A DNA stretch of 64,000 nucleotides from a candidate division WOR-3 bacterium (GCA_965649295.1 CBFGKH010000010.1:18054-82053), one strand, 5' to 3'; shown: positions 1-64,000, counted from the stretch's first letter. Notes: a model not told the origin generated them from the letters alone. Numbers and translations: made by a program.

Positions 1-521
1 ACATAGTTCACATCAACCACAAGCCGGGTGACAAGACGCAGCTCGCGCCGGGCCGGCAAATAGCGCAGCGGCGCCACCACAAGCCCGCAAACTCGATAAC
101 CACCGGCAGTGCCAGTATTCGAAACTCGAACCATCTCAGCTGGATAGGTCTTCGCCGAGGCGTAACTCGCCCAGTCTGGTGTTACAAGACCTGGCTTAGG
201 CTTGGAGAACACATAGGGTCGCTGCCCAGGATGAATCAAATATGAACCCGGCAAGACCTCTTCAACAAACGAGCTGACCGTCACATTGAGAACTTCGGCA
301 TCAGCCGGAATTACCACGTTGAACAAAACAACTGGCAGACACGGCTGGCCCGGTTCTGAGATTGTCAGCCCGCCAGGGAGAAGCACCACATCGAAACCGT
401 TCTCCTTTGTGAACACCAGGTCACCAGCCGAGAACTCAAATGTCGAACTCACCGAGCCGCTTGCTGCCAGTCCTATGGCTGGAACTAGCGCCGCCAACAG
501 AACAAACAACCTACGGAACAT
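1..521 (-). CDS. Secreted gingipain-like C25 family peptidase, N-terminal propeptide region (runs off the window start)
   Basis: Not in the ORF track. ATG at 521 with GGGAGG RBS. Translation MFRRLFVLLAALVPAIGLA (signal peptide) ... EPGQPCLPVFVFNVVIPADA ... GYRVCGLVVAPLRYLPARRELRL resembles Propeptide_C25. Confidence 0.7.
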   Translation of the reverse strand, partial: MFRRLFVLLAALVPAIGLAASGSVSSTFEFSAGDLVFTKENGFDVVLLPGGLTISEPGQPCLPVVLFNVVIPADAEVLNVTVSSFVEEVLPGSYLIHPGQRPYVFSKPKPGLVTPDWASYASAKTYPAEMVRVSNTGTAGGYRVCGLVVAPLRYLPARRELRLVTRLVVDVNY

Positions 522-573
522 GTGCCTCCCTACTGCTGGGTTGTCACTTGCCGGAATATGAACACGCCCAGAG

Positions 574-601
574 ATTCTAGCCTTGCATCAAACGAGGTCA
601 A
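574..601 (-). promoter_or_regulatory. Sigma70-type promoter for the C25 peptidase gene
   Basis: TTGACC-16 bp-TAGAAT on the minus strand, about 50 nt upstream of the ATG. Confidence 0.6.
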
Positions 602-1020
602 TCTCAATACGAGCAAACACTCGGTGCCGAACTCTTGCCATCAAAACCTAGCAAGAGCTCTCAGAAATGGACCGTAGAACGATGGTGCAAGTAGACCCGA
701 CAAGGCAAACGCTATTAGCATGAGAAGCACAGGCCGAGACCTAATCGCCAAACTTGCCGCAGGTCGGTTTACAGAAGACTCCGACCACATCCCCACGACT
801 GGCTAACAAGACTTGCTAGCGAGTCCTGCCAAGGGCTGCGCCGAGAGTCTAGTCCAGGACGATATCAGCAACTGCCCATCAAGCCGGTCACAGAATAACC
901 CCAGAAGCACACATCCGAACCACTCCGGGGACAGTCCCCCGGTAGGGCCCTCCACATGTGCCCGCATAGCCTAACTTCTGATGAGACAGATCGTTACGAC
1001 GGAAATTCGACGCCGACATT

Positions 1021-1040
1021 TGTGTACTTCAAAGTACACA
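1021..1040. repeat. Perfect 9-bp inverted repeat TGTGTACTT-CA-AAGTACACA
   Basis: Read directly from the sequence, in the 670-bp intergenic region downstream of gyrA. Confidence 0.8.
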
Positions 1041-1197
1041 GCCGCTCAGTCGCGCTACCGGCTGTTTCCACTGCCAATTGGAATCGAACATAGACAGAAT
1101 GAAACAAACGGCAGTCGGGGACTAGAACGGAGTTGAGTTGCTTAGAGGACCAATCCGGGCAGGTCAGACGACTGACCGGCGGACGGCCGAGCCACAG

Positions 1198-3645
1198 CTA
1201 CGACTTGGTCTCGGGCAGTGTGGTCTCTTCCTCAATCAGCGCCACGTCAACGACCGCGTCGCCCTTCTCGACCGCCATCACCTTCACACCAGTAGTAGCA
1301 CGCCCACACTGCCTAATCTCCGAACACTTCACCCGAATTACAACACCCTGCCGCGACGTGACGATAATCTCCGACTGATTACTGACCGCAATCGCCGCGG
1401 CCAGCTTGCCTGACTTCTCAACTGGTTTGGCAGCGATAACCCCAGACCCGCCGCGGCTCTGGGTTCTGAACTCCTCAAAATCAGTACGTTTGCCAAAACC
1501 GTTTTCAAACACCGTAAGGAGCGAGTAACCTGGACGAACCACAACCGCACCGATTACCGAATCACCCTTGCCGAGACGGATGCCGCGCACACCGGCCGCA
1601 GTTCGGCCCATATCCCGAACATCCTTCTCGCTGAATCGAATGCTCTGGCCATTTCGGGTGACAAGCAGGACATCATCCTTGCCAGACGTCAGCAAGGTAG
1701 CAACCAAGGCATCGCTGGGGTCAATACGCATCGCGATAATACCCTTCCGCCGGGGGTTGGCGAATTGGTCCAGGGAGACGCGTTTGACCTTGCCCTGGCG
1801 CGTCACGAAAAAGACAAACTGCTTGGCTGAGAAGTCACGCACCGCCAGATACGAAGTTGTGACTTCGTTCTTCTCCATCTCAACCAGATTGGCGATTGAC
1901 CGCCCCTTGGCTGCGTGACTGCCTTCTGGAATCTCATACACCTTCTGCCAGTAGCAACGGCCGCGGTCAGTGAAAAACATCATGTAGTCGTGGGTCGAGG
2001 CAATGAACAGCCCCTCGACAAAATCCTCATCCTGCACCGATACGCCAGTTCGCCCCTGACCGCCTCGCCCCTGACGACGATATACCGAGACCGGCATCCG
2101 CTTGATGTAACCACGATGGGTCACGGTCACGGCCATATCCTCTTCCTTAATCAGGTCTTCGATTGAGAGCTCCTCAGCTTCGCCACGGACAATTTGGGTT
2201 CGACGCTCGTCACCATACCTGCGCTTGATTTCAAGCAGCTCAGAACGAATCTCAGCCATCATCAGCGAACGTGAGCCAAGCAGGCCCTTGAACCGAGCAA
2301 TCTCCTTGATGAGCTCCTTGTACTCTTCGTCAATCTTCTCGCGTTCAAGCCCGGTCAACCGCGCCAGTCGCATTTCAAGAATAGCGTCAGCCTGTCGCTC
2401 TGAGAGCTTGAACTTTGTCTGCAGGCCGTTGCGGGCGGTTTCGGTGTTGGCTGACCTCTTGATAAGCTCAATCACCGCATCAATGTTGCGCAGGGCGATC
2501 TTCAACCCTTCGAGGATGTGTGCCCGCTCCTCAGCTCTGGCCAGTTCAAACTTGGTGCGCCGCGTGACCGTCTCAAAACGAAACTTCAGGAACTCATCGA
2601 GCAAACCACGCAACGGCAAGACTCGTGGCTGGCCGTTCACCAGCACTAGCAATATCACACCGTAGGTCGTCTGCAGGTCGGTGTACTTGTAGAGCTGATT
2701 AAGAATGACTTCCTTGACCGCATCACGTTTTAGATCAAGGACAATGCGCATACCATCGCGGTCTGACTCGTCGCGTAAGTCAGCGATACCAGAAATCCGC
2801 CGCTCACGGACCAGTTGAGCTATCCGCTCAATCAGCGTGGTCTTGTTTACCTGGTAGGGAATCTCGGTGATGACCAACCGGTCTTTGCCGGCCTTGACCT
2901 CTTCAAAGACAACCGTGCCGCGCAGAACCAGCGTGCCCCGGCCAGTCTCATAGGCTTCCCTGATTCCTTCAGTGCCAACAATGGTCGCCCCGGTGGGGAA
3001 ATCGGGCCCTTTGATGTGACGAAGCAAATCCCGGGTAGTTATGTTCGGGTCGTCAATGATGGCAACCAGTCCGTTGATGAGCTCGGCCAGGTTGTGGGGC
3101 GGAATATTGGTCGCCATTCCGACCGCGATGCCAGATGCGCCGTTTGCAAGAAGATTGGGGAACGCGGCTGGGAGCACCTTCGGCTCTTTCAGCCGCTCAT
3201 CAAAGTTCGGCCCAAACTCAACCGTGTCCTTGTCGAGGTCGCGCAGCAGCTCAGTTGCCAGCGGCTGGAGCCGAGCTTCGGTGTAGCGGTAGGCAGCCGC
3301 CGCGTCACCATCAATCGAACCAAAATTACCCTGGCCCTGAACGAGCGGATAGCGAAGGGAGAAATCCTGAGCCATCCGCACCATCGCATCATAAACTGCG
3401 CTGTCGCCATGGGGATGGTATTTGCCCAAGACATCGCCGACGACCGTCGCCGACTTGCGGAACGGCCGGTTGGGCAATAGCCCCATCTCGTTCATCGTGA
3501 AGAGGATACGGCGCTGGACCGGTTTCAGGCCATCACGAACGTCCGGCAGAGCCCGGGCCACGATCACCGACATTGCATAGTCAAGGAATGACCGCCGGAC
3601 TTCGTCTTCTATATATACTGGGACGACCGACTCGTCACTTGGCAT
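1198..3645 (-). CDS. gyrA: DNA gyrase subunit A
   Basis: [27 protein letters not shown] (QRDR), AAAYRYTE catalytic Tyr, GyrA-box-like QGRGGQG, C-terminal beta-pinwheel repeats. Confidence 0.97.
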
Positions 3646-3653
3646 AAGGGCAT

Positions 3654-3681
3654 ACTATAGCCTTGTCGCCATCGAAGTCAA
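3654..3681 (-). promoter_or_regulatory. gyrA promoter, probably leaderless
   Basis: TTGACT-16-TATAGT ending 8 nt before the ATG; no Shine-Dalgarno (SD) sequence. Confidence 0.65.
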
Positions 3682-3697
3682 TCAGGCCGCCGTCTGG

Positions 3698-3725
3698 TTG
3701 ACAGTATCAGCGAAATGGCTAAGAT
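3698..3725 (+). promoter_or_regulatory. Promoter of the TPR-SBP unit
   Basis: TTGACA-16-TAAGAT; AGGAGG RBS follows at 3752. Confidence 0.6.
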
Positions 3726-3763
3726 ACTGCACCACCAGTGAACTTGTCCCAAGGAGGACTGAA

Positions 3764-5392
3764 ATGTCAAAGTTCCGCTCGGCAGGTCTGCTGATATTGA
3801 CGGTAACGTTAGTGGTCCCACTCATCGGCCAGACCATGCCGCTTGATGCACTACTACGCGGCGGCAGGATTCATTACGACGGCCAGCGCTACGAACGGGC
3901 CCGCGAGCAGTTTCAGAAAGCGCTCGACCAATACGGGCCGACCGCTGACAACGCAACCTTTGCTATGATTCAAGTGTGGCTGGGACTCTGCGAAGCCCAG
4001 CTAAAGAACTATCCGACCGCTGCCGAGCATTTTGCTTTGGCGCTCGAACGGGATTCGGCTATCGCCCGCCGCATCCAGGAAAACGAACAATGGCTATACC
4101 ATGCCAGTGTCTCCCTGCTGAATACAGCCCGCGACGGCTACTTTGCTGGCAATTACGAACCGATGCTTCGCTACGCCCTCGCCGCAGTCAAAATCGACCC
4201 AACGAAACCGGCTATCTACACGCTGATAGCCAACATCTTTAGCCAGCTTGGTCGTTATGAGGACATGCGGCGAACCGCTGAGGACCTTCTCAGGCTTGAT
4301 CGCCGCAGCGCTGAGGCCTTCAGCCTGCTCGGACTCTACTTTCTACAGAAACCAGATAGCCTCTGGGCTGACAAGATTCTCAGCCAGACACGGTGGGATT
4401 CGGCTGCCGCCTACTACGATTCGGCCATCGCTATTTACTCTGAACGCTTCAGCCGCGCTCGTCAGGACCTGGCCGGCATGCTGAAAATCAATGACTCGGT
4501 TGCCATCGACGGCCATGTCTGGCAGCTCATTAACCGCAGCCGAAGTGCCAACAGCCAGGCGGAACTGAAGGACTACATCGAAAAGACTCTCAAGGCAGGA
4601 AAACAGCTGGCTGAGTACGCCGGCATTGCTGGTCGGCTCGCGACAGCTGCCACCCAACTGAACTCAGCCAATTCTCGGGCTGGGTCAGCGATGCTCTCCG
4701 CTGCCGCCCAAACTCCAGAATCGCTCTCGAACCGTTTTCGAGCCCGCGCCGAGAACTACTTCCGGACAGCAATTGCCTACGACTCGGCCGACTTCACCGC
4801 CATTTTCGATTTGGGGATTGCCTACTACCAAGGGCGCAATGACAGCGGAGCTGAACAGGCGCTGCTCCTAGTCACCCAGGGATCGATTGTCCGGTTAACT
4901 GAGCTACCCCCAGCGCTCCAGGAGTCTCTCATCAATCAGATTCGACCCGAGGTTCAGTCCCAAGGTAATCTACAGCTTTCGGGCCCGCTCGTCGCCAGCG
5001 TCGATTCGGCGGCGACCGCGCTCGGACGCCGCGGCATCGGCTACAACTGGTTCTATTTCACCGAACTTAGAGACCGACCAACACCACCAACTGCTGCTGA
5101 CCGCAATTCAATGTTTGTCTCACTGCTTCAACCCGAATTGCTGGAGCAGGCCTTCCTCTGGCTTGGGTCGAGTCAGACTGGGCTGGGTACAACTTTAGCA
5201 AACTCCAAACAAACCGATGCAGCCCGAGCTAAGTTCCGCGCCGCCATTGACAATCTACTGATGGCCACCAAACTCAATCCCCGTAACGCAGATGCCTACC
5301 AAAATCTTGGCATCTGCTATCGTGAGTTAGGTGATAAACAGAAGGCGCTGAATGCCTTCGAAACGGCTGACCGAATTCGCAAAGGCAAGTAG
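3764..5392 (+). CDS. Secreted tetratricopeptide-repeat protein
   Basis: Start moved to ATG 3764 after AGGAGG. Signal peptide, then several TPR motifs (e.g. NPRNADAYQNLGICYRELGDKQKALNAF). Confidence 0.8.
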   Translation: MSKFRSAGLLILTVTLVVPLIGQTMPLDALLRGGRIHYDGQRYERAREQFQKALDQYGPTADNATFAMIQVWLGLCEAQLKNYPTAAEHFALALERDSAIARRIQENEQWLYHASVSLLNTARDGYFAGNYEPMLRYALAAVKIDPTKPAIYTLIANIFSQLGRYEDMRRTAEDLLRLDRRSAEAFSLLGLYFLQKPDSLWADKILSQTRWDSAAAYYDSAIAIYSERFSRARQDLAGMLKINDSVAIDGHVWQLINRSRSANSQAELKDYIEKTLKAGKQLAEYAGIAGRLATAATQLNSANSRAGSAMLSAAAQTPESLSNRFRARAENYFRTAIAYDSADFTAIFDLGIAYYQGRNDSGAEQALLLVTQGSIVRLTELPPALQESLINQIRPEVQSQGNLQLSGPLVASVDSAATALGRRGIGYNWFYFTELRDRPTPPTAADRNSMFVSLLQPELLEQAFLWLGSSQTGLGTTLANSKQTDAARAKFRAAIDNLLMATKLNPRNADAYQNLGICYRELGDKQKALNAFETADRIRKGK

Positions 5393-5404
5393 AGGACTGA
5401 CAAA

Positions 5405-6370
5405 ATGACCAACCTGCTGAACGTTCTAATCGTCTTGCTCGCCGCATTGCTGGTGTTTGTAATCGTCTATCCACAAGTAAAGCAGAACCGACCGATCCCG
5501 GTTCGCATTGCCTGCGACAGCACGATTGCGGCGTTACCGATTCTGATGGGCATCGAGGAATCGCTTTTCATCAAAGAGAAACTGGTGCCGACCGTTACCT
5601 TCTACTCAGACCCGGATCAGGCCCTAGCCGACCTTTTTGCTGGTCACATTGACGTGGGAGTCTTTCCTTGGAGCACCGTGCTGCGTCGTGTTGCCGAGCA
5701 GAACGAGACACTCAAAGTATTCCTCTCGCTGGAATACCGGCAGTCACTACCAGTCGATGCGCTGATTGCTCCGGTAAAATCAAAGGTTAAGACCGTCGCT
5801 GATCTCCGTGGTCGTCGCCTGGCCTATCCGCCACAGTTACGTGACTATCTTAAGCTAATAATGCTCAATCTCGGGCTCGGCCCGAACGAACTGAAGGCTA
5901 CCGAGGTTCCGATATCGGATATCATGAACCAGCTCGCGGCTGGCAACTTCGACGCGGCGCTGATCATCGAACCGCTCCTCTGCCCTCTCGATACGACCAA
6001 GTACCGCATTGTCCAACCCGCTTTTACACCGCGCTACATATCATCACCGTTTCCCGGTGCTGCTGTCGGTGCCTCACCCAAGCTGCTGAAGGAGCACCGC
6101 CTAGCTGGCGGCCGTCTCAAGGTGGCAATCGATGCAGCGGTGGCACTAAGCGAATCCAAGCCGGACATGGCACGTGCACTTATTGGTCGCTACTTCCCTT
6201 ACTGCTCTGACTTCTGTGGTTTCTGTCGGCTGCCGGAAATGCAGCGACTGGCCGAAATCAACCGCAATTCGATACTCGCCCTGATCGCTCGTCTGCGCGC
6301 GGCGGGAGTGCTAACAGCCGATGTTGAGCCTAAAGGGATATACGTTGATCCGGCAACGATCAAGCGCTAG
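5405..6370 (+). CDS. Membrane-anchored ABC-type substrate-binding protein (SsuA/NMT1/THI5-like), orphan
   Basis: N-terminal TM helix; ALADLFAGHIDVG, KVKTVADLRGRRLA and QLAAGNFDAALIIEP are typical PBP2 motifs. Confidence 0.75.
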   Translation: MTNLLNVLIVLLAALLVFVIVYPQVKQNRPIPVRIACDSTIAALPILMGIEESLFIKEKLVPTVTFYSDPDQALADLFAGHIDVGVFPWSTVLRRVAEQNETLKVFLSLEYRQSLPVDALIAPVKSKVKTVADLRGRRLAYPPQLRDYLKLIMLNLGLGPNELKATEVPISDIMNQLAAGNFDAALIIEPLLCPLDTTKYRIVQPAFTPRYISSPFPGAAVGASPKLLKEHRLAGGRLKVAIDAAVALSESKPDMARALIGRYFPYCSDFCGFCRLPEMQRLAEINRNSILALIARLRAAGVLTADVEPKGIYVDPATIKR

Positions 6371-6382
6371 TAGGAAATCTGA

Positions 6383-6657
6383 CCGGTCGTGCTAGACGGG
6401 GGGGCGGCGGTCCCCTGTAACCCGAAACCCGCCTGTGCGGGGTTGAAAGAGCGTATTGAGTTGTTACCGATGCGAAACCGGCGTACCGGACCGCTGACGA
6501 TGAAAGCTGGGTCTGGCGATGATGGTTGCCGTGAACCCCGCCAGGGCCGGAAGGCAGCAACGGTAAACGGAGGGACTGTCAGTCACCAGGTTGCCTGGCT
6601 CGAGCCAGCTTCCGGTAAGCCCTCGCGTCTGTACTGCGAATGCGCTCGCACGACCGG
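6383..6657 (+). ncRNA. ffs: Signal recognition particle RNA, large type with Alu domain
   Basis: 5' CCGGTCGTGC (6383) pairs with 3' GCACGACCGG (6648-6657). Alu-like GCTAGACGGGG...CCCTGTAACCCGAAACCCGC. Helix 8 motif CCAGGGCCGGAAGGCAGCA at 6541. Directly upstream of dnaX. Confidence 0.92.
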
Positions 6658-6689
6658 CTCGCCTGCCGACGTATTTCTACCCTAAGAGC

Positions 6690-8168
6690 ATGAGTAGCCG
6701 GCGCGTTCTCACGCTGAAATACCGGCCGCAGACCTTTGACGAAGTCTGGGCTCAAGAGCACGTTCGGACCACACTGAAACGGGCTATCGAAACCGACCGA
6801 CTGGCAAATGCTTATCTTTTTGCCGGGCCGCGTGGCGTCGGCAAAACAACCTGCGCTCGAATCCTCGCCAAGAGCCTGAACTGTGAGCAAGGCCCAACCG
6901 TCACCCCCTGCAACAGGTGCACATTCTGCCTTGACATAACTGCTTCCCGCAGTCTCGACGTAATCGAACTCGACGGCGCCTCCAATCGCGGCATCGAACA
7001 GATTCGTGAGCTGCGTGAGAACATAAAGTATGCGCCTGCTGCTTCTCGTTACAAGGTCTATATCGTGGACGAAGTCCACATGCTGACCAAGGAAGCCTTC
7101 AACGCCCTCCTCAAGACCCTCGAAGAACCGCCACGCCACGCCAAATTCATCTTTGCTACAACCGCTGCCCATGCCGTACCAACAACAATCATCTCCCGCT
7201 GCCAGCGTTTTGATTTCCGAAAAGCAACACCACTCGAAATCCGCGATCGACTCGCCTGGCTGGCCAAACAGGAAAACATCAAAATCAGCGACAGCGCGCT
7301 GATGGCAATAGCCCGTCGCGCTGATGGTGCCATTCGTGACGCTGAGAGTATTCTCGATCAGACCGCTGCCTATCGTCCCACAGGGATTGACCTGGCCGAT
7401 GTTGAGGAACTACTCGGTCTGGTACCGTCCGAACGTTTCTTCGACTATGCTCAACTGCTCGCTGCCGGTGACAGTGCCGGATTGCTACGCTTTCTCGACA
7501 GCATCTTCGAATCCGGCTATGACCACATCGAGTTCTTCACTGGCTTGGTCGAACATTTCCGCAACCTGCTGCTGCTGGACATCACCGGCGCCGCCACCAG
7601 TTTCGGACTGCTACCCGAAGAGGCAGAACGGTTCTCCGCCCAGGCCCGTAGCTTCGGCCGCGACCGGCTGCTGCTCACACTTGCTCGCCTGACCGAGGTC
7701 GAACCGGTCCTGCGCCGTTCCCAGCTTCCGCGTGTCCAACTCGAAGTCATGACACTCGACCTCCTAAACCAAGGGAGCCACGGAACGGCTGCTACGAAAC
7801 CGAAGAAACTCCCAAACAACGAGACGAGTCCACCACAGCCTCGCCAAACATCGGTTGACCAGACGCTAGTCTGGTCAGAGGTCCGTCGCCTCGCCAATGA
7901 ACGTCAGCCGTTTCTCGCCAGCTTACTCGATCTTGCCAGCGCGGGCCAGTTCGACGGCAATATCCTCACCATAGCGTTTCCAACGAAACAACAGCTTGTC
8001 GCTGCCAAAGTCGAAAGCGAATCAGCCTTTCTAAATAGGTTGCTAACCGAAGTCGTCGGTCACACCTGCGTCGTCCGAGTCGTGACAGCGACCCAGCCGG
8101 CTTCAGACCCAATCAAGGAACGTCTCGCCCGTGTTTACGGTCGGGTCGAGGAGGAACGTCCCGAGTGA
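6690..8168 (+). CDS. dnaX: DNA polymerase III subunit gamma/tau
   Basis: KYRPQTF, GPRGVGKTT, Zn-binding cysteines, DEVHML, SRCQRF. Start set at ATG 6690, after the SRP RNA. Confidence 0.95.
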   Translation: MSSRRVLTLKYRPQTFDEVWAQEHVRTTLKRAIETDRLANAYLFAGPRGVGKTTCARILAKSLNCEQGPTVTPCNRCTFCLDITASRSLDVIELDGASNRGIEQIRELRENIKYAPAASRYKVYIVDEVHMLTKEAFNALLKTLEEPPRHAKFIFATTAAHAVPTTIISRCQRFDFRKATPLEIRDRLAWLAKQENIKISDSALMAIARRADGAIRDAESILDQTAAYRPTGIDLADVEELLGLVPSERFFDYAQLLAAGDSAGLLRFLDSIFESGYDHIEFFTGLVEHFRNLLLLDITGAATSFGLLPEEAERFSAQARSFGRDRLLLTLARLTEVEPVLRRSQLPRVQLEVMTLDLLNQGSHGTAATKPKKLPNNETSPPQPRQTSVDQTLVWSEVRRLANERQPFLASLLDLASAGQFDGNILTIAFPTKQQLVAAKVESESAFLNRLLTEVVGHTCVVRVVTATQPASDPIKERLARVYGRVEEERPE

Positions 8169-8752
8169 AGCGGTCACTAGACGAGCTTGTCACCGCACTC
8201 ACTGAGCTGCCCGGCATCGGTCGTAAGACAGCCCAGCGGATTGCCTTCTATTTGCTGAAACGACCTGACTCTGCGCGTCAACTGGCTACAGCCATCAACA
8301 CCGCTATCAACCGGCTGCACCCTTGTTCTATTTGTCACAGCCTGACCGAAGATGACCCGTGTTCAATCTGCAGCGACGCGAGCCGTGATCACAGCATTGT
8401 CTGCCTTGTCGAGGAACCAGCCGACGTACTGACACTGGAACAGTCCGGTCAGCACCGTGGCGTCTATCACGTACTTGGTGGCGTATTGTCGCCGATCGAC
8501 GACATCGGCCCGGACGACCTCCACATCAAGGAACTAATCGCCCGCGTCCGCTCAGGTACGATTGCCGAAATCATCATTGCTACCAACCCAACAACCGAGG
8601 GCGAGGCAACCGCTGTTTACATCAGCCAGCAACTCCGCGACACTCCAGTTCGAGTGACACGCATTGCCCGTGGGCTGCCAGTCGGATCAGATTTGGAACT
8701 GGCCGACGCGCCAACCATCTCGCGGGCATTTGAGGGCCGCCGTGAGCTCTAG
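8165..8752 (+). CDS. recR: Recombination mediator RecR
   Basis: LPGIGRKTAQR HhH, C4 zinc finger, Toprim ATNPTTEGEATA. Confidence 0.96.
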   Translation: MKRSLDELVTALTELPGIGRKTAQRIAFYLLKRPDSARQLATAINTAINRLHPCSICHSLTEDDPCSICSDASRDHSIVCLVEEPADVLTLEQSGQHRGVYHVLGGVLSPIDDIGPDDLHIKELIARVRSGTIAEIIIATNPTTEGEATAVYISQQLRDTPVRVTRIARGLPVGSDLELADAPTISRAFEGRREL

Positions 8753-8809
8753 TCGTCTTGACCCGTCTCGGCCGTTATTCTATCATCAATTAGGTATCCA
8801 GGAGGAAAC

Positions 8810-9121
8810 ATGAACCTGACCCTGACCGGCAGGCACTTTGAGATTACGCCCAACCTAAAGAAACACATTGATACCAAAATTGCTCGACTCGAACATTATG
8901 CTGATCGCATTACCCGGGGCGAAGTCGTGCTGTTCCGCGACAGCATCAACGATATCGCTGAAGGCAAAATTCACGTCGGCCACACCATGCTCACTGCCCG
9001 CGGCCGGGGCAAAGACATGTACCTTGCCGTCAACGACCTTGTTGACAAGCTGGTTGCTCAGCTCAATCGCTATGAGGGTAAGTTGCGCGACCGCAAGCGC
9101 CACAACAGTCGGAACGCCTAG
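8810..9121 (+). CDS. hpf: Ribosome hibernation factor HPF/RaiA (short form)
   Basis: MNLTLTGRHFEITPNLK ... DMYLAVNDLVDKL; AGGAGG RBS; TTGACC-17-TATCAT promoter upstream. Confidence 0.9.
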   Translation: MNLTLTGRHFEITPNLKKHIDTKIARLEHYADRITRGEVVLFRDSINDIAEGKIHVGHTMLTARGRGKDMYLAVNDLVDKLVAQLNRYEGKLRDRKRHNSRNA

Positions 9122-9127
9122 TCGGAC

Positions 9128-10117
9128 GTGACCACGAACAAACGACTGACTGTCAACGAACTACTAGCCGAAAAACAAGAAGAATGGGGCCTAGTCACCA
9201 TTGCTGGCATGGCGCGGGCTGACGCAATCTCTATTGCTACCAGTGATATTAATAGGCCGGGTATGGCTCTTGCCGGTTACACCGGGGTTTTCCTTCGTGA
9301 ACGGATTCAGATTGTCGGCGCGACTGAGCTATCCTACCTGTCAACGCTTAGTACAGAAGCAGCACAAGCCGCCGTTCAGCGACTCTTCAGCCTGGAACCG
9401 ACCTGCATCATCATTACCAAGGGACTGACCTTATCTGACGTCTGGCGTGAATCCGCCGACAAGTTCCAGGTACCATTATTACGTACGCCCATTGACACGA
9501 CGCCATTCATCCACCAACTCTCGGCTTTCCTTGACTACCGTCTTGCCCCCGAGGACTTCATCAACGGCGAACTGGTTGACGTCTTCGGTATCGGCCTATT
9601 GATTACTGGCGAATCAGGAATTGGCAAAAGCGAATGCGCCCTGGACCTTGTTGACCGCGGCCATCGGCTGATCGCCGACGATTTAGTGAAAGTCATCCGC
9701 CGCGGCAACGGTATTCTGATGGGCTACTCATCGGCGCGCACCCCAGTACTAGCACACCACATCGAGATTCGCGGCGTTGGCATTGTTGACGTCTATAGCC
9801 TCTACGGTGTTCGTGCCATCCGTGTCCAGAAGCGCATTGAGGTTGAAGTCCGTCTAGTGCACTGGAAACAAGGCATGGACTATGAACGAGTCGGCATCGA
9901 AGACCAGATGTCAGAAATACTCGGCGTCAGGGTACCACGGGTGACGATTCCCGTGATTCCAGGCAAGAACCTCGCTCTGGTTCTCGAAGTCATCGCTAAG
10001 AACCATATTCTCAAAGTGTTTGGCTACCATCCGGCCAAGGTCTTCGATGACGAACTAATGCGGATGATGTCACGTTCTCCCAAGATCGATCCATTCATCA
10101 CTGATGATCAAGAATGA
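9128..10117 (+). CDS. hprK: HPr kinase/phosphorylase
   Basis: INRPGMALAGY, GESGIGKSE Walker A, LIADD, HHIEIRGVGIVDV. Confidence 0.95.
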   Translation: MTTNKRLTVNELLAEKQEEWGLVTIAGMARADAISIATSDINRPGMALAGYTGVFLRERIQIVGATELSYLSTLSTEAAQAAVQRLFSLEPTCIIITKGLTLSDVWRESADKFQVPLLRTPIDTTPFIHQLSAFLDYRLAPEDFINGELVDVFGIGLLITGESGIGKSECALDLVDRGHRLIADDLVKVIRRGNGILMGYSSARTPVLAHHIEIRGVGIVDVYSLYGVRAIRVQKRIEVEVRLVHWKQGMDYERVGIEDQMSEILGVRVPRVTIPVIPGKNLALVLEVIAKNHILKVFGYHPAKVFDDELMRMMSRSPKIDPFITDDQE

Positions 10118-10526
10118 ACAGCCCGGGCTGGTACGCGGCATCATAATCGGTCATGGCAGCCTGCCGCGAGCGCTGCTCGATGCGGCCGCCGCCATTGTTG
10201 GCAACGCCAGCGACGTCACCGTCATATCCAATGAAGACTGCTCCGCGCCAGAACTGGCCACTCGGCTGAACGAAGCGGTTGCCGACTACGGTACGGACAA
10301 GGTCATCGTTTTCGTTGACATGTTTGGGTCAAGCTGTTCAACGGCTAGTGCCCAGGTGTTACGCAAGCGGACGGACCTGGCCGTCATCTGCGGCGTGAAT
10401 CTACCAATGCTGATACGCTTTCTCAGTTACCGTGGCCGGCTGAGTTTTGATGAACTAGTAAGGGTAATTCAGGAAGCAGGACAGGCAGCCGTTCGGCCGA
10501 TAGTCAACCGTCTGCCTGACGCCTAG
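10104..10526 (+). CDS. PTS mannose/fructose-type EIIA component
   Basis: IIIGHG phospho-His, VFVDMFGSS, GVNLPML. Confidence 0.85.
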   Translation: MIKNEQPGLVRGIIIGHGSLPRALLDAAAAIVGNASDVTVISNEDCSAPELATRLNEAVADYGTDKVIVFVDMFGSSCSTASAQVLRKRTDLAVICGVNLPMLIRFLSYRGRLSFDELVRVIQEAGQAAVRPIVNRLPDA

Positions 10527-13384
10527 AGTTTCTTCGTCAGAGCCCGCTGCCAGACCGACTCGGCCGCCGTTACTTCCAGTCTTACAATCGTGTCGCCACT
10601 ACGGCCAGCAACCGATATCAGACCATCGGCCCGCGTCCGCCCGATTGGCGCATAAGGAATCCGTCCCAGCAATCGTTCAAACGCACTGCGCTGCCTCAAT
10701 CCTACCTCACACAAAAACCGGCTATTCGATTCCGAAAAGAGCAGGAAATCATCGCGACGGAAACGATGCGCACCCGGCACACGGTCCAGCCTGATGCTCG
10801 CACCAATACCACCGCCGATCGCCATTTCCGCTAACGCTACGCCCAGCCCCCCCTCACTAAGGTCGTGACAGGCCCTGACTAGGCCCGCGCGGATGGCCCT
10901 GCCCACCCGCGACATCGCCTGCCGAGCAGGGCCAGGATTGACCCGCGGAACCTCCCGACCTAGCCCTTGATTGATACGAAAGTATTCGCTACCACCCAGC
11001 TCATTGAAGGTCTCGCCGACAATGTAGATGATTGAATCGTTGCTCTTGAAATCGCTCGTTGTCGTCTTGCTTGCGTCTGCAATTACCCCGATTGCCGATA
11101 TCAAGAGCGTTGGTGGAATCGACATTATCGAACCCGAATCGAGCCGAAACTCATTATACAACGAATCCTTACCAGAAATGAACGGCGTCCGAAAGTGCCG
11201 GGCGATGTCATAGCAGGCCTGCGCCGCTCGAACAAGACCACCAAGCAGTTCAGGTTGCTCTGGACTGCCCCAGCAGAAGTTGTCAAGCAGGGCTATTCGG
11301 TCGATGTCGCCGCCCACCGCTACACAATTGCGCAATGCCTCATCAATTGCCGAAGCCGCCATCCAATAGGGGTCAATCAACCCATAACGTGGACAGATAC
11401 CGCAACTGACTATACTGGCGCGACGTGAGTGTGGCAATGGAGTAATTACACAAGCGTCGGTTGGCCCCTTGCTGCCAACGCCACAGAACGGCTTCACGAC
11501 GCTTTGACCCTGCACCTCGTGGTCGTACTGCCGCACCACCCACTCTTTGTTGGCAATATTTGGTGCCTGCAGCAACTGAACTAGCGAATCGGTCAGGTCG
11601 CGGCGGAAAGGAACTGCTGGATCGGCAGTCTCGGGCCGCTGCCAGCGCGCCGTCCTGCTCAAAGCTCGCCAGCCAGTAGCAAGGAACTTCATATCAATGT
11701 CACCGACAAGGTGCCGGCGGAATCGCAGCCTGAGACGGCCATTCCCGGTCAAACGGCCAATGACAGTCGCCTCAACATTGTGTTCACGGCACAACTTTAG
11801 CAGACGACCAACATTACTCCGCTCAACAAAGGCCACCATCCGCTCCTGTGCTTCCGAAATCCAAATCTCTGCTGGCGACAGCCCGACGTACTTCAGCGGC
11901 ACACGATCAAGCCAAACGACACAACCCACGTCTCGCGCCAACTCACCGATGGCGCTGGAAAGGCCACCGCCGCCACAGTCAGTAATCGCGCTGAACAGCC
12001 CCTCGCTACGAGCTGCCAGCACGACATCGAGAACCTTCTTCTCTTCAATCGGATTCCCAATCTGGACCGCTCCCCCCGACATCGAGCTGGTATCATTCCC
12101 CAACCCCAACGACGCGAAAGTAACGCCGTGAATGCCATCACGTCCGGTTCTACCGCCAAAGAGGACTATCGCCTGCCCCTTACGCGGACTCTTTCGGAGC
12201 AGCGACTTCGGAATTAGGCCGACAGTGCCACAAAAAACCAGGGGGTTGCCAACAAAGCCCGGATCAAAATAGACCGCACCATTGGCCGTCGGTATGCCCA
12301 TACGGTTGCCATAGTCACGAACTCCGGCGACAACCCCTTTCATCACCCGTCGCGGATGGAGAGCCCCCTGCGGCACGTCCTCAGGTCGCATGTCCACTGG
12401 GGCGAAACAGAAGACATCGGTGTTCAGAATTGGCTTCGCACCCAAGCCGGTTCCTAAGCAGTCGCGCACAACCCCACCGATGCCAGTTGCCGCTCCACCA
12501 TATGGCTCAAGCGCCGAAGGGTGATTATGGGTCTCAACCTTGAAGCTAAGCCCATAGTCAGCGTCAAACTCAATTACGCCAGAGTTATCCTCAAACACCG
12601 ATAGGCACCACCGCAGTCCCAGTTCCTTGGTCACCCGAAAGATCGTTGACTTGAGTAGATTGCGAATGACGCTATCACCGAAACGTATTCGGCCGCGGAA
12701 CGTCTTATGTTGACAGTGCTCAGACCAGGTTTGGGCAAATGTCTCCAGCTCAACGTCGGTAGGATCACGGCCGATTCGCCGATAGTAACGTTGCAGAGCA
12801 AGCATCTCCTCTCTGCTCAGCGCCAGCATTCCCTTTCGCGAAAGTTCATCAAGCGCTGCCGGCGTCAGGGTTCGTATATTGATAATCGTTTGCCGGAAAC
12901 GGTATTGCCGCGGCTGGACAAAGACCGCTTCGCCTGGCCTAGCAATATGCTGGATCACCGGATTAGCAACCAGCATCCGCACGCTTGGCGCAACTTCATT
13001 TTCACCAAGAGGCCGCTGCCCATCCTTTGCCCGAAAGCTGTAAAGTTTGCCAGTACGTACCCGAACAGTGCTGTAGCCCATGACAGCAAGCGCCCGCACA
13101 ATACTATCGACACTCGGGTCCATTACGCCGGGATTAAAGAGCACCTCGATGCCCCCGCGCCCAGGCCTACCCTGCAATACGGTGAATCGTTCAGTCACGG
13201 GATCACTGAGCAGACTACTCGCAATTCGCAAGACATCACATTCATCCAGCTGCCCCTCAAGGTAGTAAAGCCGGGTGATGCGGACCGCTACAATTGTTCT
13301 AACGTGAAGCTCGCGAATGTCTGCCTCGAGAGCCTTAGCTTCAGGGTCGACGGTCGTCTTATCTACTGCAACGCACCAGAGCAT
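10523..13384 (-). CDS. purL: Phosphoribosylformylglycinamidine synthase PurL with two fused N-terminal PurS-like domains
   Basis: QTWSEHCQHK, KVETHNHPS, DCGGGGLS, SEAQERM, ISGKDSLYN. The N-terminus has two PurS-like segments (DP...LSDPV; GVMDP...VANPV). Confidence 0.93.
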   Translation of the reverse strand: MLWCVAVDKTTVDPEAKALEADIRELHVRTIVAVRITRLYYLEGQLDECDVLRIASSLLSDPVTERFTVLQGRPGRGGIEVLFNPGVMDPSVDSIVRALAVMGYSTVRVRTGKLYSFRAKDGQRPLGENEVAPSVRMLVANPVIQHIARPGEAVFVQPRQYRFRQTIINIRTLTPAALDELSRKGMLALSREEMLALQRYYRRIGRDPTDVELETFAQTWSEHCQHKTFRGRIRFGDSVIRNLLKSTIFRVTKELGLRWCLSVFEDNSGVIEFDADYGLSFKVETHNHPSALEPYGGAATGIGGVVRDCLGTGLGAKPILNTDVFCFAPVDMRPEDVPQGALHPRRVMKGVVAGVRDYGNRMGIPTANGAVYFDPGFVGNPLVFCGTVGLIPKSLLRKSPRKGQAIVLFGGRTGRDGIHGVTFASLGLGNDTSSMSGGAVQIGNPIEEKKVLDVVLAARSEGLFSAITDCGGGGLSSAIGELARDVGCVVWLDRVPLKYVGLSPAEIWISEAQERMVAFVERSNVGRLLKLCREHNVEATVIGRLTGNGRLRLRFRRHLVGDIDMKFLATGWRALSRTARWQRPETADPAVPFRRDLTDSLVQLLQAPNIANKEWVVRQYDHEVQGQSVVKPFCGVGSKGPTDACVITPLPHSRRASIVSCGICPRYGLIDPYWMAASAIDEALRNCVAVGGDIDRIALLDNFCWGSPEQPELLGGLVRAAQACYDIARHFRTPFISGKDSLYNEFRLDSGSIMSIPPTLLISAIGVIADASKTTTSDFKSNDSIIYIVGETFNELGGSEYFRINQGLGREVPRVNPGPARQAMSRVGRAIRAGLVRACHDLSEGGLGVALAEMAIGGGIGASIRLDRVPGAHRFRRDDFLLFSESNSRFLCEVGLRQRSAFERLLGRIPYAPIGRTRADGLISVAGRSGDTIVRLEVTAAESVWQRALTKKL

Positions 13385-13427
13385 TGGCTGTGAACACTAT
13401 TGGCAAGGCCAGAGCATCCACGCCCTG

Positions 13428-13934
13428 CTACTGATTCAAGAGCTTGAAGAGCTCTTGTTCATCGAGCGTGTCTGCTTCGAGGTCAGGCCGGTTCAACGAC
13501 CTAGTGAAAGCAGCGACTGCCTCTTTCGCCCTGTCATAAACAACTTCGCCCGAATCAAGTAGTCTCCGCTTATCTCGAAGCTCTGCTGTACCGTCGATAA
13601 CAACACGGAGCTCAGCAAGCTCTCGCAACAACGAATCGGCGCGAGCCAGAAGTTGGGACTGGTCACTAGCCAAGGCGCCAACCGCTTTCCGGTGGCGAGT
13701 GATCCGACGTTCGAGACTGGCAAGCCTTCGACCGAGTCGATAGACACGACCAGCAATCGCCGTCTTTTCGTCAATCGGTCGTAGTGAAGCTGGGACTGGC
13801 CCCGGTCTGACCTTACTCACATTGCGTAGGACAAGCCAGCCTGCCGGCAAGAAGAAAGCTATTGCTAGTACCAGAAATAGCAGTGGCCAGTTTGGCCGTC
13901 GCTCGTGTCCAGGTTGAGTTTGGCCATCGTCCAC
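13428..13934 (-). CDS. Hypothetical protein with one TM helix and a coiled coil
   Basis: Hydrophobic stretch WPLLFLVLAIAFFLPAGWLVL followed by a charged helical region; TTGACA promoter upstream. Confidence 0.65.
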   Translation of the reverse strand: MDDGQTQPGHERRPNWPLLFLVLAIAFFLPAGWLVLRNVSKVRPGPVPASLRPIDEKTAIAGRVYRLGRRLASLERRITRHRKAVGALASDQSQLLARADSLLRELAELRVVIDGTAELRDKRRLLDSGEVVYDRAKEAVAAFTRSLNRPDLEADTLDEQELFKLLNQ

Positions 13935-14102
13935 AGGGAATTAGACCTAATCCGCGTCCTGCTGTCAAGAAAACGAGCAATATGACAACGGCTCTGTATC
14001 AGCGACACTCAAAGGATTACCGCCGCAGCCGCACTACGCCTACCTAGTCACCACCCTAGACTGCTGTTTAAGGTGAACCAAGACCACAAACAGTGGGCTG
14101 TC

Positions 14103-14723
14103 TCAGTAGCCCCACTGCTCAGTTAGGTAGGTTCTACGACGACACTCCGGGCAAAGGACACGCATTGTGTCCGATCGGTATGGCGCAAACGTGCCTCGGC
14201 GTCCAGTTAGCTCAGTGGTGTTGCCAAGTTCCTGCTGCGCTACCAGCAATAGTGTTGGGTTCGAATTGACAAGGTCACCAACACGCCGACCGATCCAGAG
14301 CAGCTGTTCACGAGTTGCGAATGGCTCGCCACAGACCTCGCAATAGACAATGGTTTTCTCAACGGTCGTTTTCCAGTCGGCGCTGCGCTCAGTTCGCGCC
14401 GTGTCGAACTCGGTCGAATGTCGGATACCCTCACCGGTCGAGCAGTAACGAACACACTGCCCGCAATAGATACAGCGGTCTGCGTGATGGCAGTTGCGCA
14501 GTACCATCTTCTCGCTATCAATCACAATCTCTCGTGCATTGGTCGGGCAGACCTGCACACAGGCTCCACAACCAATGCACTTATCCGGATTGAACTGGAG
14601 AATGCCCCGAAAAGCCGGATCGACTGAATCCACCGCTGCTGGGAACTTAGTTGTGAAAGGCCCGCGTACCACAGCGCTGACCGCCTCAATCAGCTCACGG
14701 ACTTTGGGCAATGGTATCCGCAT
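14103..14723 (-). CDS. NuoI/MbhN-like 2x[4Fe-4S] subunit of the membrane-bound hydrogenase
   Basis: GPFTTKFP...FRG, CIGCGACVQVCP, CIYCGQCVRYC, plus extra CEVC and CPEC pairs. Confidence 0.88.
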   Translation of the reverse strand: MRIPLPKVRELIEAVSAVVRGPFTTKFPAAVDSVDPAFRGILQFNPDKCIGCGACVQVCPTNAREIVIDSEKMVLRNCHHADRCIYCGQCVRYCSTGEGIRHSTEFDTARTERSADWKTTVEKTIVYCEVCGEPFATREQLLWIGRRVGDLVNSNPTLLLVAQQELGNTTELTGRRGTFAPYRSDTMRVLCPECRRRTYLTEQWGY

Positions 14724-14726
14724 CTG

Positions 14727-15074
14727 CTATTCCTCGATAATACTCGGTCGCCCGCGGTCAGCGGTAAACTGATCCTTGACTGTATGCTTCCAGAGCTTGA
14801 CACCAAAGATGAGCGAACCACGTGCCAACGCGTGAGCTGCAATTGGGACCGTGATCAATACGAAGCCAGCGCAGAGCAATGCCTTAATGCCCAAAGCCGT
14901 GAACCCAGATAGCAAAAATACACCGAGCAGAATACCGCACGTACCCAAGGTGACACACTTGGTAGCCGCCTGCATCCGATTGTACAAATCTGGGAATCTG
15001 ACCAGTCCGATACAGCCAAGCAGAGTGAAAGCGACACCAGTGGCGATGGCTGCCCAGCCAAGTACGCTAGTCAT
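14727..15074 (-). CDS. mrpG: Mrp antiporter subunit G (MbhC-like)
   Basis: IGLVRFPDLYNRMQAATK, PIAAHALAR. Start set at ATG 15074. Confidence 0.88.
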   Translation of the reverse strand: MTSVLGWAAIATGVAFTLLGCIGLVRFPDLYNRMQAATKCVTLGTCGILLGVFLLSGFTALGIKALLCAGFVLITVPIAAHALARGSLIFGVKLWKHTVKDQFTADRGRPSIIEE

Positions 15075-15321
15075 CGAGACTCCTTCCTTCCAAGTACTTG
15101 GCCAGCGCCAACGTACCCACAAAGGAGATAACCGCCAGTGCGATTGAAAGGTCCATCAAATAGGACAGCCGGTAACGCAAGGCCATCAAAGCAGTAATAC
15201 TCGTGAAGATAACCGACATAATATCCACTGCTATCGCCCGATCTGGTATGCTCGGCCCTTTGAGAGCACGGTAAAGGCAGAAGAACGCCCCGCCGACAAG
15301 AATCACGACCAGCGTTGTCAT
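15067..15321 (-). CDS. mrpF: Mrp antiporter subunit F (MbhB-like)
   Basis: YRALKGPSIPDRAIAVD, ISFVGTLALAKYLE. GGAGG RBS before ATG 15321. Confidence 0.88.
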   Translation of the reverse strand: MTTLVVILVGGAFFCLYRALKGPSIPDRAIAVDIMSVIFTSITALMALRYRLSYLMDLSIALAVISFVGTLALAKYLEGRSLDD

Positions 15322-15332
15322 ACTCGCCTCCG

Positions 15333-15824
15333 TCAATCGAAAATCCGTTTGAGGAAGAACTCAAACGGCCCTATTATCCGTTTGGCCGCGGCATCCGGGT
15401 CGTCAGTCGTGACTTCGATCCAGTGGATGTACAAGGTGTCCTCTACCAGTTCGACTGACATAGTACCAGGTGTCAGCGTTATTGAGTTAGCTAAGAAGAC
15501 ACGGGCGATATCAGACTTCAACGATGTTTTTATTCGAACAATCCCTGGGCGGAGCTCAAGCCCAGGCGCAAGAACCCGAAGAGCGACGTCAACGTTAGCC
15601 CTGAGGCACTGCCACACAAAAACTGGAACGTAGACAAGTAACCAGAACCATCTAACCGGGTTCAGCAATCTTGCAAGGCCAACTGGGAAAACGTTTCCAA
15701 AGAAGATAGCAGCGAGCACCGCCGCACCGAGTCCGAAGACTAACTCCTGCCAACCAGTACTCCAGACCAGCAACAACCACACTCCAAGACACAGAACTAG
15801 GAGTGCGACCCGGCGCGCAATCAC
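15333..15824 (-). CDS. mrpE: Mrp antiporter subunit E (MbhA-like)
   Basis: LANSITLTPGT, LYIHWI. Confidence 0.9.
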   Translation of the reverse strand: MIARRVALLVLCLGVWLLLVWSTGWQELVFGLGAAVLAAIFFGNVFPVGLARLLNPVRWFWLLVYVPVFVWQCLRANVDVALRVLAPGLELRPGIVRIKTSLKSDIARVFLANSITLTPGTMSVELVEDTLYIHWIEVTTDDPDAAAKRIIGPFEFFLKRIFD

Positions 15825-15827
15825 TTG

Positions 15828-17333
15828 CTAACCTCCCAGCACTCCAACTGCGTAACGAGAACCATCAATGATGGCTTGGGCAGCTGGCCCGATTAGCCAG
15901 TCGAGCAGCGGCTTGAAGCCAACTCCGCCTACTAGCGAAAGCAGGACCAAGAACAACATAGCAGCTACCATTAGCACTGGTGATTCCCTGGCCGGTGTTG
16001 GCTCGGTTCCGGGCCGACTGAAGAAAGCACGGTCGACGACAGTTACAAAATAGCCAAGCGTCACGACCGAAAACACTGCTGCAAAGACAGCAAGCCAGTA
16101 CATTCGCGCATGGATTGCCGCGACGATGATGAACACCTTAGCAAAGAATCCAACAAACGGTGGAACACCAGCAAGTGAAAAGGCTGACAATATGAATGAC
16201 CACGCCGTGAATGGCATTGTTCGCTCAAGGCCACGCAGGCCGCCGATATCGCGGCAACCGGTAGCATCTTGTACCGAACCGGCCGACAGAAACAGCGCAC
16301 CCTTGCCAAGGGCATGGGCCAGAACCAAAAACAATGCACCAACGACACCCCAGTAGTTGCCGATCCCAAGTCCGATAACCACGTAACCAACCTGGCTGAT
16401 GCTCGAGTACGCCAACAATCGCTTCTGGTCGCGCTGAGCGTATGCCAAGACACCTCCGACAACAACTGAAACCACGCCCAGCGCAACAAGCAGATCGAAG
16501 AACTGCGGTGCGCTTACGCGCGTCAGGCCGAAAACGTTGAACATCACTCGGCTCAGCGCATAAACGCCCAGCACTTTAGAAAACACACCGGCTAGCATTG
16601 CCGCGACCGGCGTTGGTGCCGACGGATAGACATCAGGCAGCCAGGCATGGAACGGAACCAGAGCCATCTTTATCGCAAAGCCGAAAACGAGTGTCGCGGC
16701 AATAAGCCAGAACAACGGCGTACGCCCAGCCGCATCAAGAGCCGTAGCGACCACTGCCATGTTCAATGCTGAGACCCGCGCATAGAGAAGCGCTATTGCT
16801 AACAAGATAGCCATCCCGCCGATCTCGCCGAGCACCATGTACTTGAAAGCAGCCTCCAACCCTTCTGCTTCGGTGCTGAAAGCGACGAGCGCGTAGGATG
16901 CAACCGCCGAAATCTCAACAAAGACGAAGAGATTGAACATGTCACCCGAGACCGCGACACCGTTCAAACCTGTCAGCATCAACATGAGCAGCGTATAGAA
17001 CTTCCAGCGTCCTGTGTAACGATCAAGATAGCGCACGGCATAGACAGTCGCGGCCAATCCAACTAGCGTAACTACCAAAACGACTAGTGCAGTGAGGCTG
17101 TCGTACACCAAAGTTATACCAAGATGAGAAGGCCACCCACCCATTCGATACACAACCGGAGCCTCACGGAGAATGACGTCGGATACACCCAAACCGGCAA
17201 GACCGACTAGCACCGCAGCGGCTGCACTGGCGACAACATCTGATCCTCGCGGCCACAACTTAGAAAGCAGGGGAATCAGAAACGCCACCGCCATCGGCAG
17301 CAACACCAAAGTTGGCACATAACGCGGATCCAT
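15828..17333 (-). CDS. mrpD: MrpD/MbhH-like proton-conducting antiporter subunit
   Basis: GDMFNLFVFVE, EAAFKY, KMALVPFHAWLPD, KRLLAYSSISQVGY. Confidence 0.88.
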   Translation of the reverse strand: MDPRYVPTLVLLPMAVAFLIPLLSKLWPRGSDVVASAAAAVLVGLAGLGVSDVILREAPVVYRMGGWPSHLGITLVYDSLTALVVLVVTLVGLAATVYAVRYLDRYTGRWKFYTLLMLMLTGLNGVAVSGDMFNLFVFVEISAVASYALVAFSTEAEGLEAAFKYMVLGEIGGMAILLAIALLYARVSALNMAVVATALDAAGRTPLFWLIAATLVFGFAIKMALVPFHAWLPDVYPSAPTPVAAMLAGVFSKVLGVYALSRVMFNVFGLTRVSAPQFFDLLVALGVVSVVVGGVLAYAQRDQKRLLAYSSISQVGYVVIGLGIGNYWGVVGALFLVLAHALGKGALFLSAGSVQDATGCRDIGGLRGLERTMPFTAWSFILSAFSLAGVPPFVGFFAKVFIIVAAIHARMYWLAVFAAVFSVVTLGYFVTVVDRAFFSRPGTEPTPARESPVLMVAAMLFLVLLSLVGGVGFKPLLDWLIGPAAQAIIDGSRYAVGVLGG

Positions 17334-17336
17334 CAG

Positions 17337-17675
17337 CTAACCCCGCAACTTCCTAATCTCAGCGATATCGAATGTTCGATACTTCTCGTAGATGCGCATC
17401 GCTATGGCTAGCATCAATGCAGTGGTGGCGAGGCCAATGACAATTGATGTTAGTACCAAGGCCTGCGGCAGGGGGTCAACGAAGTTACGAACTGCGCTCG
17501 ACTGCGTGACGATAGGCGGCAGTGCGTCGCGTTTGAACCCCACAAGAGCAAAAAGGAGGTTCACAGCATACTCAATCAGTGTGAAACCGATGACAATCTT
17601 CAACAAGTTGCGTTTGGCAACAACTGTGTACAGCCCGATGAGAAACATGAGCACACAAGCAATTAGTGGTACCAT
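17337..17675 (-). CDS. mrpC: Mrp antiporter subunit C (MbhG-like)
   Basis: NLLKIVIG, VDPLPQALVLTSIVIG. Confidence 0.9.
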   Translation of the reverse strand: MVPLIACVLMFLIGLYTVVAKRNLLKIVIGFTLIEYAVNLLFALVGFKRDALPPIVTQSSAVRNFVDPLPQALVLTSIVIGLATTALMLAIAMRIYEKYRTFDIAEIRKLRG

Positions 17676-17677
17676 GG

Positions 17678-18118
17678 CTAGTCCTTCATGACGAAACGGG
17701 ACGCTCCCAGTGCCAAGAAGATCGCAAGCAGACCCGCACCAACTTTGATTCCGATCGCAATATTAGCTGGCATTATCAAACCACCGGATAGGAGCTGCAA
17801 CGGCTGTCCGATACCGAATACCGGCTTGTTGGAGAAGAACTCGACGCCGACCATGGCCCCGGCTACTGCCAGACCTACGAACGCAAGCCCACCAACGCTC
17901 TCCAGCGCCGACGAGAAGGTGTAGGAACTCTTCTCGACCTTCTCGACCGAACCAAAAGCAAGAGACTCCATTATGAACGCTGCCGCCACAAGCACACCTC
18001 CGGCGAATCCACCGCCCGGAGTCAAGTGACCATGCAAAATTATGTAGCAACCGTAAAGGAAGACGATACCAGCCAGCAGTCTGACGATGACTTGGACAAT
18101 TGTCGACATCCCCCGCAT
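17678..18118 (-). CDS. mrpB: Mrp antiporter subunit B (MbhF-like)
   Basis: HGHLTPGGGFAGG motif. Start set at ATG 18118. Confidence 0.88.
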   Translation of the reverse strand: MRGMSTIVQVIVRLLAGIVFLYGCYIILHGHLTPGGGFAGGVLVAAAFIMESLAFGSVEKVEKSSYTFSSALESVGGLAFVGLAVAGAMVGVEFFSNKPVFGIGQPLQLLSGGLIMPANIAIGIKVGAGLLAIFLALGASRFVMKD

Positions 18119-18119
18119 A

Positions 18120-18662
18120 CTAACTCCTCTCTCCAAGAATGCCGGCTCGCCGGACTACGGTTAGCACGCCCACGACCGCGGTGAAAAGGACTGTCGCCTC
18201 GCCAAGCGTGTCATAGCCACGGAAGTCTAGGATAATTGCCGCAACAACATTCGCCGCGCCTGTCCGCTCGAGTCCAAGAGCAATATACTCTGTAGCAACT
18301 CGCAGCAGTGGACTTCCGAAAGCAGGTAACTCAGCGAAGGCCCTCGCAGCGAGGACAACTAGCAGGATTGCAAAAACGGCATAGGCAGCGGTGGCGCTCA
18401 CCGACTCCCGACGGACGGAACTAGCCACAGTTGAATCGACGCTAGTCGAACGCAGAACAACAGCAGCAAAGAAAACAACCGTGAGGATTTCAACAAGGAT
18501 CTGAACGATCGCCAAATCCGGCGCTTGTAGCAGTATGAACATAATCGCCACACTAAAACCGACGATCCCGAGCGCCACCGCTGCGGCAAGCAGGTCCCTA
18601 ATCTCGATAGCAATGACTCCCGCAACCAGCATCACCGCGAGCAGCACATAGAGCTCAATCAT
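18120..18662 (-). CDS. MbhD/MbhE-like fused subunit (MrpA C-terminal domain, DUF4040-like)
   Basis: LQAPDLAIVQ and NVVAAIILDFRGYDTLGE motifs. Confidence 0.85.
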   Translation of the reverse strand: MIELYVLLAVMLVAGVIAIEIRDLLAAAVALGIVGFSVAIMFILLQAPDLAIVQILVEILTVVFFAAVVLRSTSVDSTVASSVRRESVSATAAYAVFAILLVVLAARAFAELPAFGSPLLRVATEYIALGLERTGAANVVAAIILDFRGYDTLGEATVLFTAVVGVLTVVRRAGILGERS

Positions 18663-18665
18663 CCG

Positions 18666-20570
18666 CTACCTCGCCGCAAGCACAAGATATACTATCAATG
18701 CCCCCAAAAATACCCAACCGACGTACAACGGCAGAATACCAGTATGAATCATAGCAAGTGCCCGCCCAGTAGAGCGAACAAGCCTGCCTGAGGCCGACAC
18801 AATCCAGTTAATGACATCGTGAACTGCCTCACGTAGTACAAGTCCGGCTCCGCGACTGACCGCCACCACCCATGAATATAGATCAAAAGCGCCAGCTTCA
18901 CCGAACCGCAGCAGCTCACTGAGCAATGGTAGCTGCTTCACCGAGGTATAGAACGCCGTCCCCGTCACACGACTCTCCTCGTTGTCGGCGATTGATTCTC
19001 CACCAACGAACGTACGACCAACAATCGGCTTACGCGCTGTCCCCAGCAGGTAAAGGATCGCACCAACGCCTAAAGCTATCACCAGCAGCACTGTCGCCTG
19101 CCGTGGCTCCCACCATCCAGGCAACATCACGCTGAACGGCAGTCCTGGATAGATAAGTGCTGACAACGCCACTGGAAAAGCGAAAACACCAAACAGCACG
19201 CAAGTAGCAGCAAGCAGTACCGGCGGGAGCCACATTGCAAAGCTAACTTCATGCGCCCGAGCCAAAGATGCCGGCCGCTGACCGAAAAAGATAGCGTGCA
19301 GCAACTTCAGAAACGACGCAAGCGTTAAAACACTGCCCAACATTGCCGCTACGAGGTAGAACGGGAAAACGCTGTTGCCTTCCCGCGCCAGCTCAATCAC
19401 CCCCTGATAGACCATCCATTTGGAAACAAAACCATTTAGTGGTGGCATACCCGATATTGCCAGCGCCGCGACTAGGAATGAAAGCATCGTTAGAGGCATC
19501 TTTACTGCCAGCCCGCCAAGTTGATCAATTTCATCTGTCTTCGCGACACTTTCAACCGAACCAGCAGCAAGAAACAACCCTGTCTTGTATATCGAGTTGT
19601 TGAGCATATGAAACAGCCCCCCAGCGATACCCACCGGGACACCGGTACCGATCCCCAACACCATGTAGCCGACTTGAGACACAGCATGGAATGAGAGCAA
19701 GCGCATTACCCGTTTCTGAACTAAAGCCATCAGCACGGCACCAAGGATCGTCACTGAACCAGTAACCATCAGCAGGGTGCGAACAGTCTGGTTGGTTGCA
19801 ATGTCAAACAAACTAGTCGATATCCGAACAAGAAGGTATATACCAAGCAGCTTGTCAAGGGATGCTGGAATGAACGCCATCACCGTGGCGGGTGACGATT
19901 CTGATGCCTTGGGAATCCAAGAATGGAATGGCATCGAACCTGCCTTGGCAAGCGCCCCCACCGCAACCAGCAAATAGGCAAGGACTGTTAGCGGTTCAAG
20001 TAACGGCCAAGGAGCTATCGGCATTAAGTCAATCCAATCGTGAACAATGAGCAATACCACACCCAACAGCATAGCGAAGTCAGATAACCCAATTACCACC
20101 AGTGCCTTTGCTGCTGCTTGGCTGGCACCAGCGCGTCCGCTCAGTAGCAATCCGTAGGTTACGGCAAGCAGAGAACCCCAGAAGAAGAGTAACACCGGCA
20201 GATTGGCCGAAGCCAATACTCCATTTGCGCAGGCAAGTGCCAACAACATGAAGAGGAAGTGATTGCTGGCCTTAGGCTCACCACGAAGGTACCGCAAAGA
20301 ATAGGTAAGTATCAGCACAGCGAAGATAGCAACGAACAACAACACAAAGCCTGACAAAGCGTCGAGTCGGAACGACAGCGGCAGACCACTGAGCCAACCG
20401 ATATCGTACACTACGATCGTAGTCCGCGTCTTGATGAAAAGCAGCACCGCATAGAACAGCGATGCAACTGTCCCGATGAAGCAGAATTCGTTGCGCAGAC
20501 GCCGCACAACGAAACCAGCCACCCCAGCAGCGGCCGGAACCAGTAACAACATCAATATCGGGTGCGGCAT
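18666..20570 (-). CDS. NuoL/MrpA/HyfB-like antiporter subunit
   Basis: AKAGSMPFHSWIP, RLLSFHAVSQVGY, PPLNGFVSKW, long C-terminal extension. Confidence 0.85.
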   Translation of the reverse strand: MPHPILMLLLVPAAAGVAGFVVRRLRNEFCFIGTVASLFYAVLLFIKTRTTIVVYDIGWLSGLPLSFRLDALSGFVLLFVAIFAVLILTYSLRYLRGEPKASNHFLFMLLALACANGVLASANLPVLLFFWGSLLAVTYGLLLSGRAGASQAAAKALVVIGLSDFAMLLGVVLLIVHDWIDLMPIAPWPLLEPLTVLAYLLVAVGALAKAGSMPFHSWIPKASESSPATVMAFIPASLDKLLGIYLLVRISTSLFDIATNQTVRTLLMVTGSVTILGAVLMALVQKRVMRLLSFHAVSQVGYMVLGIGTGVPVGIAGGLFHMLNNSIYKTGLFLAAGSVESVAKTDEIDQLGGLAVKMPLTMLSFLVAALAISGMPPLNGFVSKWMVYQGVIELAREGNSVFPFYLVAAMLGSVLTLASFLKLLHAIFFGQRPASLARAHEVSFAMWLPPVLLAATCVLFGVFAFPVALSALIYPGLPFSVMLPGWWEPRQATVLLVIALGVGAILYLLGTARKPIVGRTFVGGESIADNEESRVTGTAFYTSVKQLPLLSELLRFGEAGAFDLYSWVVAVSRGAGLVLREAVHDVINWIVSASGRLVRSTGRALAMIHTGILPLYVGWVFLGALIVYLVLAAR

Positions 20571-20590
20571 AGACTATGACTCGCTTTCGT

Positions 20591-21973
20591 TCAAGACAAA
20601 CCCCGCTCTAAGACCCCAGCCAGGAGTGGATAGAGTAACCCGAGACCTGTGGAAACAAGCGCTAGCAGCACAACGCAGAACGCCAATAGCCGATTCTCAC
20701 GGGCTTCAATGCTAATAGTCGAAGGGCCGACAAAGACCCGGAATAGCCGCAACAAGTAAAGGACCGTCAGCACCGCTGCCGCGATTGCACCAATACCAAC
20801 AAGAAGATTGATTCGCACGGCCGCGGCTAGCACATAAAACTTACCGAAGAATCCAAGCAATGGTGGAATACCAACTACTGATAGCATTAGGAAGGCAGTC
20901 GCGACGGCGGTTACAGGCATCTGTCGGCCCACGCCGTTGAGTTCGTGGATATCGCGCTTGTGCGTGCTGTGTTCGACAACCCCATAGGCCAGAAACAAAC
21001 CAGCCTTGGCTATGGCATGTCCAACAAGATAAACCAAACCAGCCAGCAGCCCGAGGATTGAGGGCAAGGCGAAACCAATGAACACGTAACCGAGCTGACT
21101 AACAGTCGAGAACGCCAGGACGCGCTTGACGTCTCGCTCTCGAAGCGCACAGCCACCAGCAATCAAAGCACCACCGATCCCCAGACCGGCGACAAGCCAA
21201 GGCCACCACCAAGGCATCATAGCGCGGCTTTGGATGAATAGCTTGACATAAGCGACCAAACCCGCCTTGGCCACGACACCCGACAGCACCGCGCTCACTG
21301 GCGACGGCGCCGCCGAGTGTGCATCAGGTAACCAAACGTAAAGCGGTAGGCTAGCTGACTTTGTCACCATACCAACCAACAAGAGGATCGCAATCCAAGG
21401 CTCAATAGCGATACCGGCAAGCCCTGTCCAATCTAGCACACCGTAGTTGATATAGAGCGCCCCCAACCCAACAAGCATCAACGCCGAGCCAAAGAAGGTA
21501 ATGAGCAAAGTCCGACTCGCAATTGCGATCTCGGCATCACGACGGTAGAAAGCAGTCAGACGCCAAGTCGAGATTCCCACAAGCTCCCAACAAAAGTACA
21601 AAACAATGAGGCTCCGCGAGAGACATAGTCCTACCATTCCCCCAAGCATCAGCAGCAGAAAACCATAGTAATCATCAAGCGGGTCATAGGTACGGATGTA
21701 CTCAAGCGAATAGACAGTGACAATCAACCAGATGCCAGCAAACACTGCGGCGAGCAACAGGCCAAGACTGTCAAGTCCGAAAAGTCGGCCGGCATCAACA
21801 GTTGCACCGTTTTGCCCGCCCAATGCCATGATGATGGCTACGATAATGGTTGTGACTGCCGCCCCAACGACAGCTATCCACTGCAGCAATCGCCGACTCA
21901 GACGTCGCAGCACTAGCGCGGTTAGCCCCAGCAGCAACGGCGTCAGAACAGCGGTAACCAGCAGCTGCCTCAC
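20591..21973 (-). CDS. NuoL/NuoM/MrpD-like antiporter subunit
   Basis: YFCWE, TKSASLPLYVWLPDAHSAAPSPVSA, KRVLAFSTVSQLGY, PPLLGFFGK. Confidence 0.85.
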   Translation of the reverse strand: MRQLLVTAVLTPLLLGLTALVLRRLSRRLLQWIAVVGAAVTTIIVAIIMALGGQNGATVDAGRLFGLDSLGLLLAAVFAGIWLIVTVYSLEYIRTYDPLDDYYGFLLLMLGGMVGLCLSRSLIVLYFCWELVGISTWRLTAFYRRDAEIAIASRTLLITFFGSALMLVGLGALYINYGVLDWTGLAGIAIEPWIAILLLVGMVTKSASLPLYVWLPDAHSAAPSPVSAVLSGVVAKAGLVAYVKLFIQSRAMMPWWWPWLVAGLGIGGALIAGGCALRERDVKRVLAFSTVSQLGYVFIGFALPSILGLLAGLVYLVGHAIAKAGLFLAYGVVEHSTHKRDIHELNGVGRQMPVTAVATAFLMLSVVGIPPLLGFFGKFYVLAAAVRINLLVGIGAIAAAVLTVLYLLRLFRVFVGPSTISIEARENRLLAFCVVLLALVSTGLGLLYPLLAGVLERGLS

Positions 21974-23157
21974 TTGCCGAACCTCTCCCTGATTGCCTCA
22001 GTCTTTGCCCAGGAAAGCTGCAAAAGCTCTCGCCCTGAGTAACGCATCCGACCATCCTCAAACGCAGCCATTCGTTCAGTGCAACAATAGCACGGGTCAA
22101 CGGCTGCCAAGGTCAAGGCAGCATCAGCTATTGAGCCACCACGAACCGCCACAACATTTGAGGCAATATTCATATAGCTCGGAGCTCGAACCTTGTGACG
22201 CAACGGTCGGTTGGTCCCATCTGAGCGAATATAATGAAATACCTCCCCACGTGGCGCCTCGGTTCTGCCAATACCCTCACCAGGGGGCACTTCGTCGATT
22301 CTCGTCTCGATTGGACCATCAGGTAGGTCTCTAAGACACGCTCGAATGATCTTAATCGACTCGAATATCTCAAGGAAACGGACCCTGGCCTTGGCAAAAA
22401 CATCGCCCTCATTGAGGACAATCACATTCCATGGCACCCGGTCATAGGCACAGTGAGGCTCGTCCCGGCGAACATCGATGTCGACACCGGACGGCCGCGC
22501 AGTTGGGCCAACAACTGAGTAGGCGACTGCCTGCTCCCGTGTCAACCGCCCCACACCCTCAAGCCGAGCCCGAATCACCGGATCATCGAGTACGGCATTT
22601 GTAAGCATCATCGTCTTCCTCTCGACAATTGCCAACGCCGCCTCAATCTGCGGTATCTGTTCTGCTGTGATATCATGTCGAACACCGCCGGGCTTGTTCA
22701 TGGCATAGTGGTTGCGGTTGCCGGTTATCGACTCGAAAACCTGCAGAACATGCTCACGGTAACGCCAAGCCCACATCCAGACTGTGTTATAACCGATGAA
22801 ATGACCGGCAAGACCCACCCAAAGTAAATGGGAGTGAATTCGTTCTAGTTCATGGACGATGGTCCGGAGGTAGTCTGCTCGTGGTGGCGGCTTGATACCA
22901 GCACAATCCTCGATTGCCAGTACGCAGGCAAGTGGGTGCGAATTCGAGCAGATACCACAGATTCGCTCAACCAGAAAAGGAATCTGGTCGTAAGTTAGTT
23001 CAGGGGAAATGAACTCGTGTCCTCGATGATTGTACCCCAGATGAATCTCCAAATCCACAACCTTCTCGCCCTCGACGATAAGCTTGAAAAACTCAGGTTC
23101 TTCCTGAAGCGGATGATAGGGACCAATCGGCACAATTCGTCGCCCGTTACCGCTCAT
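21970..23157 (-). CDS. Group 4 [NiFe]-hydrogenase large subunit (MbhL/HycE-like)
   Basis: GPYHP, GYNHRG, L1 motif ERICGICS, L2 motif DPCYCCTER followed by a C-terminal extension, EAPRGE. Start set at ATG 23157. Confidence 0.92.
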   Translation of the reverse strand: MSGNGRRIVPIGPYHPLQEEPEFFKLIVEGEKVVDLEIHLGYNHRGHEFISPELTYDQIPFLVERICGICSNSHPLACVLAIEDCAGIKPPPRADYLRTIVHELERIHSHLLWVGLAGHFIGYNTVWMWAWRYREHVLQVFESITGNRNHYAMNKPGGVRHDITAEQIPQIEAALAIVERKTMMLTNAVLDDPVIRARLEGVGRLTREQAVAYSVVGPTARPSGVDIDVRRDEPHCAYDRVPWNVIVLNEGDVFAKARVRFLEIFESIKIIRACLRDLPDGPIETRIDEVPPGEGIGRTEAPRGEVFHYIRSDGTNRPLRHKVRAPSYMNIASNVVAVRGGSIADAALTLAAVDPCYCCTERMAAFEDGRMRYSGRELLQLSWAKTEAIRERFGK

Positions 23158-23599
23158 GAAACTCACCTCGACGTTCGTAGTCACGGCGCAAAGGACGTTG
23201 ACTGGCATCCCAATCGGTATCAGAAGTGAGCAACGGTTTCAGACCAGGATGGCCGACAAAGTCAATGCCCAATAGCTCATGCATCTCACGTTCAATCCAA
23301 TCGGCGGCGGGAAACCAGGTTGCCTGTGACTCCACTGATGGATCATCCTTGGGTAGTAGAACTTTAAGAGTATAGATTATGCCCGTATTATCGTCCGAGA
23401 AGTGATAAAGAACCTCGAAACCATCGCGGGTATCAATACCCGTGCAGATCGATAATCGCATGCCACAGTCACAGTGCAAATATCGTGCGGCAGCAGTTAC
23501 GCTTCCGCGCGGTATTCGGATATATAGACGGCGCGGGTTGTGTTCAAGTACATCAAGTTGGGGAACGAAACGACGGAGACCATCGAGGATCGAACTCAT
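23147..23599 (-). CDS. NuoC/MbhK-like subunit
   Basis: FEVLYHF, ADWIEREMHELLGIDFVGHP, PLRRD. Confidence 0.88.
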   Translation of the reverse strand: MSSILDGLRRFVPQLDVLEHNPRRLYIRIPRGSVTAAARYLHCDCGMRLSICTGIDTRDGFEVLYHFSDDNTGIIYTLKVLLPKDDPSVESQATWFPAADWIEREMHELLGIDFVGHPGLKPLLTSDTDWDASQRPLRRDYERRGEFHER

Positions 23600-24012
23600 A
23601 GTTTACTCAGTGCCTTGACCACTCCGAGAATCATCGCCTCCGGCTTGGGCGGGCAGCCGGGCACATAAGCGTGCACCGGAATGTGTCTATCATACGGGCC
23701 AACGACATTGTAGGAATTTCGGAAAATGTGGCAGTTGCAGGCACATGAACCGATTGCAATCACCAGGCACGGTTTGGCAGTCTGCTGATACACTTCAAGT
23801 ACCCGAGGCAGTGACTTTCGGTTGACTACCCCAGTCACAAGCAGCGCATCAGCGTGGCGCGGTGAACCCACCAGCACTACCCCAAATCGTTCCACGTCAT
23901 AACGTGGAGTAAGCAGTTCAAGTATCTCAATGTCACAGTTGTTGCAGGGCGCCGCCGCCAAATGATACACCCAGGGTGACTTCTTAAGACCCCAGAGTTT
24001 CGCCCGGCTCAT
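23596..24012 (-). CDS. Group 4 hydrogenase small subunit (NuoB/MbhJ-like)
   Basis: PCNNCDIE (CxxC type), SPRHAD, GSCA, VPGCPPKPE. Confidence 0.9.
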   Translation of the reverse strand: MSRAKLWGLKKSPWVYHLAAAPCNNCDIEILELLTPRYDVERFGVVLVGSPRHADALLVTGVVNRKSLPRVLEVYQQTAKPCLVIAIGSCACNCHIFRNSYNVVGPYDRHIPVHAYVPGCPPKPEAMILGVVKALSKL

Positions 24013-24938
24013 AGTCCTACCCATGCCAAACCAACTGCAACTACTCCTAACAGGCCGAGTCCAAGCCAGAAAAACCTCAGCGCGTGATCAATCTTGAACC
24101 GAGGATTGGTGTTCTTTAACAGAATCATTAGCACGACAACAGCAAGCACCTTGGGAATTGCCCACCAACTTGCAAGACCGCCCCACAGCAATGTTACCAG
24201 GAAGACCGGCAGTAGTAAGAACATCATCGCCTTTGTTAGTCGGAAGACGGCTAGCGGCGCTCCCGAGTACTCAACCATCACGCCGGTCATGATCTCCTGC
24301 TCCGCCTCGGCGATATCAAACGGAACGTAGCCAAGTTTGGCCTGGAAGCAGATTAGCACGATTATAGTGGCGAGCAGACCGGAAATGGAGTACAGGAAAG
24401 GTCCAGCATCCATCTGCAGCAGCACAAGCTCGCCGAGCTTTATTGCACCGCCACTCTTGATAATCGGCACCGCCAAGGCTAGCAAAAATGGTAGTTCGTA
24501 ACCCAAGTACAGTGTCATTTCGCGAGAAGCACCAACCGCACCAATCGGATTGCGTGATGCTGAGGCCCCTATGATTGTCGCGAGCGGCGGCAGCGCGAGC
24601 AGGTAAACAAGCACCAGCACGTCGCCAACGAACGACCGGTTAGGAACAAAACTTGCCGCGAAAAGCATCACTGCAATAACGCACATTGCTGCCAAACCAA
24701 GCAGTGGTGCAAACAGAAAAGTAGTTCGGGCAGCCCCAGTTGGTACAATCGTTTCCTTGACAAGGAGCTTCAGCATGTCCGCAAAAGGCTGGTAGAAAGG
24801 CGGTCCCTGCCGCCACTGGACACGCGCCGAGACGAATCGGTCCACCCAAGTGAGCACAAGCCCAAGTGTAGCCGTGAACACAAAACCAGGAAAGACGAGA
24901 AAGGCGAAAACCAATCCCCAACCGGCAAGCCAGTTCAC
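24009..24938 (-). CDS. NuoH/MbhM/HycD-like membrane subunit
   Basis: DRFVSARVQWRQGPPFYQPFADMLKL, PFDIAEAEQE, EYSG. Confidence 0.9.
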   Translation of the reverse strand: MNWLAGWGLVFAFLVFPGFVFTATLGLVLTWVDRFVSARVQWRQGPPFYQPFADMLKLLVKETIVPTGAARTTFLFAPLLGLAAMCVIAVMLFAASFVPNRSFVGDVLVLVYLLALPPLATIIGASASRNPIGAVGASREMTLYLGYELPFLLALAVPIIKSGGAIKLGELVLLQMDAGPFLYSISGLLATIIVLICFQAKLGYVPFDIAEAEQEIMTGVMVEYSGAPLAVFRLTKAMMFLLLPVFLVTLLWGGLASWWAIPKVLAVVVLMILLKNTNPRFKIDHALRFFWLGLGLLGVVAVGLAWVGL

Positions 24939-25402
24939 TGGCGCCTCCCGTGCGGGGAACGAGCAACAAAGCCAACCCCAACCCTGACCTCATCGGCCGG
25001 TTCTGCCTCGACAAACTGCAACGCTCCGGTGGGACAAGTAGTGGCGCAGCGCGGGCCTTCCGGACGATCACCACAAAGGCTGCACTTTTGGCTCACGCGC
25101 CGTAACAGTGTTGTCTCAATGGCACCGAATGGACAGGCAAGCGCACATGAACGGCAGCCGATGCAATGGAAGCTTGAACGCAAAACAAGACCACTCTCTG
25201 GATCGCGCCTGATCGCCCCAGAAGGACAAGCCGCAAGACAAAGTGGTTCCTGACAATGACGGCAAGACATCGGCAGCAACACGGCTGAGGCAACTTCGGC
25301 GTGTCGAACCCGAGCTTCCCCCTTGAAGCGACTGCGACAAGCTGCTTCGCAAGCTCGACAGCCGATGCAGTAGTCCAGCCTCAGTTGAAGCCTTCTCGCC
25401 AT
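24935..25402 (-). CDS. 4x[4Fe-4S] electron-transfer protein (HycB/DmsB/CooF-like)
   Basis: CIGCRACEAAC, CRHCQEPLCLAACP, CIGCRSCALACP, KCSLC...CATTCP. Confidence 0.88.
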   Translation of the reverse strand: MARRLQLRLDYCIGCRACEAACRSRFKGEARVRHAEVASAVLLPMSCRHCQEPLCLAACPSGAIRRDPESGLVLRSSFHCIGCRSCALACPFGAIETTLLRRVSQKCSLCGDRPEGPRCATTCPTGALQFVEAEPADEVRVGVGFVARSPHGRRQ

Positions 25403-27012
25403 CAGTAAGCTGCCTCCAGTGGGTAGCGACGGGAAGATGTTGTCGGCCGAATTTCTACTGCGGCTGGAGGTATTGCTGGAGATCCAGCCGCATCAGCAAC
25501 AATTCCGAACAACGCTCGGTTCTCACGTGCGTTGACACCGACTACTGCCGTACCGGCTGGTACGGCCGGCGTGCGCCGTAGCCGCAGCGTTCGCTCACTT
25601 GTACTAGTTCTGAGAACAACCTCATCAACGGTCTGCCCCAACTCATTGTCGGGACCCACCGTAACGTCTTGTTCGTCAACGTAAAGACCACCAAGACCGA
25701 TGGCCCGCTTCTCACCAACGAGCCGCAGTGAAGAAGGATTCTGCCAGCGCGCCAGTTCAGTTTGAGCTAGGTCGGCAATAGCTTCGACTCCGGCTGGAGG
25801 GACCGTTGACTCGCCCAGCGGAGCGATGGGGGCGAACTCTTCTAGAATCTGGCCCACCCGACGACTACCACTAAACGGTGCAGCCAGTGGCCATCGTCGC
25901 ACCGCTCCCCAATAGCCAACTCCGGTTGATTCCTTTTCCAGCTCACTCGGAACCGGTAGAACTAATCCACGTAATGGCCGGATCGGTCGGAAAATGCTAG
26001 TAACCACGATATGCTCAATCTGAGCAGTCTCTGGAAAAAGCTCGGGATAGCTCAAGGGATGGAGCGAGCCAAACCAGAACAGCGTTCGCAACGTATTGCT
26101 GGCCGCTGCCTGACGCAACTGCTCAAACGTATTCGGCCCCAGCCGCACGCGTCCTTCTGCAAAACCGGTAAACGTTGCTTTCGCCTGCACAGCCAAAAGC
26201 TGAGAAGCGTAGCTGTGCAAAGTTGGAAGAGCGGTTCTACCGAGACCGGCAGCACTACCGACAAAGGCCAATCCGGTCTTCAGCATGTTTGCCGCCGCCT
26301 GTAGTTGTCCAAGTTCGACACCGGCAGCCGCGGCAAGTTGTTCAGCCCCAAGACCGATCTTTGCACCCAACAGAGCAGCGATTCCGAGCAAAGCAAACGG
26401 TTCAGCCCCGGGCCGAACTAGAATACTCAAGTGAGCAAGAGTATCCTGGGCTGTTCGCAGCGAGTCGATAACGATCAAGCGGTTTTGGCGATTAGCGTAG
26501 CGCCATTCCACAATCATTCCGCCGGCAACTGGCGACGTCGCAAAAACGTCGCCAACCAGCAAAATCGTCTTGGCGCCGCGAACATCGTCCAGACCAGCCT
26601 CGCGCACTCCAGCAACTTTCTGGCCGAACAGGTTGCCAGGTTCGATATAGCCACACACAAGCAGCTGCGCCCTGACAGCTCGAGCGAATCCCCAAACCAA
26701 GTCAAGCTCGTCGCCAGTTAGCCCACGGCTGTAGGCAACGGCAAGACGGCCGTCCTGACCAGCAGCCAAAGCCCTACGACAGTACTCCAACGCCTGCCCC
26801 CAGCTCACTTCCCGACCATCGAGCAATGGATAGCCGAGTCTTCGCGGATGGTCGAGCACAATGCTGGCACTGTTCCCACGCGGACACAGCCGACCGCGAT
26901 TGACCACCGCGTCAGACGGATACTCCATTCGGTACTGATAGCCATCGAAAACAACCTCGGACTCGCACCCGTTCAAACAAAACGGGCAGGTAGTCCTGTT
27001 CCGCGTCAGCAT
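25402..27012 (-). CDS. Molybdopterin-oxidoreductase-fold protein (FdhF/NuoG-like) with an FS0 cluster; probably binds no Mo cofactor
   Basis: Start at ATG 27012 (TGATG overlap). TTCPFCLNGC...LCPRG FS0 motif and RLGYPL...VSWGQAL are present; no C/U-H Mo-ligand motif; only 536 aa. Confidence 0.7.
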   Translation of the reverse strand: MLTRNRTTCPFCLNGCESEVVFDGYQYRMEYPSDAVVNRGRLCPRGNSASIVLDHPRRLGYPLLDGREVSWGQALEYCRRALAAGQDGRLAVAYSRGLTGDELDLVWGFARAVRAQLLVCGYIEPGNLFGQKVAGVREAGLDDVRGAKTILLVGDVFATSPVAGGMIVEWRYANRQNRLIVIDSLRTAQDTLAHLSILVRPGAEPFALLGIAALLGAKIGLGAEQLAAAAGVELGQLQAAANMLKTGLAFVGSAAGLGRTALPTLHSYASQLLAVQAKATFTGFAEGRVRLGPNTFEQLRQAAASNTLRTLFWFGSLHPLSYPELFPETAQIEHIVVTSIFRPIRPLRGLVLPVPSELEKESTGVGYWGAVRRWPLAAPFSGSRRVGQILEEFAPIAPLGESTVPPAGVEAIADLAQTELARWQNPSSLRLVGEKRAIGLGGLYVDEQDVTVGPDNELGQTVDEVVLRTSTSERTLRLRRTPAVPAGTAVVGVNARENRALFGIVADAAGSPAIPPAAVEIRPTTSSRRYPLEAAY

Positions 27013-27824
27013 CACCAGGGATCCTCGATATCCTTGACCTGTTCCCACGTGAGAACTGGGCCATCCTTGCAGGCGAGATAAGGACCCACACGACAATGAC
27101 GGCACTGACCAACACCACAAGACATGTTCTTTTCCATTGAAAGATAGATGTTGTTACCGGCGAAACCAGCCTCAACCAAGCGCATAGTAACGAACTTCAT
27201 CATAATCGGTGGCCCACAAACGACTGCCACGGCCGTCTTCGTGTCGCAAGGGACTTCATCCATGAGACAGGTAACCACACCTACCTTGCGCATCCAGCGT
27301 TCGTCGCGTACGTCGACCGATAGGTCGATATCAACCTTGGGTAGCTTCTCCCACTCCTTCAACTGTGTCTTATACACGATATCATCAGGTGTCCGAGCTC
27401 CGTACCGAAGGTAGATCCGTTTGTACTTATCAATCTCGTGAACCAGGGCAAGAAAAAGCGCCCGCAATGGGGCCAGTCCAACACCGCCCCCGACAATATA
27501 GACCTCACGGCCCTCGAACTTCTCAAGTGGATAGCGCTTTCCATAAGGACCGCGTACGCCAACTTGAGCACCTGGCCCCAACTCAAACAACGCACCTGTC
27601 GCCCTACCGACCTTCATAATCGTCATCTCAAAGGTATCGCGGACAAAGTGCGATGACGACGGTGTGAACGGTGCTTCGCCGAAGCCGGGAATGGTGAGTT
27701 CAACGAATTGACCGGCAAGGAATGGTATTTCCTTCTCCGGCTTCAGGACAAAAGTTCGGATGTTTGGCGTTTCCTGTACCACGCTCAAAATAGTCGCTGG
27801 CACTGGTTGGTAAGGATTGATCAT
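27012..27824 (-). CDS. FAD/NAD(P)-binding oxidoreductase (AsrB / sulfhydrogenase-gamma / PyrK-like)
   Basis: FLAGQF, RGPYG, VGGGVGLAP, YGART, CGPPIMM, [2Fe-2S] motif CGVGQCRHC...C. Confidence 0.88.
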   Translation of the reverse strand: MINPYQPVPATILSVVQETPNIRTFVLKPEKEIPFLAGQFVELTIPGFGEAPFTPSSSHFVRDTFEMTIMKVGRATGALFELGPGAQVGVRGPYGKRYPLEKFEGREVYIVGGGVGLAPLRALFLALVHEIDKYKRIYLRYGARTPDDIVYKTQLKEWEKLPKVDIDLSVDVRDERWMRKVGVVTCLMDEVPCDTKTAVAVVCGPPIMMKFVTMRLVEAGFAGNNIYLSMEKNMSCGVGQCRHCRVGPYLACKDGPVLTWEQVKDIEDPW

Positions 27825-28846
27825 ACCTCTGCCAACACCTTCCGAATATCAATACCGCCCATGCAAGCCCGGAAACACCGTCCACAACCAGAACAGGCAT
27901 AGAAGCCGTGGTCGTTCTTGAACTGATTCCACTTGCAGTCGAAGCGATTGGCGAAACGTTTAAGGAACTTACCCCGGTCGTTAGCGCCACCACCAACTCG
28001 GGCATAAGCCGCCTCATAGCATGCATCCCAGACCCTGATGCGCTCAAAGCCTGAATCGCTGGCTCGATCATAGAGCAAGAAACAGTAGCAGGTCGGACAG
28101 CCAAAAAGGCAGCCGTAGCACTCAACGCAGTGCTGGGCATGTCGTTCCCAAAAAGCGGCGTCAAGGAGACGCTTCTCTATCGCTCGCGACAAATCGCTGT
28201 TCCAGGGCTGGGGATTGATCTGTTGCAGTTGTTGCTCAGCGCGCCGGCGCTGTTCAGCGCGTTGTTCTAATTCAGCTTCGGTCGCCGGACGGAACAAACC
28301 CGGAGCTACCTTCACGAGTCGCTCTCCCACCTCGGTCAATGTCTCAATCAACAACCGGTCTACCAACGCAGTAACGACAGCATCAGCGCCTTCGGTCGAG
28401 TAGGGCTTATTGCCAAGAAGATTACAAAAACAACTGGGCTCGGGTTTCGGACAATCGGCGACGACCTTCACTGTTCCCGCAATTCGAGCCAAGTAGAACG
28501 GATCCGCATACTCGCCCTGACCAAGTATCCGTTCATGCACGCGGAGCGGCACAAGGTCGCAGTTCTTCATGCCAAAAACAACCTGATGCGCGGCAACCGG
28601 CTCTGGCGCCTTTGGCATCCCAGCCACAACTGCACGCGGGCTGAAGAGAAACGACTTTACTGGTTCGGCAGCCCGAATACCGCCAAGGGCCCGAAGCAAC
28701 TCAGTGCCGTCAACAATCGCTCCGGCGGTATACCTCTGCCAGTGAACTTGAGAATCAACTATCGTGGGGACGTATACCGTAGCGCCGTCAAGCAGGCTCG
28801 CAAGCCACGTTTCCATCTTGGAAGCTTCGATTGCGAACCTGCTCAC
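27821..28846 (-). CDS. 4Fe-4S dicluster protein (AsrA / sulfhydrogenase-beta-like)
   Basis: CVECYGCLFGCPTCYC, WDAC, CSGCGRCFRAC. Start moved to GTG 28846 because the upstream TTG is part of the -35 box. Confidence 0.85.
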   Translation of the reverse strand: MSRFAIEASKMETWLASLLDGATVYVPTIVDSQVHWQRYTAGAIVDGTELLRALGGIRAAEPVKSFLFSPRAVVAGMPKAPEPVAAHQVVFGMKNCDLVPLRVHERILGQGEYADPFYLARIAGTVKVVADCPKPEPSCFCNLLGNKPYSTEGADAVVTALVDRLLIETLTEVGERLVKVAPGLFRPATEAELEQRAEQRRRAEQQLQQINPQPWNSDLSRAIEKRLLDAAFWERHAQHCVECYGCLFGCPTCYCFLLYDRASDSGFERIRVWDACYEAAYARVGGGANDRGKFLKRFANRFDCKWNQFKNDHGFYACSGCGRCFRACMGGIDIRKVLAEV

Positions 28847-28854
28847 GGATAGCA

Positions 28855-28882
28855 AAAATAGAGACCCTTCTTCATTTGTCAA
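28855..28882 (-). promoter_or_regulatory. Hydrogenase operon promoter, probably leaderless
   Basis: TTGACA-16-TATTTT, 8 nt before GTG 28846. Confidence 0.55.
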
Positions 28883-29054
28883 GTTCGACTTTGCGTTTTG
28901 TTAGTGCCGCTGAGAACTCACCATCCGAATCTTCGGTCGCCGTTCTGAGAGACAACGCTGTGAACGGATCGATGATCGTGGCAATAGCTCCCCAGCTTGT
29001 CCCTCGCCACAATCGACATGCCGATGGCTTGGTTCGATGAACGACCACTGGCTC

Positions 29055-29082
29055 TTGACCCGCCGAGTTGTTGGCCTAGAAT
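29055..29082 (+). promoter_or_regulatory. Promoter of the MBL / CoA-transferase / ACD unit
   Basis: TTGACC-16-TAGAAT, 9 nt before ATG 29092; no SD. Confidence 0.6.
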
Positions 29083-29091
29083 CCTGCGCCA

Positions 29092-29934
29092 ATGAGATTC
29101 GGCAGCTTTGAACTGATCTCCCTGAATGATGGCTTCTTTGGTCTTGATGGTGGCGCGATGTTCGGGGTAGTACCTAGACCGATCTGGCAGAAGCTCAGCC
29201 CGCCCGATGAACTCAACCGCATCCGTCTCGCCCTACGTCCACTGTTGGTAGTCACAACAACTGAACGCATCCTTATCGAAACTGGAATCGGCGACAAGGG
29301 TGACTCTAAGTTCAATGACATCTACCGAATCGAGAAGCCAGACAATCTGAAGGCTTCGCTAGCCCGCGCTGGTTTTGCTCCAGCCGATATCACCAAGGTT
29401 GTACTGACCCATTTGCACTTCGACCATTGTGGTGGATCAACCGAACGCGACACGTCGGGCAATCTGCGGCCAACATTCCCCAAGGCCCGCTACTATGTTC
29501 ACCAAGCTGAGTGGGAACTGGCATTGAACCCAAATCGCCGCTCGCGCGCAGCCTATCTGCCGGAAAACTTCTTGCCGCTGCGGGAGCATGGGCAACTGGA
29601 GTTAGTGACTGGCGACCGCGAACTTGTTCCGGGCATCGAACTGGTCCGCGTCGGCGGTCACACCCCCGGTATGATGCTCCCTTTCATCCGTACCAGTGGC
29701 AGCACCGCCTTGTACTGGTCTGACTTGCTACCCACAAAGGCGCATGTTGCCACACCTTACATAATGGGGTATGATTTGTTACCGCTCGAGACAATGGAAC
29801 AGAAAGAACGCTTGGTCGAAAGGGCAGTTACCGAACAATGGCTCTGCTTCCCAGGTCATGATACCGAATTTGCCTGCGGTAGGCTGGGCATCACTGACGG
29901 CAGGCCCGCGCTGGTTCCGTTGACCGAGCACTAA
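29092..29934 (+). CDS. MBL-fold metallo-hydrolase (YtnP-like)
   Basis: LDGGAMFGVVPRPIW, THLHFDHCGG, GHTPG, GHD. Confidence 0.88.
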   Translation: MRFGSFELISLNDGFFGLDGGAMFGVVPRPIWQKLSPPDELNRIRLALRPLLVVTTTERILIETGIGDKGDSKFNDIYRIEKPDNLKASLARAGFAPADITKVVLTHLHFDHCGGSTERDTSGNLRPTFPKARYYVHQAEWELALNPNRRSRAAYLPENFLPLREHGQLELVTGDRELVPGIELVRVGGHTPGMMLPFIRTSGSTALYWSDLLPTKAHVATPYIMGYDLLPLETMEQKERLVERAVTEQWLCFPGHDTEFACGRLGITDGRPALVPLTEH

Positions 29935-29969
29935 GTGTCTGAAGGGATGCTATTTGATTGGAGGAGCTG

Positions 29970-31844
29970 ATGGTCAAAACCGACTGGCGTGACAAGTATA
30001 AGGCCAAGATCAAAACCGCCACCCAAGCCCTGGATGTGCTCCGACCGGGGCACCGACTATTCATTGGCTCAGCCTGCGGCACACCGCAGAAACTTGTCCA
30101 GGCTCTTGCCGACTGCCCGACCGAGGATGTCGAGATAACCCATCTGCTTACGCTCGGCGTCGCCCCCTATGCCCAGGAGAAACTCGCCAGTCGCTATCGC
30201 GCAAATGCCTTCTTCATCAGCGCCAATGTCCGGCCTGCTGTTTGGGAGGGTCGTGCCGACTACACGCCCATCTTCCTGTCGGAAATCCCGGCACTGTTCA
30301 AGAGCGGCAGGCTACCCATTGACGTTGCACTGATTCATGTGACTCCTCCCGATGAGCACGGATTTTGCAGCTATGGGGTGTCGGTTGACATAACTAAACC
30401 AGCTGCCGAGTCAGCTCGCTACGTCATTGCTGAAGTGAATCCGCAGATGCCACGCACGCTTGGCAACAGCTTCATTCATATCGATGAAATAGACTGCCTG
30501 GTCGAGAACGACGCACCACTCTACGAGTTCATAACGCCGGGCGAGAGCGAGGTCGCTCGCCGGATTGCCAAGAACGTGGCCGACCTGATCGAAGATGGTT
30601 CAACTATCCAGGTTGGCTACGGCGGCATTCCGAATGCGTTGCTGTCCTATCTCAAGGACAAGCGTGACCTTGGTGTCCACACCGAGGTGTTTTCAGATTC
30701 GGTAATTGACCTGATCGAGGCCGGTGTTATCAACAACCGCCGCAAGACGCTCCATCCGGGCAAAGTGGTCGCATCGTTCGCCATGGGCAGCCAGCGACTG
30801 TTCGACTACATCGACAATAACCCAATGTTTGAGTTCCATCCGGTCGACTACACGAACGACCCCTTTATCATTAGCCAGAACGACAAGATGGTCTCGATCA
30901 ATTCAGCACTCGAAGTGGACCTTACCGGGCAAGTCTGTGCTGATTCAATCGGTTACCACTTCTATTCCGGTATCGGCGGACAAGTTGACTTTGTACGCGG
31001 TGCAGCTCGCGCTCACGACGGCAAGGCAATTATCGTTCTCCGCTCAACCCGCGATAACGACCGCTATTCCCGAATCGTACCAACTCTTACTGAAGGTGCT
31101 GGAGTCGTAACCTCCCGCGGCGACGTCCACTATGTCGTTACCGAATGGGGTGTTGCCTATCTCCACGGCAAGTCAATCCGTGAAAGGGCGCTTGCCCTAA
31201 TCTCAATCGCCCATCCCAAGTTCCGGGCCGAGCTGTTCAAGCTGGCCAAGGACAAACACTACATCTACGCCGACCAACCCGAACTACCCCTGGTTCATGC
31301 TCGCTATCCAGAAGAATTCGAAGCTCCCGCAACAATGAAGGACGGCACGCCAATCTTCCTCCGGCCGATCAAGCCGACCGACGAACCAGCGATGCGTGAA
31401 CTATTCTACTCCTTTTCCAAAGACACTGTCTTCTACCGGTTCTTCAGCTATCTCAAAGCGATGCCCCACGAGAAACTATCCAAGTTCGTCAACGTTGACT
31501 ACGAATCGGAAATGGCGATTGTCGCCGTCCTCAAACAAGCTGGTGAGGAACACATCATCGGCTCGGCACGGTACTATGTTGACCGCGCCACTGGCCTAGC
31601 CGAATACGCGATCGAGGTGCGGGACGATTTCCAGAACAAAGGCGTCGGCAACGCGCTCTTTAGCCATCTCATCCGCATCGCCAAGATGAAAGGCATCAAG
31701 GGTTTTGTCGGCTACGTTCTCGACTCCAATACTCGTGCCTACCGCCTGATGACTCGCACCGGCTACCCGATCGAAACAAAGTGGGAAGACGGCGTTTACA
31801 CGTTGACGATGCGCTGGTCAGACCAGACAACCAAATCCAAGTAA
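29970..31844 (+). CDS. Acetyl-CoA hydrolase / 4-hydroxybutyrate CoA-transferase fused to a C-terminal GNAT domain
   Basis: PDEHGFCSYG, GVHTE (catalytic Glu), EVDLTGQV, SGIGGQVDF; GNAT part VFYRFF...AEYAIEVRDDFQNKGVG. GGAGG RBS before ATG 29970. Confidence 0.88.
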   Translation: MVKTDWRDKYKAKIKTATQALDVLRPGHRLFIGSACGTPQKLVQALADCPTEDVEITHLLTLGVAPYAQEKLASRYRANAFFISANVRPAVWEGRADYTPIFLSEIPALFKSGRLPIDVALIHVTPPDEHGFCSYGVSVDITKPAAESARYVIAEVNPQMPRTLGNSFIHIDEIDCLVENDAPLYEFITPGESEVARRIAKNVADLIEDGSTIQVGYGGIPNALLSYLKDKRDLGVHTEVFSDSVIDLIEAGVINNRRKTLHPGKVVASFAMGSQRLFDYIDNNPMFEFHPVDYTNDPFIISQNDKMVSINSALEVDLTGQVCADSIGYHFYSGIGGQVDFVRGAARAHDGKAIIVLRSTRDNDRYSRIVPTLTEGAGVVTSRGDVHYVVTEWGVAYLHGKSIRERALALISIAHPKFRAELFKLAKDKHYIYADQPELPLVHARYPEEFEAPATMKDGTPIFLRPIKPTDEPAMRELFYSFSKDTVFYRFFSYLKAMPHEKLSKFVNVDYESEMAIVAVLKQAGEEHIIGSARYYVDRATGLAEYAIEVRDDFQNKGVGNALFSHLIRIAKMKGIKGFVGYVLDSNTRAYRLMTRTGYPIETKWEDGVYTLTMRWSDQTTKSK

Positions 31845-31856
31845 GGGCGTCGCACT

Positions 31857-33989
31857 ATGGAAAGTAGCAACCTCGATTGTATCTTCCGCCCGAAATCGGT
31901 TGCAGTTATTGGCGCATCCAACCGTGAAGGATCAGTCGGCCGAGCCCTTTTCGCCAACATTCTGATGAATGGTTACACCGGTGTCGTCTATCCTGTAAAT
32001 ATGACTGCCAAGAGCGTGCTCGGCGTCAAGGCCTATGAGTCGGTCCTACAGGTACCAGACGAAGTCGAACTTGCCGTTCTCATCGTACCGGCCTTGGCAG
32101 TTCCGGCAACTCTGGCCGAGTGTGGCCAAAAGAAAGTAAAAGGCGCTGTTGTCATTTCCGCCGGTTTCAAAGAACTCGGCCCCAGCGGTGCCCAGCTCGA
32201 ACAAGCGGTCCGTGACCGCGCTCGCAAGTGGGGCATCCGTCTCATTGGACCCAACTGTTTTGGCGTAATTGACGGCAGTCCTCAGGTCAGACTCAACGCA
32301 ACGTTTGGGCGGTCAATGCCGACCTTCGGTAACATTGCTCTCGTCTCTCAATCCGGAGCAATTGGCGTCAATGCTCTGGAATATGCGATCGCCGAAGAAG
32401 TCGGACTGTCGAAGTTTGCTTCCATCGGCAACAAGGCTGACATCAACGAAAACGACTTACTCGCCTACCTGCGCGACGACCCTGAAACCGATGTCATCAT
32501 GCTCTATCTCGAAGACCTGGTGAACCCAGCCGAGTTCCTGCGCATCGCCCGCGAGACCACATCGCATCCTCAGAAACCAAAACCGATACTTGCCATCAAG
32601 GCTGGTCGCACCAGCGAGGGGGCTCGTGCTGCCAGTTCACATACCGGTGCCTTGGCCGGCTCAGATGAAGCCTACAATGCCTTTTTTGCTCAAGCCCGCA
32701 TCCTCCGTGTCGAAACGATCAATGAACTCTTCGCCAAGGCGGCAGCGCTCGCGTATCAACCACGGCCGCGTGGTCGCCGCGTTGCAATTCTGACCAACGC
32801 TGGCGGCGTCGGAATAATGGCTACCGACGCGGCTGTGCGCTATGGTCTTGAACTCGCCAAGCTAAGTGACAAGACCCGTGCCGAGCTGAAGAAGCACCTG
32901 CCGGTCACTGCCGCAACTGCCAACCCGGTTGATGTCATCGGTGACGCCGATGCCAAACGTTATCGCACCGCCCTTGAGCTGCTCGTTGCCGATGAGAATG
33001 TTGACGGGCTGATACCCATCTGGACTCCGACGTTGATGGCCGAGTCAACCGAAATCGCTGGCATCATTGCTGACGTCGGCCAGAAGTCCGACAAGCCAAT
33101 CCTCGCTTGCGTCCAGACGATGATGGGTTCAGAACAGGTACGCCGGCAACTTTTGCGCGACCGCATCCCTCACTACCAGTTCCCCGAAAACGCAGCCCGG
33201 GCAATGGCAGCGATGGCCGAATTCAGCGAGTGGAGTCGCCGACCGCAAGGTGAGGTCCGCCACTTTGAACATACCAATCCGGAAACAGTGCGTGCGATCA
33301 TTGCTCGCGCCCGTGAACGCGGCGGCAAGAACCCGGCCTTCGTTTCCGAACCAGAAGGGCATGAGATCCTACGCGCCTACGGAATGCCAGTACCGCCATC
33401 ACGGCTGACCAAAAGCGCCGATGAAGCGATTGGATTTGCTCGTGAAATCGGTTACCCAGTCGTCATCAAGATAGTCTCGCCGCAGATTCTGCACAAGACC
33501 GATGTCGGCGGGGTGCGCGTCGGCATTACCGACGACGACAGCCTAAGCAAGGAATACGCCGGCCTGCTCGAAGCAGTCAAGCTGCGCAAACCGGATGCAG
33601 AGGTCTGGGGAGTCGTCGTCCAGAAGATGGTTCCCAAGGGCACCGAGACTATTATCGGAATGAAGCGTGACCCCAGCTTCGGACCGTTACTGATGTTCGG
33701 CCTCGGTGGTATTTTGGTCGAGGTGCTCAAAGACGTGATGTTTCGAGTGGCGCCTGTCAATGACCTATCGGTAGAATCGATGGTCACCGGCATCAAGGCC
33801 GCGAAGATACTCCAGGGTTATCGCGGTGAACCACCGCGTGACGTGCCAGCAATCAAAGAAGCCATTCAACGGCTCTCACAGCTTGTAACCGACTTCAAGG
33901 ACTTTGACGAAATTGACATCAATCCGTTGATGGTCTACGAAGTCGGCAAGGGCGCCGCAGTTCTCGACGCTAGATTCCTGATCCGCTAG
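31857..33989 (+). CDS. ADP-forming acetate/acyl-CoA ligase (fused alpha-beta ACD)
   Basis: PKSVAVIGAS, ISAGF, GPNC, SQSGA, ASSHTGALAG (phospho-His), ATP-grasp HKTDVGGV, DINP. Confidence 0.9.
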   Translation: MESSNLDCIFRPKSVAVIGASNREGSVGRALFANILMNGYTGVVYPVNMTAKSVLGVKAYESVLQVPDEVELAVLIVPALAVPATLAECGQKKVKGAVVISAGFKELGPSGAQLEQAVRDRARKWGIRLIGPNCFGVIDGSPQVRLNATFGRSMPTFGNIALVSQSGAIGVNALEYAIAEEVGLSKFASIGNKADINENDLLAYLRDDPETDVIMLYLEDLVNPAEFLRIARETTSHPQKPKPILAIKAGRTSEGARAASSHTGALAGSDEAYNAFFAQARILRVETINELFAKAAALAYQPRPRGRRVAILTNAGGVGIMATDAAVRYGLELAKLSDKTRAELKKHLPVTAATANPVDVIGDADAKRYRTALELLVADENVDGLIPIWTPTLMAESTEIAGIIADVGQKSDKPILACVQTMMGSEQVRRQLLRDRIPHYQFPENAARAMAAMAEFSEWSRRPQGEVRHFEHTNPETVRAIIARARERGGKNPAFVSEPEGHEILRAYGMPVPPSRLTKSADEAIGFAREIGYPVVIKIVSPQILHKTDVGGVRVGITDDDSLSKEYAGLLEAVKLRKPDAEVWGVVVQKMVPKGTETIIGMKRDPSFGPLLMFGLGGILVEVLKDVMFRVAPVNDLSVESMVTGIKAAKILQGYRGEPPRDVPAIKEAIQRLSQLVTDFKDFDEIDINPLMVYEVGKGAAVLDARFLIR

Positions 33990-34113
33990 TCCACTACTCC
34001 TGCCGGCCACAAAGCGACGAGGCCGAGCAGAAAATGCCCGGCCCCGTACCAATCGCGCCCGAAGCGCGATGTTCAGCACTAACCCGTACCCCCTGGGTGC
34101 TCTGTGGTGCTGA

Positions 34114-34186
34114 TGGAGCTGACCAGAGTCGAACTGGCGACCCCCTGCTTGCAAAGCAGGTGCTCTCCCAACTGAGCTACAGCCCC
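34114..34186 (-). tRNA. tRNA-Ala(UGC)
   Basis: GGGGCTGTAGCTCAGTTGGGAGAGC...TTTGCAA...GTTCGA...CAGCTCCA; G3-U70 present; CCA not encoded. Confidence 0.97.
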
Positions 34187-34294
34187 GGATGTATTCGTCT
34201 GCCTGAATCTTAGTCTGCCAAGCGATTATGGTCAAGCTACTCGGTTCGACGTCTGGAAGTTGACTCAATACCGTCCGTGATTAGATTGATTCTA

Positions 34295-35251
34295 ATGGCA
34301 GACCCGACCGCAGTTCAGCTGCGCAAAGAACGCGGCGTCACCATCTGGGGAATGGTGGTCAACCTCCTTCTCAGCGTGGGCAAGATTGCTGTCGGGCTGC
34401 TTGCCCGTTCGAGCGCAATTGTTGCGGATGGCCTACACAGCGCTTCTGACTTAGCCAGCGACATCGCCGTCCTCTGGGGAATTCATGCGGCCAAACAACC
34501 GGCGGACGATGACCACCACTATGGTCACGCACGCTACGAACCAATAGTCACACTCTTTGTCGGTGTTTTGCTTATTGCCGCGGCACTTGTCGTCGGCATT
34601 GAAGCAGTCGCGACCATTGGCCAACGTCATGCCGGCATTGCCAATTGGTGGCCATTCTGGCTTGCCATCGCCTCAATCGTTGTCAAAGAGTCACTCTACT
34701 GGTGGACAAGGTCCGTCGGTCGCCGTTTCCGCAACCCGGCGCTACTGGCCAACGCTTGGCATCATCGGTCAGATGCCTTCTCGTCAGTCGCAGCTGCGAT
34801 TGGCATCGGCGGCACATTGCTCGGCGGCGCACGATGGGCATTTCTCGATCATCTCACCGCAGTTGTGCTGGCGGCGTTCCTTGTTGTTATCGGCATCCGT
34901 ATCTGTCGCGACTCATTACGCCGGCTCTCTGATCGAGCGCCCGACCCAGCGGCAGTCCGTCAACTCCAAGACACCATCCGCCAGATTCCCGGAGTCATCG
35001 ATTTCCATGCCCTGCGGGCACGCCACGCCGGCGCCGGCGACCTAATTGAAATGGACGTTCATGTCCAAGTTGACCCTAACCTGACCGTCCATGCTGGCCA
35101 TCTCATCGCCACAGCGGTTGAGGAACAGCTCTATGCCAGCAACGCTGATGTTGCCAACGTCGTTGTCCACATCGAACCCGCCGCGGCCGAAGCCGCGAGC
35201 CTAGAAGCGCCCGCCAATACCGAAAAGCGGAATAAAAGGAATACCGGTTGA
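34295..35251 (+). CDS. Cation diffusion facilitator (FieF/CzcD-like)
   Basis: ADGLHSASD, HHYGHARYE, NAWHHRSDA, VHIEP. Start ATG 34295 lies 7 nt after TTGACT-16-TAGATT. Confidence 0.9.
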   Translation: MADPTAVQLRKERGVTIWGMVVNLLLSVGKIAVGLLARSSAIVADGLHSASDLASDIAVLWGIHAAKQPADDDHHYGHARYEPIVTLFVGVLLIAAALVVGIEAVATIGQRHAGIANWWPFWLAIASIVVKESLYWWTRSVGRRFRNPALLANAWHHRSDAFSSVAAAIGIGGTLLGGARWAFLDHLTAVVLAAFLVVIGIRICRDSLRRLSDRAPDPAAVRQLQDTIRQIPGVIDFHALRARHAGAGDLIEMDVHVQVDPNLTVHAGHLIATAVEEQLYASNADVANVVVHIEPAAAEAASLEAPANTEKRNKRNTG

Positions 35252-37399
35252 CTGACCGGTGATAATACGACCGTCACGATCCTCAAACTGCACCAGATAG
35301 TAGGCATTCTGGCGATTATAGACGTTGAGAATCTCCAAGTAGATATGAGGTCGCAGAGGCAACTTAGGTAAGTCACGCCGCAGCTTCAGGTCCAGCCGGT
35401 GATACAGCGGAACGCGAGCCGAATTCTTCTCACCGACGATCACGTGTCGTGAAGTGCCCCGGTTCAGGTCAGCATTACCGACACGCTCCTGCGGGGACTG
35501 AGTGTATAGCAGCGGCGTGTACGGCACACCGCTGTTGAGGTTGAAAGTACCGGACAGTGTCCAACCACTGCCCAAGTCCTTCTCCACCGACAACCCAAAC
35601 TGGTGGCGCCGATCATTGCGGTCCCAATAGAGCATCGTGTCAGTACCCTGCTGCTTGCGAGTTGCTGCCAGTGTATAGCTCAACCAGCCGCTCCAGCCAT
35701 TGACCGGCCCCTGCTCGAGTGTTAGCTCCATCCCGCGAGCAAAACCTCGGCCCGCATTGCCAACTCCGTCTATTCGACCTTGGTCACTAGCCCGCCAGGT
35801 CGGCAACCGCTCGTACTCCTTAAGATATAAATCAACGGTCAGCCGCGTGCGTTCAAACAGCCGCAGTTCACTTCCGAGCGAATAATGGTCGGCCAGTTTT
35901 GCGCCGAGCAAGCCATTCTCAAAAAGCTGATAACTCTCATACTCCCGGTCAAAGACAAAAGCAGCACACGAACTCCGCAAGAAACTGTAGGAGTGCTGAA
36001 AGTGCCGCCGATACCCGGCCCGCAGCGTGATTCGATCACGCACGAACACACTAAGTACGGCACGCGGCGACAGTACCTGATCCTCTGCCCAGCGAACATT
36101 CTCATAACGCAATCCGAAGTCTAACCGCGCCAAGGGCAGCGGCTGAAATCCTAGCGAACCGTAAAACGCGTAGCCATTGTCACTTCTCAGTAGAACGGTC
36201 GGCTTCATCAAATTGCCCCGATAGGTCTGACGACTGAGTTCACCACCGAATGCGGTTGTCATGAGCGGGCCCACCGGCATTGTCACTCCAACGCGCACCC
36301 CGTACTCATGCTGTCGAGTCACGGCCGTACCCCACCAGACTGCTGGCGTCAGCACGAAGTCGTGGGTATTCGAAAAGAGCGTCGCCAAGGACGTTCCCTT
36401 GCCCAGTCTTGACTCAATCGTCGCACCCAACGAAAAGCCAGACTCGGTCATTTCCGTTGGAATCCCACGCAGCGTGGATGTGATGTGGTCAGAACCCTGG
36501 ACCGCTGTGGCTCTCAGCCGACTGCTTTGTCCCAACGGCAGACCCACCTGACCGGTGAAATCCGAATAGCTCGGCCGATTGTAGGTACCACCGCCGATTG
36601 GTCCGAACAACACGTTGTAGTACGTCCGCCGCACCGAGCCAAGGAAACCGATGTCTGCCAGATTCCCGACATAGGCCGCTTTGAGATTAAGCGGGTCATA
36701 GGCCCAGAAACCCTCGTTCTGCTCCTGCTCCTTGGGCCGCATCACCGCGATGCTTGACAAGACTCCTCCATACTCCGTCGGCAGCACACTGGGATAGAAC
36801 GATATCTTGCCAACGATGTCGGGATTGATGACAGAAGAAAAACCCAGCAGATGATATGGCCAGAGTAGCTCGAGGTCGCCCAGCCAAACTGAGCTCTCAT
36901 CAGGGTCACCGCCCCTTACAACATAGGCACCGCTCCACTCTCCCCGCGAGCTCGCTGCCACGCCGGGCAAGAACGACAACGAACGAATCGGGTCCTGCAC
37001 GAACCCGCCGGCCTGACGTTCGAGCCGCTGCGCTGGTATCTCGCGCACTGTCAATTTCTCCTCAGCCTCGCGCCTTGCCGACCTCGTCCGTACCTCCGGC
37101 ATCGGAATCACTTTGGGTGTAAGTGACAGCACTTGCCGAGATGTGTAGTCGGCGAACACCTCGACCACGGTTGTCTCGGACTCATAGGCAATGTGACTTG
37201 CAACCAGCCGATACCTGCCCGGCGCCAGCGGCCCAAGCACAAAAGTACCGTTGTCAGCGGTAGCAGCACCAAGACTGCTGCCGACAATTGTGAGGCTTGC
37301 GCCCGCGATGGGCGCTCCGTTCAGCCGGTCTTCAACGCGGCCACTCAAGAGGCCGGTCGCGCCAGCCGCCAAAATGATTGTAATGAGACTAGCGAACAA
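35201..37399 (-). CDS. TonB-dependent outer-membrane receptor with an N-terminal carboxypeptidase-regulatory-like domain
   Basis: Signal peptide, SGRVED...PIAGA, plug motifs LPGV...VVRGG and PTEYGGVLSS, barrel strands, terminal Phe (GIGGRF). Confidence 0.85.
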   Translation of the reverse strand: MFASLITIILAAGATGLLSGRVEDRLNGAPIAGASLTIVGSSLGAATADNGTFVLGPLAPGRYRLVASHIAYESETTVVEVFADYTSRQVLSLTPKVIPMPEVRTRSARREAEEKLTVREIPAQRLERQAGGFVQDPIRSLSFLPGVAASSRGEWSGAYVVRGGDPDESSVWLGDLELLWPYHLLGFSSVINPDIVGKISFYPSVLPTEYGGVLSSIAVMRPKEQEQNEGFWAYDPLNLKAAYVGNLADIGFLGSVRRTYYNVLFGPIGGGTYNRPSYSDFTGQVGLPLGQSSRLRATAVQGSDHITSTLRGIPTEMTESGFSLGATIESRLGKGTSLATLFSNTHDFVLTPAVWWGTAVTRQHEYGVRVGVTMPVGPLMTTAFGGELSRQTYRGNLMKPTVLLRSDNGYAFYGSLGFQPLPLARLDFGLRYENVRWAEDQVLSPRAVLSVFVRDRITLRAGYRRHFQHSYSFLRSSCAAFVFDREYESYQLFENGLLGAKLADHYSLGSELRLFERTRLTVDLYLKEYERLPTWRASDQGRIDGVGNAGRGFARGMELTLEQGPVNGWSGWLSYTLAATRKQQGTDTMLYWDRNDRRHQFGLSVEKDLGSGWTLSGTFNLNSGVPYTPLLYTQSPQERVGNADLNRGTSRHVIVGEKNSARVPLYHRLDLKLRRDLPKLPLRPHIYLEILNVYNRQNAYYLVQFEDRDGRIITGQSTGIPFIPLFGIGGRF

Positions 37400-37461
37400 A
37401 CACGGTGACTACTCGATAGTGTCTCAGTCTAGCAGATTCAGTCCAATTGGTCAACTGTACG

Positions 37462-38785
37462 TGTAGCCGCAGAGCGATATTGTCATAGGGTAATGGCAAA
37501 GCGATTATGTCATACCCCGGGGTGGAAGCCGCTATGCTGGTAGCATGTCACAGCCAGCCAGCTTCTCTGAGCGAGACATGAGACGCTACAGCGTCATCCA
37601 GCAGACCATCCAGGCCGCACTCAGCACTGCCGTTGCCGCCAGGTTGCTCGACCTCAGTCGCCGCCAAGTCTTCCGTCTCAAGGCCGACGTCCGCAGACAC
37701 GGTCCCGATGGTGTCCGCCACGGCAACTGCGGCCGTACCCCGGCCAATGCCAAGCCGCAGCGTCTTCGCCGCCAGGTCGTCGATGGCTACCGTAAGGAAT
37801 GCTCCGTCTTCAACTTCGCCCACTTCACCGAGACCTTGGCCGATGAGTTTGCGATCAACCTGAGCCGCGAGACCGTCCGGGCCTGACTCCGAGCCGAATC
37901 GCTCGGTCCAAAGCAGCACCATGACCATCACCATCGCCGCTTCCGTGAGCGCAAGCCTCGCTTCGGGATGATGCTGTTCCTCGACGGCAGCCTGCATCCC
38001 TGGCTCGGCACCGATCGGCCGTCACTCACTCTCATCCTTGCCACCGATGACGCCACCGGCCGGCCCCTGCAGGGGCTCTTTGTACCCGAGGAGACACGCG
38101 ATGCCTGCTTCGAAGTGCTCCCCCACGTCTGCCGTCGCCACGGCCTGCCCGAGAGCCTCTACCTCGACCGCGCCGGCCAGTTTAACACTACCCGCCACGG
38201 CGGCACCCATGCCTTCCAGCGCGACGACAAACCCACCCATTTCGAAATCGCCATGGACCGACTCGCCGTCCAGCTCATCTTTGCCAACAGCCCCCAAGCC
38301 CGCGGCCGCGGCGAGCGGATCAACGGCACCTTTCAGGGCCGGCTGGTCGCCGAGCTGCGCCGAGCCGGCATCAGAACCGCTGCCGCTGCCACCGACTATC
38401 TCAACCGCGTCTTCATCCCCAACTACGCCCGGCGGTTCGGAGTCAAACCCCGGGACCCGGCACCCGCCTTCCTTAGGCTGCCGGCCGGTATCAACCTGCA
38501 CGCCATCCGCTGCGCCCACCACCGCCGCAACGTCGACAATGACAACACCATCAGTCTCCACGGAGCCCGCTACCAGTTGCTGCCGTCACGGCGGACCGTC
38601 CGGCTCGCCGCAACCGACGGCGACGTCCCGCAGTGGTTTGACGGCATGATCCGCGTCCGGCACGAACGGACCGAAGCGATAGCAGCCGTCCTACTGCCAG
38701 ACAGGCACATGCCGCAGTGTCGCCCAAAGCGGACTCTCTATGACGTTTCCGCTGCGGTGGCGGTATTATACGCTGCAGTTTGACA
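37462..38785 (+). mobile_element. IS1202/ISNCY-type insertion sequence (decayed)
   Basis: Both ends read TGT-N9-GCG inward. Subterminal repeats GCGATWWTGTCATA at 37474 and 37501, with an inverted related copy at 38739-38752. No clear target-site duplication. Confidence 0.7.
37545..38783 (+). pseudogene. DDE transposase with an in-frame nonsense codon at 37884-37886
   Basis: ORFs 37545-37886 and 37968-38783 are in one frame. HTH N-terminus; DDE residues in LDGSLHPW, LYLDR and ARGRGER. The TGA sits where Trp is expected (ETVRA*LR). Confidence 0.85.
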
Positions 38786-38866
38786 GAGTAGCAACCGAGG
38801 TCTATGTGCAGCGGGAGTGCCAGTTCTGGACAACTGGCAGCTGACGACTATACTTGAGCCAGTGAC

Positions 38867-38941
38867 GGTGAGTGTAGCTCAACTGGTTAGAGTACCTGAC
38901 TGTGGCTCAGGATGTTGGGGGTTCAAGTCCCCTCACTCACC
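38867..38941 (+). tRNA. tRNA-His(GUG)
   Basis: Cloverleaf with encoded G-1:C73, anticodon loop CTGTGGC, GTTCAAG T-loop. Confidence 0.96.
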
Positions 38942-39008
38942 CTTTGTCAGTCGTGCTGCGGGCAACTGTTGCAAGAACCGTTTCGCGTGCTAGAATGCAC
39001 GCCGCCAA

Positions 39009-39082
39009 GCGCCCGTAGCTCAACTGGACAGAGCGCCGGGCTTCGAACCCGTAGGCTGCGCGTTCGAGTCGCGCCGGGCGCA
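39009..39082 (+). tRNA. tRNA-Arg(UCG)
   Basis: GCGCCCG/CGGGCGC acceptor stem, anticodon loop CTTCGAA; own promoter TTGCAA-16-TAGAAT. Confidence 0.95.
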
Positions 39083-39143
39083 ATGGTGTCTTTGACACCG
39101 ACGGCCTGAAGCGCTATGATTCGCTTCGGGTCTGACAATCTGT

Positions 39144-39217
39144 GCCCCGCTAGCTCAACTTGGCAGAGCAACGGATTCTTAATCCGTGGGTTGCAAGTTC
39201 AATTCTTGCGCGGGGTA
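39144..39217 (+). tRNA. tRNA-Lys(CUU)
   Basis: GCCCCGC/GCGGGGT acceptor stem (G1-U72), anticodon loop TTCTTAA; promoter TTGACA-17-TATGAT. Confidence 0.93.
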
Positions 39218-39249
39218 TTCTCTGCTTGCCTTCTCTAAAAGGAGTCTCT

Positions 39250-39552
39250 CTGGCCGAACCGGTATTGCAACTCCAAGACGTTGACAGTAGGCTCAAATCG
39301 CGCTGGCTTGCCATCATCGATATCCTCTACCTCACCCAGGTCACCTGGCTCTATCTTCTTGCTGCCATCTACCCGTTTGTCGGTATCCTGTATGGAATCC
39401 TACTGCTGGCTGGTGGAATAGACCCGAAAACCAAGCGCATTGGCCGCGTCTGCTTGATAATTGGCATCATCAATACAGCCTTGGTCATTGCCATCCTAAT
39501 TGTCGTCGTAATCGTTGGTCTAGCCGGTACGCTCGCAGCCGTCAGGAGTTAG
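39250..39552 (+). CDS. Small membrane protein with 2-3 TM helices; start uncertain
   Basis: The track ORF start (39160) lies inside tRNA-Lys. AAGGAG at ~39239 points to CTG 39250; TTG 39265 is an alternative. Confidence 0.55.
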   Translation: MAEPVLQLQDVDSRLKSRWLAIIDILYLTQVTWLYLLAAIYPFVGILYGILLLAGGIDPKTKRIGRVCLIIGIINTALVIAILIVVVIVGLAGTLAAVRS

Positions 39553-39559
39553 TCGAACC

Positions 39560-42466
39560 ATGAATCTCCTGGCGCTGCTCCTGTTACAGACCATCCCCTA
39601 CGTTCGAATACCAGACAAGACAGCACTTCCCAACCTTCCCGATGGACCAGTATGGGTCCACTTCACTGACAAGGGCATATTCAACGAACAGAGCCTGAAC
39701 GCCGCACTCGCGGCTCATAGCCGAACAGTTTCTCCGCTGACATCGGCACGCCGACTGCTGACCGCTCACGCCCAAGCTGACTTCGCCGATCTGCCGATTC
39801 GCGATGCCTACATCCGCGCGATAGAACAACTCGGCGGACGGCTCCGTCACAAGTCAAACTGGCTCAATGCAGCAAGCTTCGACATTCCCGCCAGCGCTCG
39901 CGCAGCGGTCTATCGTCTGCCATTTGTCTATTCCATTGAACCGGTCATGGCCGGCACAACCAGCGAGCCTACCCCTGTTCCCCTTGACAAGGACTCGCTA
40001 ATCGCGACTTACCGACTTGATACTTCCGCGGCTCGTCGCTTCTACGGGCCCTCCTATGATCAAGCACAGTTGATGGGTGTGCCCGCAATCTTCTTCCGTG
40101 GTCACTTCGGAGCCGGCGTCCGGCTTGCCATTTTCGACACCGGCCTCAGGCTAACACACCAGGCCGTCTCCAGAATGCGCATCTGGAAGCAATACGACTT
40201 CTTGTCCGGCGACAATGCATTCGTCTGCCACTCCGCAGACGGCTGGTCGCCACTACCAGTTGCCAATATTGCCGGCTTCGGTCTTGTCCATAGCCCAGTA
40301 CTTTTGGCCCATCCGCGCGCCGCTGGCAGCGACACGACCGTCCTAACCTTGCTGTTCGTGGCTGACAGTTTTGACTACACTCGTGGCCAGCCTGCTCGCG
40401 CCATCTTCGTATCACTGAGCTACGACCGCGGCTATTCTTGGACTAATCCCCAGCCAATACTGAGAACTGCACGCCCTTGGGACGTCACCTACCAGGACCT
40501 CTTCGGTTGCCATAATCGTAACGTTGGCTATCTCGCCTATGTCGAGCTCACCGCCAACCCATCCGGCCCAGCGACAACGACTATCAACCTCGGACTGCTC
40601 GTCAACGGCCTCTGGCAGCACTCACCAGGCTACGTTGCTGCTGGCCGCAACCCCGCCCTCGCTGTCCAACGCGACACGCTCTACTTGACTTACGTGAAGC
40701 AGGACTCGATGGTAGCCCTACGACGCTACAACGTGGCAGGCACCCAGCCATCGTGGCTTGTCCCCGAGGTCACACTCAACGCTGGTGAACCGTTGACCAG
40801 CATCAGTGTTATTGCTGCAGCCGGCCGGCTTGATGCTCTTGCCCGCGGCCGTACTACTGGCCGACTCCTTCACTGGCGTTCAGAGGACGGCGGGCAGACA
40901 TTTGGCGTCGCCAGTGTTCTCCTCGATTCTGCTGTTCAAGAGTTCGCTACCTTGGTAACGGGCGACACCTACTTCATCTGCTACACCGCATCCGCTGGCC
41001 TGCCGTTTACTCGTCTTGCCTGCCTGCGTTCGACTGACGGCGGTCAAAGCTGGACTCACGCAACTCCGATTGTTGACAGTGTGCTAACGATTGGCAGCTT
41101 CTCGACTCACTTCCAATCTGGCACTGTCACTGTCTTCTGTGAGATTGCCGGCCATATCTATCGCGTCTCTTCCTCCGACCTCGGGATATCATGGACAACC
41201 AGTGCATCTCTTGACAGCTCCGGATTCTGCTATCTACCGGCGTCAGCCAGCACTGCTGACTTCGCCATTGCCACTTGGTTCAAGCGCGGCGATGGCAACG
41301 CAGTGTGGGAAGACTCTGACAACCTGCGTTTCAGTTGGGAACAGCCCCATCACGGTACCAGAATGGCTTCAATCATCGCTGGCTATGATCCACACGGCAT
41401 CATCGGGATTGCTCCCGGTGTCGATCTCTTGATTGCCAAGACCGAACTCTACAAAACGCGCTCCGGTCACTACTACGAATACAATATGGAAGAAGACACC
41501 TACGTCGAGGCACTCGAATGGGCCGAAGCTTGTGGCGCCGATATTGTCTCGACATCGCTCGGCTATCACGGCTGGTACGGAGACGAGCAGCTCGACGGCC
41601 GCACAGCGCCAGTCTCGATCGCCGCCGAGATGGCGGCCCGCCGCGGCCTGATTATCGTTGCCGCCATGGGCAACCGCGACACGACCCTATACCGTTGGCC
41701 ACGTCCTTTCATAACAGCACCCGGTGATGCCGAGCACGTGATCACTGCTGGTGGAATTCAGAACAACGGCGCCATGTGGCGGCTGACCGGCTCAGGGCCC
41801 ACTGCTGACGGCCGCATCAAACCTGATCTGGTAGCGCTGAGTGATGTCGTAACCGTTGCCGCCCCGGACTCAGTCTCTGCGCTCGAAGGCAGCTCGGGTA
41901 CTTCCTGCGCCACCGCCCTGATTGCCGGCGTCTGTGCACTCGTCAAAGAAATCCGTCCCGACTGGAATTCAGATTCAATCCGCGCCGCCCTCTTTGCTAC
42001 TGCCACTCGTTCGGTCAAGAGCTGCACTTTCGGGTTTGGTGTACCTCGGGTAGATTCAATCTACAAACTCTATCCGCCAGGGCCGGACAATCCTGACGTA
42101 ACCAGTGACCGTATCAGCCTTGTTTATCCCAATCCGTTCGTTATCGGACAACACTCCCGAGTCTATTTTGCCCTCGATCTGACCCAGCCGGCACCGCTGC
42201 CTGCCGGTTCGGCTGCCGCCTCGCCTGCCAGCATCTCGATATACTCGGCTTCCGGGGCATTGATAAAGGAATTACCGCTGAACACCGTGCCGCTAGGACG
42301 CCCTGGCCATTATGGTACCAACGGCGACACGGAAATGCTTGAAACGATCGGCGCCTTCTGGGACGGACAGAATACTGCTCGCCGGCCGGTGGCCGCTGGC
42401 ATCTATGTTGCAGTGCTACACACGACTTTCGGCCGCAGCGTTACTAGATTTGCCGTTGTGCGCTAG
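39560..42466 (+). CDS. Secreted S8 subtilisin-like peptidase with an Asp-box insertion and a FlgD/T9SS-like C-terminal domain
   Basis: Triad motifs AIFDTG, HHGTRMAS, SGTSCAT; KPDLVA; C-terminal VYPNPF...IYSASG...WDGQN...GIYV. Confidence 0.88.
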   Translation: MNLLALLLLQTIPYVRIPDKTALPNLPDGPVWVHFTDKGIFNEQSLNAALAAHSRTVSPLTSARRLLTAHAQADFADLPIRDAYIRAIEQLGGRLRHKSNWLNAASFDIPASARAAVYRLPFVYSIEPVMAGTTSEPTPVPLDKDSLIATYRLDTSAARRFYGPSYDQAQLMGVPAIFFRGHFGAGVRLAIFDTGLRLTHQAVSRMRIWKQYDFLSGDNAFVCHSADGWSPLPVANIAGFGLVHSPVLLAHPRAAGSDTTVLTLLFVADSFDYTRGQPARAIFVSLSYDRGYSWTNPQPILRTARPWDVTYQDLFGCHNRNVGYLAYVELTANPSGPATTTINLGLLVNGLWQHSPGYVAAGRNPALAVQRDTLYLTYVKQDSMVALRRYNVAGTQPSWLVPEVTLNAGEPLTSISVIAAAGRLDALARGRTTGRLLHWRSEDGGQTFGVASVLLDSAVQEFATLVTGDTYFICYTASAGLPFTRLACLRSTDGGQSWTHATPIVDSVLTIGSFSTHFQSGTVTVFCEIAGHIYRVSSSDLGISWTTSASLDSSGFCYLPASASTADFAIATWFKRGDGNAVWEDSDNLRFSWEQPHHGTRMASIIAGYDPHGIIGIAPGVDLLIAKTELYKTRSGHYYEYNMEEDTYVEALEWAEACGADIVSTSLGYHGWYGDEQLDGRTAPVSIAAEMAARRGLIIVAAMGNRDTTLYRWPRPFITAPGDAEHVITAGGIQNNGAMWRLTGSGPTADGRIKPDLVALSDVVTVAAPDSVSALEGSSGTSCATALIAGVCALVKEIRPDWNSDSIRAALFATATRSVKSCTFGFGVPRVDSIYKLYPPGPDNPDVTSDRISLVYPNPFVIGQHSRVYFALDLTQPAPLPAGSAAASPASISIYSASGALIKELPLNTVPLGRPGHYGTNGDTEMLETIGAFWDGQNTARRPVAAGIYVAVLHTTFGRSVTRFAVVR

Positions 42467-42508
42467 CTTGACTGCAGCCTCGTCGCTCGATAACATCACT
42501 CAGTTTAT

Positions 42509-42581
42509 TCCAGCGTAGCTCAACCGGTAGAGCATCCGGCTGTTAACCGGAGGGTCACAGGTTCGAGTCCTGTCGCTGGAG
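42509..42581 (+). tRNA. tRNA-Asn(GUU)
   Basis: TCCAGCG/CGCTGGA acceptor stem, anticodon loop CTGTTAA, GTTCGAG T-loop. Confidence 0.97.
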
Positions 42582-42583
42582 CT

Positions 42584-42613
42584 GCCCGCCGCCATCAGGC
42601 GGCGGGCCTTTTT
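42584..42613 (+). terminator. Rho-independent terminator after tRNA-Asn
   Basis: GCCCGCCGCC-ATCA-GGCGGCGGGC followed by a T-run. Confidence 0.85.
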
Positions 42614-42630
42614 GAGAAGGAAAACAGATG

Positions 42631-42660
42631 TGCCGGGCCGCCACATCTGACGGCCCGGCA
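42631..42660 (-). terminator. Hairpin, probable terminator of the Kelch protein gene
   Basis: TGCCGGGCCG...CGGCCCGGCA inverted repeat, followed by a T-rich tract on the minus strand. Confidence 0.55.
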
Positions 42661-42680
42661 GCACTCCAGCTCAGAACTGG

Positions 42681-45035
42681 CTAATCGAGCAGTACCGTCT
42701 TGCTACCAACCGAAATACCATCAGCAATCAACTGAACGAAGTAGGTGCCTGCTGCAAGTCGTTGCCCAGAGTTGCTGGTACGGTCCCAGACTAGGCCTCT
42801 TAACCCTGCCCCCTGAACCCCGACATCAAGAGAACGGACAAGCTTGCCAGTCGCGTCATATACCTGCAGTGAGACTCTGGCACAGGTAGCCAGGTAATAA
42901 CTAATGCTAGCCTGACCGCGAACTGGATTCGATATCCGGAATAGCTGGGGCAGTCGGGACACTTCGTGTCTCTCAGCCACGGCAACTTCGGGATTGAAAA
43001 TCATGGTCCCGTAGTACCGGGGATTGGCCCAATTCGTCATCATCAGGCTTTGCGGCCACCAGCCAAGATAGTTTGAACCAGCAGCCGCAGTATATTGGAA
43101 GTAGCCAACAGTATCGCCAGGCCGAACTGAGTAATCACTCTTTCGGTCACCGAAAGGCACCTTGGCTTCCATCTGCAAACGTCCACTAGCAACTGAAATG
43201 GCCGACACCGCGTCAAGACCCGGCCCCATCCGCCAGATACTAGGCACAGTGTCGAGGATGGCTCGATAAAGGGCACTATCACCGCCAACGTACTCCATCC
43301 AGTAGTTACCTTCACTCGAATCGCTCGCCCAGGAACGGCTATGGTTTTCGTCCATGTATGGCCCAAATTGGTCATAGTTCGAACGCACCGTTATACCCGG
43401 ACAGTCCATTGCGTAGTACATGAATGCGTCGTCGTATAAGAAGTAAGCAATACTCGAGTTCGGCGGCTTGGGAGTACCCGACCGGCCAGCGATGTCGGAG
43501 ATGTCATACACCCGCGAACGCGACCACTCGCCCGGCGCTATCATACCATCAATCACCGGTGCGTCCAACGCCGGTATCCGAGTGACAACAATTGTCTCGC
43601 TGAAAACTGCGGCCGAAACCAACGTGGCGGCCCGGACAGTGTCATTGCGCCGGTTCTCGTCACCGGCGAGCGAAGTAAACATCGTCACCGCGTAGTTGTT
43701 ACCAGCCGGCCCCGGCGTCCAGTCGGGCGTGAACTCAACATTGACAGTGCTCCCCGGCGCCAACGGCCCAGGATAAGTCACAGTCTGCTCATAAACCCGA
43801 GCACCCATCGAATCAATCCAGCAGCTCACAGGAATGTCTGTCTGAGCATTCGTACCAAAATTCTTCACCTGTGCCGTCGGTCTCAGCGGAACGCCGGGTG
43901 GAACGATTGCCGCTGGCAATACCACCGCTTGCACTCCGACATCATTTGTCGTACCAAGTTCGATGGTGCCACGCTCAACCGACTGAAGAAATGCCGAACC
44001 AGTATAGCCGCAGACTGCGTATAGAGTATTGCCATAGATTGCACCGCCGTGCGAACGGCGAGCCGCCAGTAGTGAATTACATTGAGTCCACGTGCCAGAT
44101 GCCACGCTGTAGACCCAAGTAGCACCAGTGACTGCGCCGGTAGAATTGTAGCCACCAAAGACGTATATGAGCCAGCCCTCAACCGGGTCATCGTATGCCG
44201 CTGCCCGACCCCAGGTTACACCGAATGGCATTGCAGCCCCAACTGTCCAAGTGTTGCCAGAGATTGAATACTTCAGAAAGTTAGTAGTCCCGTTGTAGGG
44301 TGTGCCGGCAACAGCGTGACCGCCTATCAGATAGATCGTATCGCCGGCCACTGCTGCTGCCTGGCTGCGAAGTGCAACCGGCATATTGGGAAGAGCCGTA
44401 AAGGTATTGCTTACTGGGTCATACCGATAGGCCGCGTTCACGACTGTCGTGCCGGCCGTGGCACCTCCGAAGACATAGGCCTGGCCACCGGCCGCGGCCA
44501 TCGCGAAGTAGTTCCAGCTTGACAGCGGCATGGCAGCGGCCTGGGTCCAGGTGTTGGCGACCAAGTCCAGCTCAGTCATGTAGTTGTAATACTGAGCACT
44601 CGAGTCGTATCCACCGCCAACGCAAATCAACTCATCAGAAACAGCCGCTGCATCACTATTCGACACACCGCCGACAGGGTGACGCAATCCTGTACTCCAG
44701 GTGTTCGTTGCAAAATCAAAGATCAACTGCCTTGCTCGCCCGCCGCCGCTGACTTCGCCCGTAACGATATGGAGCTTGTTACTGGCCACAACGGCTGCGA
44801 GGCGGGATATTCCCTGAGGACAGGGAACACCGTTCGTCCACGTAACATTGCCAGGATCGATCCCAACCGACTTGTCAACTGGCGCATTCTCAGCAACCAG
44901 GTCAGTGTGGGGGTTCACGGCCGGACAGAGCTCTCCGGCAGTCCCAGCCATCGGTAGGTCCGCCACACTTGCCGCTGCACTGACACTAGCTACAAAGCTC
45001 AGCGTCAACGCAGCAATTACTACGACTCTTGCCAT
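42681..45035 (-). CDS. Secreted Kelch-propeller / CARDB-like / sugar-binding-like protein with a FlgD/T9SS-like C-terminal domain
   Basis: Signal peptide; about 6 Kelch repeats (YVFGG...Y...W); DVGV...VKNFG...DENRRND; PVIDG...EW; VYDATGKLV...WD...GTYF. Strong RBS. Confidence 0.8.
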   Translation of the reverse strand: MARVVVIAALTLSFVASVSAAASVADLPMAGTAGELCPAVNPHTDLVAENAPVDKSVGIDPGNVTWTNGVPCPQGISRLAAVVASNKLHIVTGEVSGGGRARQLIFDFATNTWSTGLRHPVGGVSNSDAAAVSDELICVGGGYDSSAQYYNYMTELDLVANTWTQAAAMPLSSWNYFAMAAAGGQAYVFGGATAGTTVVNAAYRYDPVSNTFTALPNMPVALRSQAAAVAGDTIYLIGGHAVAGTPYNGTTNFLKYSISGNTWTVGAAMPFGVTWGRAAAYDDPVEGWLIYVFGGYNSTGAVTGATWVYSVASGTWTQCNSLLAARRSHGGAIYGNTLYAVCGYTGSAFLQSVERGTIELGTTNDVGVQAVVLPAAIVPPGVPLRPTAQVKNFGTNAQTDIPVSCWIDSMGARVYEQTVTYPGPLAPGSTVNVEFTPDWTPGPAGNNYAVTMFTSLAGDENRRNDTVRAATLVSAAVFSETIVVTRIPALDAPVIDGMIAPGEWSRSRVYDISDIAGRSGTPKPPNSSIAYFLYDDAFMYYAMDCPGITVRSNYDQFGPYMDENHSRSWASDSSEGNYWMEYVGGDSALYRAILDTVPSIWRMGPGLDAVSAISVASGRLQMEAKVPFGDRKSDYSVRPGDTVGYFQYTAAAGSNYLGWWPQSLMMTNWANPRYYGTMIFNPEVAVAERHEVSRLPQLFRISNPVRGQASISYYLATCARVSLQVYDATGKLVRSLDVGVQGAGLRGLVWDRTSNSGQRLAAGTYFVQLIADGISVGSKTVLLD

Positions 45036-45248
45036 TCCTCCTCCTTAGGAGTCTGACCTCGATTAGAACTACATCGGCGATTCGCCGCCTAGGCCCGGCT
45101 CGCCCTGCCGTCTGGGGCAGCCCGGCGTCAGAACACCCAGACGACCCAAATGACGCTGTCAGTGTAGAGCCCGCTGCCAGTGTGTCAACAGTTGTGCATG
45201 CCTGAGTCGGTGTTGACTGCCAACAGCAACAACCTAGTATGTCAGCGC

Positions 45249-45950
45249 ATGCGGATTCTTGGATTTCTCGAAACATCGCTACTTGACTGGGACGGGCGAA
45301 TAACGTCGGTCATTTTCGTTGGCGGCTGCAATTTCGTCTGTCCGTTCTGTCATAACCACGAGATTGCCAACGACGCGCCGACTATGGAATCGGTGGAATG
45401 GCCCGCTATTCAGGTAGCGCTCCTCGGCAAGGACAAATGGCTCGATGGCGTCGTTATCACTGGTGGCGAGCCGATGATTCATCCTGAGGTCTCCCGACTC
45501 TGTGCCGACATCAAACAACTGGGCAAACCAGTCAAGCTCGACACCAATGGTTCGTTTCCTTTTCGACTCAAACGGCTCATTGATAGACACCTAGTTGACT
45601 TTGTAGCAATGGACATCAAAGCGCCGCTCAGCGATGAACGCTACTCAACTGCCGCTGGTCGTCCCGTTGACGTCGCTCCACTACTACGTACCATCAGACT
45701 ATTGCGGGAGACCGGCATCGAACATGAGTTTAGGATCACGCTTGTCCGCGACCTGATTCGTCCTGACGACATACCGATGATTGGCGAATCGCTACGTGGT
45801 GCTCGAACGGTAGTGCTTCAACGCTACGAACCCGCCCGCGCTCGGATACGTGGCTTCAGCGCCACCTACTCGCGCGCTGAAGCCGAGGCTATGGCTGAGG
45901 CGCTCAGACCATTTGTCAGCACCGTGACGTTACGCGGCAACTGGGTCTGA
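45249..45950 (+). CDS. nrdG: Anaerobic ribonucleotide reductase activase-type radical SAM protein (NrdG2-like)
   Basis: GCNFVCPFCHN, GVVITGGEP, KLDTNGS, AMDIKAP. Start ATG 45249 after TTGACT-16-TAGTAT. Confidence 0.8.
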   Translation: MRILGFLETSLLDWDGRITSVIFVGGCNFVCPFCHNHEIANDAPTMESVEWPAIQVALLGKDKWLDGVVITGGEPMIHPEVSRLCADIKQLGKPVKLDTNGSFPFRLKRLIDRHLVDFVAMDIKAPLSDERYSTAAGRPVDVAPLLRTIRLLRETGIEHEFRITLVRDLIRPDDIPMIGESLRGARTVVLQRYEPARARIRGFSATYSRAEAEAMAEALRPFVSTVTLRGNWV

Positions 45951-46588
45951 AACCGTAGTCCAAACACAGTCTCAAAACCAGCAACGATCGCATCCCGCGC
46001 TTCTGCTTCATCGACGTATCCGCGCTCAGCGCGCACCGAGGTCATCTGTACGCCAGCGATACCACAAGGGTTGATAAGTCGGAAAGCGCCGAGGTCGGTG
46101 GCAATATTCAGAGCAAAACCATGAAATGTGACGCGCCGGTTGACAGCAATACCAATGGAAGCAATTTTGCGGTCGCTCACCCAGACGCCGATGTAGCCAG
46201 GATTCACCCGTGCCTTCACTCCCAGCTCCTGCAGGGCATGGATGATGGCCTCCTCAACACCAGCGACGAATCTTCTCACGCTCACCAATTCTGATTCAAG
46301 CCGGAAGATTGGATAGCCAACAAGCTGCCCCGGACCGTGATAGGTAACATCGCCACCCCGCTCAACCCGCCGCACGACTATCCCGCGGCGTCGTAGATCA
46401 GGTTCCGAGACAAGAATGTTCTGCATTTTAGCCGAACGCCCAAGCGTGAGGACTGGGGGATGCTCAAGCAGGATTAGGGTGTCGGGCACTTCGTCCTGTT
46501 GCCTTAGCCCGACAACGGCGCGCTGCAGTACGAGTGCCCGATCGTATTCAACCTGCCCTAGACTGATTAGCAGTGCGGACCTTTGCAC
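45866..46588 (-). CDS. lipB: Lipoyl(octanoyl) transferase
   Basis: LEHPPVLTLG, RGGDVTYHGPGQLVGYPI, KIASIG, HGFALN, INPCG. Confidence 0.95.
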   Translation of the reverse strand: MQRSALLISLGQVEYDRALVLQRAVVGLRQQDEVPDTLILLEHPPVLTLGRSAKMQNILVSEPDLRRRGIVVRRVERGGDVTYHGPGQLVGYPIFRLESELVSVRRFVAGVEEAIIHALQELGVKARVNPGYIGVWVSDRKIASIGIAVNRRVTFHGFALNIATDLGAFRLINPCGIAGVQMTSVRAERGYVDEAEARDAIVAGFETVFGLRFQTQLPRNVTVLTNGLSASAIASASARE

Positions 46589-46611
46589 TTTTCGGCCGTA
46601 GCTAGAGACTA

Positions 46612-48012
46612 TCAGCGATTAACGATATGAACAGCCCGGCCGTGAATCGCCTCGGCCGCCTCGAAAAGTAGCTCACTCATGGTCGGGTGGGCGTGAACAA
46701 CCCGACCCAGTTGCCTGGCGGTCAAGCCAAGTTCAACCGCCAATGTGGCCTCAGCGATGAGCACGTCCGCCTGCGGTGCCAGCAAGCTCACACCAAGAAT
46801 CCTATCAGTCGCAGCATCAACCACCATCTTACACAGCCCATCGCTCCGTCCCAAAGTGAGCGAACGCCCAACGGCACTGAGCGGCACCCGACTGACCCGC
46901 ACCTCGCGACCAGCAGCCTGCGCCTCAGCCTCACTCAGGCCAACCGCTGCCGCCTCCGGGTCCGAATAGACACAAACTGGAACCGCGGTGAACTTTGCCG
47001 GCCGGCCGCCAGCAAGCAGTTCAGCCAGGGCCAGCCCTTCAGCCATGGCCCGGTGAGCGAGCTGCGGCCCGGGTTTCACGTCACCGATGGCATAGATGTG
47101 ACGCACGCTGGTCCGGAAACGGCTGTCAACGCGGATGGCCCCACGCTCATCTAGTTCTACGCCAACGCGCTCCAGGCCAAGCCCATCGGTCAATGGCCGC
47201 CGGCCGACTGCCACCAATACGAGGTCACTGCTGAGCAGATGTTCGCCGCCGCTATCAGCGTAGCGCACTGTGAGACTATCTGCCCGATCAACTGCCAATA
47301 CGCGCGCCGCCAGCACAAACTCAATGCCCTCACTCCTCATCGCTCGTTCGACACCGCCGGCAATGTCAACGTCCATTCCAGGCAGAATCTGATTCGCCAG
47401 CTCCAGCATCGTCACCTTAGCACCCAACCGACCGAAAGCAGTTGCAAACTCAACACCCACAACACCAGCGCCGATGACCACGAGTCGCTTGGGCACAGCT
47501 GTCAGCCGAAACATCCCGTTCGAATCAACAACCGCCTGCCCATCAGGTTCCAAACCGGGTAGCATTACTGGTTTTGAGCCAGTGGCAATCACCACGTCCC
47601 GAGCGACGAGCTGCTCTTGGGTCCCGTCGGCCAGCGCCACCCTAACGCTGCCGTCATCAACCAGGTGACCGCTGCCGCGGATGAGCTCAACACCGTTTGT
47701 TCGAAACAGAAACTCAATACCGCGCACCAGCCGGTCAACGATGCGGTTCTTCCAGCTCATCAGGGCCTGCAGATCAACTGCGGGCGACTCGAAACTGATT
47801 CCCATTCGCCTTGCTTCGGCAGCACCACGCACAATGCTGGCAGCGTGCAACAATGATTTGGCCGGAATGCAACCCCAGTTAAGACAAACACCGCCAACTC
47901 GTTCCCGTTCGACTACGGCCACCTTTTTGCCAAGCTGGGCGAGCCGAATCGCAGCGACGTAACCGCCAGGCCCGCCGCCAATAATGACTACATCAGACTG
48001 TCGCGCTGCCAT
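46612..48012 (-). CDS. lpdA: Dihydrolipoamide dehydrogenase
   Basis: GGGPGGYVAAI, GGVCLNWGCIP, HAHPTMSE. Confidence 0.95.
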   Translation of the reverse strand: MAARQSDVVIIGGGPGGYVAAIRLAQLGKKVAVVERERVGGVCLNWGCIPAKSLLHAASIVRGAAEARRMGISFESPAVDLQALMSWKNRIVDRLVRGIEFLFRTNGVELIRGSGHLVDDGSVRVALADGTQEQLVARDVVIATGSKPVMLPGLEPDGQAVVDSNGMFRLTAVPKRLVVIGAGVVGVEFATAFGRLGAKVTMLELANQILPGMDVDIAGGVERAMRSEGIEFVLAARVLAVDRADSLTVRYADSGGEHLLSSDLVLVAVGRRPLTDGLGLERVGVELDERGAIRVDSRFRTSVRHIYAIGDVKPGPQLAHRAMAEGLALAELLAGGRPAKFTAVPVCVYSDPEAAAVGLSEAEAQAAGREVRVSRVPLSAVGRSLTLGRSDGLCKMVVDAATDRILGVSLLAPQADVLIAEATLAVELGLTARQLGRVVHAHPTMSELLFEAAEAIHGRAVHIVNR

Positions 48013-48016
48013 CTGG

Positions 48017-49168
48017 CTACCAGGCAGTACCTTTAATCATCTCCGACGCGATGACCAGTCGCTGAATCTGATTCGTCCCTTCGTAAATTTGGGTTATCTT
48101 AGCATCCCGCATCATCTTCTCGACCGGATAATCGCGCATGTAGCCGTAGCCGCCGAAGATCTGGACAGCATCGGTAGTTACCTTCATGGCCGTATCCGAA
48201 GCAAGGACCTTGGCCATCGAGGCAATCGCCGAGATGTTCTTCATGCCCGCATCTGCCGCCCGCGCCGCCTGATAGATAAGGGCGCGCGACGATTCAACGG
48301 CAATCGCCATGTCGGCCAGCATCAACTGAATTGCCTGGAAACTGGAAATTGGCTGGCCAAACTGAATGCGCGTCTTGGCATACTCAAGCGCCTCATCAAG
48401 CGCACCGGCCGCGATGCCAAGAGCCTGGGCAGCAACACCTGGCCGGGTCCGGTCAAATGTCTTCATGGTATGGACGAACCCCAGCCCCTCCTTACCGCCG
48501 ATAAGATTCTCCGCTGGTACGCGGCAGTCCTGAAAGACCAACTCGGCAGTCTTGGAGCAGCGAATGCCCATCTTGTCCTCAATCTTGCCGTAGCCAAGAC
48601 CCGGCGTGCCGTCTTCGACGATAAATCCTGACAGGCCACGCGCTCCCTTAGCTGGATTGGTGCTGGCAATCACTGTGTATATCTTCGCGACGCTGCCGTT
48701 GGTTATGAACTGCTTCGTACCGTTGAGCACGTAGTAGTCACCCTGGCGAACGGCCCGCGTCTTGACGCTGGCGGTATCTGACCCAGCACCAGCCTCGGTG
48801 ATGGCAAAGCCGGCAATCTCACCAGCAGCCAGCCGCGGCAGATAGCGCTGCTTCTGTTCTTCAGTTCCACCAACGATTATGGGAAACGTCCCAAGACCAC
48901 AGGCGGCGTAGCAGAGTCCAGCCGCACCATCAACCCGGCAGAGCTCCTCAACTACGAGACACATCTCCATTATGCCACCGCCAAGCCCGCCATACTGCTC
49001 AGGGATATAGACTCCCATCAAACCAAGCTCACCCATCTCCTTGAGCAGGCCAAATGGAAACTCACCGGTCCGATCTAGCTCAGCCCGCAGCGGCTTCATT
49101 TTCTCTTGGGCGAATCGCCGCGCTAGGTCACGAATCTCCTTCTGAGTCTCGGTCAGGAAATACTCCAC
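48017..49168 (-). CDS. Short-chain acyl-CoA dehydrogenase (butyryl-CoA dehydrogenase-like)
   Basis: FAITEAGAGSD, NGTKQFITN, QIFGGYGY, IYEGTNQIQR. Confidence 0.92.
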   Translation of the reverse strand: MEYFLTETQKEIRDLARRFAQEKMKPLRAELDRTGEFPFGLLKEMGELGLMGVYIPEQYGGLGGGIMEMCLVVEELCRVDGAAGLCYAACGLGTFPIIVGGTEEQKQRYLPRLAAGEIAGFAITEAGAGSDTASVKTRAVRQGDYYVLNGTKQFITNGSVAKIYTVIASTNPAKGARGLSGFIVEDGTPGLGYGKIEDKMGIRCSKTAELVFQDCRVPAENLIGGKEGLGFVHTMKTFDRTRPGVAAQALGIAAGALDEALEYAKTRIQFGQPISSFQAIQLMLADMAIAVESSRALIYQAARAADAGMKNISAIASMAKVLASDTAMKVTTDAVQIFGGYGYMRDYPVEKMMRDAKITQIYEGTNQIQRLVIASEMIKGTAW

Positions 49169-49293
49169 GGTTGCGTTCTCCTTGATTGTAGGCTACTTTG
49201 GCTGGCCGGTCCGATAACTGGGCACACTCGTCACGGCCAATCTATCAAGGCAAGTATTGCGAGAATTGACGCACTGTCAACGCGGGCCGCAGC

Positions 49294-50559
49294 CTAAGCT
49301 TTGGCCGTAAGTCCGCGCGCACCAATGTCAGTACGATATACCATCCCATCGAAACGGACCCGACTCAGAGCAGCATAAGCACGTTCTCGCGCTTGCAACA
49401 GAGTATCGCCAATACCAGTCACTCCCAGAACCCGTCCACCGTTGGCGACGACTTTCCCACCCTGCATCTCGGTCCCAGCATGAAAGACGATGACGTCATC
49501 AGTTCCCACGTCATCGCCACTGATTGGCATTCCGCGAGGATACATCCCGGGATAGCCACTGGCCGCTGCCACAACGCACAACGCGGAGCGTGTTGACCAT
49601 TGCGCCGAAGCTTTGCCCAACCGTCCCTCAACACAAGCCATCGCCAACTCGGCCAGATCGGTCTGCAAAAGGGGCAGGACTGCCTGCGTCTCAGGGTCGC
49701 CGAAACGGCAGTTGAACTCAAGCACCCGTGGCCCGCTGGCGGTCAACATCAGGCCGGCATAGATCACTCCGCGATACTCGATACCGTGCCGGGTTAGTGT
49801 CGCCAACAATGGCTCAAACACAGTTGCTCGCACCTGTTCGACAACACTAGTAGTGACAACCGGAGCCGGCGCATACGCCCCCATTCCCCCAGTGTTCGGG
49901 CCGCAATCGCCATCAGCCAACCGCTTGTGGTCTTGGGCCGGCAACATTAGCAGCACCTGCCGGCCATCGCAGAACGCCATCAAAGACGCCTCCTCACCTT
50001 CTAGATACTCCTCAATCACCACTGTCTGACCTGCCGACCCGAACTGGCCATCAACCAGCATTGCCCGCACCGCTGCGACCGCCACAGCCGGGGATGTGGC
50101 AACAACCACCCCCTTGCCGGCTGCCAGACCAGCCGCCTTAACCACAACCGGTGACTTTCCTTGTTCGATGTAGTTGACAGCCGAATCAACATCGGTGAAC
50201 GCGGCAAACCTGGCCGTCGGTATCCCGGCCTGTTCCATCAGTTCCTTGGCGAACCGCTTGTCGCCCTCAAGCCGAGCTGCTGCCGCATTTGGGCCAAACA
50301 AGACCAGTCCATGCCGGGAGAACTCATCCGCAATACCAGCACAGAGCGGCGCCTCCGGCCCAACGATGGTCAAATCAATAGCCTGATTGCGGGCAAAATC
50401 CGCCAGCCCGGCGCTATCGTCAGCGGCAATGCTCACCCGCTGCGCCAACCGACCGATTCCCGCATTGCCGGGCGCACACCAGACGCGGTGGCCGAACCGG
50501 GCCAGAGACCAGACGATGGCGTGCTCGCGTCCCCCGCTGCCGACGACGAGAATCCTCAA
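49294..50559 (-). CDS. purD: Phosphoribosylamine-glycine ligase
   Basis: [47 protein letters not shown]. Confidence 0.96.
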
Positions 50560-51128
50560 TGCTTGAGCAAACGCTCCAGTCCGGCGGCCTTCATTGCCGC
50601 GGCCCAGCTACCAAAGTAACGGACTGCAGCCGCGTGCAGAATTCGATACTTGGCCCGAACCGGAATAGTCGTGGCAAGATTCAGCCCTGTGCGTCGCACC
50701 CTTCGAATCTCGCGGATGACCGCGGCTCGCGACCAATCGCGCTGTCGCTTAATCTGAGAATAATCAAGACCGGCGGCAGAAATTGCCTTCCGCCACGAAC
50801 CGAAATAGGCCGAGGCCGCGCCAACGAGACCGCCGTGCTCACGCTCAGCCGCACTGACGTTGAGTGACGCACCTGCCCGGTGCAGCTCGCGAATCCGTTC
50901 AACAACGCGCTGACGGTCCCAGAAGTTCTTTCGCCGGATCTGCGAATAGTCATAGCCGGCCTCAGTCACCGCCTTCTCCCAACTGCCAATATAGCGGCGA
51001 CCAGCATAGGCCAATGCCGGGTAGTTGCGAGCGATGTAACCGGAGTTCAGGGGAACCCCGCGGGCGTGCAGCTCGTGAATCAGCCGCAGCACCTCTTCTT
51101 TCGACCAACGTTTATAAGCACGTTTCAC
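50556..51128 (-). CDS. Basic protein with three tandem ~62-aa repeats (resembles the homing-endonuclease-associated repeat)
   Basis: Three copies of W..(E/A)V...I..L...G..LN.....L..A...Y(F/I)GSW..A...AG. GGAGG RBS before GTG 51128. Stop overlaps the purD start. Confidence 0.75.
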   Translation of the reverse strand: MKRAYKRWSKEEVLRLIHELHARGVPLNSGYIARNYPALAYAGRRYIGSWEKAVTEAGYDYSQIRRKNFWDRQRVVERIRELHRAGASLNVSAAEREHGGLVGAASAYFGSWRKAISAAGLDYSQIKRQRDWSRAAVIREIRRVRRTGLNLATTIPVRAKYRILHAAAVRYFGSWAAAMKAAGLERLLKH

Positions 51129-51226
51129 AGGGCCTCCCACAGCAATCTACAGCAGTCACCGAACTTGTCAATAGGCTTGTCACAATCCGGTCTTGACTTC
51201 GGATTGCCGAACCCTATCATCCAGCC

Positions 51227-53299
51227 ATGCCGTCACTACTTCTCGAAATCGGCACTGAGGAATTGCCAGCATCATTTCAGCGGCCAGCGGCAACCGAGCT
51301 TGAGCAGCGTCTCCGGCAACTGCTCAGTGAACACCGCATTCCAACCGGACCGAGCCAGATCTTCCATGCACCACGTCGCCTAGCGGTGCGGTTTGCCGAC
51401 GTGGCCGAAGAGAAATCGGCGGCCGAGATCGAGGTCCAAGGTCCGCCGCGTAAGGCGGCACTCGCTGCCGACGGCTCGCCAACTAAAACTGCCATCGGTT
51501 TCGCCCGGGCCCATGGAAAAGAGCCGGCCGACCTCTACACCAAGGAGACGCCCCGCGGCGAATACATCTTTGTCCGCAAACTGCTACCAGCTGTGCCCAC
51601 AACAGCGATTCTTCAGTCCGAGCTGCCCGGCCTAATAGCCGGCCTGCCTCTGCCCAAATCAATGCGCTGGACACCAACCAACCTGAGTTTCGCTCGCCCA
51701 ATCCGCTGGCTCCTCTGCCTGCTCGGCAACCAGCCAGTCCCGTTTAGTCTCGATGGCATCACCGCTGGCAGCACAACTTTCGGTCATCGCAACTTCACCG
51801 CGGGCCCAATTCCAGTACCCGACGCCGACCAATACGAGGCCGCGCTGACTGCCTGGCGAGTGATACCCAGTCCCGAGGCTCGGCGCCAGCGCATCGTTGC
51901 CGAGCTGAACCGCCTGAGCACCGAGATCAACGGCACCGTCGTGCTCGACGAGGAACTGCTTGAGGAGACAATCGGCGTCACCGAGTATCCAGAACCGATT
52001 CGCTGCTCATTCGCGCCGGACTACCTCGACATCCCTGAGGAGGTCCTGGTAACCGCCCTCAAGAAGCACCAGCGCTGCTTCGCAATTCGGCACCAAGATG
52101 GAACAGGACTGCTACCTGCTTTCATCGCCGTAACCAACACACCCGGCTGCAACCGGCAGTTAGTCACCACCTGGTACGAGAAGGCAATTGAATCCCGCCT
52201 GCGCGACGCACGCTTCTTCTTCCAGACCGACCTCAAACTCGGCCTGGTGCCTTTGGTCGAGGAAGAGAAACGCGTCGTCTGGATTGAGGGCATGGGTAGC
52301 TACTTCGATAAGACCGAACGGCTGCGTCGGCTCTGCCGTTACCTCGTCGGCGCAGTTCCCAATGCCGACCCCGCCGCCCTTGACCGGGCCGCACTCTTAG
52401 CCAAGACCGACCTGCTCACCAACATGGTGCGCGAGAAAGAGTTCACGTCCCTGCAGGGCCGAATCGGCGGCATCTACGCGCGACTCCTCGGCGAGTCCGA
52501 AACAGTTGCCACCGCCATCGCCGAGCAGTATCTGCCCAACTACATCGGCGACGAACTACCTAAGACCCGGACCGGTGCGCTCCTCGCCATCGCCGACAAA
52601 ATCGACAACATCGTCGCCACCTTTCTCACCGGCAACATTCCCACCGGCTCGGAGGACCCATTTGCCCTGCGGCGCCAGGCTACTGGCCTGTTGCTCATCA
52701 TCATCGAGCACCAACTGCCCATCAGTCTCGACGAACTCCTCCAGACCGGCATCAACCTATTTCCCAACCACAACCAGGAATACGCCTCTGCCCTGCCCCC
52801 ATTCTTCCGCGAGCGCGTTGCCAGTCTTATCGCCGACTCTGGCATCGCCTACGACATCGCTGCTGCCGTATTAGAGACCGCCTGGACCGAACCGGTTCTG
52901 GCCATAGCCCGTGCCCGAGCGCTCGCCGCCTACCGCAGCCGGCCCGAATTCGAACGGCTGATCGTCGGCCAAAAACGGGTCGCCAACATTCTCCGTAAAG
53001 AAGAAATCACCGGCCAACCCGACCCCTCACGTTTCACCGAATCAGCCGAGCGCCAGCTTTGGAACCAAGCTCAGGCTGCCGAACCCGAACTCGTTGCCGC
53101 CCTCGACGACCACGACTACGAAAAGGCCTTCCGCCTGCTGCTTGAACTGCGGCCAACGATTGACCGCTTCTTCGACGAAGTGCTAGTAATGGACAACGAC
53201 CAGGCAATACGCACCAACCGGCTGCAACTACTCAGCTATGTCCGCTCCCTTTTTGGCCGCGTTGCCGACCTCTCCCGCATTGTAGTTGACGGCGAGTAG
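51227..53299 (+). CDS. glyS: Glycine-tRNA ligase beta subunit
   Basis: LLEIGTEELP, PRRL, MRW...FARPIRW, GSEDPFALRRQA, C-terminal NRLQLL. Promoter TTGACT-16-TATCAT lies 6 nt upstream. Confidence 0.95.
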   Translation: MPSLLLEIGTEELPASFQRPAATELEQRLRQLLSEHRIPTGPSQIFHAPRRLAVRFADVAEEKSAAEIEVQGPPRKAALAADGSPTKTAIGFARAHGKEPADLYTKETPRGEYIFVRKLLPAVPTTAILQSELPGLIAGLPLPKSMRWTPTNLSFARPIRWLLCLLGNQPVPFSLDGITAGSTTFGHRNFTAGPIPVPDADQYEAALTAWRVIPSPEARRQRIVAELNRLSTEINGTVVLDEELLEETIGVTEYPEPIRCSFAPDYLDIPEEVLVTALKKHQRCFAIRHQDGTGLLPAFIAVTNTPGCNRQLVTTWYEKAIESRLRDARFFFQTDLKLGLVPLVEEEKRVVWIEGMGSYFDKTERLRRLCRYLVGAVPNADPAALDRAALLAKTDLLTNMVREKEFTSLQGRIGGIYARLLGESETVATAIAEQYLPNYIGDELPKTRTGALLAIADKIDNIVATFLTGNIPTGSEDPFALRRQATGLLLIIIEHQLPISLDELLQTGINLFPNHNQEYASALPPFFRERVASLIADSGIAYDIAAAVLETAWTEPVLAIARARALAAYRSRPEFERLIVGQKRVANILRKEEITGQPDPSRFTESAERQLWNQAQAAEPELVAALDDHDYEKAFRLLLELRPTIDRFFDEVLVMDNDQAIRTNRLQLLSYVRSLFGRVADLSRIVVDGE

Positions 53300-53329
53300 G
53301 CATCAACCGACCCCAGCCGCTGCTCGGCT

Positions 53330-53842
53330 GTGAACAGCAACTCTGTCAGCACCACCACTATTGCCACTGTCGGAAGCCCCGCTGCGCGCATCCGGCACGG
53401 CCTCCTCGCCCTCAGCCTTTGCCTACTCGTAACAACCGGATGTCAACCATCAATACGGCCGAAAAGGCGACTTCCCTTGCCCCGCACCCGGCTCACAATC
53501 AAAGGCCACACTGCCTACGTTGAACTCGCCCGGCTGCCCCATGAACGCAACCTCGGCCTGATGTACCGGCACAAACTCGCACCCGACTCCGGTATGCTCT
53601 TCATCTTCGACCGCGACGAGACACTCCGTTTCTGGATGCGCAACACCTACATCCCCCTCAGCATCGCCTTCTGCGACAGCAGTGGTATCATCACCGACAT
53701 CCTCGACATGGCACCACTCGACGACACGACCGACTACTCATCATCCCAGCCAGTCCGCTTTGCCCTCGAAATGAACCAGGGCTGGTTCGCAACCCGTGCC
53801 ATCACCCCAGGCGATACCATCCACAACATTCCCAAACCCTGA
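53330..53842 (+). CDS. DUF192 family protein, possible lipoprotein
   Basis: VELA...GLMYR...GMLFIF...FWMRNTYIPLSIAF, LEMNQGWF; LVTTGC lipobox-like motif. Confidence 0.85.
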   Translation: MNSNSVSTTTIATVGSPAARIRHGLLALSLCLLVTTGCQPSIRPKRRLPLPRTRLTIKGHTAYVELARLPHERNLGLMYRHKLAPDSGMLFIFDRDETLRFWMRNTYIPLSIAFCDSSGIITDILDMAPLDDTTDYSSSQPVRFALEMNQGWFATRAITPGDTIHNIPKP

Positions 53843-54485
53843 CCGCCAACAGATACGAATACGCCCCGCCCAGCGGCCGGTTGTCCAACCGCAGTATCGG
53901 CGATGCCGAAACTGCACTCTCGTATAGCCCGCGGTAACCTGCCACACCCGATGAGGCATCACACCCCTCATTCCCTCCGGATTCTCGACTAGCGAGAGAC
54001 TTCCGCACTACAGTCGCAGACCACTGTCTGATTCGCACCACAAGTAACCTCACCACTACTGCCGCTTCTCAAATCGGGTGTCCTCTGACACATTCCTCCG
54101 CCACTACCACTTATGCTCATCCCCATTCTCGAATAGTTGCTCAACCAACTACTGTATAAGCATTTAGAATCACAGCTTACCACAAGTCTGCCTCCACCAC
54201 CCAATCTCAGGCTTGCCCCGAGACTGACTGGGGGAGTCACCCTCCCCTCTCGGTTCAACTCGACCCCATGCATAACAAACACCTGCTCAACCGGATACCA
54301 ACGCGTCCCAGTAATCGTCCAGTGGCTGCTCCACCCATCATCCGTCTTGTCTTCACTTAGCTCCTCAGCTATGCGTTCAACCATCTCGAAGCCTGCCCGA
54401 GCTACCGCGAGAACTGGCGAACCTAACTTGACCACCTCCGCAGCTTGTCTAGAATCAGGCACACACCAGGACAAAGGAGTAACCA

Positions 54486-54923
54486 ATGGCCACTTGCCCG
54501 TTCTGTGAAATCGTCGCCGGCCGAGCACCGGCAAGAAAGGTCTATGAGGACGAACAAACCCTCGCCTTCCTCGACCTACACCCCATCTCCCGCGGCCACA
54601 CGCTTGTTATTCCCAAGAAGCACATCCAGTGGTTCACCGACATCGAACCACAGGACGGAATCGCCGGCCCGTTTCTGAAGACCTGCTACATTGTCGCCCG
54701 CAAAATCAAGCACGCATTCAACTGCGAATACGTCACGATGCTCATTCGCGGCACCCGTGTGCCCCACCTGCACATGCTGCTCATCCCCACCATCAAGGGA
54801 GAAGAGAATCTGCTCGACCGAACCCTGGCCCTCCACCACTTCGCCCAAGTACGGATGAAGGAACCGTTCACTGCTGCCGAGCTCGACGAGATTGCCGAAA
54901 AGATAAAGTCGGCCAGTGTCTAA
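54486..54923 (+). CDS. HIT family protein
   Basis: CPFC, AFLDLHPISRGHTLVIPKKH, VPHLHML. AAGGAG RBS; promoter TTGACC-16-TAGAAT. Confidence 0.88.
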   Translation: MATCPFCEIVAGRAPARKVYEDEQTLAFLDLHPISRGHTLVIPKKHIQWFTDIEPQDGIAGPFLKTCYIVARKIKHAFNCEYVTMLIRGTRVPHLHMLLIPTIKGEENLLDRTLALHHFAQVRMKEPFTAAELDEIAEKIKSASV

Positions 54924-55644
54924 CCCTGCGTCCGCCGCCCGGCACCCTGGCCGCTGGCACGACCGCCTCTTTGTCCGCGTCTGGGACGCCCAGCCGATCA
55001 ACCTGCTCAAGGCCGAACAACTCGATATCCTCATCGCGGCCATGGCCGCGAGCTGGCGCCGCCGCAGCCGCATCCTCAATCTCGGTTGCGGCACCGGCAA
55101 ACTGGAAGCTCTCGTACTGAAGCGCCTGCCTGACGCCCAATTTCTTAGCGTTGATCGTTCAGAAGTGATGCTCGAACTGGCCCGCAAGCGCCTTCGCCGC
55201 CACCAGCAGTCCTGTCGCTTCCTCATTGCCGACCTCAGCCGCCTAAGCACTGCCAACACTGGTCGCGGTCGGTTCCGCTTCATCACTGCTGTTGACGTCC
55301 TCCACGAACTCCCACCGCCGGCCCAACAGCGCTTGTTTCGATTCTGCCATGCCCGGCTCAGCCGTAACGGTCTGCTGCTCTTACTTGACCGGGTAGCCTT
55401 GGACCTGGCCTGTCTCCGCCGGCCGCTCACTGGAGTGCTCCGCCGTCTTCAGCAGGTGACAGCATTGCGTACCGGTCAACTCAGCGACTCCTTTCTTGAC
55501 CCGCGTCAGCAGGACCACGAGCACCCGCTCACCCTCACCGCCTGTCTGGCCAGCCTGGAGCGGGCCGGGTTGAAACCGGCAGTACTCCATCACCACCTGC
55601 ACAAGACCCTGATTGCTGCTGTCCCCTACCAGAGCTGCACCTGA
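54916..55644 (+). CDS. Class I SAM-dependent methyltransferase
   Basis: ILNLGCGTG, VDRSEVMLELA, ADL, VLHEL. Confidence 0.8.
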   Translation: MSNPASAARHPGRWHDRLFVRVWDAQPINLLKAEQLDILIAAMAASWRRRSRILNLGCGTGKLEALVLKRLPDAQFLSVDRSEVMLELARKRLRRHQQSCRFLIADLSRLSTANTGRGRFRFITAVDVLHELPPPAQQRLFRFCHARLSRNGLLLLLDRVALDLACLRRPLTGVLRRLQQVTALRTGQLSDSFLDPRQQDHEHPLTLTACLASLERAGLKPAVLHHHLHKTLIAAVPYQSCT

Positions 55645-55717
55645 CAACACTGTCGAGCCCTGGCCTCCGCACTCTGCGGCCTTGACTCTGTCTCTGGCTC
55701 TGCTAGACTACGCGCCC

Positions 55718-56815
55718 ATGCCCAAATTGACCCCATTCCACGACCGCCACGTCGCCAACGGCGGCCGGCTAGTGGAGTTTGCTGGCTACGAACTGCCCAT
55801 CCAGTTCCGGGGGATCATCCCTGAGCACCAGCGCGTCCGCACCACGGTCGGTGTCTTCGATGTCTCGCACATGGGGCGGATCGAGGTCCGCGGCCGTGAC
55901 GCCCTAGCTTGGCTCAACCGGATGGCCACTAACGACGTCAGCCAGCTTGCCCCATATCAGGCCCAATACTCGATTCTTTGTTACCCGGACGGCGGGATTG
56001 TTGACGACCTCGTTGTCTATCGCCTGCCTGATTACTGGCTCCTCGTCGTCAACGGCGCCAACAACGCCAAGGACACCGCCTGGCTCAAAGAACACCTGAC
56101 CGGCGATGTCCAGCTCACCAACCGCACCGACGAGATTGCCCAGCTTGCCATTCAGGGCCCCAAAGCCGAGCCGGCGATGCAGAAAATCGTCTCGGTGCCG
56201 CTCGCCCGACTCGGTTTCTACTGCTCAGTCTTAGCTGAGGTTGCTGACGTTCCGACACTTATCTCACGCACCGGCTACACTGGTGAGGACGGATTCGAGT
56301 TCTACTTTCCAGCCACTGCCGCCGACCAGGTCTGGGATGCCATTTTTGCCGCTGGTCGCGAGTTTGAGATTGAACCGATTGGACTGGGCGCCCGCGATAC
56401 CCTGAGAATGGAAATGAAGATGGTGCTGTACGGCAATGACATTGATCAGACTACCAATCCGCTAGAGGCCGGCTTGGGTTGGGTTGTCGCCCTCGCCAAG
56501 CCCGACGGGTTCATCGGCAGCGATGCTTTGCGCCGCATCGAAGCCGAGAAACCCAAACGCCGGCTCGTCTGCCTGGAGATGATTGACCAGGCTATTCCGC
56601 GGCCACACTACGACATCTTCAGCGCCGATCGTCGGGTAGGCGAGGTGACAAGCGGGACACTCTCGCCGTCACTTGGCAAGGGCATTGCCCTCGGCTACGT
56701 CGAAAGAGAGCTGAGCAAGGCCGGTACCGAGCTTGACATTGACATTCGCGGCCGCCGTGCCCGGGCGGTGGTCGTGAAACCGCCCTTCTACAAGAATGGT
56801 TCACGCAAACGCTAA
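55718..56815 (+). CDS. gcvT: Glycine cleavage system T protein
   Basis: FDVSHMG, SRTGYTGEDGFE, GLGARDTLRME. Start ATG 55718 lies 8 nt after TTGACT-16-TAGACT. Confidence 0.96.
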   Translation: MPKLTPFHDRHVANGGRLVEFAGYELPIQFRGIIPEHQRVRTTVGVFDVSHMGRIEVRGRDALAWLNRMATNDVSQLAPYQAQYSILCYPDGGIVDDLVVYRLPDYWLLVVNGANNAKDTAWLKEHLTGDVQLTNRTDEIAQLAIQGPKAEPAMQKIVSVPLARLGFYCSVLAEVADVPTLISRTGYTGEDGFEFYFPATAADQVWDAIFAAGREFEIEPIGLGARDTLRMEMKMVLYGNDIDQTTNPLEAGLGWVVALAKPDGFIGSDALRRIEAEKPKRRLVCLEMIDQAIPRPHYDIFSADRRVGEVTSGTLSPSLGKGIALGYVERELSKAGTELDIDIRGRRARAVVVKPPFYKNGSRKR

Positions 56816-56838
56816 CGGTCTAGTTTTCGGGAGGAATC

Positions 56839-57234
56839 TTGGCCAATATACCCGCTGAACTCAAATACTCCAAGACCCACGAGTGGGTCCGGCTCGAAGG
56901 TAACATTGCCACTGTCGGCATCACCGATTTTGCCCAGAGCGAGCTTTCCGATATCGTCTATGTTGAAGTAACTGCAGTTGGCCGTACCGTCAAGGCCCAG
57001 GAACCGATTGGGACGATCGAGGCGGTCAAGGCGGTCTCCGACCTTTATGCGCCGGTTGCCGGTACAGTCGTGGCCGGTAACGACGCCCTCAAAGACTCGC
57101 CGGCCACCGTCAACCAAGACCCCTATGGGGCTGGCTGGATTGCCCAAATCAAGGTCAGCGGCCCCGAAGCCCTTGCCGGCCTGCTCGACGCATCAGCCTA
57201 CGAGGAACTGGTCAAGAAGTCAGCCCATCACTAG
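56839..57234 (+). CDS. gcvH: Glycine cleavage system H protein
   Basis: YSKTHEW, GITDFAQ, EAVKA lipoyl-Lys, NQDPYGAGW. Confidence 0.96.
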   Translation: MANIPAELKYSKTHEWVRLEGNIATVGITDFAQSELSDIVYVEVTAVGRTVKAQEPIGTIEAVKAVSDLYAPVAGTVVAGNDALKDSPATVNQDPYGAGWIAQIKVSGPEALAGLLDASAYEELVKKSAHH

Positions 57235-57240
57235 TCGCTG

Positions 57241-58584
57241 ATGACATTCGTTCCCCACACTCCCGCTGACCGCCGGCAAATGCTAGCGGCAATCGGCGTC
57301 AGCTCGGTCAAGGAACTCTTCGCCACTATCCCGGCTGAGCTTCGGCTAAAGCAGCCGCTCGACCTGCCGCCGCCGCTCTCAGAACCCGAAGCCGTCGCTG
57401 AGCTCGAACGGTTGGCAGGAATGAACGTAGGCACCGACCGACTGGTCTGCTTTGCCGGTGCCGGCGCCTACGATCACTACATCCCAGCAATCGTTGACTC
57501 AGTCATCGCCAAACCGGAGTTCTACACCGCCTACACTCCCTATCAGGCTGAAGTAAGCCAGGGCACATTGCAAGCAATCTACGAATTCCAGTCACTCGTC
57601 TGCCGCCTATACGGCATGGAAGTAGCGAACGCCTCGATGTACGACTGCGCCTCGGCCCTGGCCGAGGCCGTGCATATGGCCCGCGACATTACTGGCCGAC
57701 CGCGAGTGCTGGTAGCCAGTAGCGTCCATCCCCACTACCTCGCCGTCATCCGCACCTATGCTCACGGCCTAGGCATCCCGATTGATATCTTGCCGCTTGC
57801 CAACGCTACCGCGGACACTGCCACGCTGACACGAAACATCACCGTTGAAACCGCTGCGCTGGTGATTCAACATCCGAACTTCTTCGGGCTACTCGAACCA
57901 GTACGTGAACTGAGCAATGCTGCCCACGCTGCTGGCGCCCTGCTAATAGTGGCTGCCAATCCAATCTCTCTTGGCATTCTCGAACCGCCCGGCGCCTACG
58001 ACACCGACATCGCGGTCGGCGAAGGCCAGCCTCTTGGCATACCACTCAACTTCGGTGGTCCCTATCTTGGGATAATGGCCACGAAACGTAAGTTCATACG
58101 CAACCTACCAGGCCGAATCGTCGCCCGCACGACCGACACCGTTGGTCAGACCGGCTACGTACTTGCTCTACAGACGCGCGAGCAACACATCCGCCGCGAA
58201 CGGGCATCTTCCAACATCTGCACCAATCAAGCTCTCTGCGCGCTTGCTGCCAGCGTCTATCTCGCCGTGATGGGCAGAACCGGACTGCGAGAAGTAGCAA
58301 GACAGTGCTTGGCCAAAGCCCACTACCTCGCTTACCGAATTGCCCAAATCCCCGGCTTCAAAACCGAGACTATCGGCCCGTTCTTCAACGAGTTTGTCGT
58401 TCAGACCCCGCTCCCTGCTGCCCAAGTTATTGCTCGCGGCGTTGAAAACGACATCCTTGCCGGTGTTGACCTCGGCCGCTTCAACCCCGAATGGCAGCAC
58501 CGCCTGTTGGTCGCCGTAACCGAGCGCCGCACCCGGGCTGAGCTTGACCGCTACTATGATTTCCTCAAGGAGCTTGCCGCCTAA
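57241..58584 (+). CDS. gcvPA: Glycine dehydrogenase subunit 1
   Basis: [41 protein letters not shown]. Confidence 0.96.
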
Positions 58585-58585
58585 G

Positions 58586-58780
58586 ATGGAATGCAACATC
58601 AAAGCCAACCTCGCGCACTGCACCTGTACCTATGAACCCTGTTCGCGCAAGGGCAAGTGCTGCGAGTGTATCGCCTATCACCGTGAAGCCGGTGAACTCC
58701 CTGGCTGCCTCTTCCCACCCGCAGCCGAACGTAGCTATGATCGCTCGGTCGCCCGCTTCATTGCCAGCCAGAAGAAATAA
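58586..58780 (+). CDS. Small Cys-rich protein (DUF6485-like)
   Basis: [43 protein letters not shown]...YDRS; fills the gap between gcvPA and gcvPB exactly. Confidence 0.8.
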
Positions 58781-60204
58781 TGCCAGAGCCGACTCTTTTT
58801 GACCTATCAAGCCCTGGCCGGCAGGCCTGGTCGCTGCCCGAACTTGATGTGCCAGCGGCCCCGCCACTGCCGGCAGAGCGCGACGACCTACCCTTGCCGG
58901 AACTGAGCGAGATTGACATCGCCCGCCACTATGCCCGCCTCGCCACAATGAACCATCACGTCGAGCGCGGCTTCTACCCGCTTGGTTCCTGCACGATGAA
59001 ATACAATCCCAAGGTCAACGAGCTGACCTCGCGACTGCCTGGCTTCTCTCGGCTCCATCCCTACGAGCCGAAAGAGTTGACCCAGGGCGCACTACGGCTG
59101 ATGTACGAGCTGGGCGAGCTGCTGAAGAAAATCACCGGATTTGATGCCATCACCCTGCAGCCGGCAGCCGGCGCTCACGGCGAGCTGACCGGCATCATGA
59201 TGATTCACCGCTACTTCGAAAAGCGCGGTGAGAAGCGCGATATCGTACTCGTACCTGATTCTGCCCACGGAACCAACCCGGCATCAGTCACCCTGTCTGG
59301 ATTCCGTTCGGTCCAGATCAAGTCTGATGCCCATGGCCGAATTGACCCGGCTGAGCTGGCCCGTGCCTGCACTGATTGCGTCGCCTGTCTGATGGTGACG
59401 AATCCTAACACGCTGGGCATCTATGAAACCGACGTCAAGCGCATCTGCCAGATAATGCACGACCAGGGTGCACTGGTTTACCTCGACGGAGCAAACCTCA
59501 ATGCCTATGTCGGCATCCATCGCCCTGCTGACGCCGGCTTTGACGTCATGCACATCAACTTGCACAAGACGTTTTCTACACCCCACGGCGGTGGCGGCCC
59601 CGGTGCCGGCCCGGTTGCCGTTACTAGCCGGCTTGAGCCGTTCCTCCCTACTCCGGTACTGCAGAAACGTGGGAACCAGTATCTGCTTGACTTCGACCGT
59701 CCCGATTCAATCGGCCGCGTCATGGCTGGCAACGGCCAGTTTGCCGTCTTGGTTCGGGCCTATACCTACATTCGGATGCTTGGGGCAACCGGCCTAGCTG
59801 AAGTGGCCGAATCAGCCGTACTGAACGCCAACTATCTGCGCCAGGCCCTGATCGGCACCTACGACCTGCCCTATTCTGAACCAACACTGCACGAGGTAGT
59901 CTTCTCCGGTACCAATCTCCGTGAGTATGGTGTCAAGACCCTCGATGTGGCCAAACGACTGCTCGACTACGGCTTCCACGCTCCCACTATCTACTTCCCG
60001 TTGATTGTGCCAGAGGCACTGATGATTGAACCCACCGAAACCGAGTCCCGCGAGTCGCTCGACGCTTTCATTGCCGCAATGAAGCAGATTGCCGAAGAAG
60101 CAAGGACCAACCCTGACGTCGTACGTTCTGCGCCATCCCGAACCCCGGTGCGGCGACTGGATGAAGCCCGCGCCTCGCGCGAACTCGACGTCTGCCAACG
60201 CTGA
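58780..60204 (+). CDS. gcvPB: Glycine dehydrogenase subunit 2
   Basis: YPLGSCTMKYNP, QPAAGAHGE, HINLHKTF (PLP Lys), PHGGGGPG, MIEPTETES. Confidence 0.96.
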   Translation: MPEPTLFDLSSPGRQAWSLPELDVPAAPPLPAERDDLPLPELSEIDIARHYARLATMNHHVERGFYPLGSCTMKYNPKVNELTSRLPGFSRLHPYEPKELTQGALRLMYELGELLKKITGFDAITLQPAAGAHGELTGIMMIHRYFEKRGEKRDIVLVPDSAHGTNPASVTLSGFRSVQIKSDAHGRIDPAELARACTDCVACLMVTNPNTLGIYETDVKRICQIMHDQGALVYLDGANLNAYVGIHRPADAGFDVMHINLHKTFSTPHGGGGPGAGPVAVTSRLEPFLPTPVLQKRGNQYLLDFDRPDSIGRVMAGNGQFAVLVRAYTYIRMLGATGLAEVAESAVLNANYLRQALIGTYDLPYSEPTLHEVVFSGTNLREYGVKTLDVAKRLLDYGFHAPTIYFPLIVPEALMIEPTETESRESLDAFIAAMKQIAEEARTNPDVVRSAPSRTPVRRLDEARASRELDVCQR

Positions 60205-60521
60205 TGCTCGCCTCAAACATCACTCCCGAACGTCGAGTTGCCATTATTGAACGCATCGCCAGTCGAGTCGTTGACCTGAAACTGACTCCGCTGGCCATCG
60301 TGATGCTGGAGTCGAGCAAGCCGCTGTCGTTCATTGGCTCACAGCTAATGGTCTTCTTCCAGCCGATAATCACGGCAATATTCCCATTCCAGCAGTACGA
60401 CGAGGTCGCAGCACTGCTCGAAGATAGAACTAGCATTGAAGAACTCATCCAGACGATTGAGCGTCGGGAGGACGAGAAACGCCATGCAAAAAGAGAAAAT
60501 CGAGCGAATCCTGGCAACTGA
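60204..60521 (+). CDS. Hypothetical protein
   Basis: TGATG coupling to gcvPB; plausible helical protein (LESSKPLSFIGSQ). Confidence 0.7.
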   Translation: MLASNITPERRVAIIERIASRVVDLKLTPLAIVMLESSKPLSFIGSQLMVFFQPIITAIFPFQQYDEVAALLEDRTSIEELIQTIERREDEKRHAKRENRANPGN

Positions 60522-62283
60522 CTGCGGGTCAACAACGACTAAGGCAATCCTAATTGAGAAACGGGGCAATGAATACCGCCTTGCGACCCGCGGTGAGGCG
60601 CCCACCACTGTCGAGGCCCCGTTCGAGGATGTCACGCGTGGCGTCCTCAACTCAGTAATGGAAGTAGAGGAACTCTCGGGCATCAAACTGCTCGACGGCG
60701 AGCGCATCATCAAGCCCAAGGTCCATGCCAAAGAAGGAACCGATACCTACATATCAACCTCCTCTGCTGGCGGCGGACTACAGATGATGGTAGCCGGGGT
60801 AGTGCTGACAATGACTGGCGAGAGTGCGGCCCGCGCTGCGCTTGGTGCCGGTGCGATTGTCATGGACGTCATCGCCTCGAACGACGGCCGACTACCACAC
60901 GAGAAGATCGAACGAATCCGTACTCTCCGACCGGACATGATTCTACTTTCCGGCGGCGTTGACGGTGGAACAGTCTCTCATGTCGTCGAACTGGCCGAGC
61001 TGATATCGGCAGCCGACCCCAAACCGCGCTTCGGCGTTGGCTACAACCTGCCGGTGATTTTTGCTGGTAATGTCGCTGCCCGTGAGCTCATCATCAAGAC
61101 CCTGAAGGATAAGAGTGCCCTGGAAATAGTCGAGAACATCAGACCGGTTCTGGAGCGCGAAAATCTCGGCCCGGCTCGCCACAAGATTCACGACCTCTTC
61201 ATGGAGCACGTCATGGCCCACGCACCCGGCTACCGCAAGCTGATGAGTTGGACTGATGTGCCGATTATGCCCACGCCTGGCGCTGTCGGATTGCTGATTG
61301 AGAATATCGGCAAATCGCAAGGGATTGCTGTCCTGGGTGTGGACATCGGCGGTGCAACCACGGACGTCTTCAGCGTCTTTGAAGGTATTTTCAATCGAAC
61401 AGTTTCCGCCAACCTCGGAATGTCCTATTCAATCTCAAACGTTCTTGCTGAAGCCGGCGAACAGAACATAATGCGCTGGTTGCCGATGCCGATGTCTGCA
61501 GCCGAAGTACGCAACCGCATTCGCAACAAGATGATTCGGCCGACAACCATTCCCTCGACACTTGAGGACCTCAAACTCGAACAGGCAATCGCCCGCGAAG
61601 CACTACGACTGGCGCTGGTCCACCACAAATCAATGGCAGTCGGGCTAAAGGGAGTTCAGCAGGAACGAACAATCTCCGACGCCTTTGCCCAGACCAGGAC
61701 TGGCGAAACACTCGTCAACATGATGACTCTCGATCTCATTGTCGGCTCTGGCGGCGCACTCTCCCACGCACCTCGTCGCGCCCAATCGGCGCTGATGACG
61801 ATGGATGCCTTCCAGCCTGAGGGTGTCACGCGACTAACAGTTGACTCAATCTTCATGATGCCCCATCTCGGTGTTCTCACCGAGATTCATCCCGAAGCCG
61901 CCTATGAGGTCTTTGAGAAAGACTGCCTCGTCCATCTTGGTACTTGCATTGCTCCTGCCGGCCTCGGCCGCGAAGGCCAGAAGTGTGTAACGGTCAGGTT
62001 GACTCTACCCGGCGGGACACCATCTGAGGTCAAGGTCGCATTCGGCGATATCCTTGTTCTGCCGTTACCTGTCGGTGCGTCGGCACAGGCGGTTATCATC
62101 CCCGAACGCGGATTTGATGTCGGCGCTGGCCCCGGTAAGACAGTCGAGAGCAGAGTCGAAGGTGGTCTGTCTGGCGTAATTATCGACTGCCGCGGCCGGC
62201 CACTCGACCTTCCGGCAGACGATGCCAGACGCATGGAAAGTCTGCGCAAGTGGGCCGCGCAGATGAACGCCTATCCTTCCTAG
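60484..62283 (+). CDS. GlmL/MutL-family ASKHA ATPase (glutamate mutase L-like)
   Basis: ATDCGSTTTK, TSSAGGGL, LSGGVDGG, MPTPGAV, VDIGGATTDVFS, RTVSANLGM, GSGG. Start set at ATG 60484. Confidence 0.85.
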   Translation: MQKEKIERILATDCGSTTTKAILIEKRGNEYRLATRGEAPTTVEAPFEDVTRGVLNSVMEVEELSGIKLLDGERIIKPKVHAKEGTDTYISTSSAGGGLQMMVAGVVLTMTGESAARAALGAGAIVMDVIASNDGRLPHEKIERIRTLRPDMILLSGGVDGGTVSHVVELAELISAADPKPRFGVGYNLPVIFAGNVAARELIIKTLKDKSALEIVENIRPVLERENLGPARHKIHDLFMEHVMAHAPGYRKLMSWTDVPIMPTPGAVGLLIENIGKSQGIAVLGVDIGGATTDVFSVFEGIFNRTVSANLGMSYSISNVLAEAGEQNIMRWLPMPMSAAEVRNRIRNKMIRPTTIPSTLEDLKLEQAIAREALRLALVHHKSMAVGLKGVQQERTISDAFAQTRTGETLVNMMTLDLIVGSGGALSHAPRRAQSALMTMDAFQPEGVTRLTVDSIFMMPHLGVLTEIHPEAAYEVFEKDCLVHLGTCIAPAGLGREGQKCVTVRLTLPGGTPSEVKVAFGDILVLPLPVGASAQAVIIPERGFDVGAGPGKTVESRVEGGLSGVIIDCRGRPLDLPADDARRMESLRKWAAQMNAYPS

Positions 62284-62702
62284 TCACCTTTTGAGCTCTT
62301 GAATTGGATACTGGCCAGGTAGTCGGCCAGTATTCTTTTATGATCAAATACCAATTGTAACCTGCTGACTTCTTCGAGATCGAAGAGCCGAGCCGCTCCC
62401 GCGTCGTCCCCCGCCCGCAATTCGCCAACCCCTCGGGCCGTAAAGACAATTGAAATGCAGTCAAACCGCGGATCGCGTTCCGGCTCAGAATAGACGCCAA
62501 ACAGTCTAAGGTCGCCTAGCGACAGCCCTGTTTCCTCCTGCATCTCGCGACGAACCGCCGCCTCGACTGTTTCTCCGCAGTCAACCAGCCCTCCTGGAAG
62601 CGCCCAGCCGATTGGCGGATTTCGTCGCCTTATCAGCACGAGCTGCCCGCCAACTTGAATGATGCAGTCAACGCCGATAAACGGCCGACGGAAATCAGCC
62701 AA
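62280..62702 (-). CDS. NUDIX hydrolase (ADP-ribose pyrophosphatase-like)
   Basis: WALPGGLVDCGETVEAAVRREMQEETGL Nudix box, RDPR, AGDDA, FDH. Confidence 0.92.
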   Translation of the reverse strand: MADFRRPFIGVDCIIQVGGQLVLIRRRNPPIGWALPGGLVDCGETVEAAVRREMQEETGLSLGDLRLFGVYSEPERDPRFDCISIVFTARGVGELRAGDDAGAARLFDLEEVSRLQLVFDHKRILADYLASIQFKSSKGD

Positions 62703-63528
62703 GATACTCCTTCAACGCTTCCTGCCAGCTTCGTAACTTGCGACCGAATTTGAGTCGAAACCGCCGATTATCAAGAACCGAAAAAGCTGGCCGCGCGGCC
62801 GTTCGCCCCAACGTGGCCGAATCAATCGCCACAATTTCACAGTCTCTACCCAACTGAACAGCTATCTCCTTGGCAAACTCGTACCACGAACAGCAGCCAC
62901 TGTTAGTTAAGTGATAGATGCCGTAGGCATCTGTCCGAACCAGTTCACGTAGCGGCTGGCATAGGTCATAAGCCCAAGTCGGTGAGGTCACCTGGTCAGC
63001 AACAACTTCGATTCTGGAGTTCGTGACCAGCTTGGCGCGAATTGTGTCCACGAAGTTGCGGCCACCATGACCGTATAGACCGCTGGTTCTCACAATGAAA
63101 TGGTGGCGGCAAGCCTTTGCCACTGCCTGCTCTCCCATTAGCTTGGTCTTGCCGTAGACCGACAATGGATTTGGAGAATCATCTTCACGGTAGGGCCGGA
63201 CAGTCCGGCCGTCAAAAACGTAATCAGTTGACAGATAGACAAGCTTGCACCCTAGCTCTGCTGCTCCTAGGGCTACTGCCCAAGCACCTTGGAAGTTGAC
63301 TGCCGAAGCTCGGCCCACATCAGTCTCACAAGCATCAACATCGGTCCACGCTGCCAGATGAAACACGACTTGCGGTCCCACTTTATGCATCTCGTTGATA
63401 GTCTTCTCTACCTCAGTGACATCGTGTTGCGGCAAGTCCCAGCATAGCACGTCGTCGCCCTGCTCTCTCAAATAGGCAACTAGTTCAGAACCGAGCAGTC
63501 CCTTGGCTCCGGTGACAAGACACCGCAC
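62695..63528 (-). CDS. rmlD: dTDP-4-dehydrorhamnose reductase
   Basis: VTGAKGLLG, AAWTDVD, STDYVFDG, YGKTK, RPAFS. Confidence 0.93.
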   Translation of the reverse strand: MRCLVTGAKGLLGSELVAYLREQGDDVLCWDLPQHDVTEVEKTINEMHKVGPQVVFHLAAWTDVDACETDVGRASAVNFQGAWAVALGAAELGCKLVYLSTDYVFDGRTVRPYREDDSPNPLSVYGKTKLMGEQAVAKACRHHFIVRTSGLYGHGGRNFVDTIRAKLVTNSRIEVVADQVTSPTWAYDLCQPLRELVRTDAYGIYHLTNSGCCSWYEFAKEIAVQLGRDCEIVAIDSATLGRTAARPAFSVLDNRRFRLKFGRKLRSWQEALKEYLG

Positions 63529-63683
63529 AGCGATAGTCTACATGTAACTGGCACTCTCGCAAGCGTCAGCCACAAACCAACAATCGTATTCGAAAAGGCG
63601 ACAATTCATGAAAGTGCATAGCCGCTCTTGCGCAGTGCAACTGCAGTATTGACACCCGACGTCCCCATTTCTAGATTTCGGAC

Positions 63684-64000
63684 ATGCTCGTATGTCTGAT
63701 TCTGTCACTCGCGGCTGCTGACGGTTCGACCAGAACTCACCACGATGCCCTCACAGTTGTTGGCACCTGGCTGATTGACGCCTACCAGCGAACGCTATCG
63801 CGGGCACAAGCATCCAACACCTGCAATTTCCAACCCTCCTGCTCACAGTTTACCCGCATCGCGATAGGGGAACATGGCTTGCCGATCGGTGTCCTGCTCG
63901 GCGCTGACCGACTCACTCGCTGCAATCCTTACGCCTGGACTCTGTTGGGCAGCTATTATGACAGTGTTTGCAATGATCGACTGTATGACCCTGTCTGGAA
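63684..64000 (+). CDS. YidD-like membrane protein insertion efficiency factor (runs off the window end)
   Basis: Not in the ORF track. MLVCLILSLAAA...IDAYQRTLS...CNFQPSCSQF...AI..HG...G..LGADRLTRCNP. Promoter TTGACA-17-TAGATT lies 6 nt upstream. Confidence 0.75.
   Translation, partial: MLVCLILSLAAADGSTRTHHDALTVVGTWLIDAYQRTLSRAQASNTCNFQPSCSQFTRIAIGEHGLPIGVLLGADRLTRCNPYAWTLLGSYYDSVCNDRLYDPVW

Follow-up and report, generated by a model that had tools for sequence, protein, structure and literature searches.

The 18-gene operon described here, located in a 64-kb window (the whole stretch of DNA that was analysed), probably encodes an intact Hun hydrogenase in which a Mrp-type antiporter module is joined to an input arm made of a pseudo-FdhF subunit and an NAD(P)H-linked HunAB pair, with electron transfer coupled to ion movement. 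Judged by its genes and motifs, the locus almost certainly belongs to the Hun kind, an operon type (hunA-P) named by Glass et al. (bioRxiv 10.1101/536078) and known from genomes only. The asrA/asrB-like hunAB genes at the 5' end, the CGIC and CYCC motifs, HunC, HunD, a Mrp-like Na module and HunP were all found in one operon.

Our literature search found the cluster described only in that preprint, whose available text names Kosmotoga as a cultured carrier, and in Matheus Carnevali et al. 2019 (PMC6349859), which presents the gene cluster of an "enigmatic" group 4 NiFe hydrogenase of Saganbacteria RX5A together with a general 'Mbh-like' hypothesis. The search found no biochemical study of, or experiment on, any Hun complex. 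The original prediction named no characterised complex of this composition, and none was found; two genome-based descriptions of the operon type itself are in print, however, the version with a molybdopterin-domain gene among them, as far as the available text of the two sources goes (bioRxiv 10.1101/536078, PMC6349859). Two papers on Antarctic-lake MAGs (PMC9324843, PMC8542988) call 'group 4g Mbh + Mrp' ferredoxin-dependent, and the AsrAB module goes unmentioned in their available text. A Mesotoga preprint considered as a source on Hun was rejected, as it concerns Mbx.

Gene content and organization of the operon

All 18 genes lie on the minus strand and are transcribed from about 28882/28846 to 14103 (Table 1). 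Each gene and identity listed in the original prediction was reproduced by Pfam or NCBIfam, and the co-oriented, tightly packed and often overlapping arrangement that it described was recovered: with each ORF taken at its longest, overlaps occur at 11 of the 17 junctions and gaps of 2-20 nt at the remaining six. No NuoE, NuoF, GltD-type flavoprotein or AsrC/siroheme subunit was detected when all 18 genes were searched with Pfam and NCBIfam.

Table 1. Features of the operon, in window coordinates
Feature	Position	Strand	Supporting match or remark
Promoter-like site TTGACA-16 nt-TATTTT	28855..28882	-	Consensus match only; 8 nt upstream of GTG 28846
hunA, AsrA/HydB-like Fe-S subunit	27821..28882 (longest ORF; probable start GTG 28846 or ATG 28816)	-	Pfam Fer4_22 4e-21
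hunB, AsrB/HydG-like flavoprotein (FAD, NAD(P), [2Fe-2S])	27012..27824	-	Pfam NAD_binding_1, FAD_binding_6, DHODB_Fe-S_bind
Mo-enzyme-fold subunit, 537 aa, FdhF/NuoG-like	25402..27015	-	Pfam Molybdop_Fe4S4, sole scoring family
hunC, HycB-like polyferredoxin, 16 Cys = 4 x [4Fe-4S]	24935..25402	-	Pfam Fer4_11
hunD, NuoH-like membrane subunit	24009..24938	-	Pfam NADHdh 2.6e-58
hunE, hydrogenase small subunit (NuoB-like)	23596..24024	-	Pfam Oxidored_q6 4e-28
hunF, NuoC-like subunit	23147..23599	-	Pfam Complex1_30kDa 1e-25
hunG, group 4 [NiFe] large subunit	21970..23208 (probable start ATG 23157)	-	Pfam Complex1_49kDa, NiFeSe_Hases
hunH, antiporter-like subunit (NuoL/M/N, MrpA/D family)	20591..21973	-	Pfam Proton_antipo_M 4e-59
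hunI, long antiporter-like subunit (NuoL/MbhH-like)	18666..20570	-	Pfam Proton_antipo_M, Proton_antipo_N
Fused MbhD/MbhE-like subunit	18120..18662	-	Pfam MbhD 1e-14, MbhE 2e-8
MrpB/MnhB-like subunit	17678..18136	-	Pfam MnhB 2e-23
MrpC/NuoK-like subunit	17337..17675	-	Pfam Oxidored_q2 2e-27
MrpD-like third antiporter-like subunit	15828..17333	-	Pfam Proton_antipo_M 5e-66
MrpE-like subunit	15333..15824	-	Pfam MNHE 1e-40
MrpF-like subunit	15067..15336	-	Pfam MrpF_PhaF 3e-14
MrpG-like subunit	14727..15122 (probable start ATG 15074)	-	Pfam PhaG_MnhG_YufB 1.5e-23
hunP, NuoI/HycF-like 2 x [4Fe-4S] subunit	14103..14723	-	Pfam Fer4 families

All 16 cysteines of HunC are invariant in its alignment, and its matches in the PDB include 9mqx_E (2.5e-21), HycB3 of HDCR (6e-20) and HycB of formate hydrogenlyase (1e-16). 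HunP matched HycF (7z0s_F, 6e-18) and MbhN (6cfw_N, 1.5e-11), and the NCBIfam model for the formate hydrogenlyase Fe-S subunit at 1e-25, a score below its cut-off.

The available text on the Hun operon of Glass et al. (bioRxiv 10.1101/536078) describes the same AsrA/AsrB-like HunAB at the 5' end, polyferredoxin HunC and NuoH-like HunD, the same HunEFG and HunP around a NiFe site with CGIC (L1) and CYCC (L2), and the same Mrp-like Na module. It differs in having 16 genes rather than 18, the extra ones here being the Mo-fold gene and the third, MrpD-like antiporter gene, and in its host lineage, the present one being different and uncultured. A separate match to the MrpD-like gene is absent in four related loci (L019, L021, L022 and L020).

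The linkage is conserved in relatives. The order HunA-HunB-Mo-HunC-NuoH-small-NuoC-large is kept in all 16 fetched related loci (a contig end truncates L026), and the Mo-fold gene is present in 38 of 41 related genomes. Using a 10-sequence Mo-fold alignment, the linkage of the first four genes to the hydrogenase was also found in another 22 genome loci, some of them in MAGs whose titles read Latescibacterota, Dehalococcoidia and SM23_31. Among the best 80 HunA loci from metagenomes, 66 carry the Mo-fold gene after hunB and 14 are cut by contig ends, leaving none without it. Separation of the first four genes from group 4 hydrogenases was thus not seen in relatives, and the linkage held in every locus that could be judged. 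Across relatives, identity is 69-88% for the large subunit, 62-80% for HunB and 21-51% for the Mo-fold subunit, the fastest-evolving of the operon. Two loci (L144, L147) are 8-gene variants without membrane subunits.

The hydrogenase core

Both Ni-binding CxxC motifs predicted for the large subunit were found, as RICGIC (L1) and DPCYCC (L2), and HunG carries a C-terminal extension of about 33 aa. Among large subunits of related loci, CGIC is present in 31 of 32 and CYCC in 28 of 32, the CYCC exceptions being two CYSC and two partial sequences. The best solved relatives of HunG are MbhL (6cfw_L, 2e-79) and HycE (7z0s_E, 1e-74). Its placement in group 4g is taken from the available text of Glass et al. 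(bioRxiv 10.1101/536078) for a HunG with the same motifs.

These motifs bear directly on whether the complex is a hydrogenase at all. HunA and HunB do resemble AsrAB and the sulfhydrogenase subunits, as a sulfur, polysulfide or sulfite reductase of the MBS or Asr kind would have it, but MBS/Mbx-type large subunits lack the intact Ni-binding CxxC pair found here, and neither an AsrC nor a siroheme subunit is encoded in the operon. The genome also encodes HypD and a HycI-type protease, and we consider this reading scarcely credible. Scores likewise fall short of those for anaerobic sulfite reductase AsrABC, which has AsrC beside AsrAB: AsrA reached 89.8 bits against a cut-off of 323 and AsrB 194.3 bits against 288.6 (TIGR02910/TIGR02911).

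Comparison with other solved complexes separates the operon from each of them. Pyrococcus furiosus Mbh (6CFW, group 4d) supplies the closest solved large subunit and shares the Mrp-derived module and fused-type MbhD/E homologues. However, ferredoxin acts directly at MbhN in that 14-subunit enzyme, which has no flavoprotein or extra Fe-S module and lacks HunA, HunB, Mo-fold and HycB-like subunits, whereas four conserved input-side genes are extra here. In sulfhydrogenase I (9NEZ B, C) the beta and gamma subunits are homologous to HunA and HunB, but a group 3b enzyme is a soluble alpha-beta-gamma-delta complex with a group 3 large subunit, while the core here is of group 4, with a Complex1_49kDa-type large subunit set in a 13-gene membrane module. 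Respiratory complex I, with NuoEF input, quinone reduction and a NuoD without a NiFe site, differs in that NiFe cysteines are present here and NuoE and NuoF are absent from the operon.

The Mo-fold subunit is very probably a pseudo-enzyme

The Mo-enzyme fold proposed originally held up in a high-confidence model (pLDDT 88.8, pTM 0.90), which matched formate dehydrogenases including FdhF at TMq 0.78-0.79 and NuoG at 0.66-0.69. The cysteines of the FS0 [4Fe-4S] cluster (C10/C13/C17/C44) are invariant in 17 Mo-fold sequences. When profiles were aligned, Glu stood opposite the Sec of an F420-dependent formate dehydrogenase and Pro opposite the next residue, the catalytic His, which bears out the 'pseudo-Mo' description in the original prediction; Glu at the Sec position is not invariant across the order. 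PF00384 had no match in the subunit or anywhere in the genome. MoaC, MoeA_N and Mob_synth_C (the MoaA C-terminal domain) gave no matches in this genome, scored as 100% complete, while each was detected in 11 of 14 control genomes. Among the 41 related genomes MoaC occurs in one, against 38 with the Mo-fold gene. A search for longer homologues returned no fused forms of the protein at E <= 1e-10, in itself weak evidence.

We hold with high confidence that the Mo-fold subunit has kept its fold and [4Fe-4S] cluster and lost the Mo/W-pterin site, and this pseudo-enzyme status is added by the present analysis. Lacking that site, the subunit would most likely serve as a scaffold or one-cluster wire, by analogy with the Mo-fold part of NuoG in complex I. 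A complex prediction for HunA residues 24-353 with the Mo-fold subunit scored 0.01 against a mark of 0.32, a value that counts neither for nor against docking at this site.

The layout of the cytoplasmic arm is shared with E. coli formate hydrogenlyase (FdhF-HycBCDEFG; 7Z0S/7Z0T), with the Mo-fold subunit matching FdhF (TMq 0.79), HunC matching HycB (1e-16), HunP matching HycF (6e-18) and the large subunit matching HycE (1e-74). In contrast to that enzyme, the FdhF-like subunit has no Mo ligand and the host no Moco synthesis, a flavoprotein pair is added, and the Mrp-type membrane arm contains three antiporter-like subunits. The catalytic Mo/W-bis-PGD subunit with its Sec/Cys ligand, which marks formate hydrogenlyase (group 4a), was not found. 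Although the Mo-fold subunit is matched best, in sequence and in fold, by formate dehydrogenases, and HunC and HunP match HycB and HycF, it is very improbable that the complex is of the formate hydrogenlyase type or otherwise Mo/W-dependent, with the FdhF-like subunit as catalytic donor site and HunAB as accessories: the Sec/Cys ligand and neighbouring His are replaced, the PF00384 match and the cofactor-synthesis genes are absent from a complete genome, MoaC is confined to one relative, and no subunit of the operon evolves faster. On present evidence the 'formate hydrogenlyase' label is wrong for this lineage.

The HunAB module and the electron donor

Over its full length HunB is related to the solved, NADPH-binding gamma subunit of NADPH-dependent sulfhydrogenase I (9nez_C, E 2.5e-46 over residues 3-262), and the best solved relative of HunA is the beta subunit of the same enzyme (9nez_B, 3e-29). 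Other solved structures with the HunB architecture are PyrK (NAD+) and NfnA-type subunits. HunB here reads GGGVGLAP, with a [2Fe-2S] motif Cx4CxxC...CxDGP; the nucleotide-binding GGGVGxAP motif and the [2Fe-2S] Cys motif each occur in 37 of 38 loci. The HunA alignment contains 16 invariant Cys. NCBIfam matches of HunA to ShyB/HydB/AsrA were all under cut-off, and both proteins score below every NCBIfam equivalog cut-off, so they form a separate subfamily to which substrate transfer by homology is not guaranteed. Coupling to NAD(P)H via HunAB is nevertheless plausible and reasonable by homology, and we favour NAD(P)(H) as the likely physiological partner. The sequence of HunB does not tell NADH from NADPH.

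NAD(P)H as donor departs from the proposal of Glass et al. that ferredoxin feeds HunABC (bioRxiv 10.1101/536078), and the available text of that preprint and of PMC9324843 and PMC8542988 generally treats HydDB group 4g as coupled to ferredoxin. The complex would then be a ferredoxin-dependent, H2-evolving and ion-pumping hydrogenase in which HunABC collect electrons and the flavin/nucleotide site of HunB is vestigial, regulatory or an internal carrier. This would fit the physiology: ferredoxin is a major carrier in the genome, and its eight POR_N-type 2-oxoacid:ferredoxin oxidoreductase matches and Rnf cluster indicate that reduced ferredoxin is plentiful, suiting a Mbh-like role. The ferredoxin-dependent MbhL is the closest solved large subunit, and HunA and the polyferredoxin-like HunC offer surface clusters to ferredoxin. 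A vestigial site looks unlikely, however, when the GGGVGxAP motif and the FAD and NAD domains are kept in 37 of 38 loci and HunB, at 62-80% identity, ranks with the best conserved subunits; the closest solved HunAB relatives are diaphorase subunits of an NADPH-dependent hydrogenase; and characterised Mbh and Ech need no HunB-like flavoprotein. On balance we judge ferredoxin as sole donor to be rather unlikely.

NAD(P)H and reduced ferredoxin might also act jointly to form H2 in a confurcating or bifurcating enzyme whose membrane arm adjusts the energetics. Four HunC clusters and two separate distal proteins (HunA, Mo-fold) leave room for a branched wire, and the Mo-fold profile also matches subunits of bifurcating complexes, namely subunit A of NiFe-HydABCSL (7t2r_A) and Nfn-ABC (9bov_A). 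Such a two-donor enzyme is improbable in our estimate, given that bifurcation in the solved Nfn complexes takes place at a flavin other than the PyrK/HydG-type one, that the operon is without a GltD- or NuoF-type flavoprotein, and that the genome already has a [FeFe] hydrogenase adjoining a NuoF-like gene.

Proposed mechanism and implications

The cytoplasmic arm resembles that of formate hydrogenlyase, running from the FdhF-like protein through the HycB-like polyferredoxin and the HycF/NuoI-like subunit to the small and large subunits, with HunA and HunB at its distal end. Electrons would enter from NAD(P)H at the FAD and [2Fe-2S] cluster of HunB, pass to the HunA clusters, and continue, possibly via FS0 of the Mo-fold subunit, through the four HunC clusters and the two HunP clusters to the small-subunit cluster and NiFe. 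Redox chemistry would be coupled to H+/Na+ movement via NuoH, the three antiporter-like subunits and MrpB/C/E/F/G. Under standard conditions the formation of H2 from NAD(P)H is endergonic, which makes it impossible for the enzyme to produce H2 from NAD(P)H and export ions at once. Two directions are left: H2 evolution from NAD(P)H driven by the gradient, or reduction of NAD(P)+ by H2 with ion pumping.

We also put forward, tentatively and at slightly less than even weight, that Hun translocates ions as an H2:NAD(P)+ oxidoreductase and that its input arm independently re-invents the N-module of complex I: a decayed formate dehydrogenase serves as scaffold for an FAD protein of the PyrK/HydG type and an Fe-S protein of the HydB type, while the hydrogenase core is still active. 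Complex I NuoEFG shows the same design idea, a flavin module on a decayed Mo-enzyme fold. Its flavin subunit is NuoF-type (FMN), whereas HunB is PyrK/FNR-type (FAD), so the likeness is one of analogy and not of homology of the flavin subunit. If this holds, Hun would resemble a surviving intermediate that links formate hydrogenlyase with an NADH dehydrogenase, and the 8-gene variants L144 and L147 would be the soluble arm working alone.

The electron source of characterised group 4 hydrogenases is ferredoxin, formate or CO. Linking a member of the group to pyridine nucleotides, with ion coupling, would amount to a new bioenergetic reaction. Fermenters and syntrophs could use it to expel H2 from NAD(P)H, paying with the ion gradient; alternatively, it could save energy when H2 is oxidised with NAD(P)+. 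Hun would also offer a concrete model for how an NADH-input module came to sit on a defunct formate dehydrogenase in a hydrogenase ancestor, the course of events assumed for complex I. The operon is widespread in uncultured anaerobes, where it is usually annotated 'ferredoxin-dependent Mbh' or 'formate hydrogenlyase'.

Operon start and end

Homologue alignments favour GTG 28846 as the start of hunA, which coincides with the end coordinate given in the original prediction. The single promoter predicted there has a counterpart in the TTGACA-16 nt-TATTTT site, but such sites are no commoner in the region than in shuffled sequence (10 observed against 8.5 +/- 2.7). A scan of the window with a Rex operator consensus gave two matches at three mismatches, against 1.9 expected by chance, and both lie away from the start of the operon; upstream of the operon, the best match had at least four mismatches in all 16 loci. 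A Rex-family gene is present in the genome on another contig. An FNR/CRP-type box was rejected as uninformative, the best upstream match having four mismatches here and two to four in relatives. Downstream of the last gene there is only a weak hairpin (14112-14095) without a T-run. In three of 15 related loci (L015, L028 and L019), TTGACA lies at -27 to -39 from the start.

The operon is of the Hun type

Within window positions 14103-28882 we found 18 open reading frames, every one on the minus strand. When the longest frames were taken, 11 of the 17 junctions overlapped and the other six had gaps of 2-20 nt. Pfam and NCBIfam assigned labels to all 18 products, reproducing each of those given in the original prediction of 18 co-oriented genes (see the table). 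The large subunit carries the motifs RICGIC and DPCYCC and an extension of about 33 residues beyond the second motif; among the related large subunits, CGIC was present in 31 of 32 and CYCC in 28 of 32.

Operons of this type have been described twice from genomes. Matheus Carnevali et al. (PMC6349859) found one in Saganbacteria and termed its group 4 NiFe hydrogenase "enigmatic"; Glass et al. (bioRxiv 10.1101/536078) described a 16-subunit complex and named it Hun. The latter source gives HunAB as AsrAB-like, HunG as 4g by HydDB (L1 CGIC, L2 CYCC), and the carriers as Atribacteria, Firmicutes, Omnitrophica, Elusimicrobia, Bacteroidetes and cultured Kosmotoga. Against that description the window matches gene for gene, but has an extra gene for a protein with a molybdenum-enzyme fold (Mo-fold) and a third antiporter-like gene. 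No biochemical study of Hun, or further description, was found among the openly available main texts searched. The earlier remark that no characterized complex of such composition came to mind agrees with this search, but the operon type itself was already on record. The original observation is confirmed, and its interpretation is supported in part. The window operon belongs to this published but uncharacterized kind; what is new here is the evidence, set out below, for the Mo-fold subunit as a relic without its cofactor.

Features of the operon, its flanks and other loci of the source genome (positions are those of the window unless a contig of the source genome, G000, is named)
Feature	Position	Strand	Basis or context
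AsrA/HydB-like Fe-S protein (HunA)	order 1	minus	Fer4_22
AsrB/HydG-like flavoprotein (HunB)	order 2	minus	FAD_binding_6, NAD_binding_1, DHODB_Fe-S_bind
Mo-fold protein, 537 aa	order 3	minus	Molybdop_Fe4S4, sole scoring domain
Polyferredoxin, 155 aa (HunC)	order 4	minus	16 cysteines
NuoH, small subunit, NuoC, large subunit	orders 5-8	minus	matching Pfam families
Two antiporter-like subunits	orders 9-10	minus	Proton_antipo_M
MbhD/MbhE fusion	order 11	minus	MbhD, MbhE
MrpB, C, D, E, F, G	orders 12-17	minus	matching Pfam families
NuoI/HycF-like protein (HunP)	order 18	minus	Fer4 families
Promoter-like site TTGACA-16-TATTTT	28882-28855	minus	8 nt ahead of GTG at 28846
ORF, 168 aa	13428-13934	minus	downstream; 169 nt past last hun gene, same strand
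purS/purL-type gene			downstream of operon
Metallo-beta-lactamase-fold gene		divergent	upstream of operon
Acetyl-CoA hydrolase/transferase gene			upstream of operon
Acetyl-CoA hydrolase/transferase fused to GNAT domain	within 29958-33989 / 46612-49168	plus / minus	fermentative context
ADP-forming acyl-CoA synthetase-type protein	within 29958-33989 / 46612-49168	plus / minus	CoA_binding, Succ_CoA_lig, ATP-grasp_5
Acyl-CoA dehydrogenase and dihydrolipoyl-dehydrogenase-type flavoprotein	within 29958-33989 / 46612-49168	plus / minus
Rnf cluster: RnfC-like (447-aa frame), adjacent RnfD	G000:C10:1298-3253		Complex1_51K; about 15 kb before the window, same contig
[FeFe]-hydrogenase large-domain gene (651-aa frame)	G000:C6:34610-37444		adjoins Complex1_51K (NuoF-like) gene
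Group 3 [NiFe] hydrogenase small and large subunits	G000:C9:46011-48453 (L071:8011-10454)

The flavin module is linked to the hydrogenase

Among solved structures, sulfhydrogenase I gamma matches HunB best (9nez_C, E 2.5e-46 over residues 3-262), ahead of PyrK and NfnA-type subunits, and the beta subunit of the same enzyme is the best match of HunA (9nez_B, 3e-29). Of 38 related loci, 37 keep the nucleotide-binding motif GGGVGxAP of HunB and 37 keep its [2Fe-2S] motif Cx4CxxC...CxDGP; at 62-80% identity HunB is among the most conserved proteins of the operon. To our knowledge, the characterized proteins with its three-domain architecture (HydG, AsrB, PyrK, NfnA/SudB) all react with pyridine nucleotides. 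Since HunA and HunB score under every NCBIfam equivalog cut-off, we place them in a subfamily of their own.

Linkage was examined in related genomes and in metagenomes. A protein search found the Mo-fold protein in 38 of 41 related genomes, including all 34 with a completeness of 90% or more. Sixteen of the positive loci, representing five families of the order, were retrieved, and all 16 kept the order HunA-HunB-Mo-HunC-NuoH-small-NuoC-large. Ten gave a separate match to each of the 18 queries. Among the rest, the first antiporter-like gene was the only query without its own match in L024, whereas L019, L021 and L022 had one antiporter-like gene where the window has three, L020 had no Mrp genes, and the locus in L026 was interrupted by a contig end. 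In a scan limited to one genome per species, 22 of the 39 loci recovered (L029-L050) showed the same Hun gene order, among them metagenome-assembled genomes with the titles Latescibacterota, Dehalococcoidia and SM23_31. The remaining 17 resembled ordinary Mo enzymes weakly, at the N-terminus, and had no Hun neighbors. In metagenomes, a HunA search recovered 217 relatives; among the best 80 of these, the Mo-fold gene lies immediately 3' of hunB in 66, 14 stop too early to judge, and none was found to lack it. The first four genes are thus kept with the group 4 hydrogenase in the loci that could be judged, as predicted, and the alternative that they are unlinked to it in relatives can be set aside.

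The Mo-fold subunit has very probably lost its cofactor

An AlphaFold2 model of the Mo-fold subunit, built on 17 homologs (pLDDT 88.8, pTM 0.90), was closer to formate dehydrogenases including FdhF (TMq 0.78-0.79) than to NuoG of complex I (0.66-0.69). The four cysteines of its N-terminal [4Fe-4S] cluster are invariant. In a profile alignment with selenocysteine formate dehydrogenase, Sec stands opposite Glu and the next His opposite Pro, and this Glu varies within the order. The Pfam Molybdopterin family had no match in the protein or anywhere else in the source genome. MoaC, MoeA_N and the MoaA C-terminal domain were likewise not found in that genome (100% complete, 0.58% contamination), and each search matched in 11 of 14 control genomes. 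Among the 41 related genomes, 38 carry the Mo-fold gene whereas one gave a MoaC match, at a contig end; molybdenum cofactor biosynthesis appears to be missing from the order as a whole. With 21-51% identity the subunit is the fastest evolving of the operon. Taken together, these data make it highly likely that the subunit carries no Mo/W cofactor and works as a scaffold, or as a wire of one cluster. The label "formate hydrogenlyase" is ruled out for this lineage by the same evidence, and the analogy to the complex I N-module becomes sharper.

Such reuse has precedents, since the Mo-fold profile also matches 7t2r_A, 9bov_A and NuoG, all Mo-fold subunits of NAD(P)H-linked Fe-S complexes. The family is small, with 29 members at E <= 1e-30 among 1.84 billion cluster representatives, and a search for longer homologs at E <= 1e-10 found no fused forms, the latter being weak evidence. 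A cluster of Mo-fold look-alikes of 527 aa from Aquificota is automatically named "NADH-dependent fumarate reductase subunit C", a hint that Mo-fold subunits without cofactor may also occur in further soluble oxidoreductases linked to NADH.

The cytoplasmic arm and its variants

The nearest solved relatives of HunC are 9mqx_E, HDCR HycB3 and HycB of formate hydrogenlyase (FHL), those of the large subunit are MbhL and HycE, and HunP is nearer HycF than MbhN. The arm is thus FHL-like, except that its FdhF is dead and that a flavin module has been added. For maturation, the source genome encodes HypD and a HycI-type protease.

Across loci the membrane modules range from three antiporter-like genes with a full Mrp set, through one antiporter-like gene, to none. 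Two metagenome contigs, L144 and L147 (6752-13347), carry eight genes, HunA-HunB-Mo-HunC-small-NuoC-large-NuoI, followed by opposite-strand genes, with neither NuoH nor antiporter genes in the operon. This gene content suggests that the cytoplasmic arm is able to work alone, and the version may be a soluble offshoot of the group 4 arm.

Promoter and flanking genes

Alignment of homologs favors the GTG as the hunA start. The prediction of one promoter held in part: a consensus-like site stands directly ahead of this codon, but such sites were not enriched (10 seen versus 8.5 ± 2.7 in shuffles). A single promoter, read from consensus, is therefore reasonable rather than demonstrated. Searches for Rex and FNR-type sites upstream of the operon in this lineage were negative. 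The flanking genes are unrelated. For the 168-aa ORF downstream, Pfam gave no match at E <= 1e-4; directly ahead of it stands a TTGACA-like hexamer. Elsewhere in the window, the acetyl-CoA and acyl-CoA enzymes and the dihydrolipoyl-dehydrogenase-type flavoprotein of the table form a fermentative setting.

Electron donor and direction

Production of H2 from NAD(P)H is uphill under standard conditions. Two modes are consistent with this. In one, the ion gradient would drive H2 release from NAD(P)H; in the other, Hun would couple H2:NAD(P)+ reduction to ion pumping. The source genome contains Rnf, an [FeFe] hydrogenase linked to a NuoF-like gene, probably of the HydABC-type NADH/ferredoxin-dependent kind, a group 3 [NiFe] hydrogenase and eight POR_N matches, so ferredoxin and NADH are both in play and the genome context favors neither as donor. 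The group 3 large subunit is closest to that of NiFe-HydABCSL (7t2r_D, 4e-115) and to MvhA (2e-109); its gene pair has glycosyltransferases downstream and no adjacent partner subunits. The [FeFe] enzyme would be the third hydrogenase in this 2.28-Mb genome.
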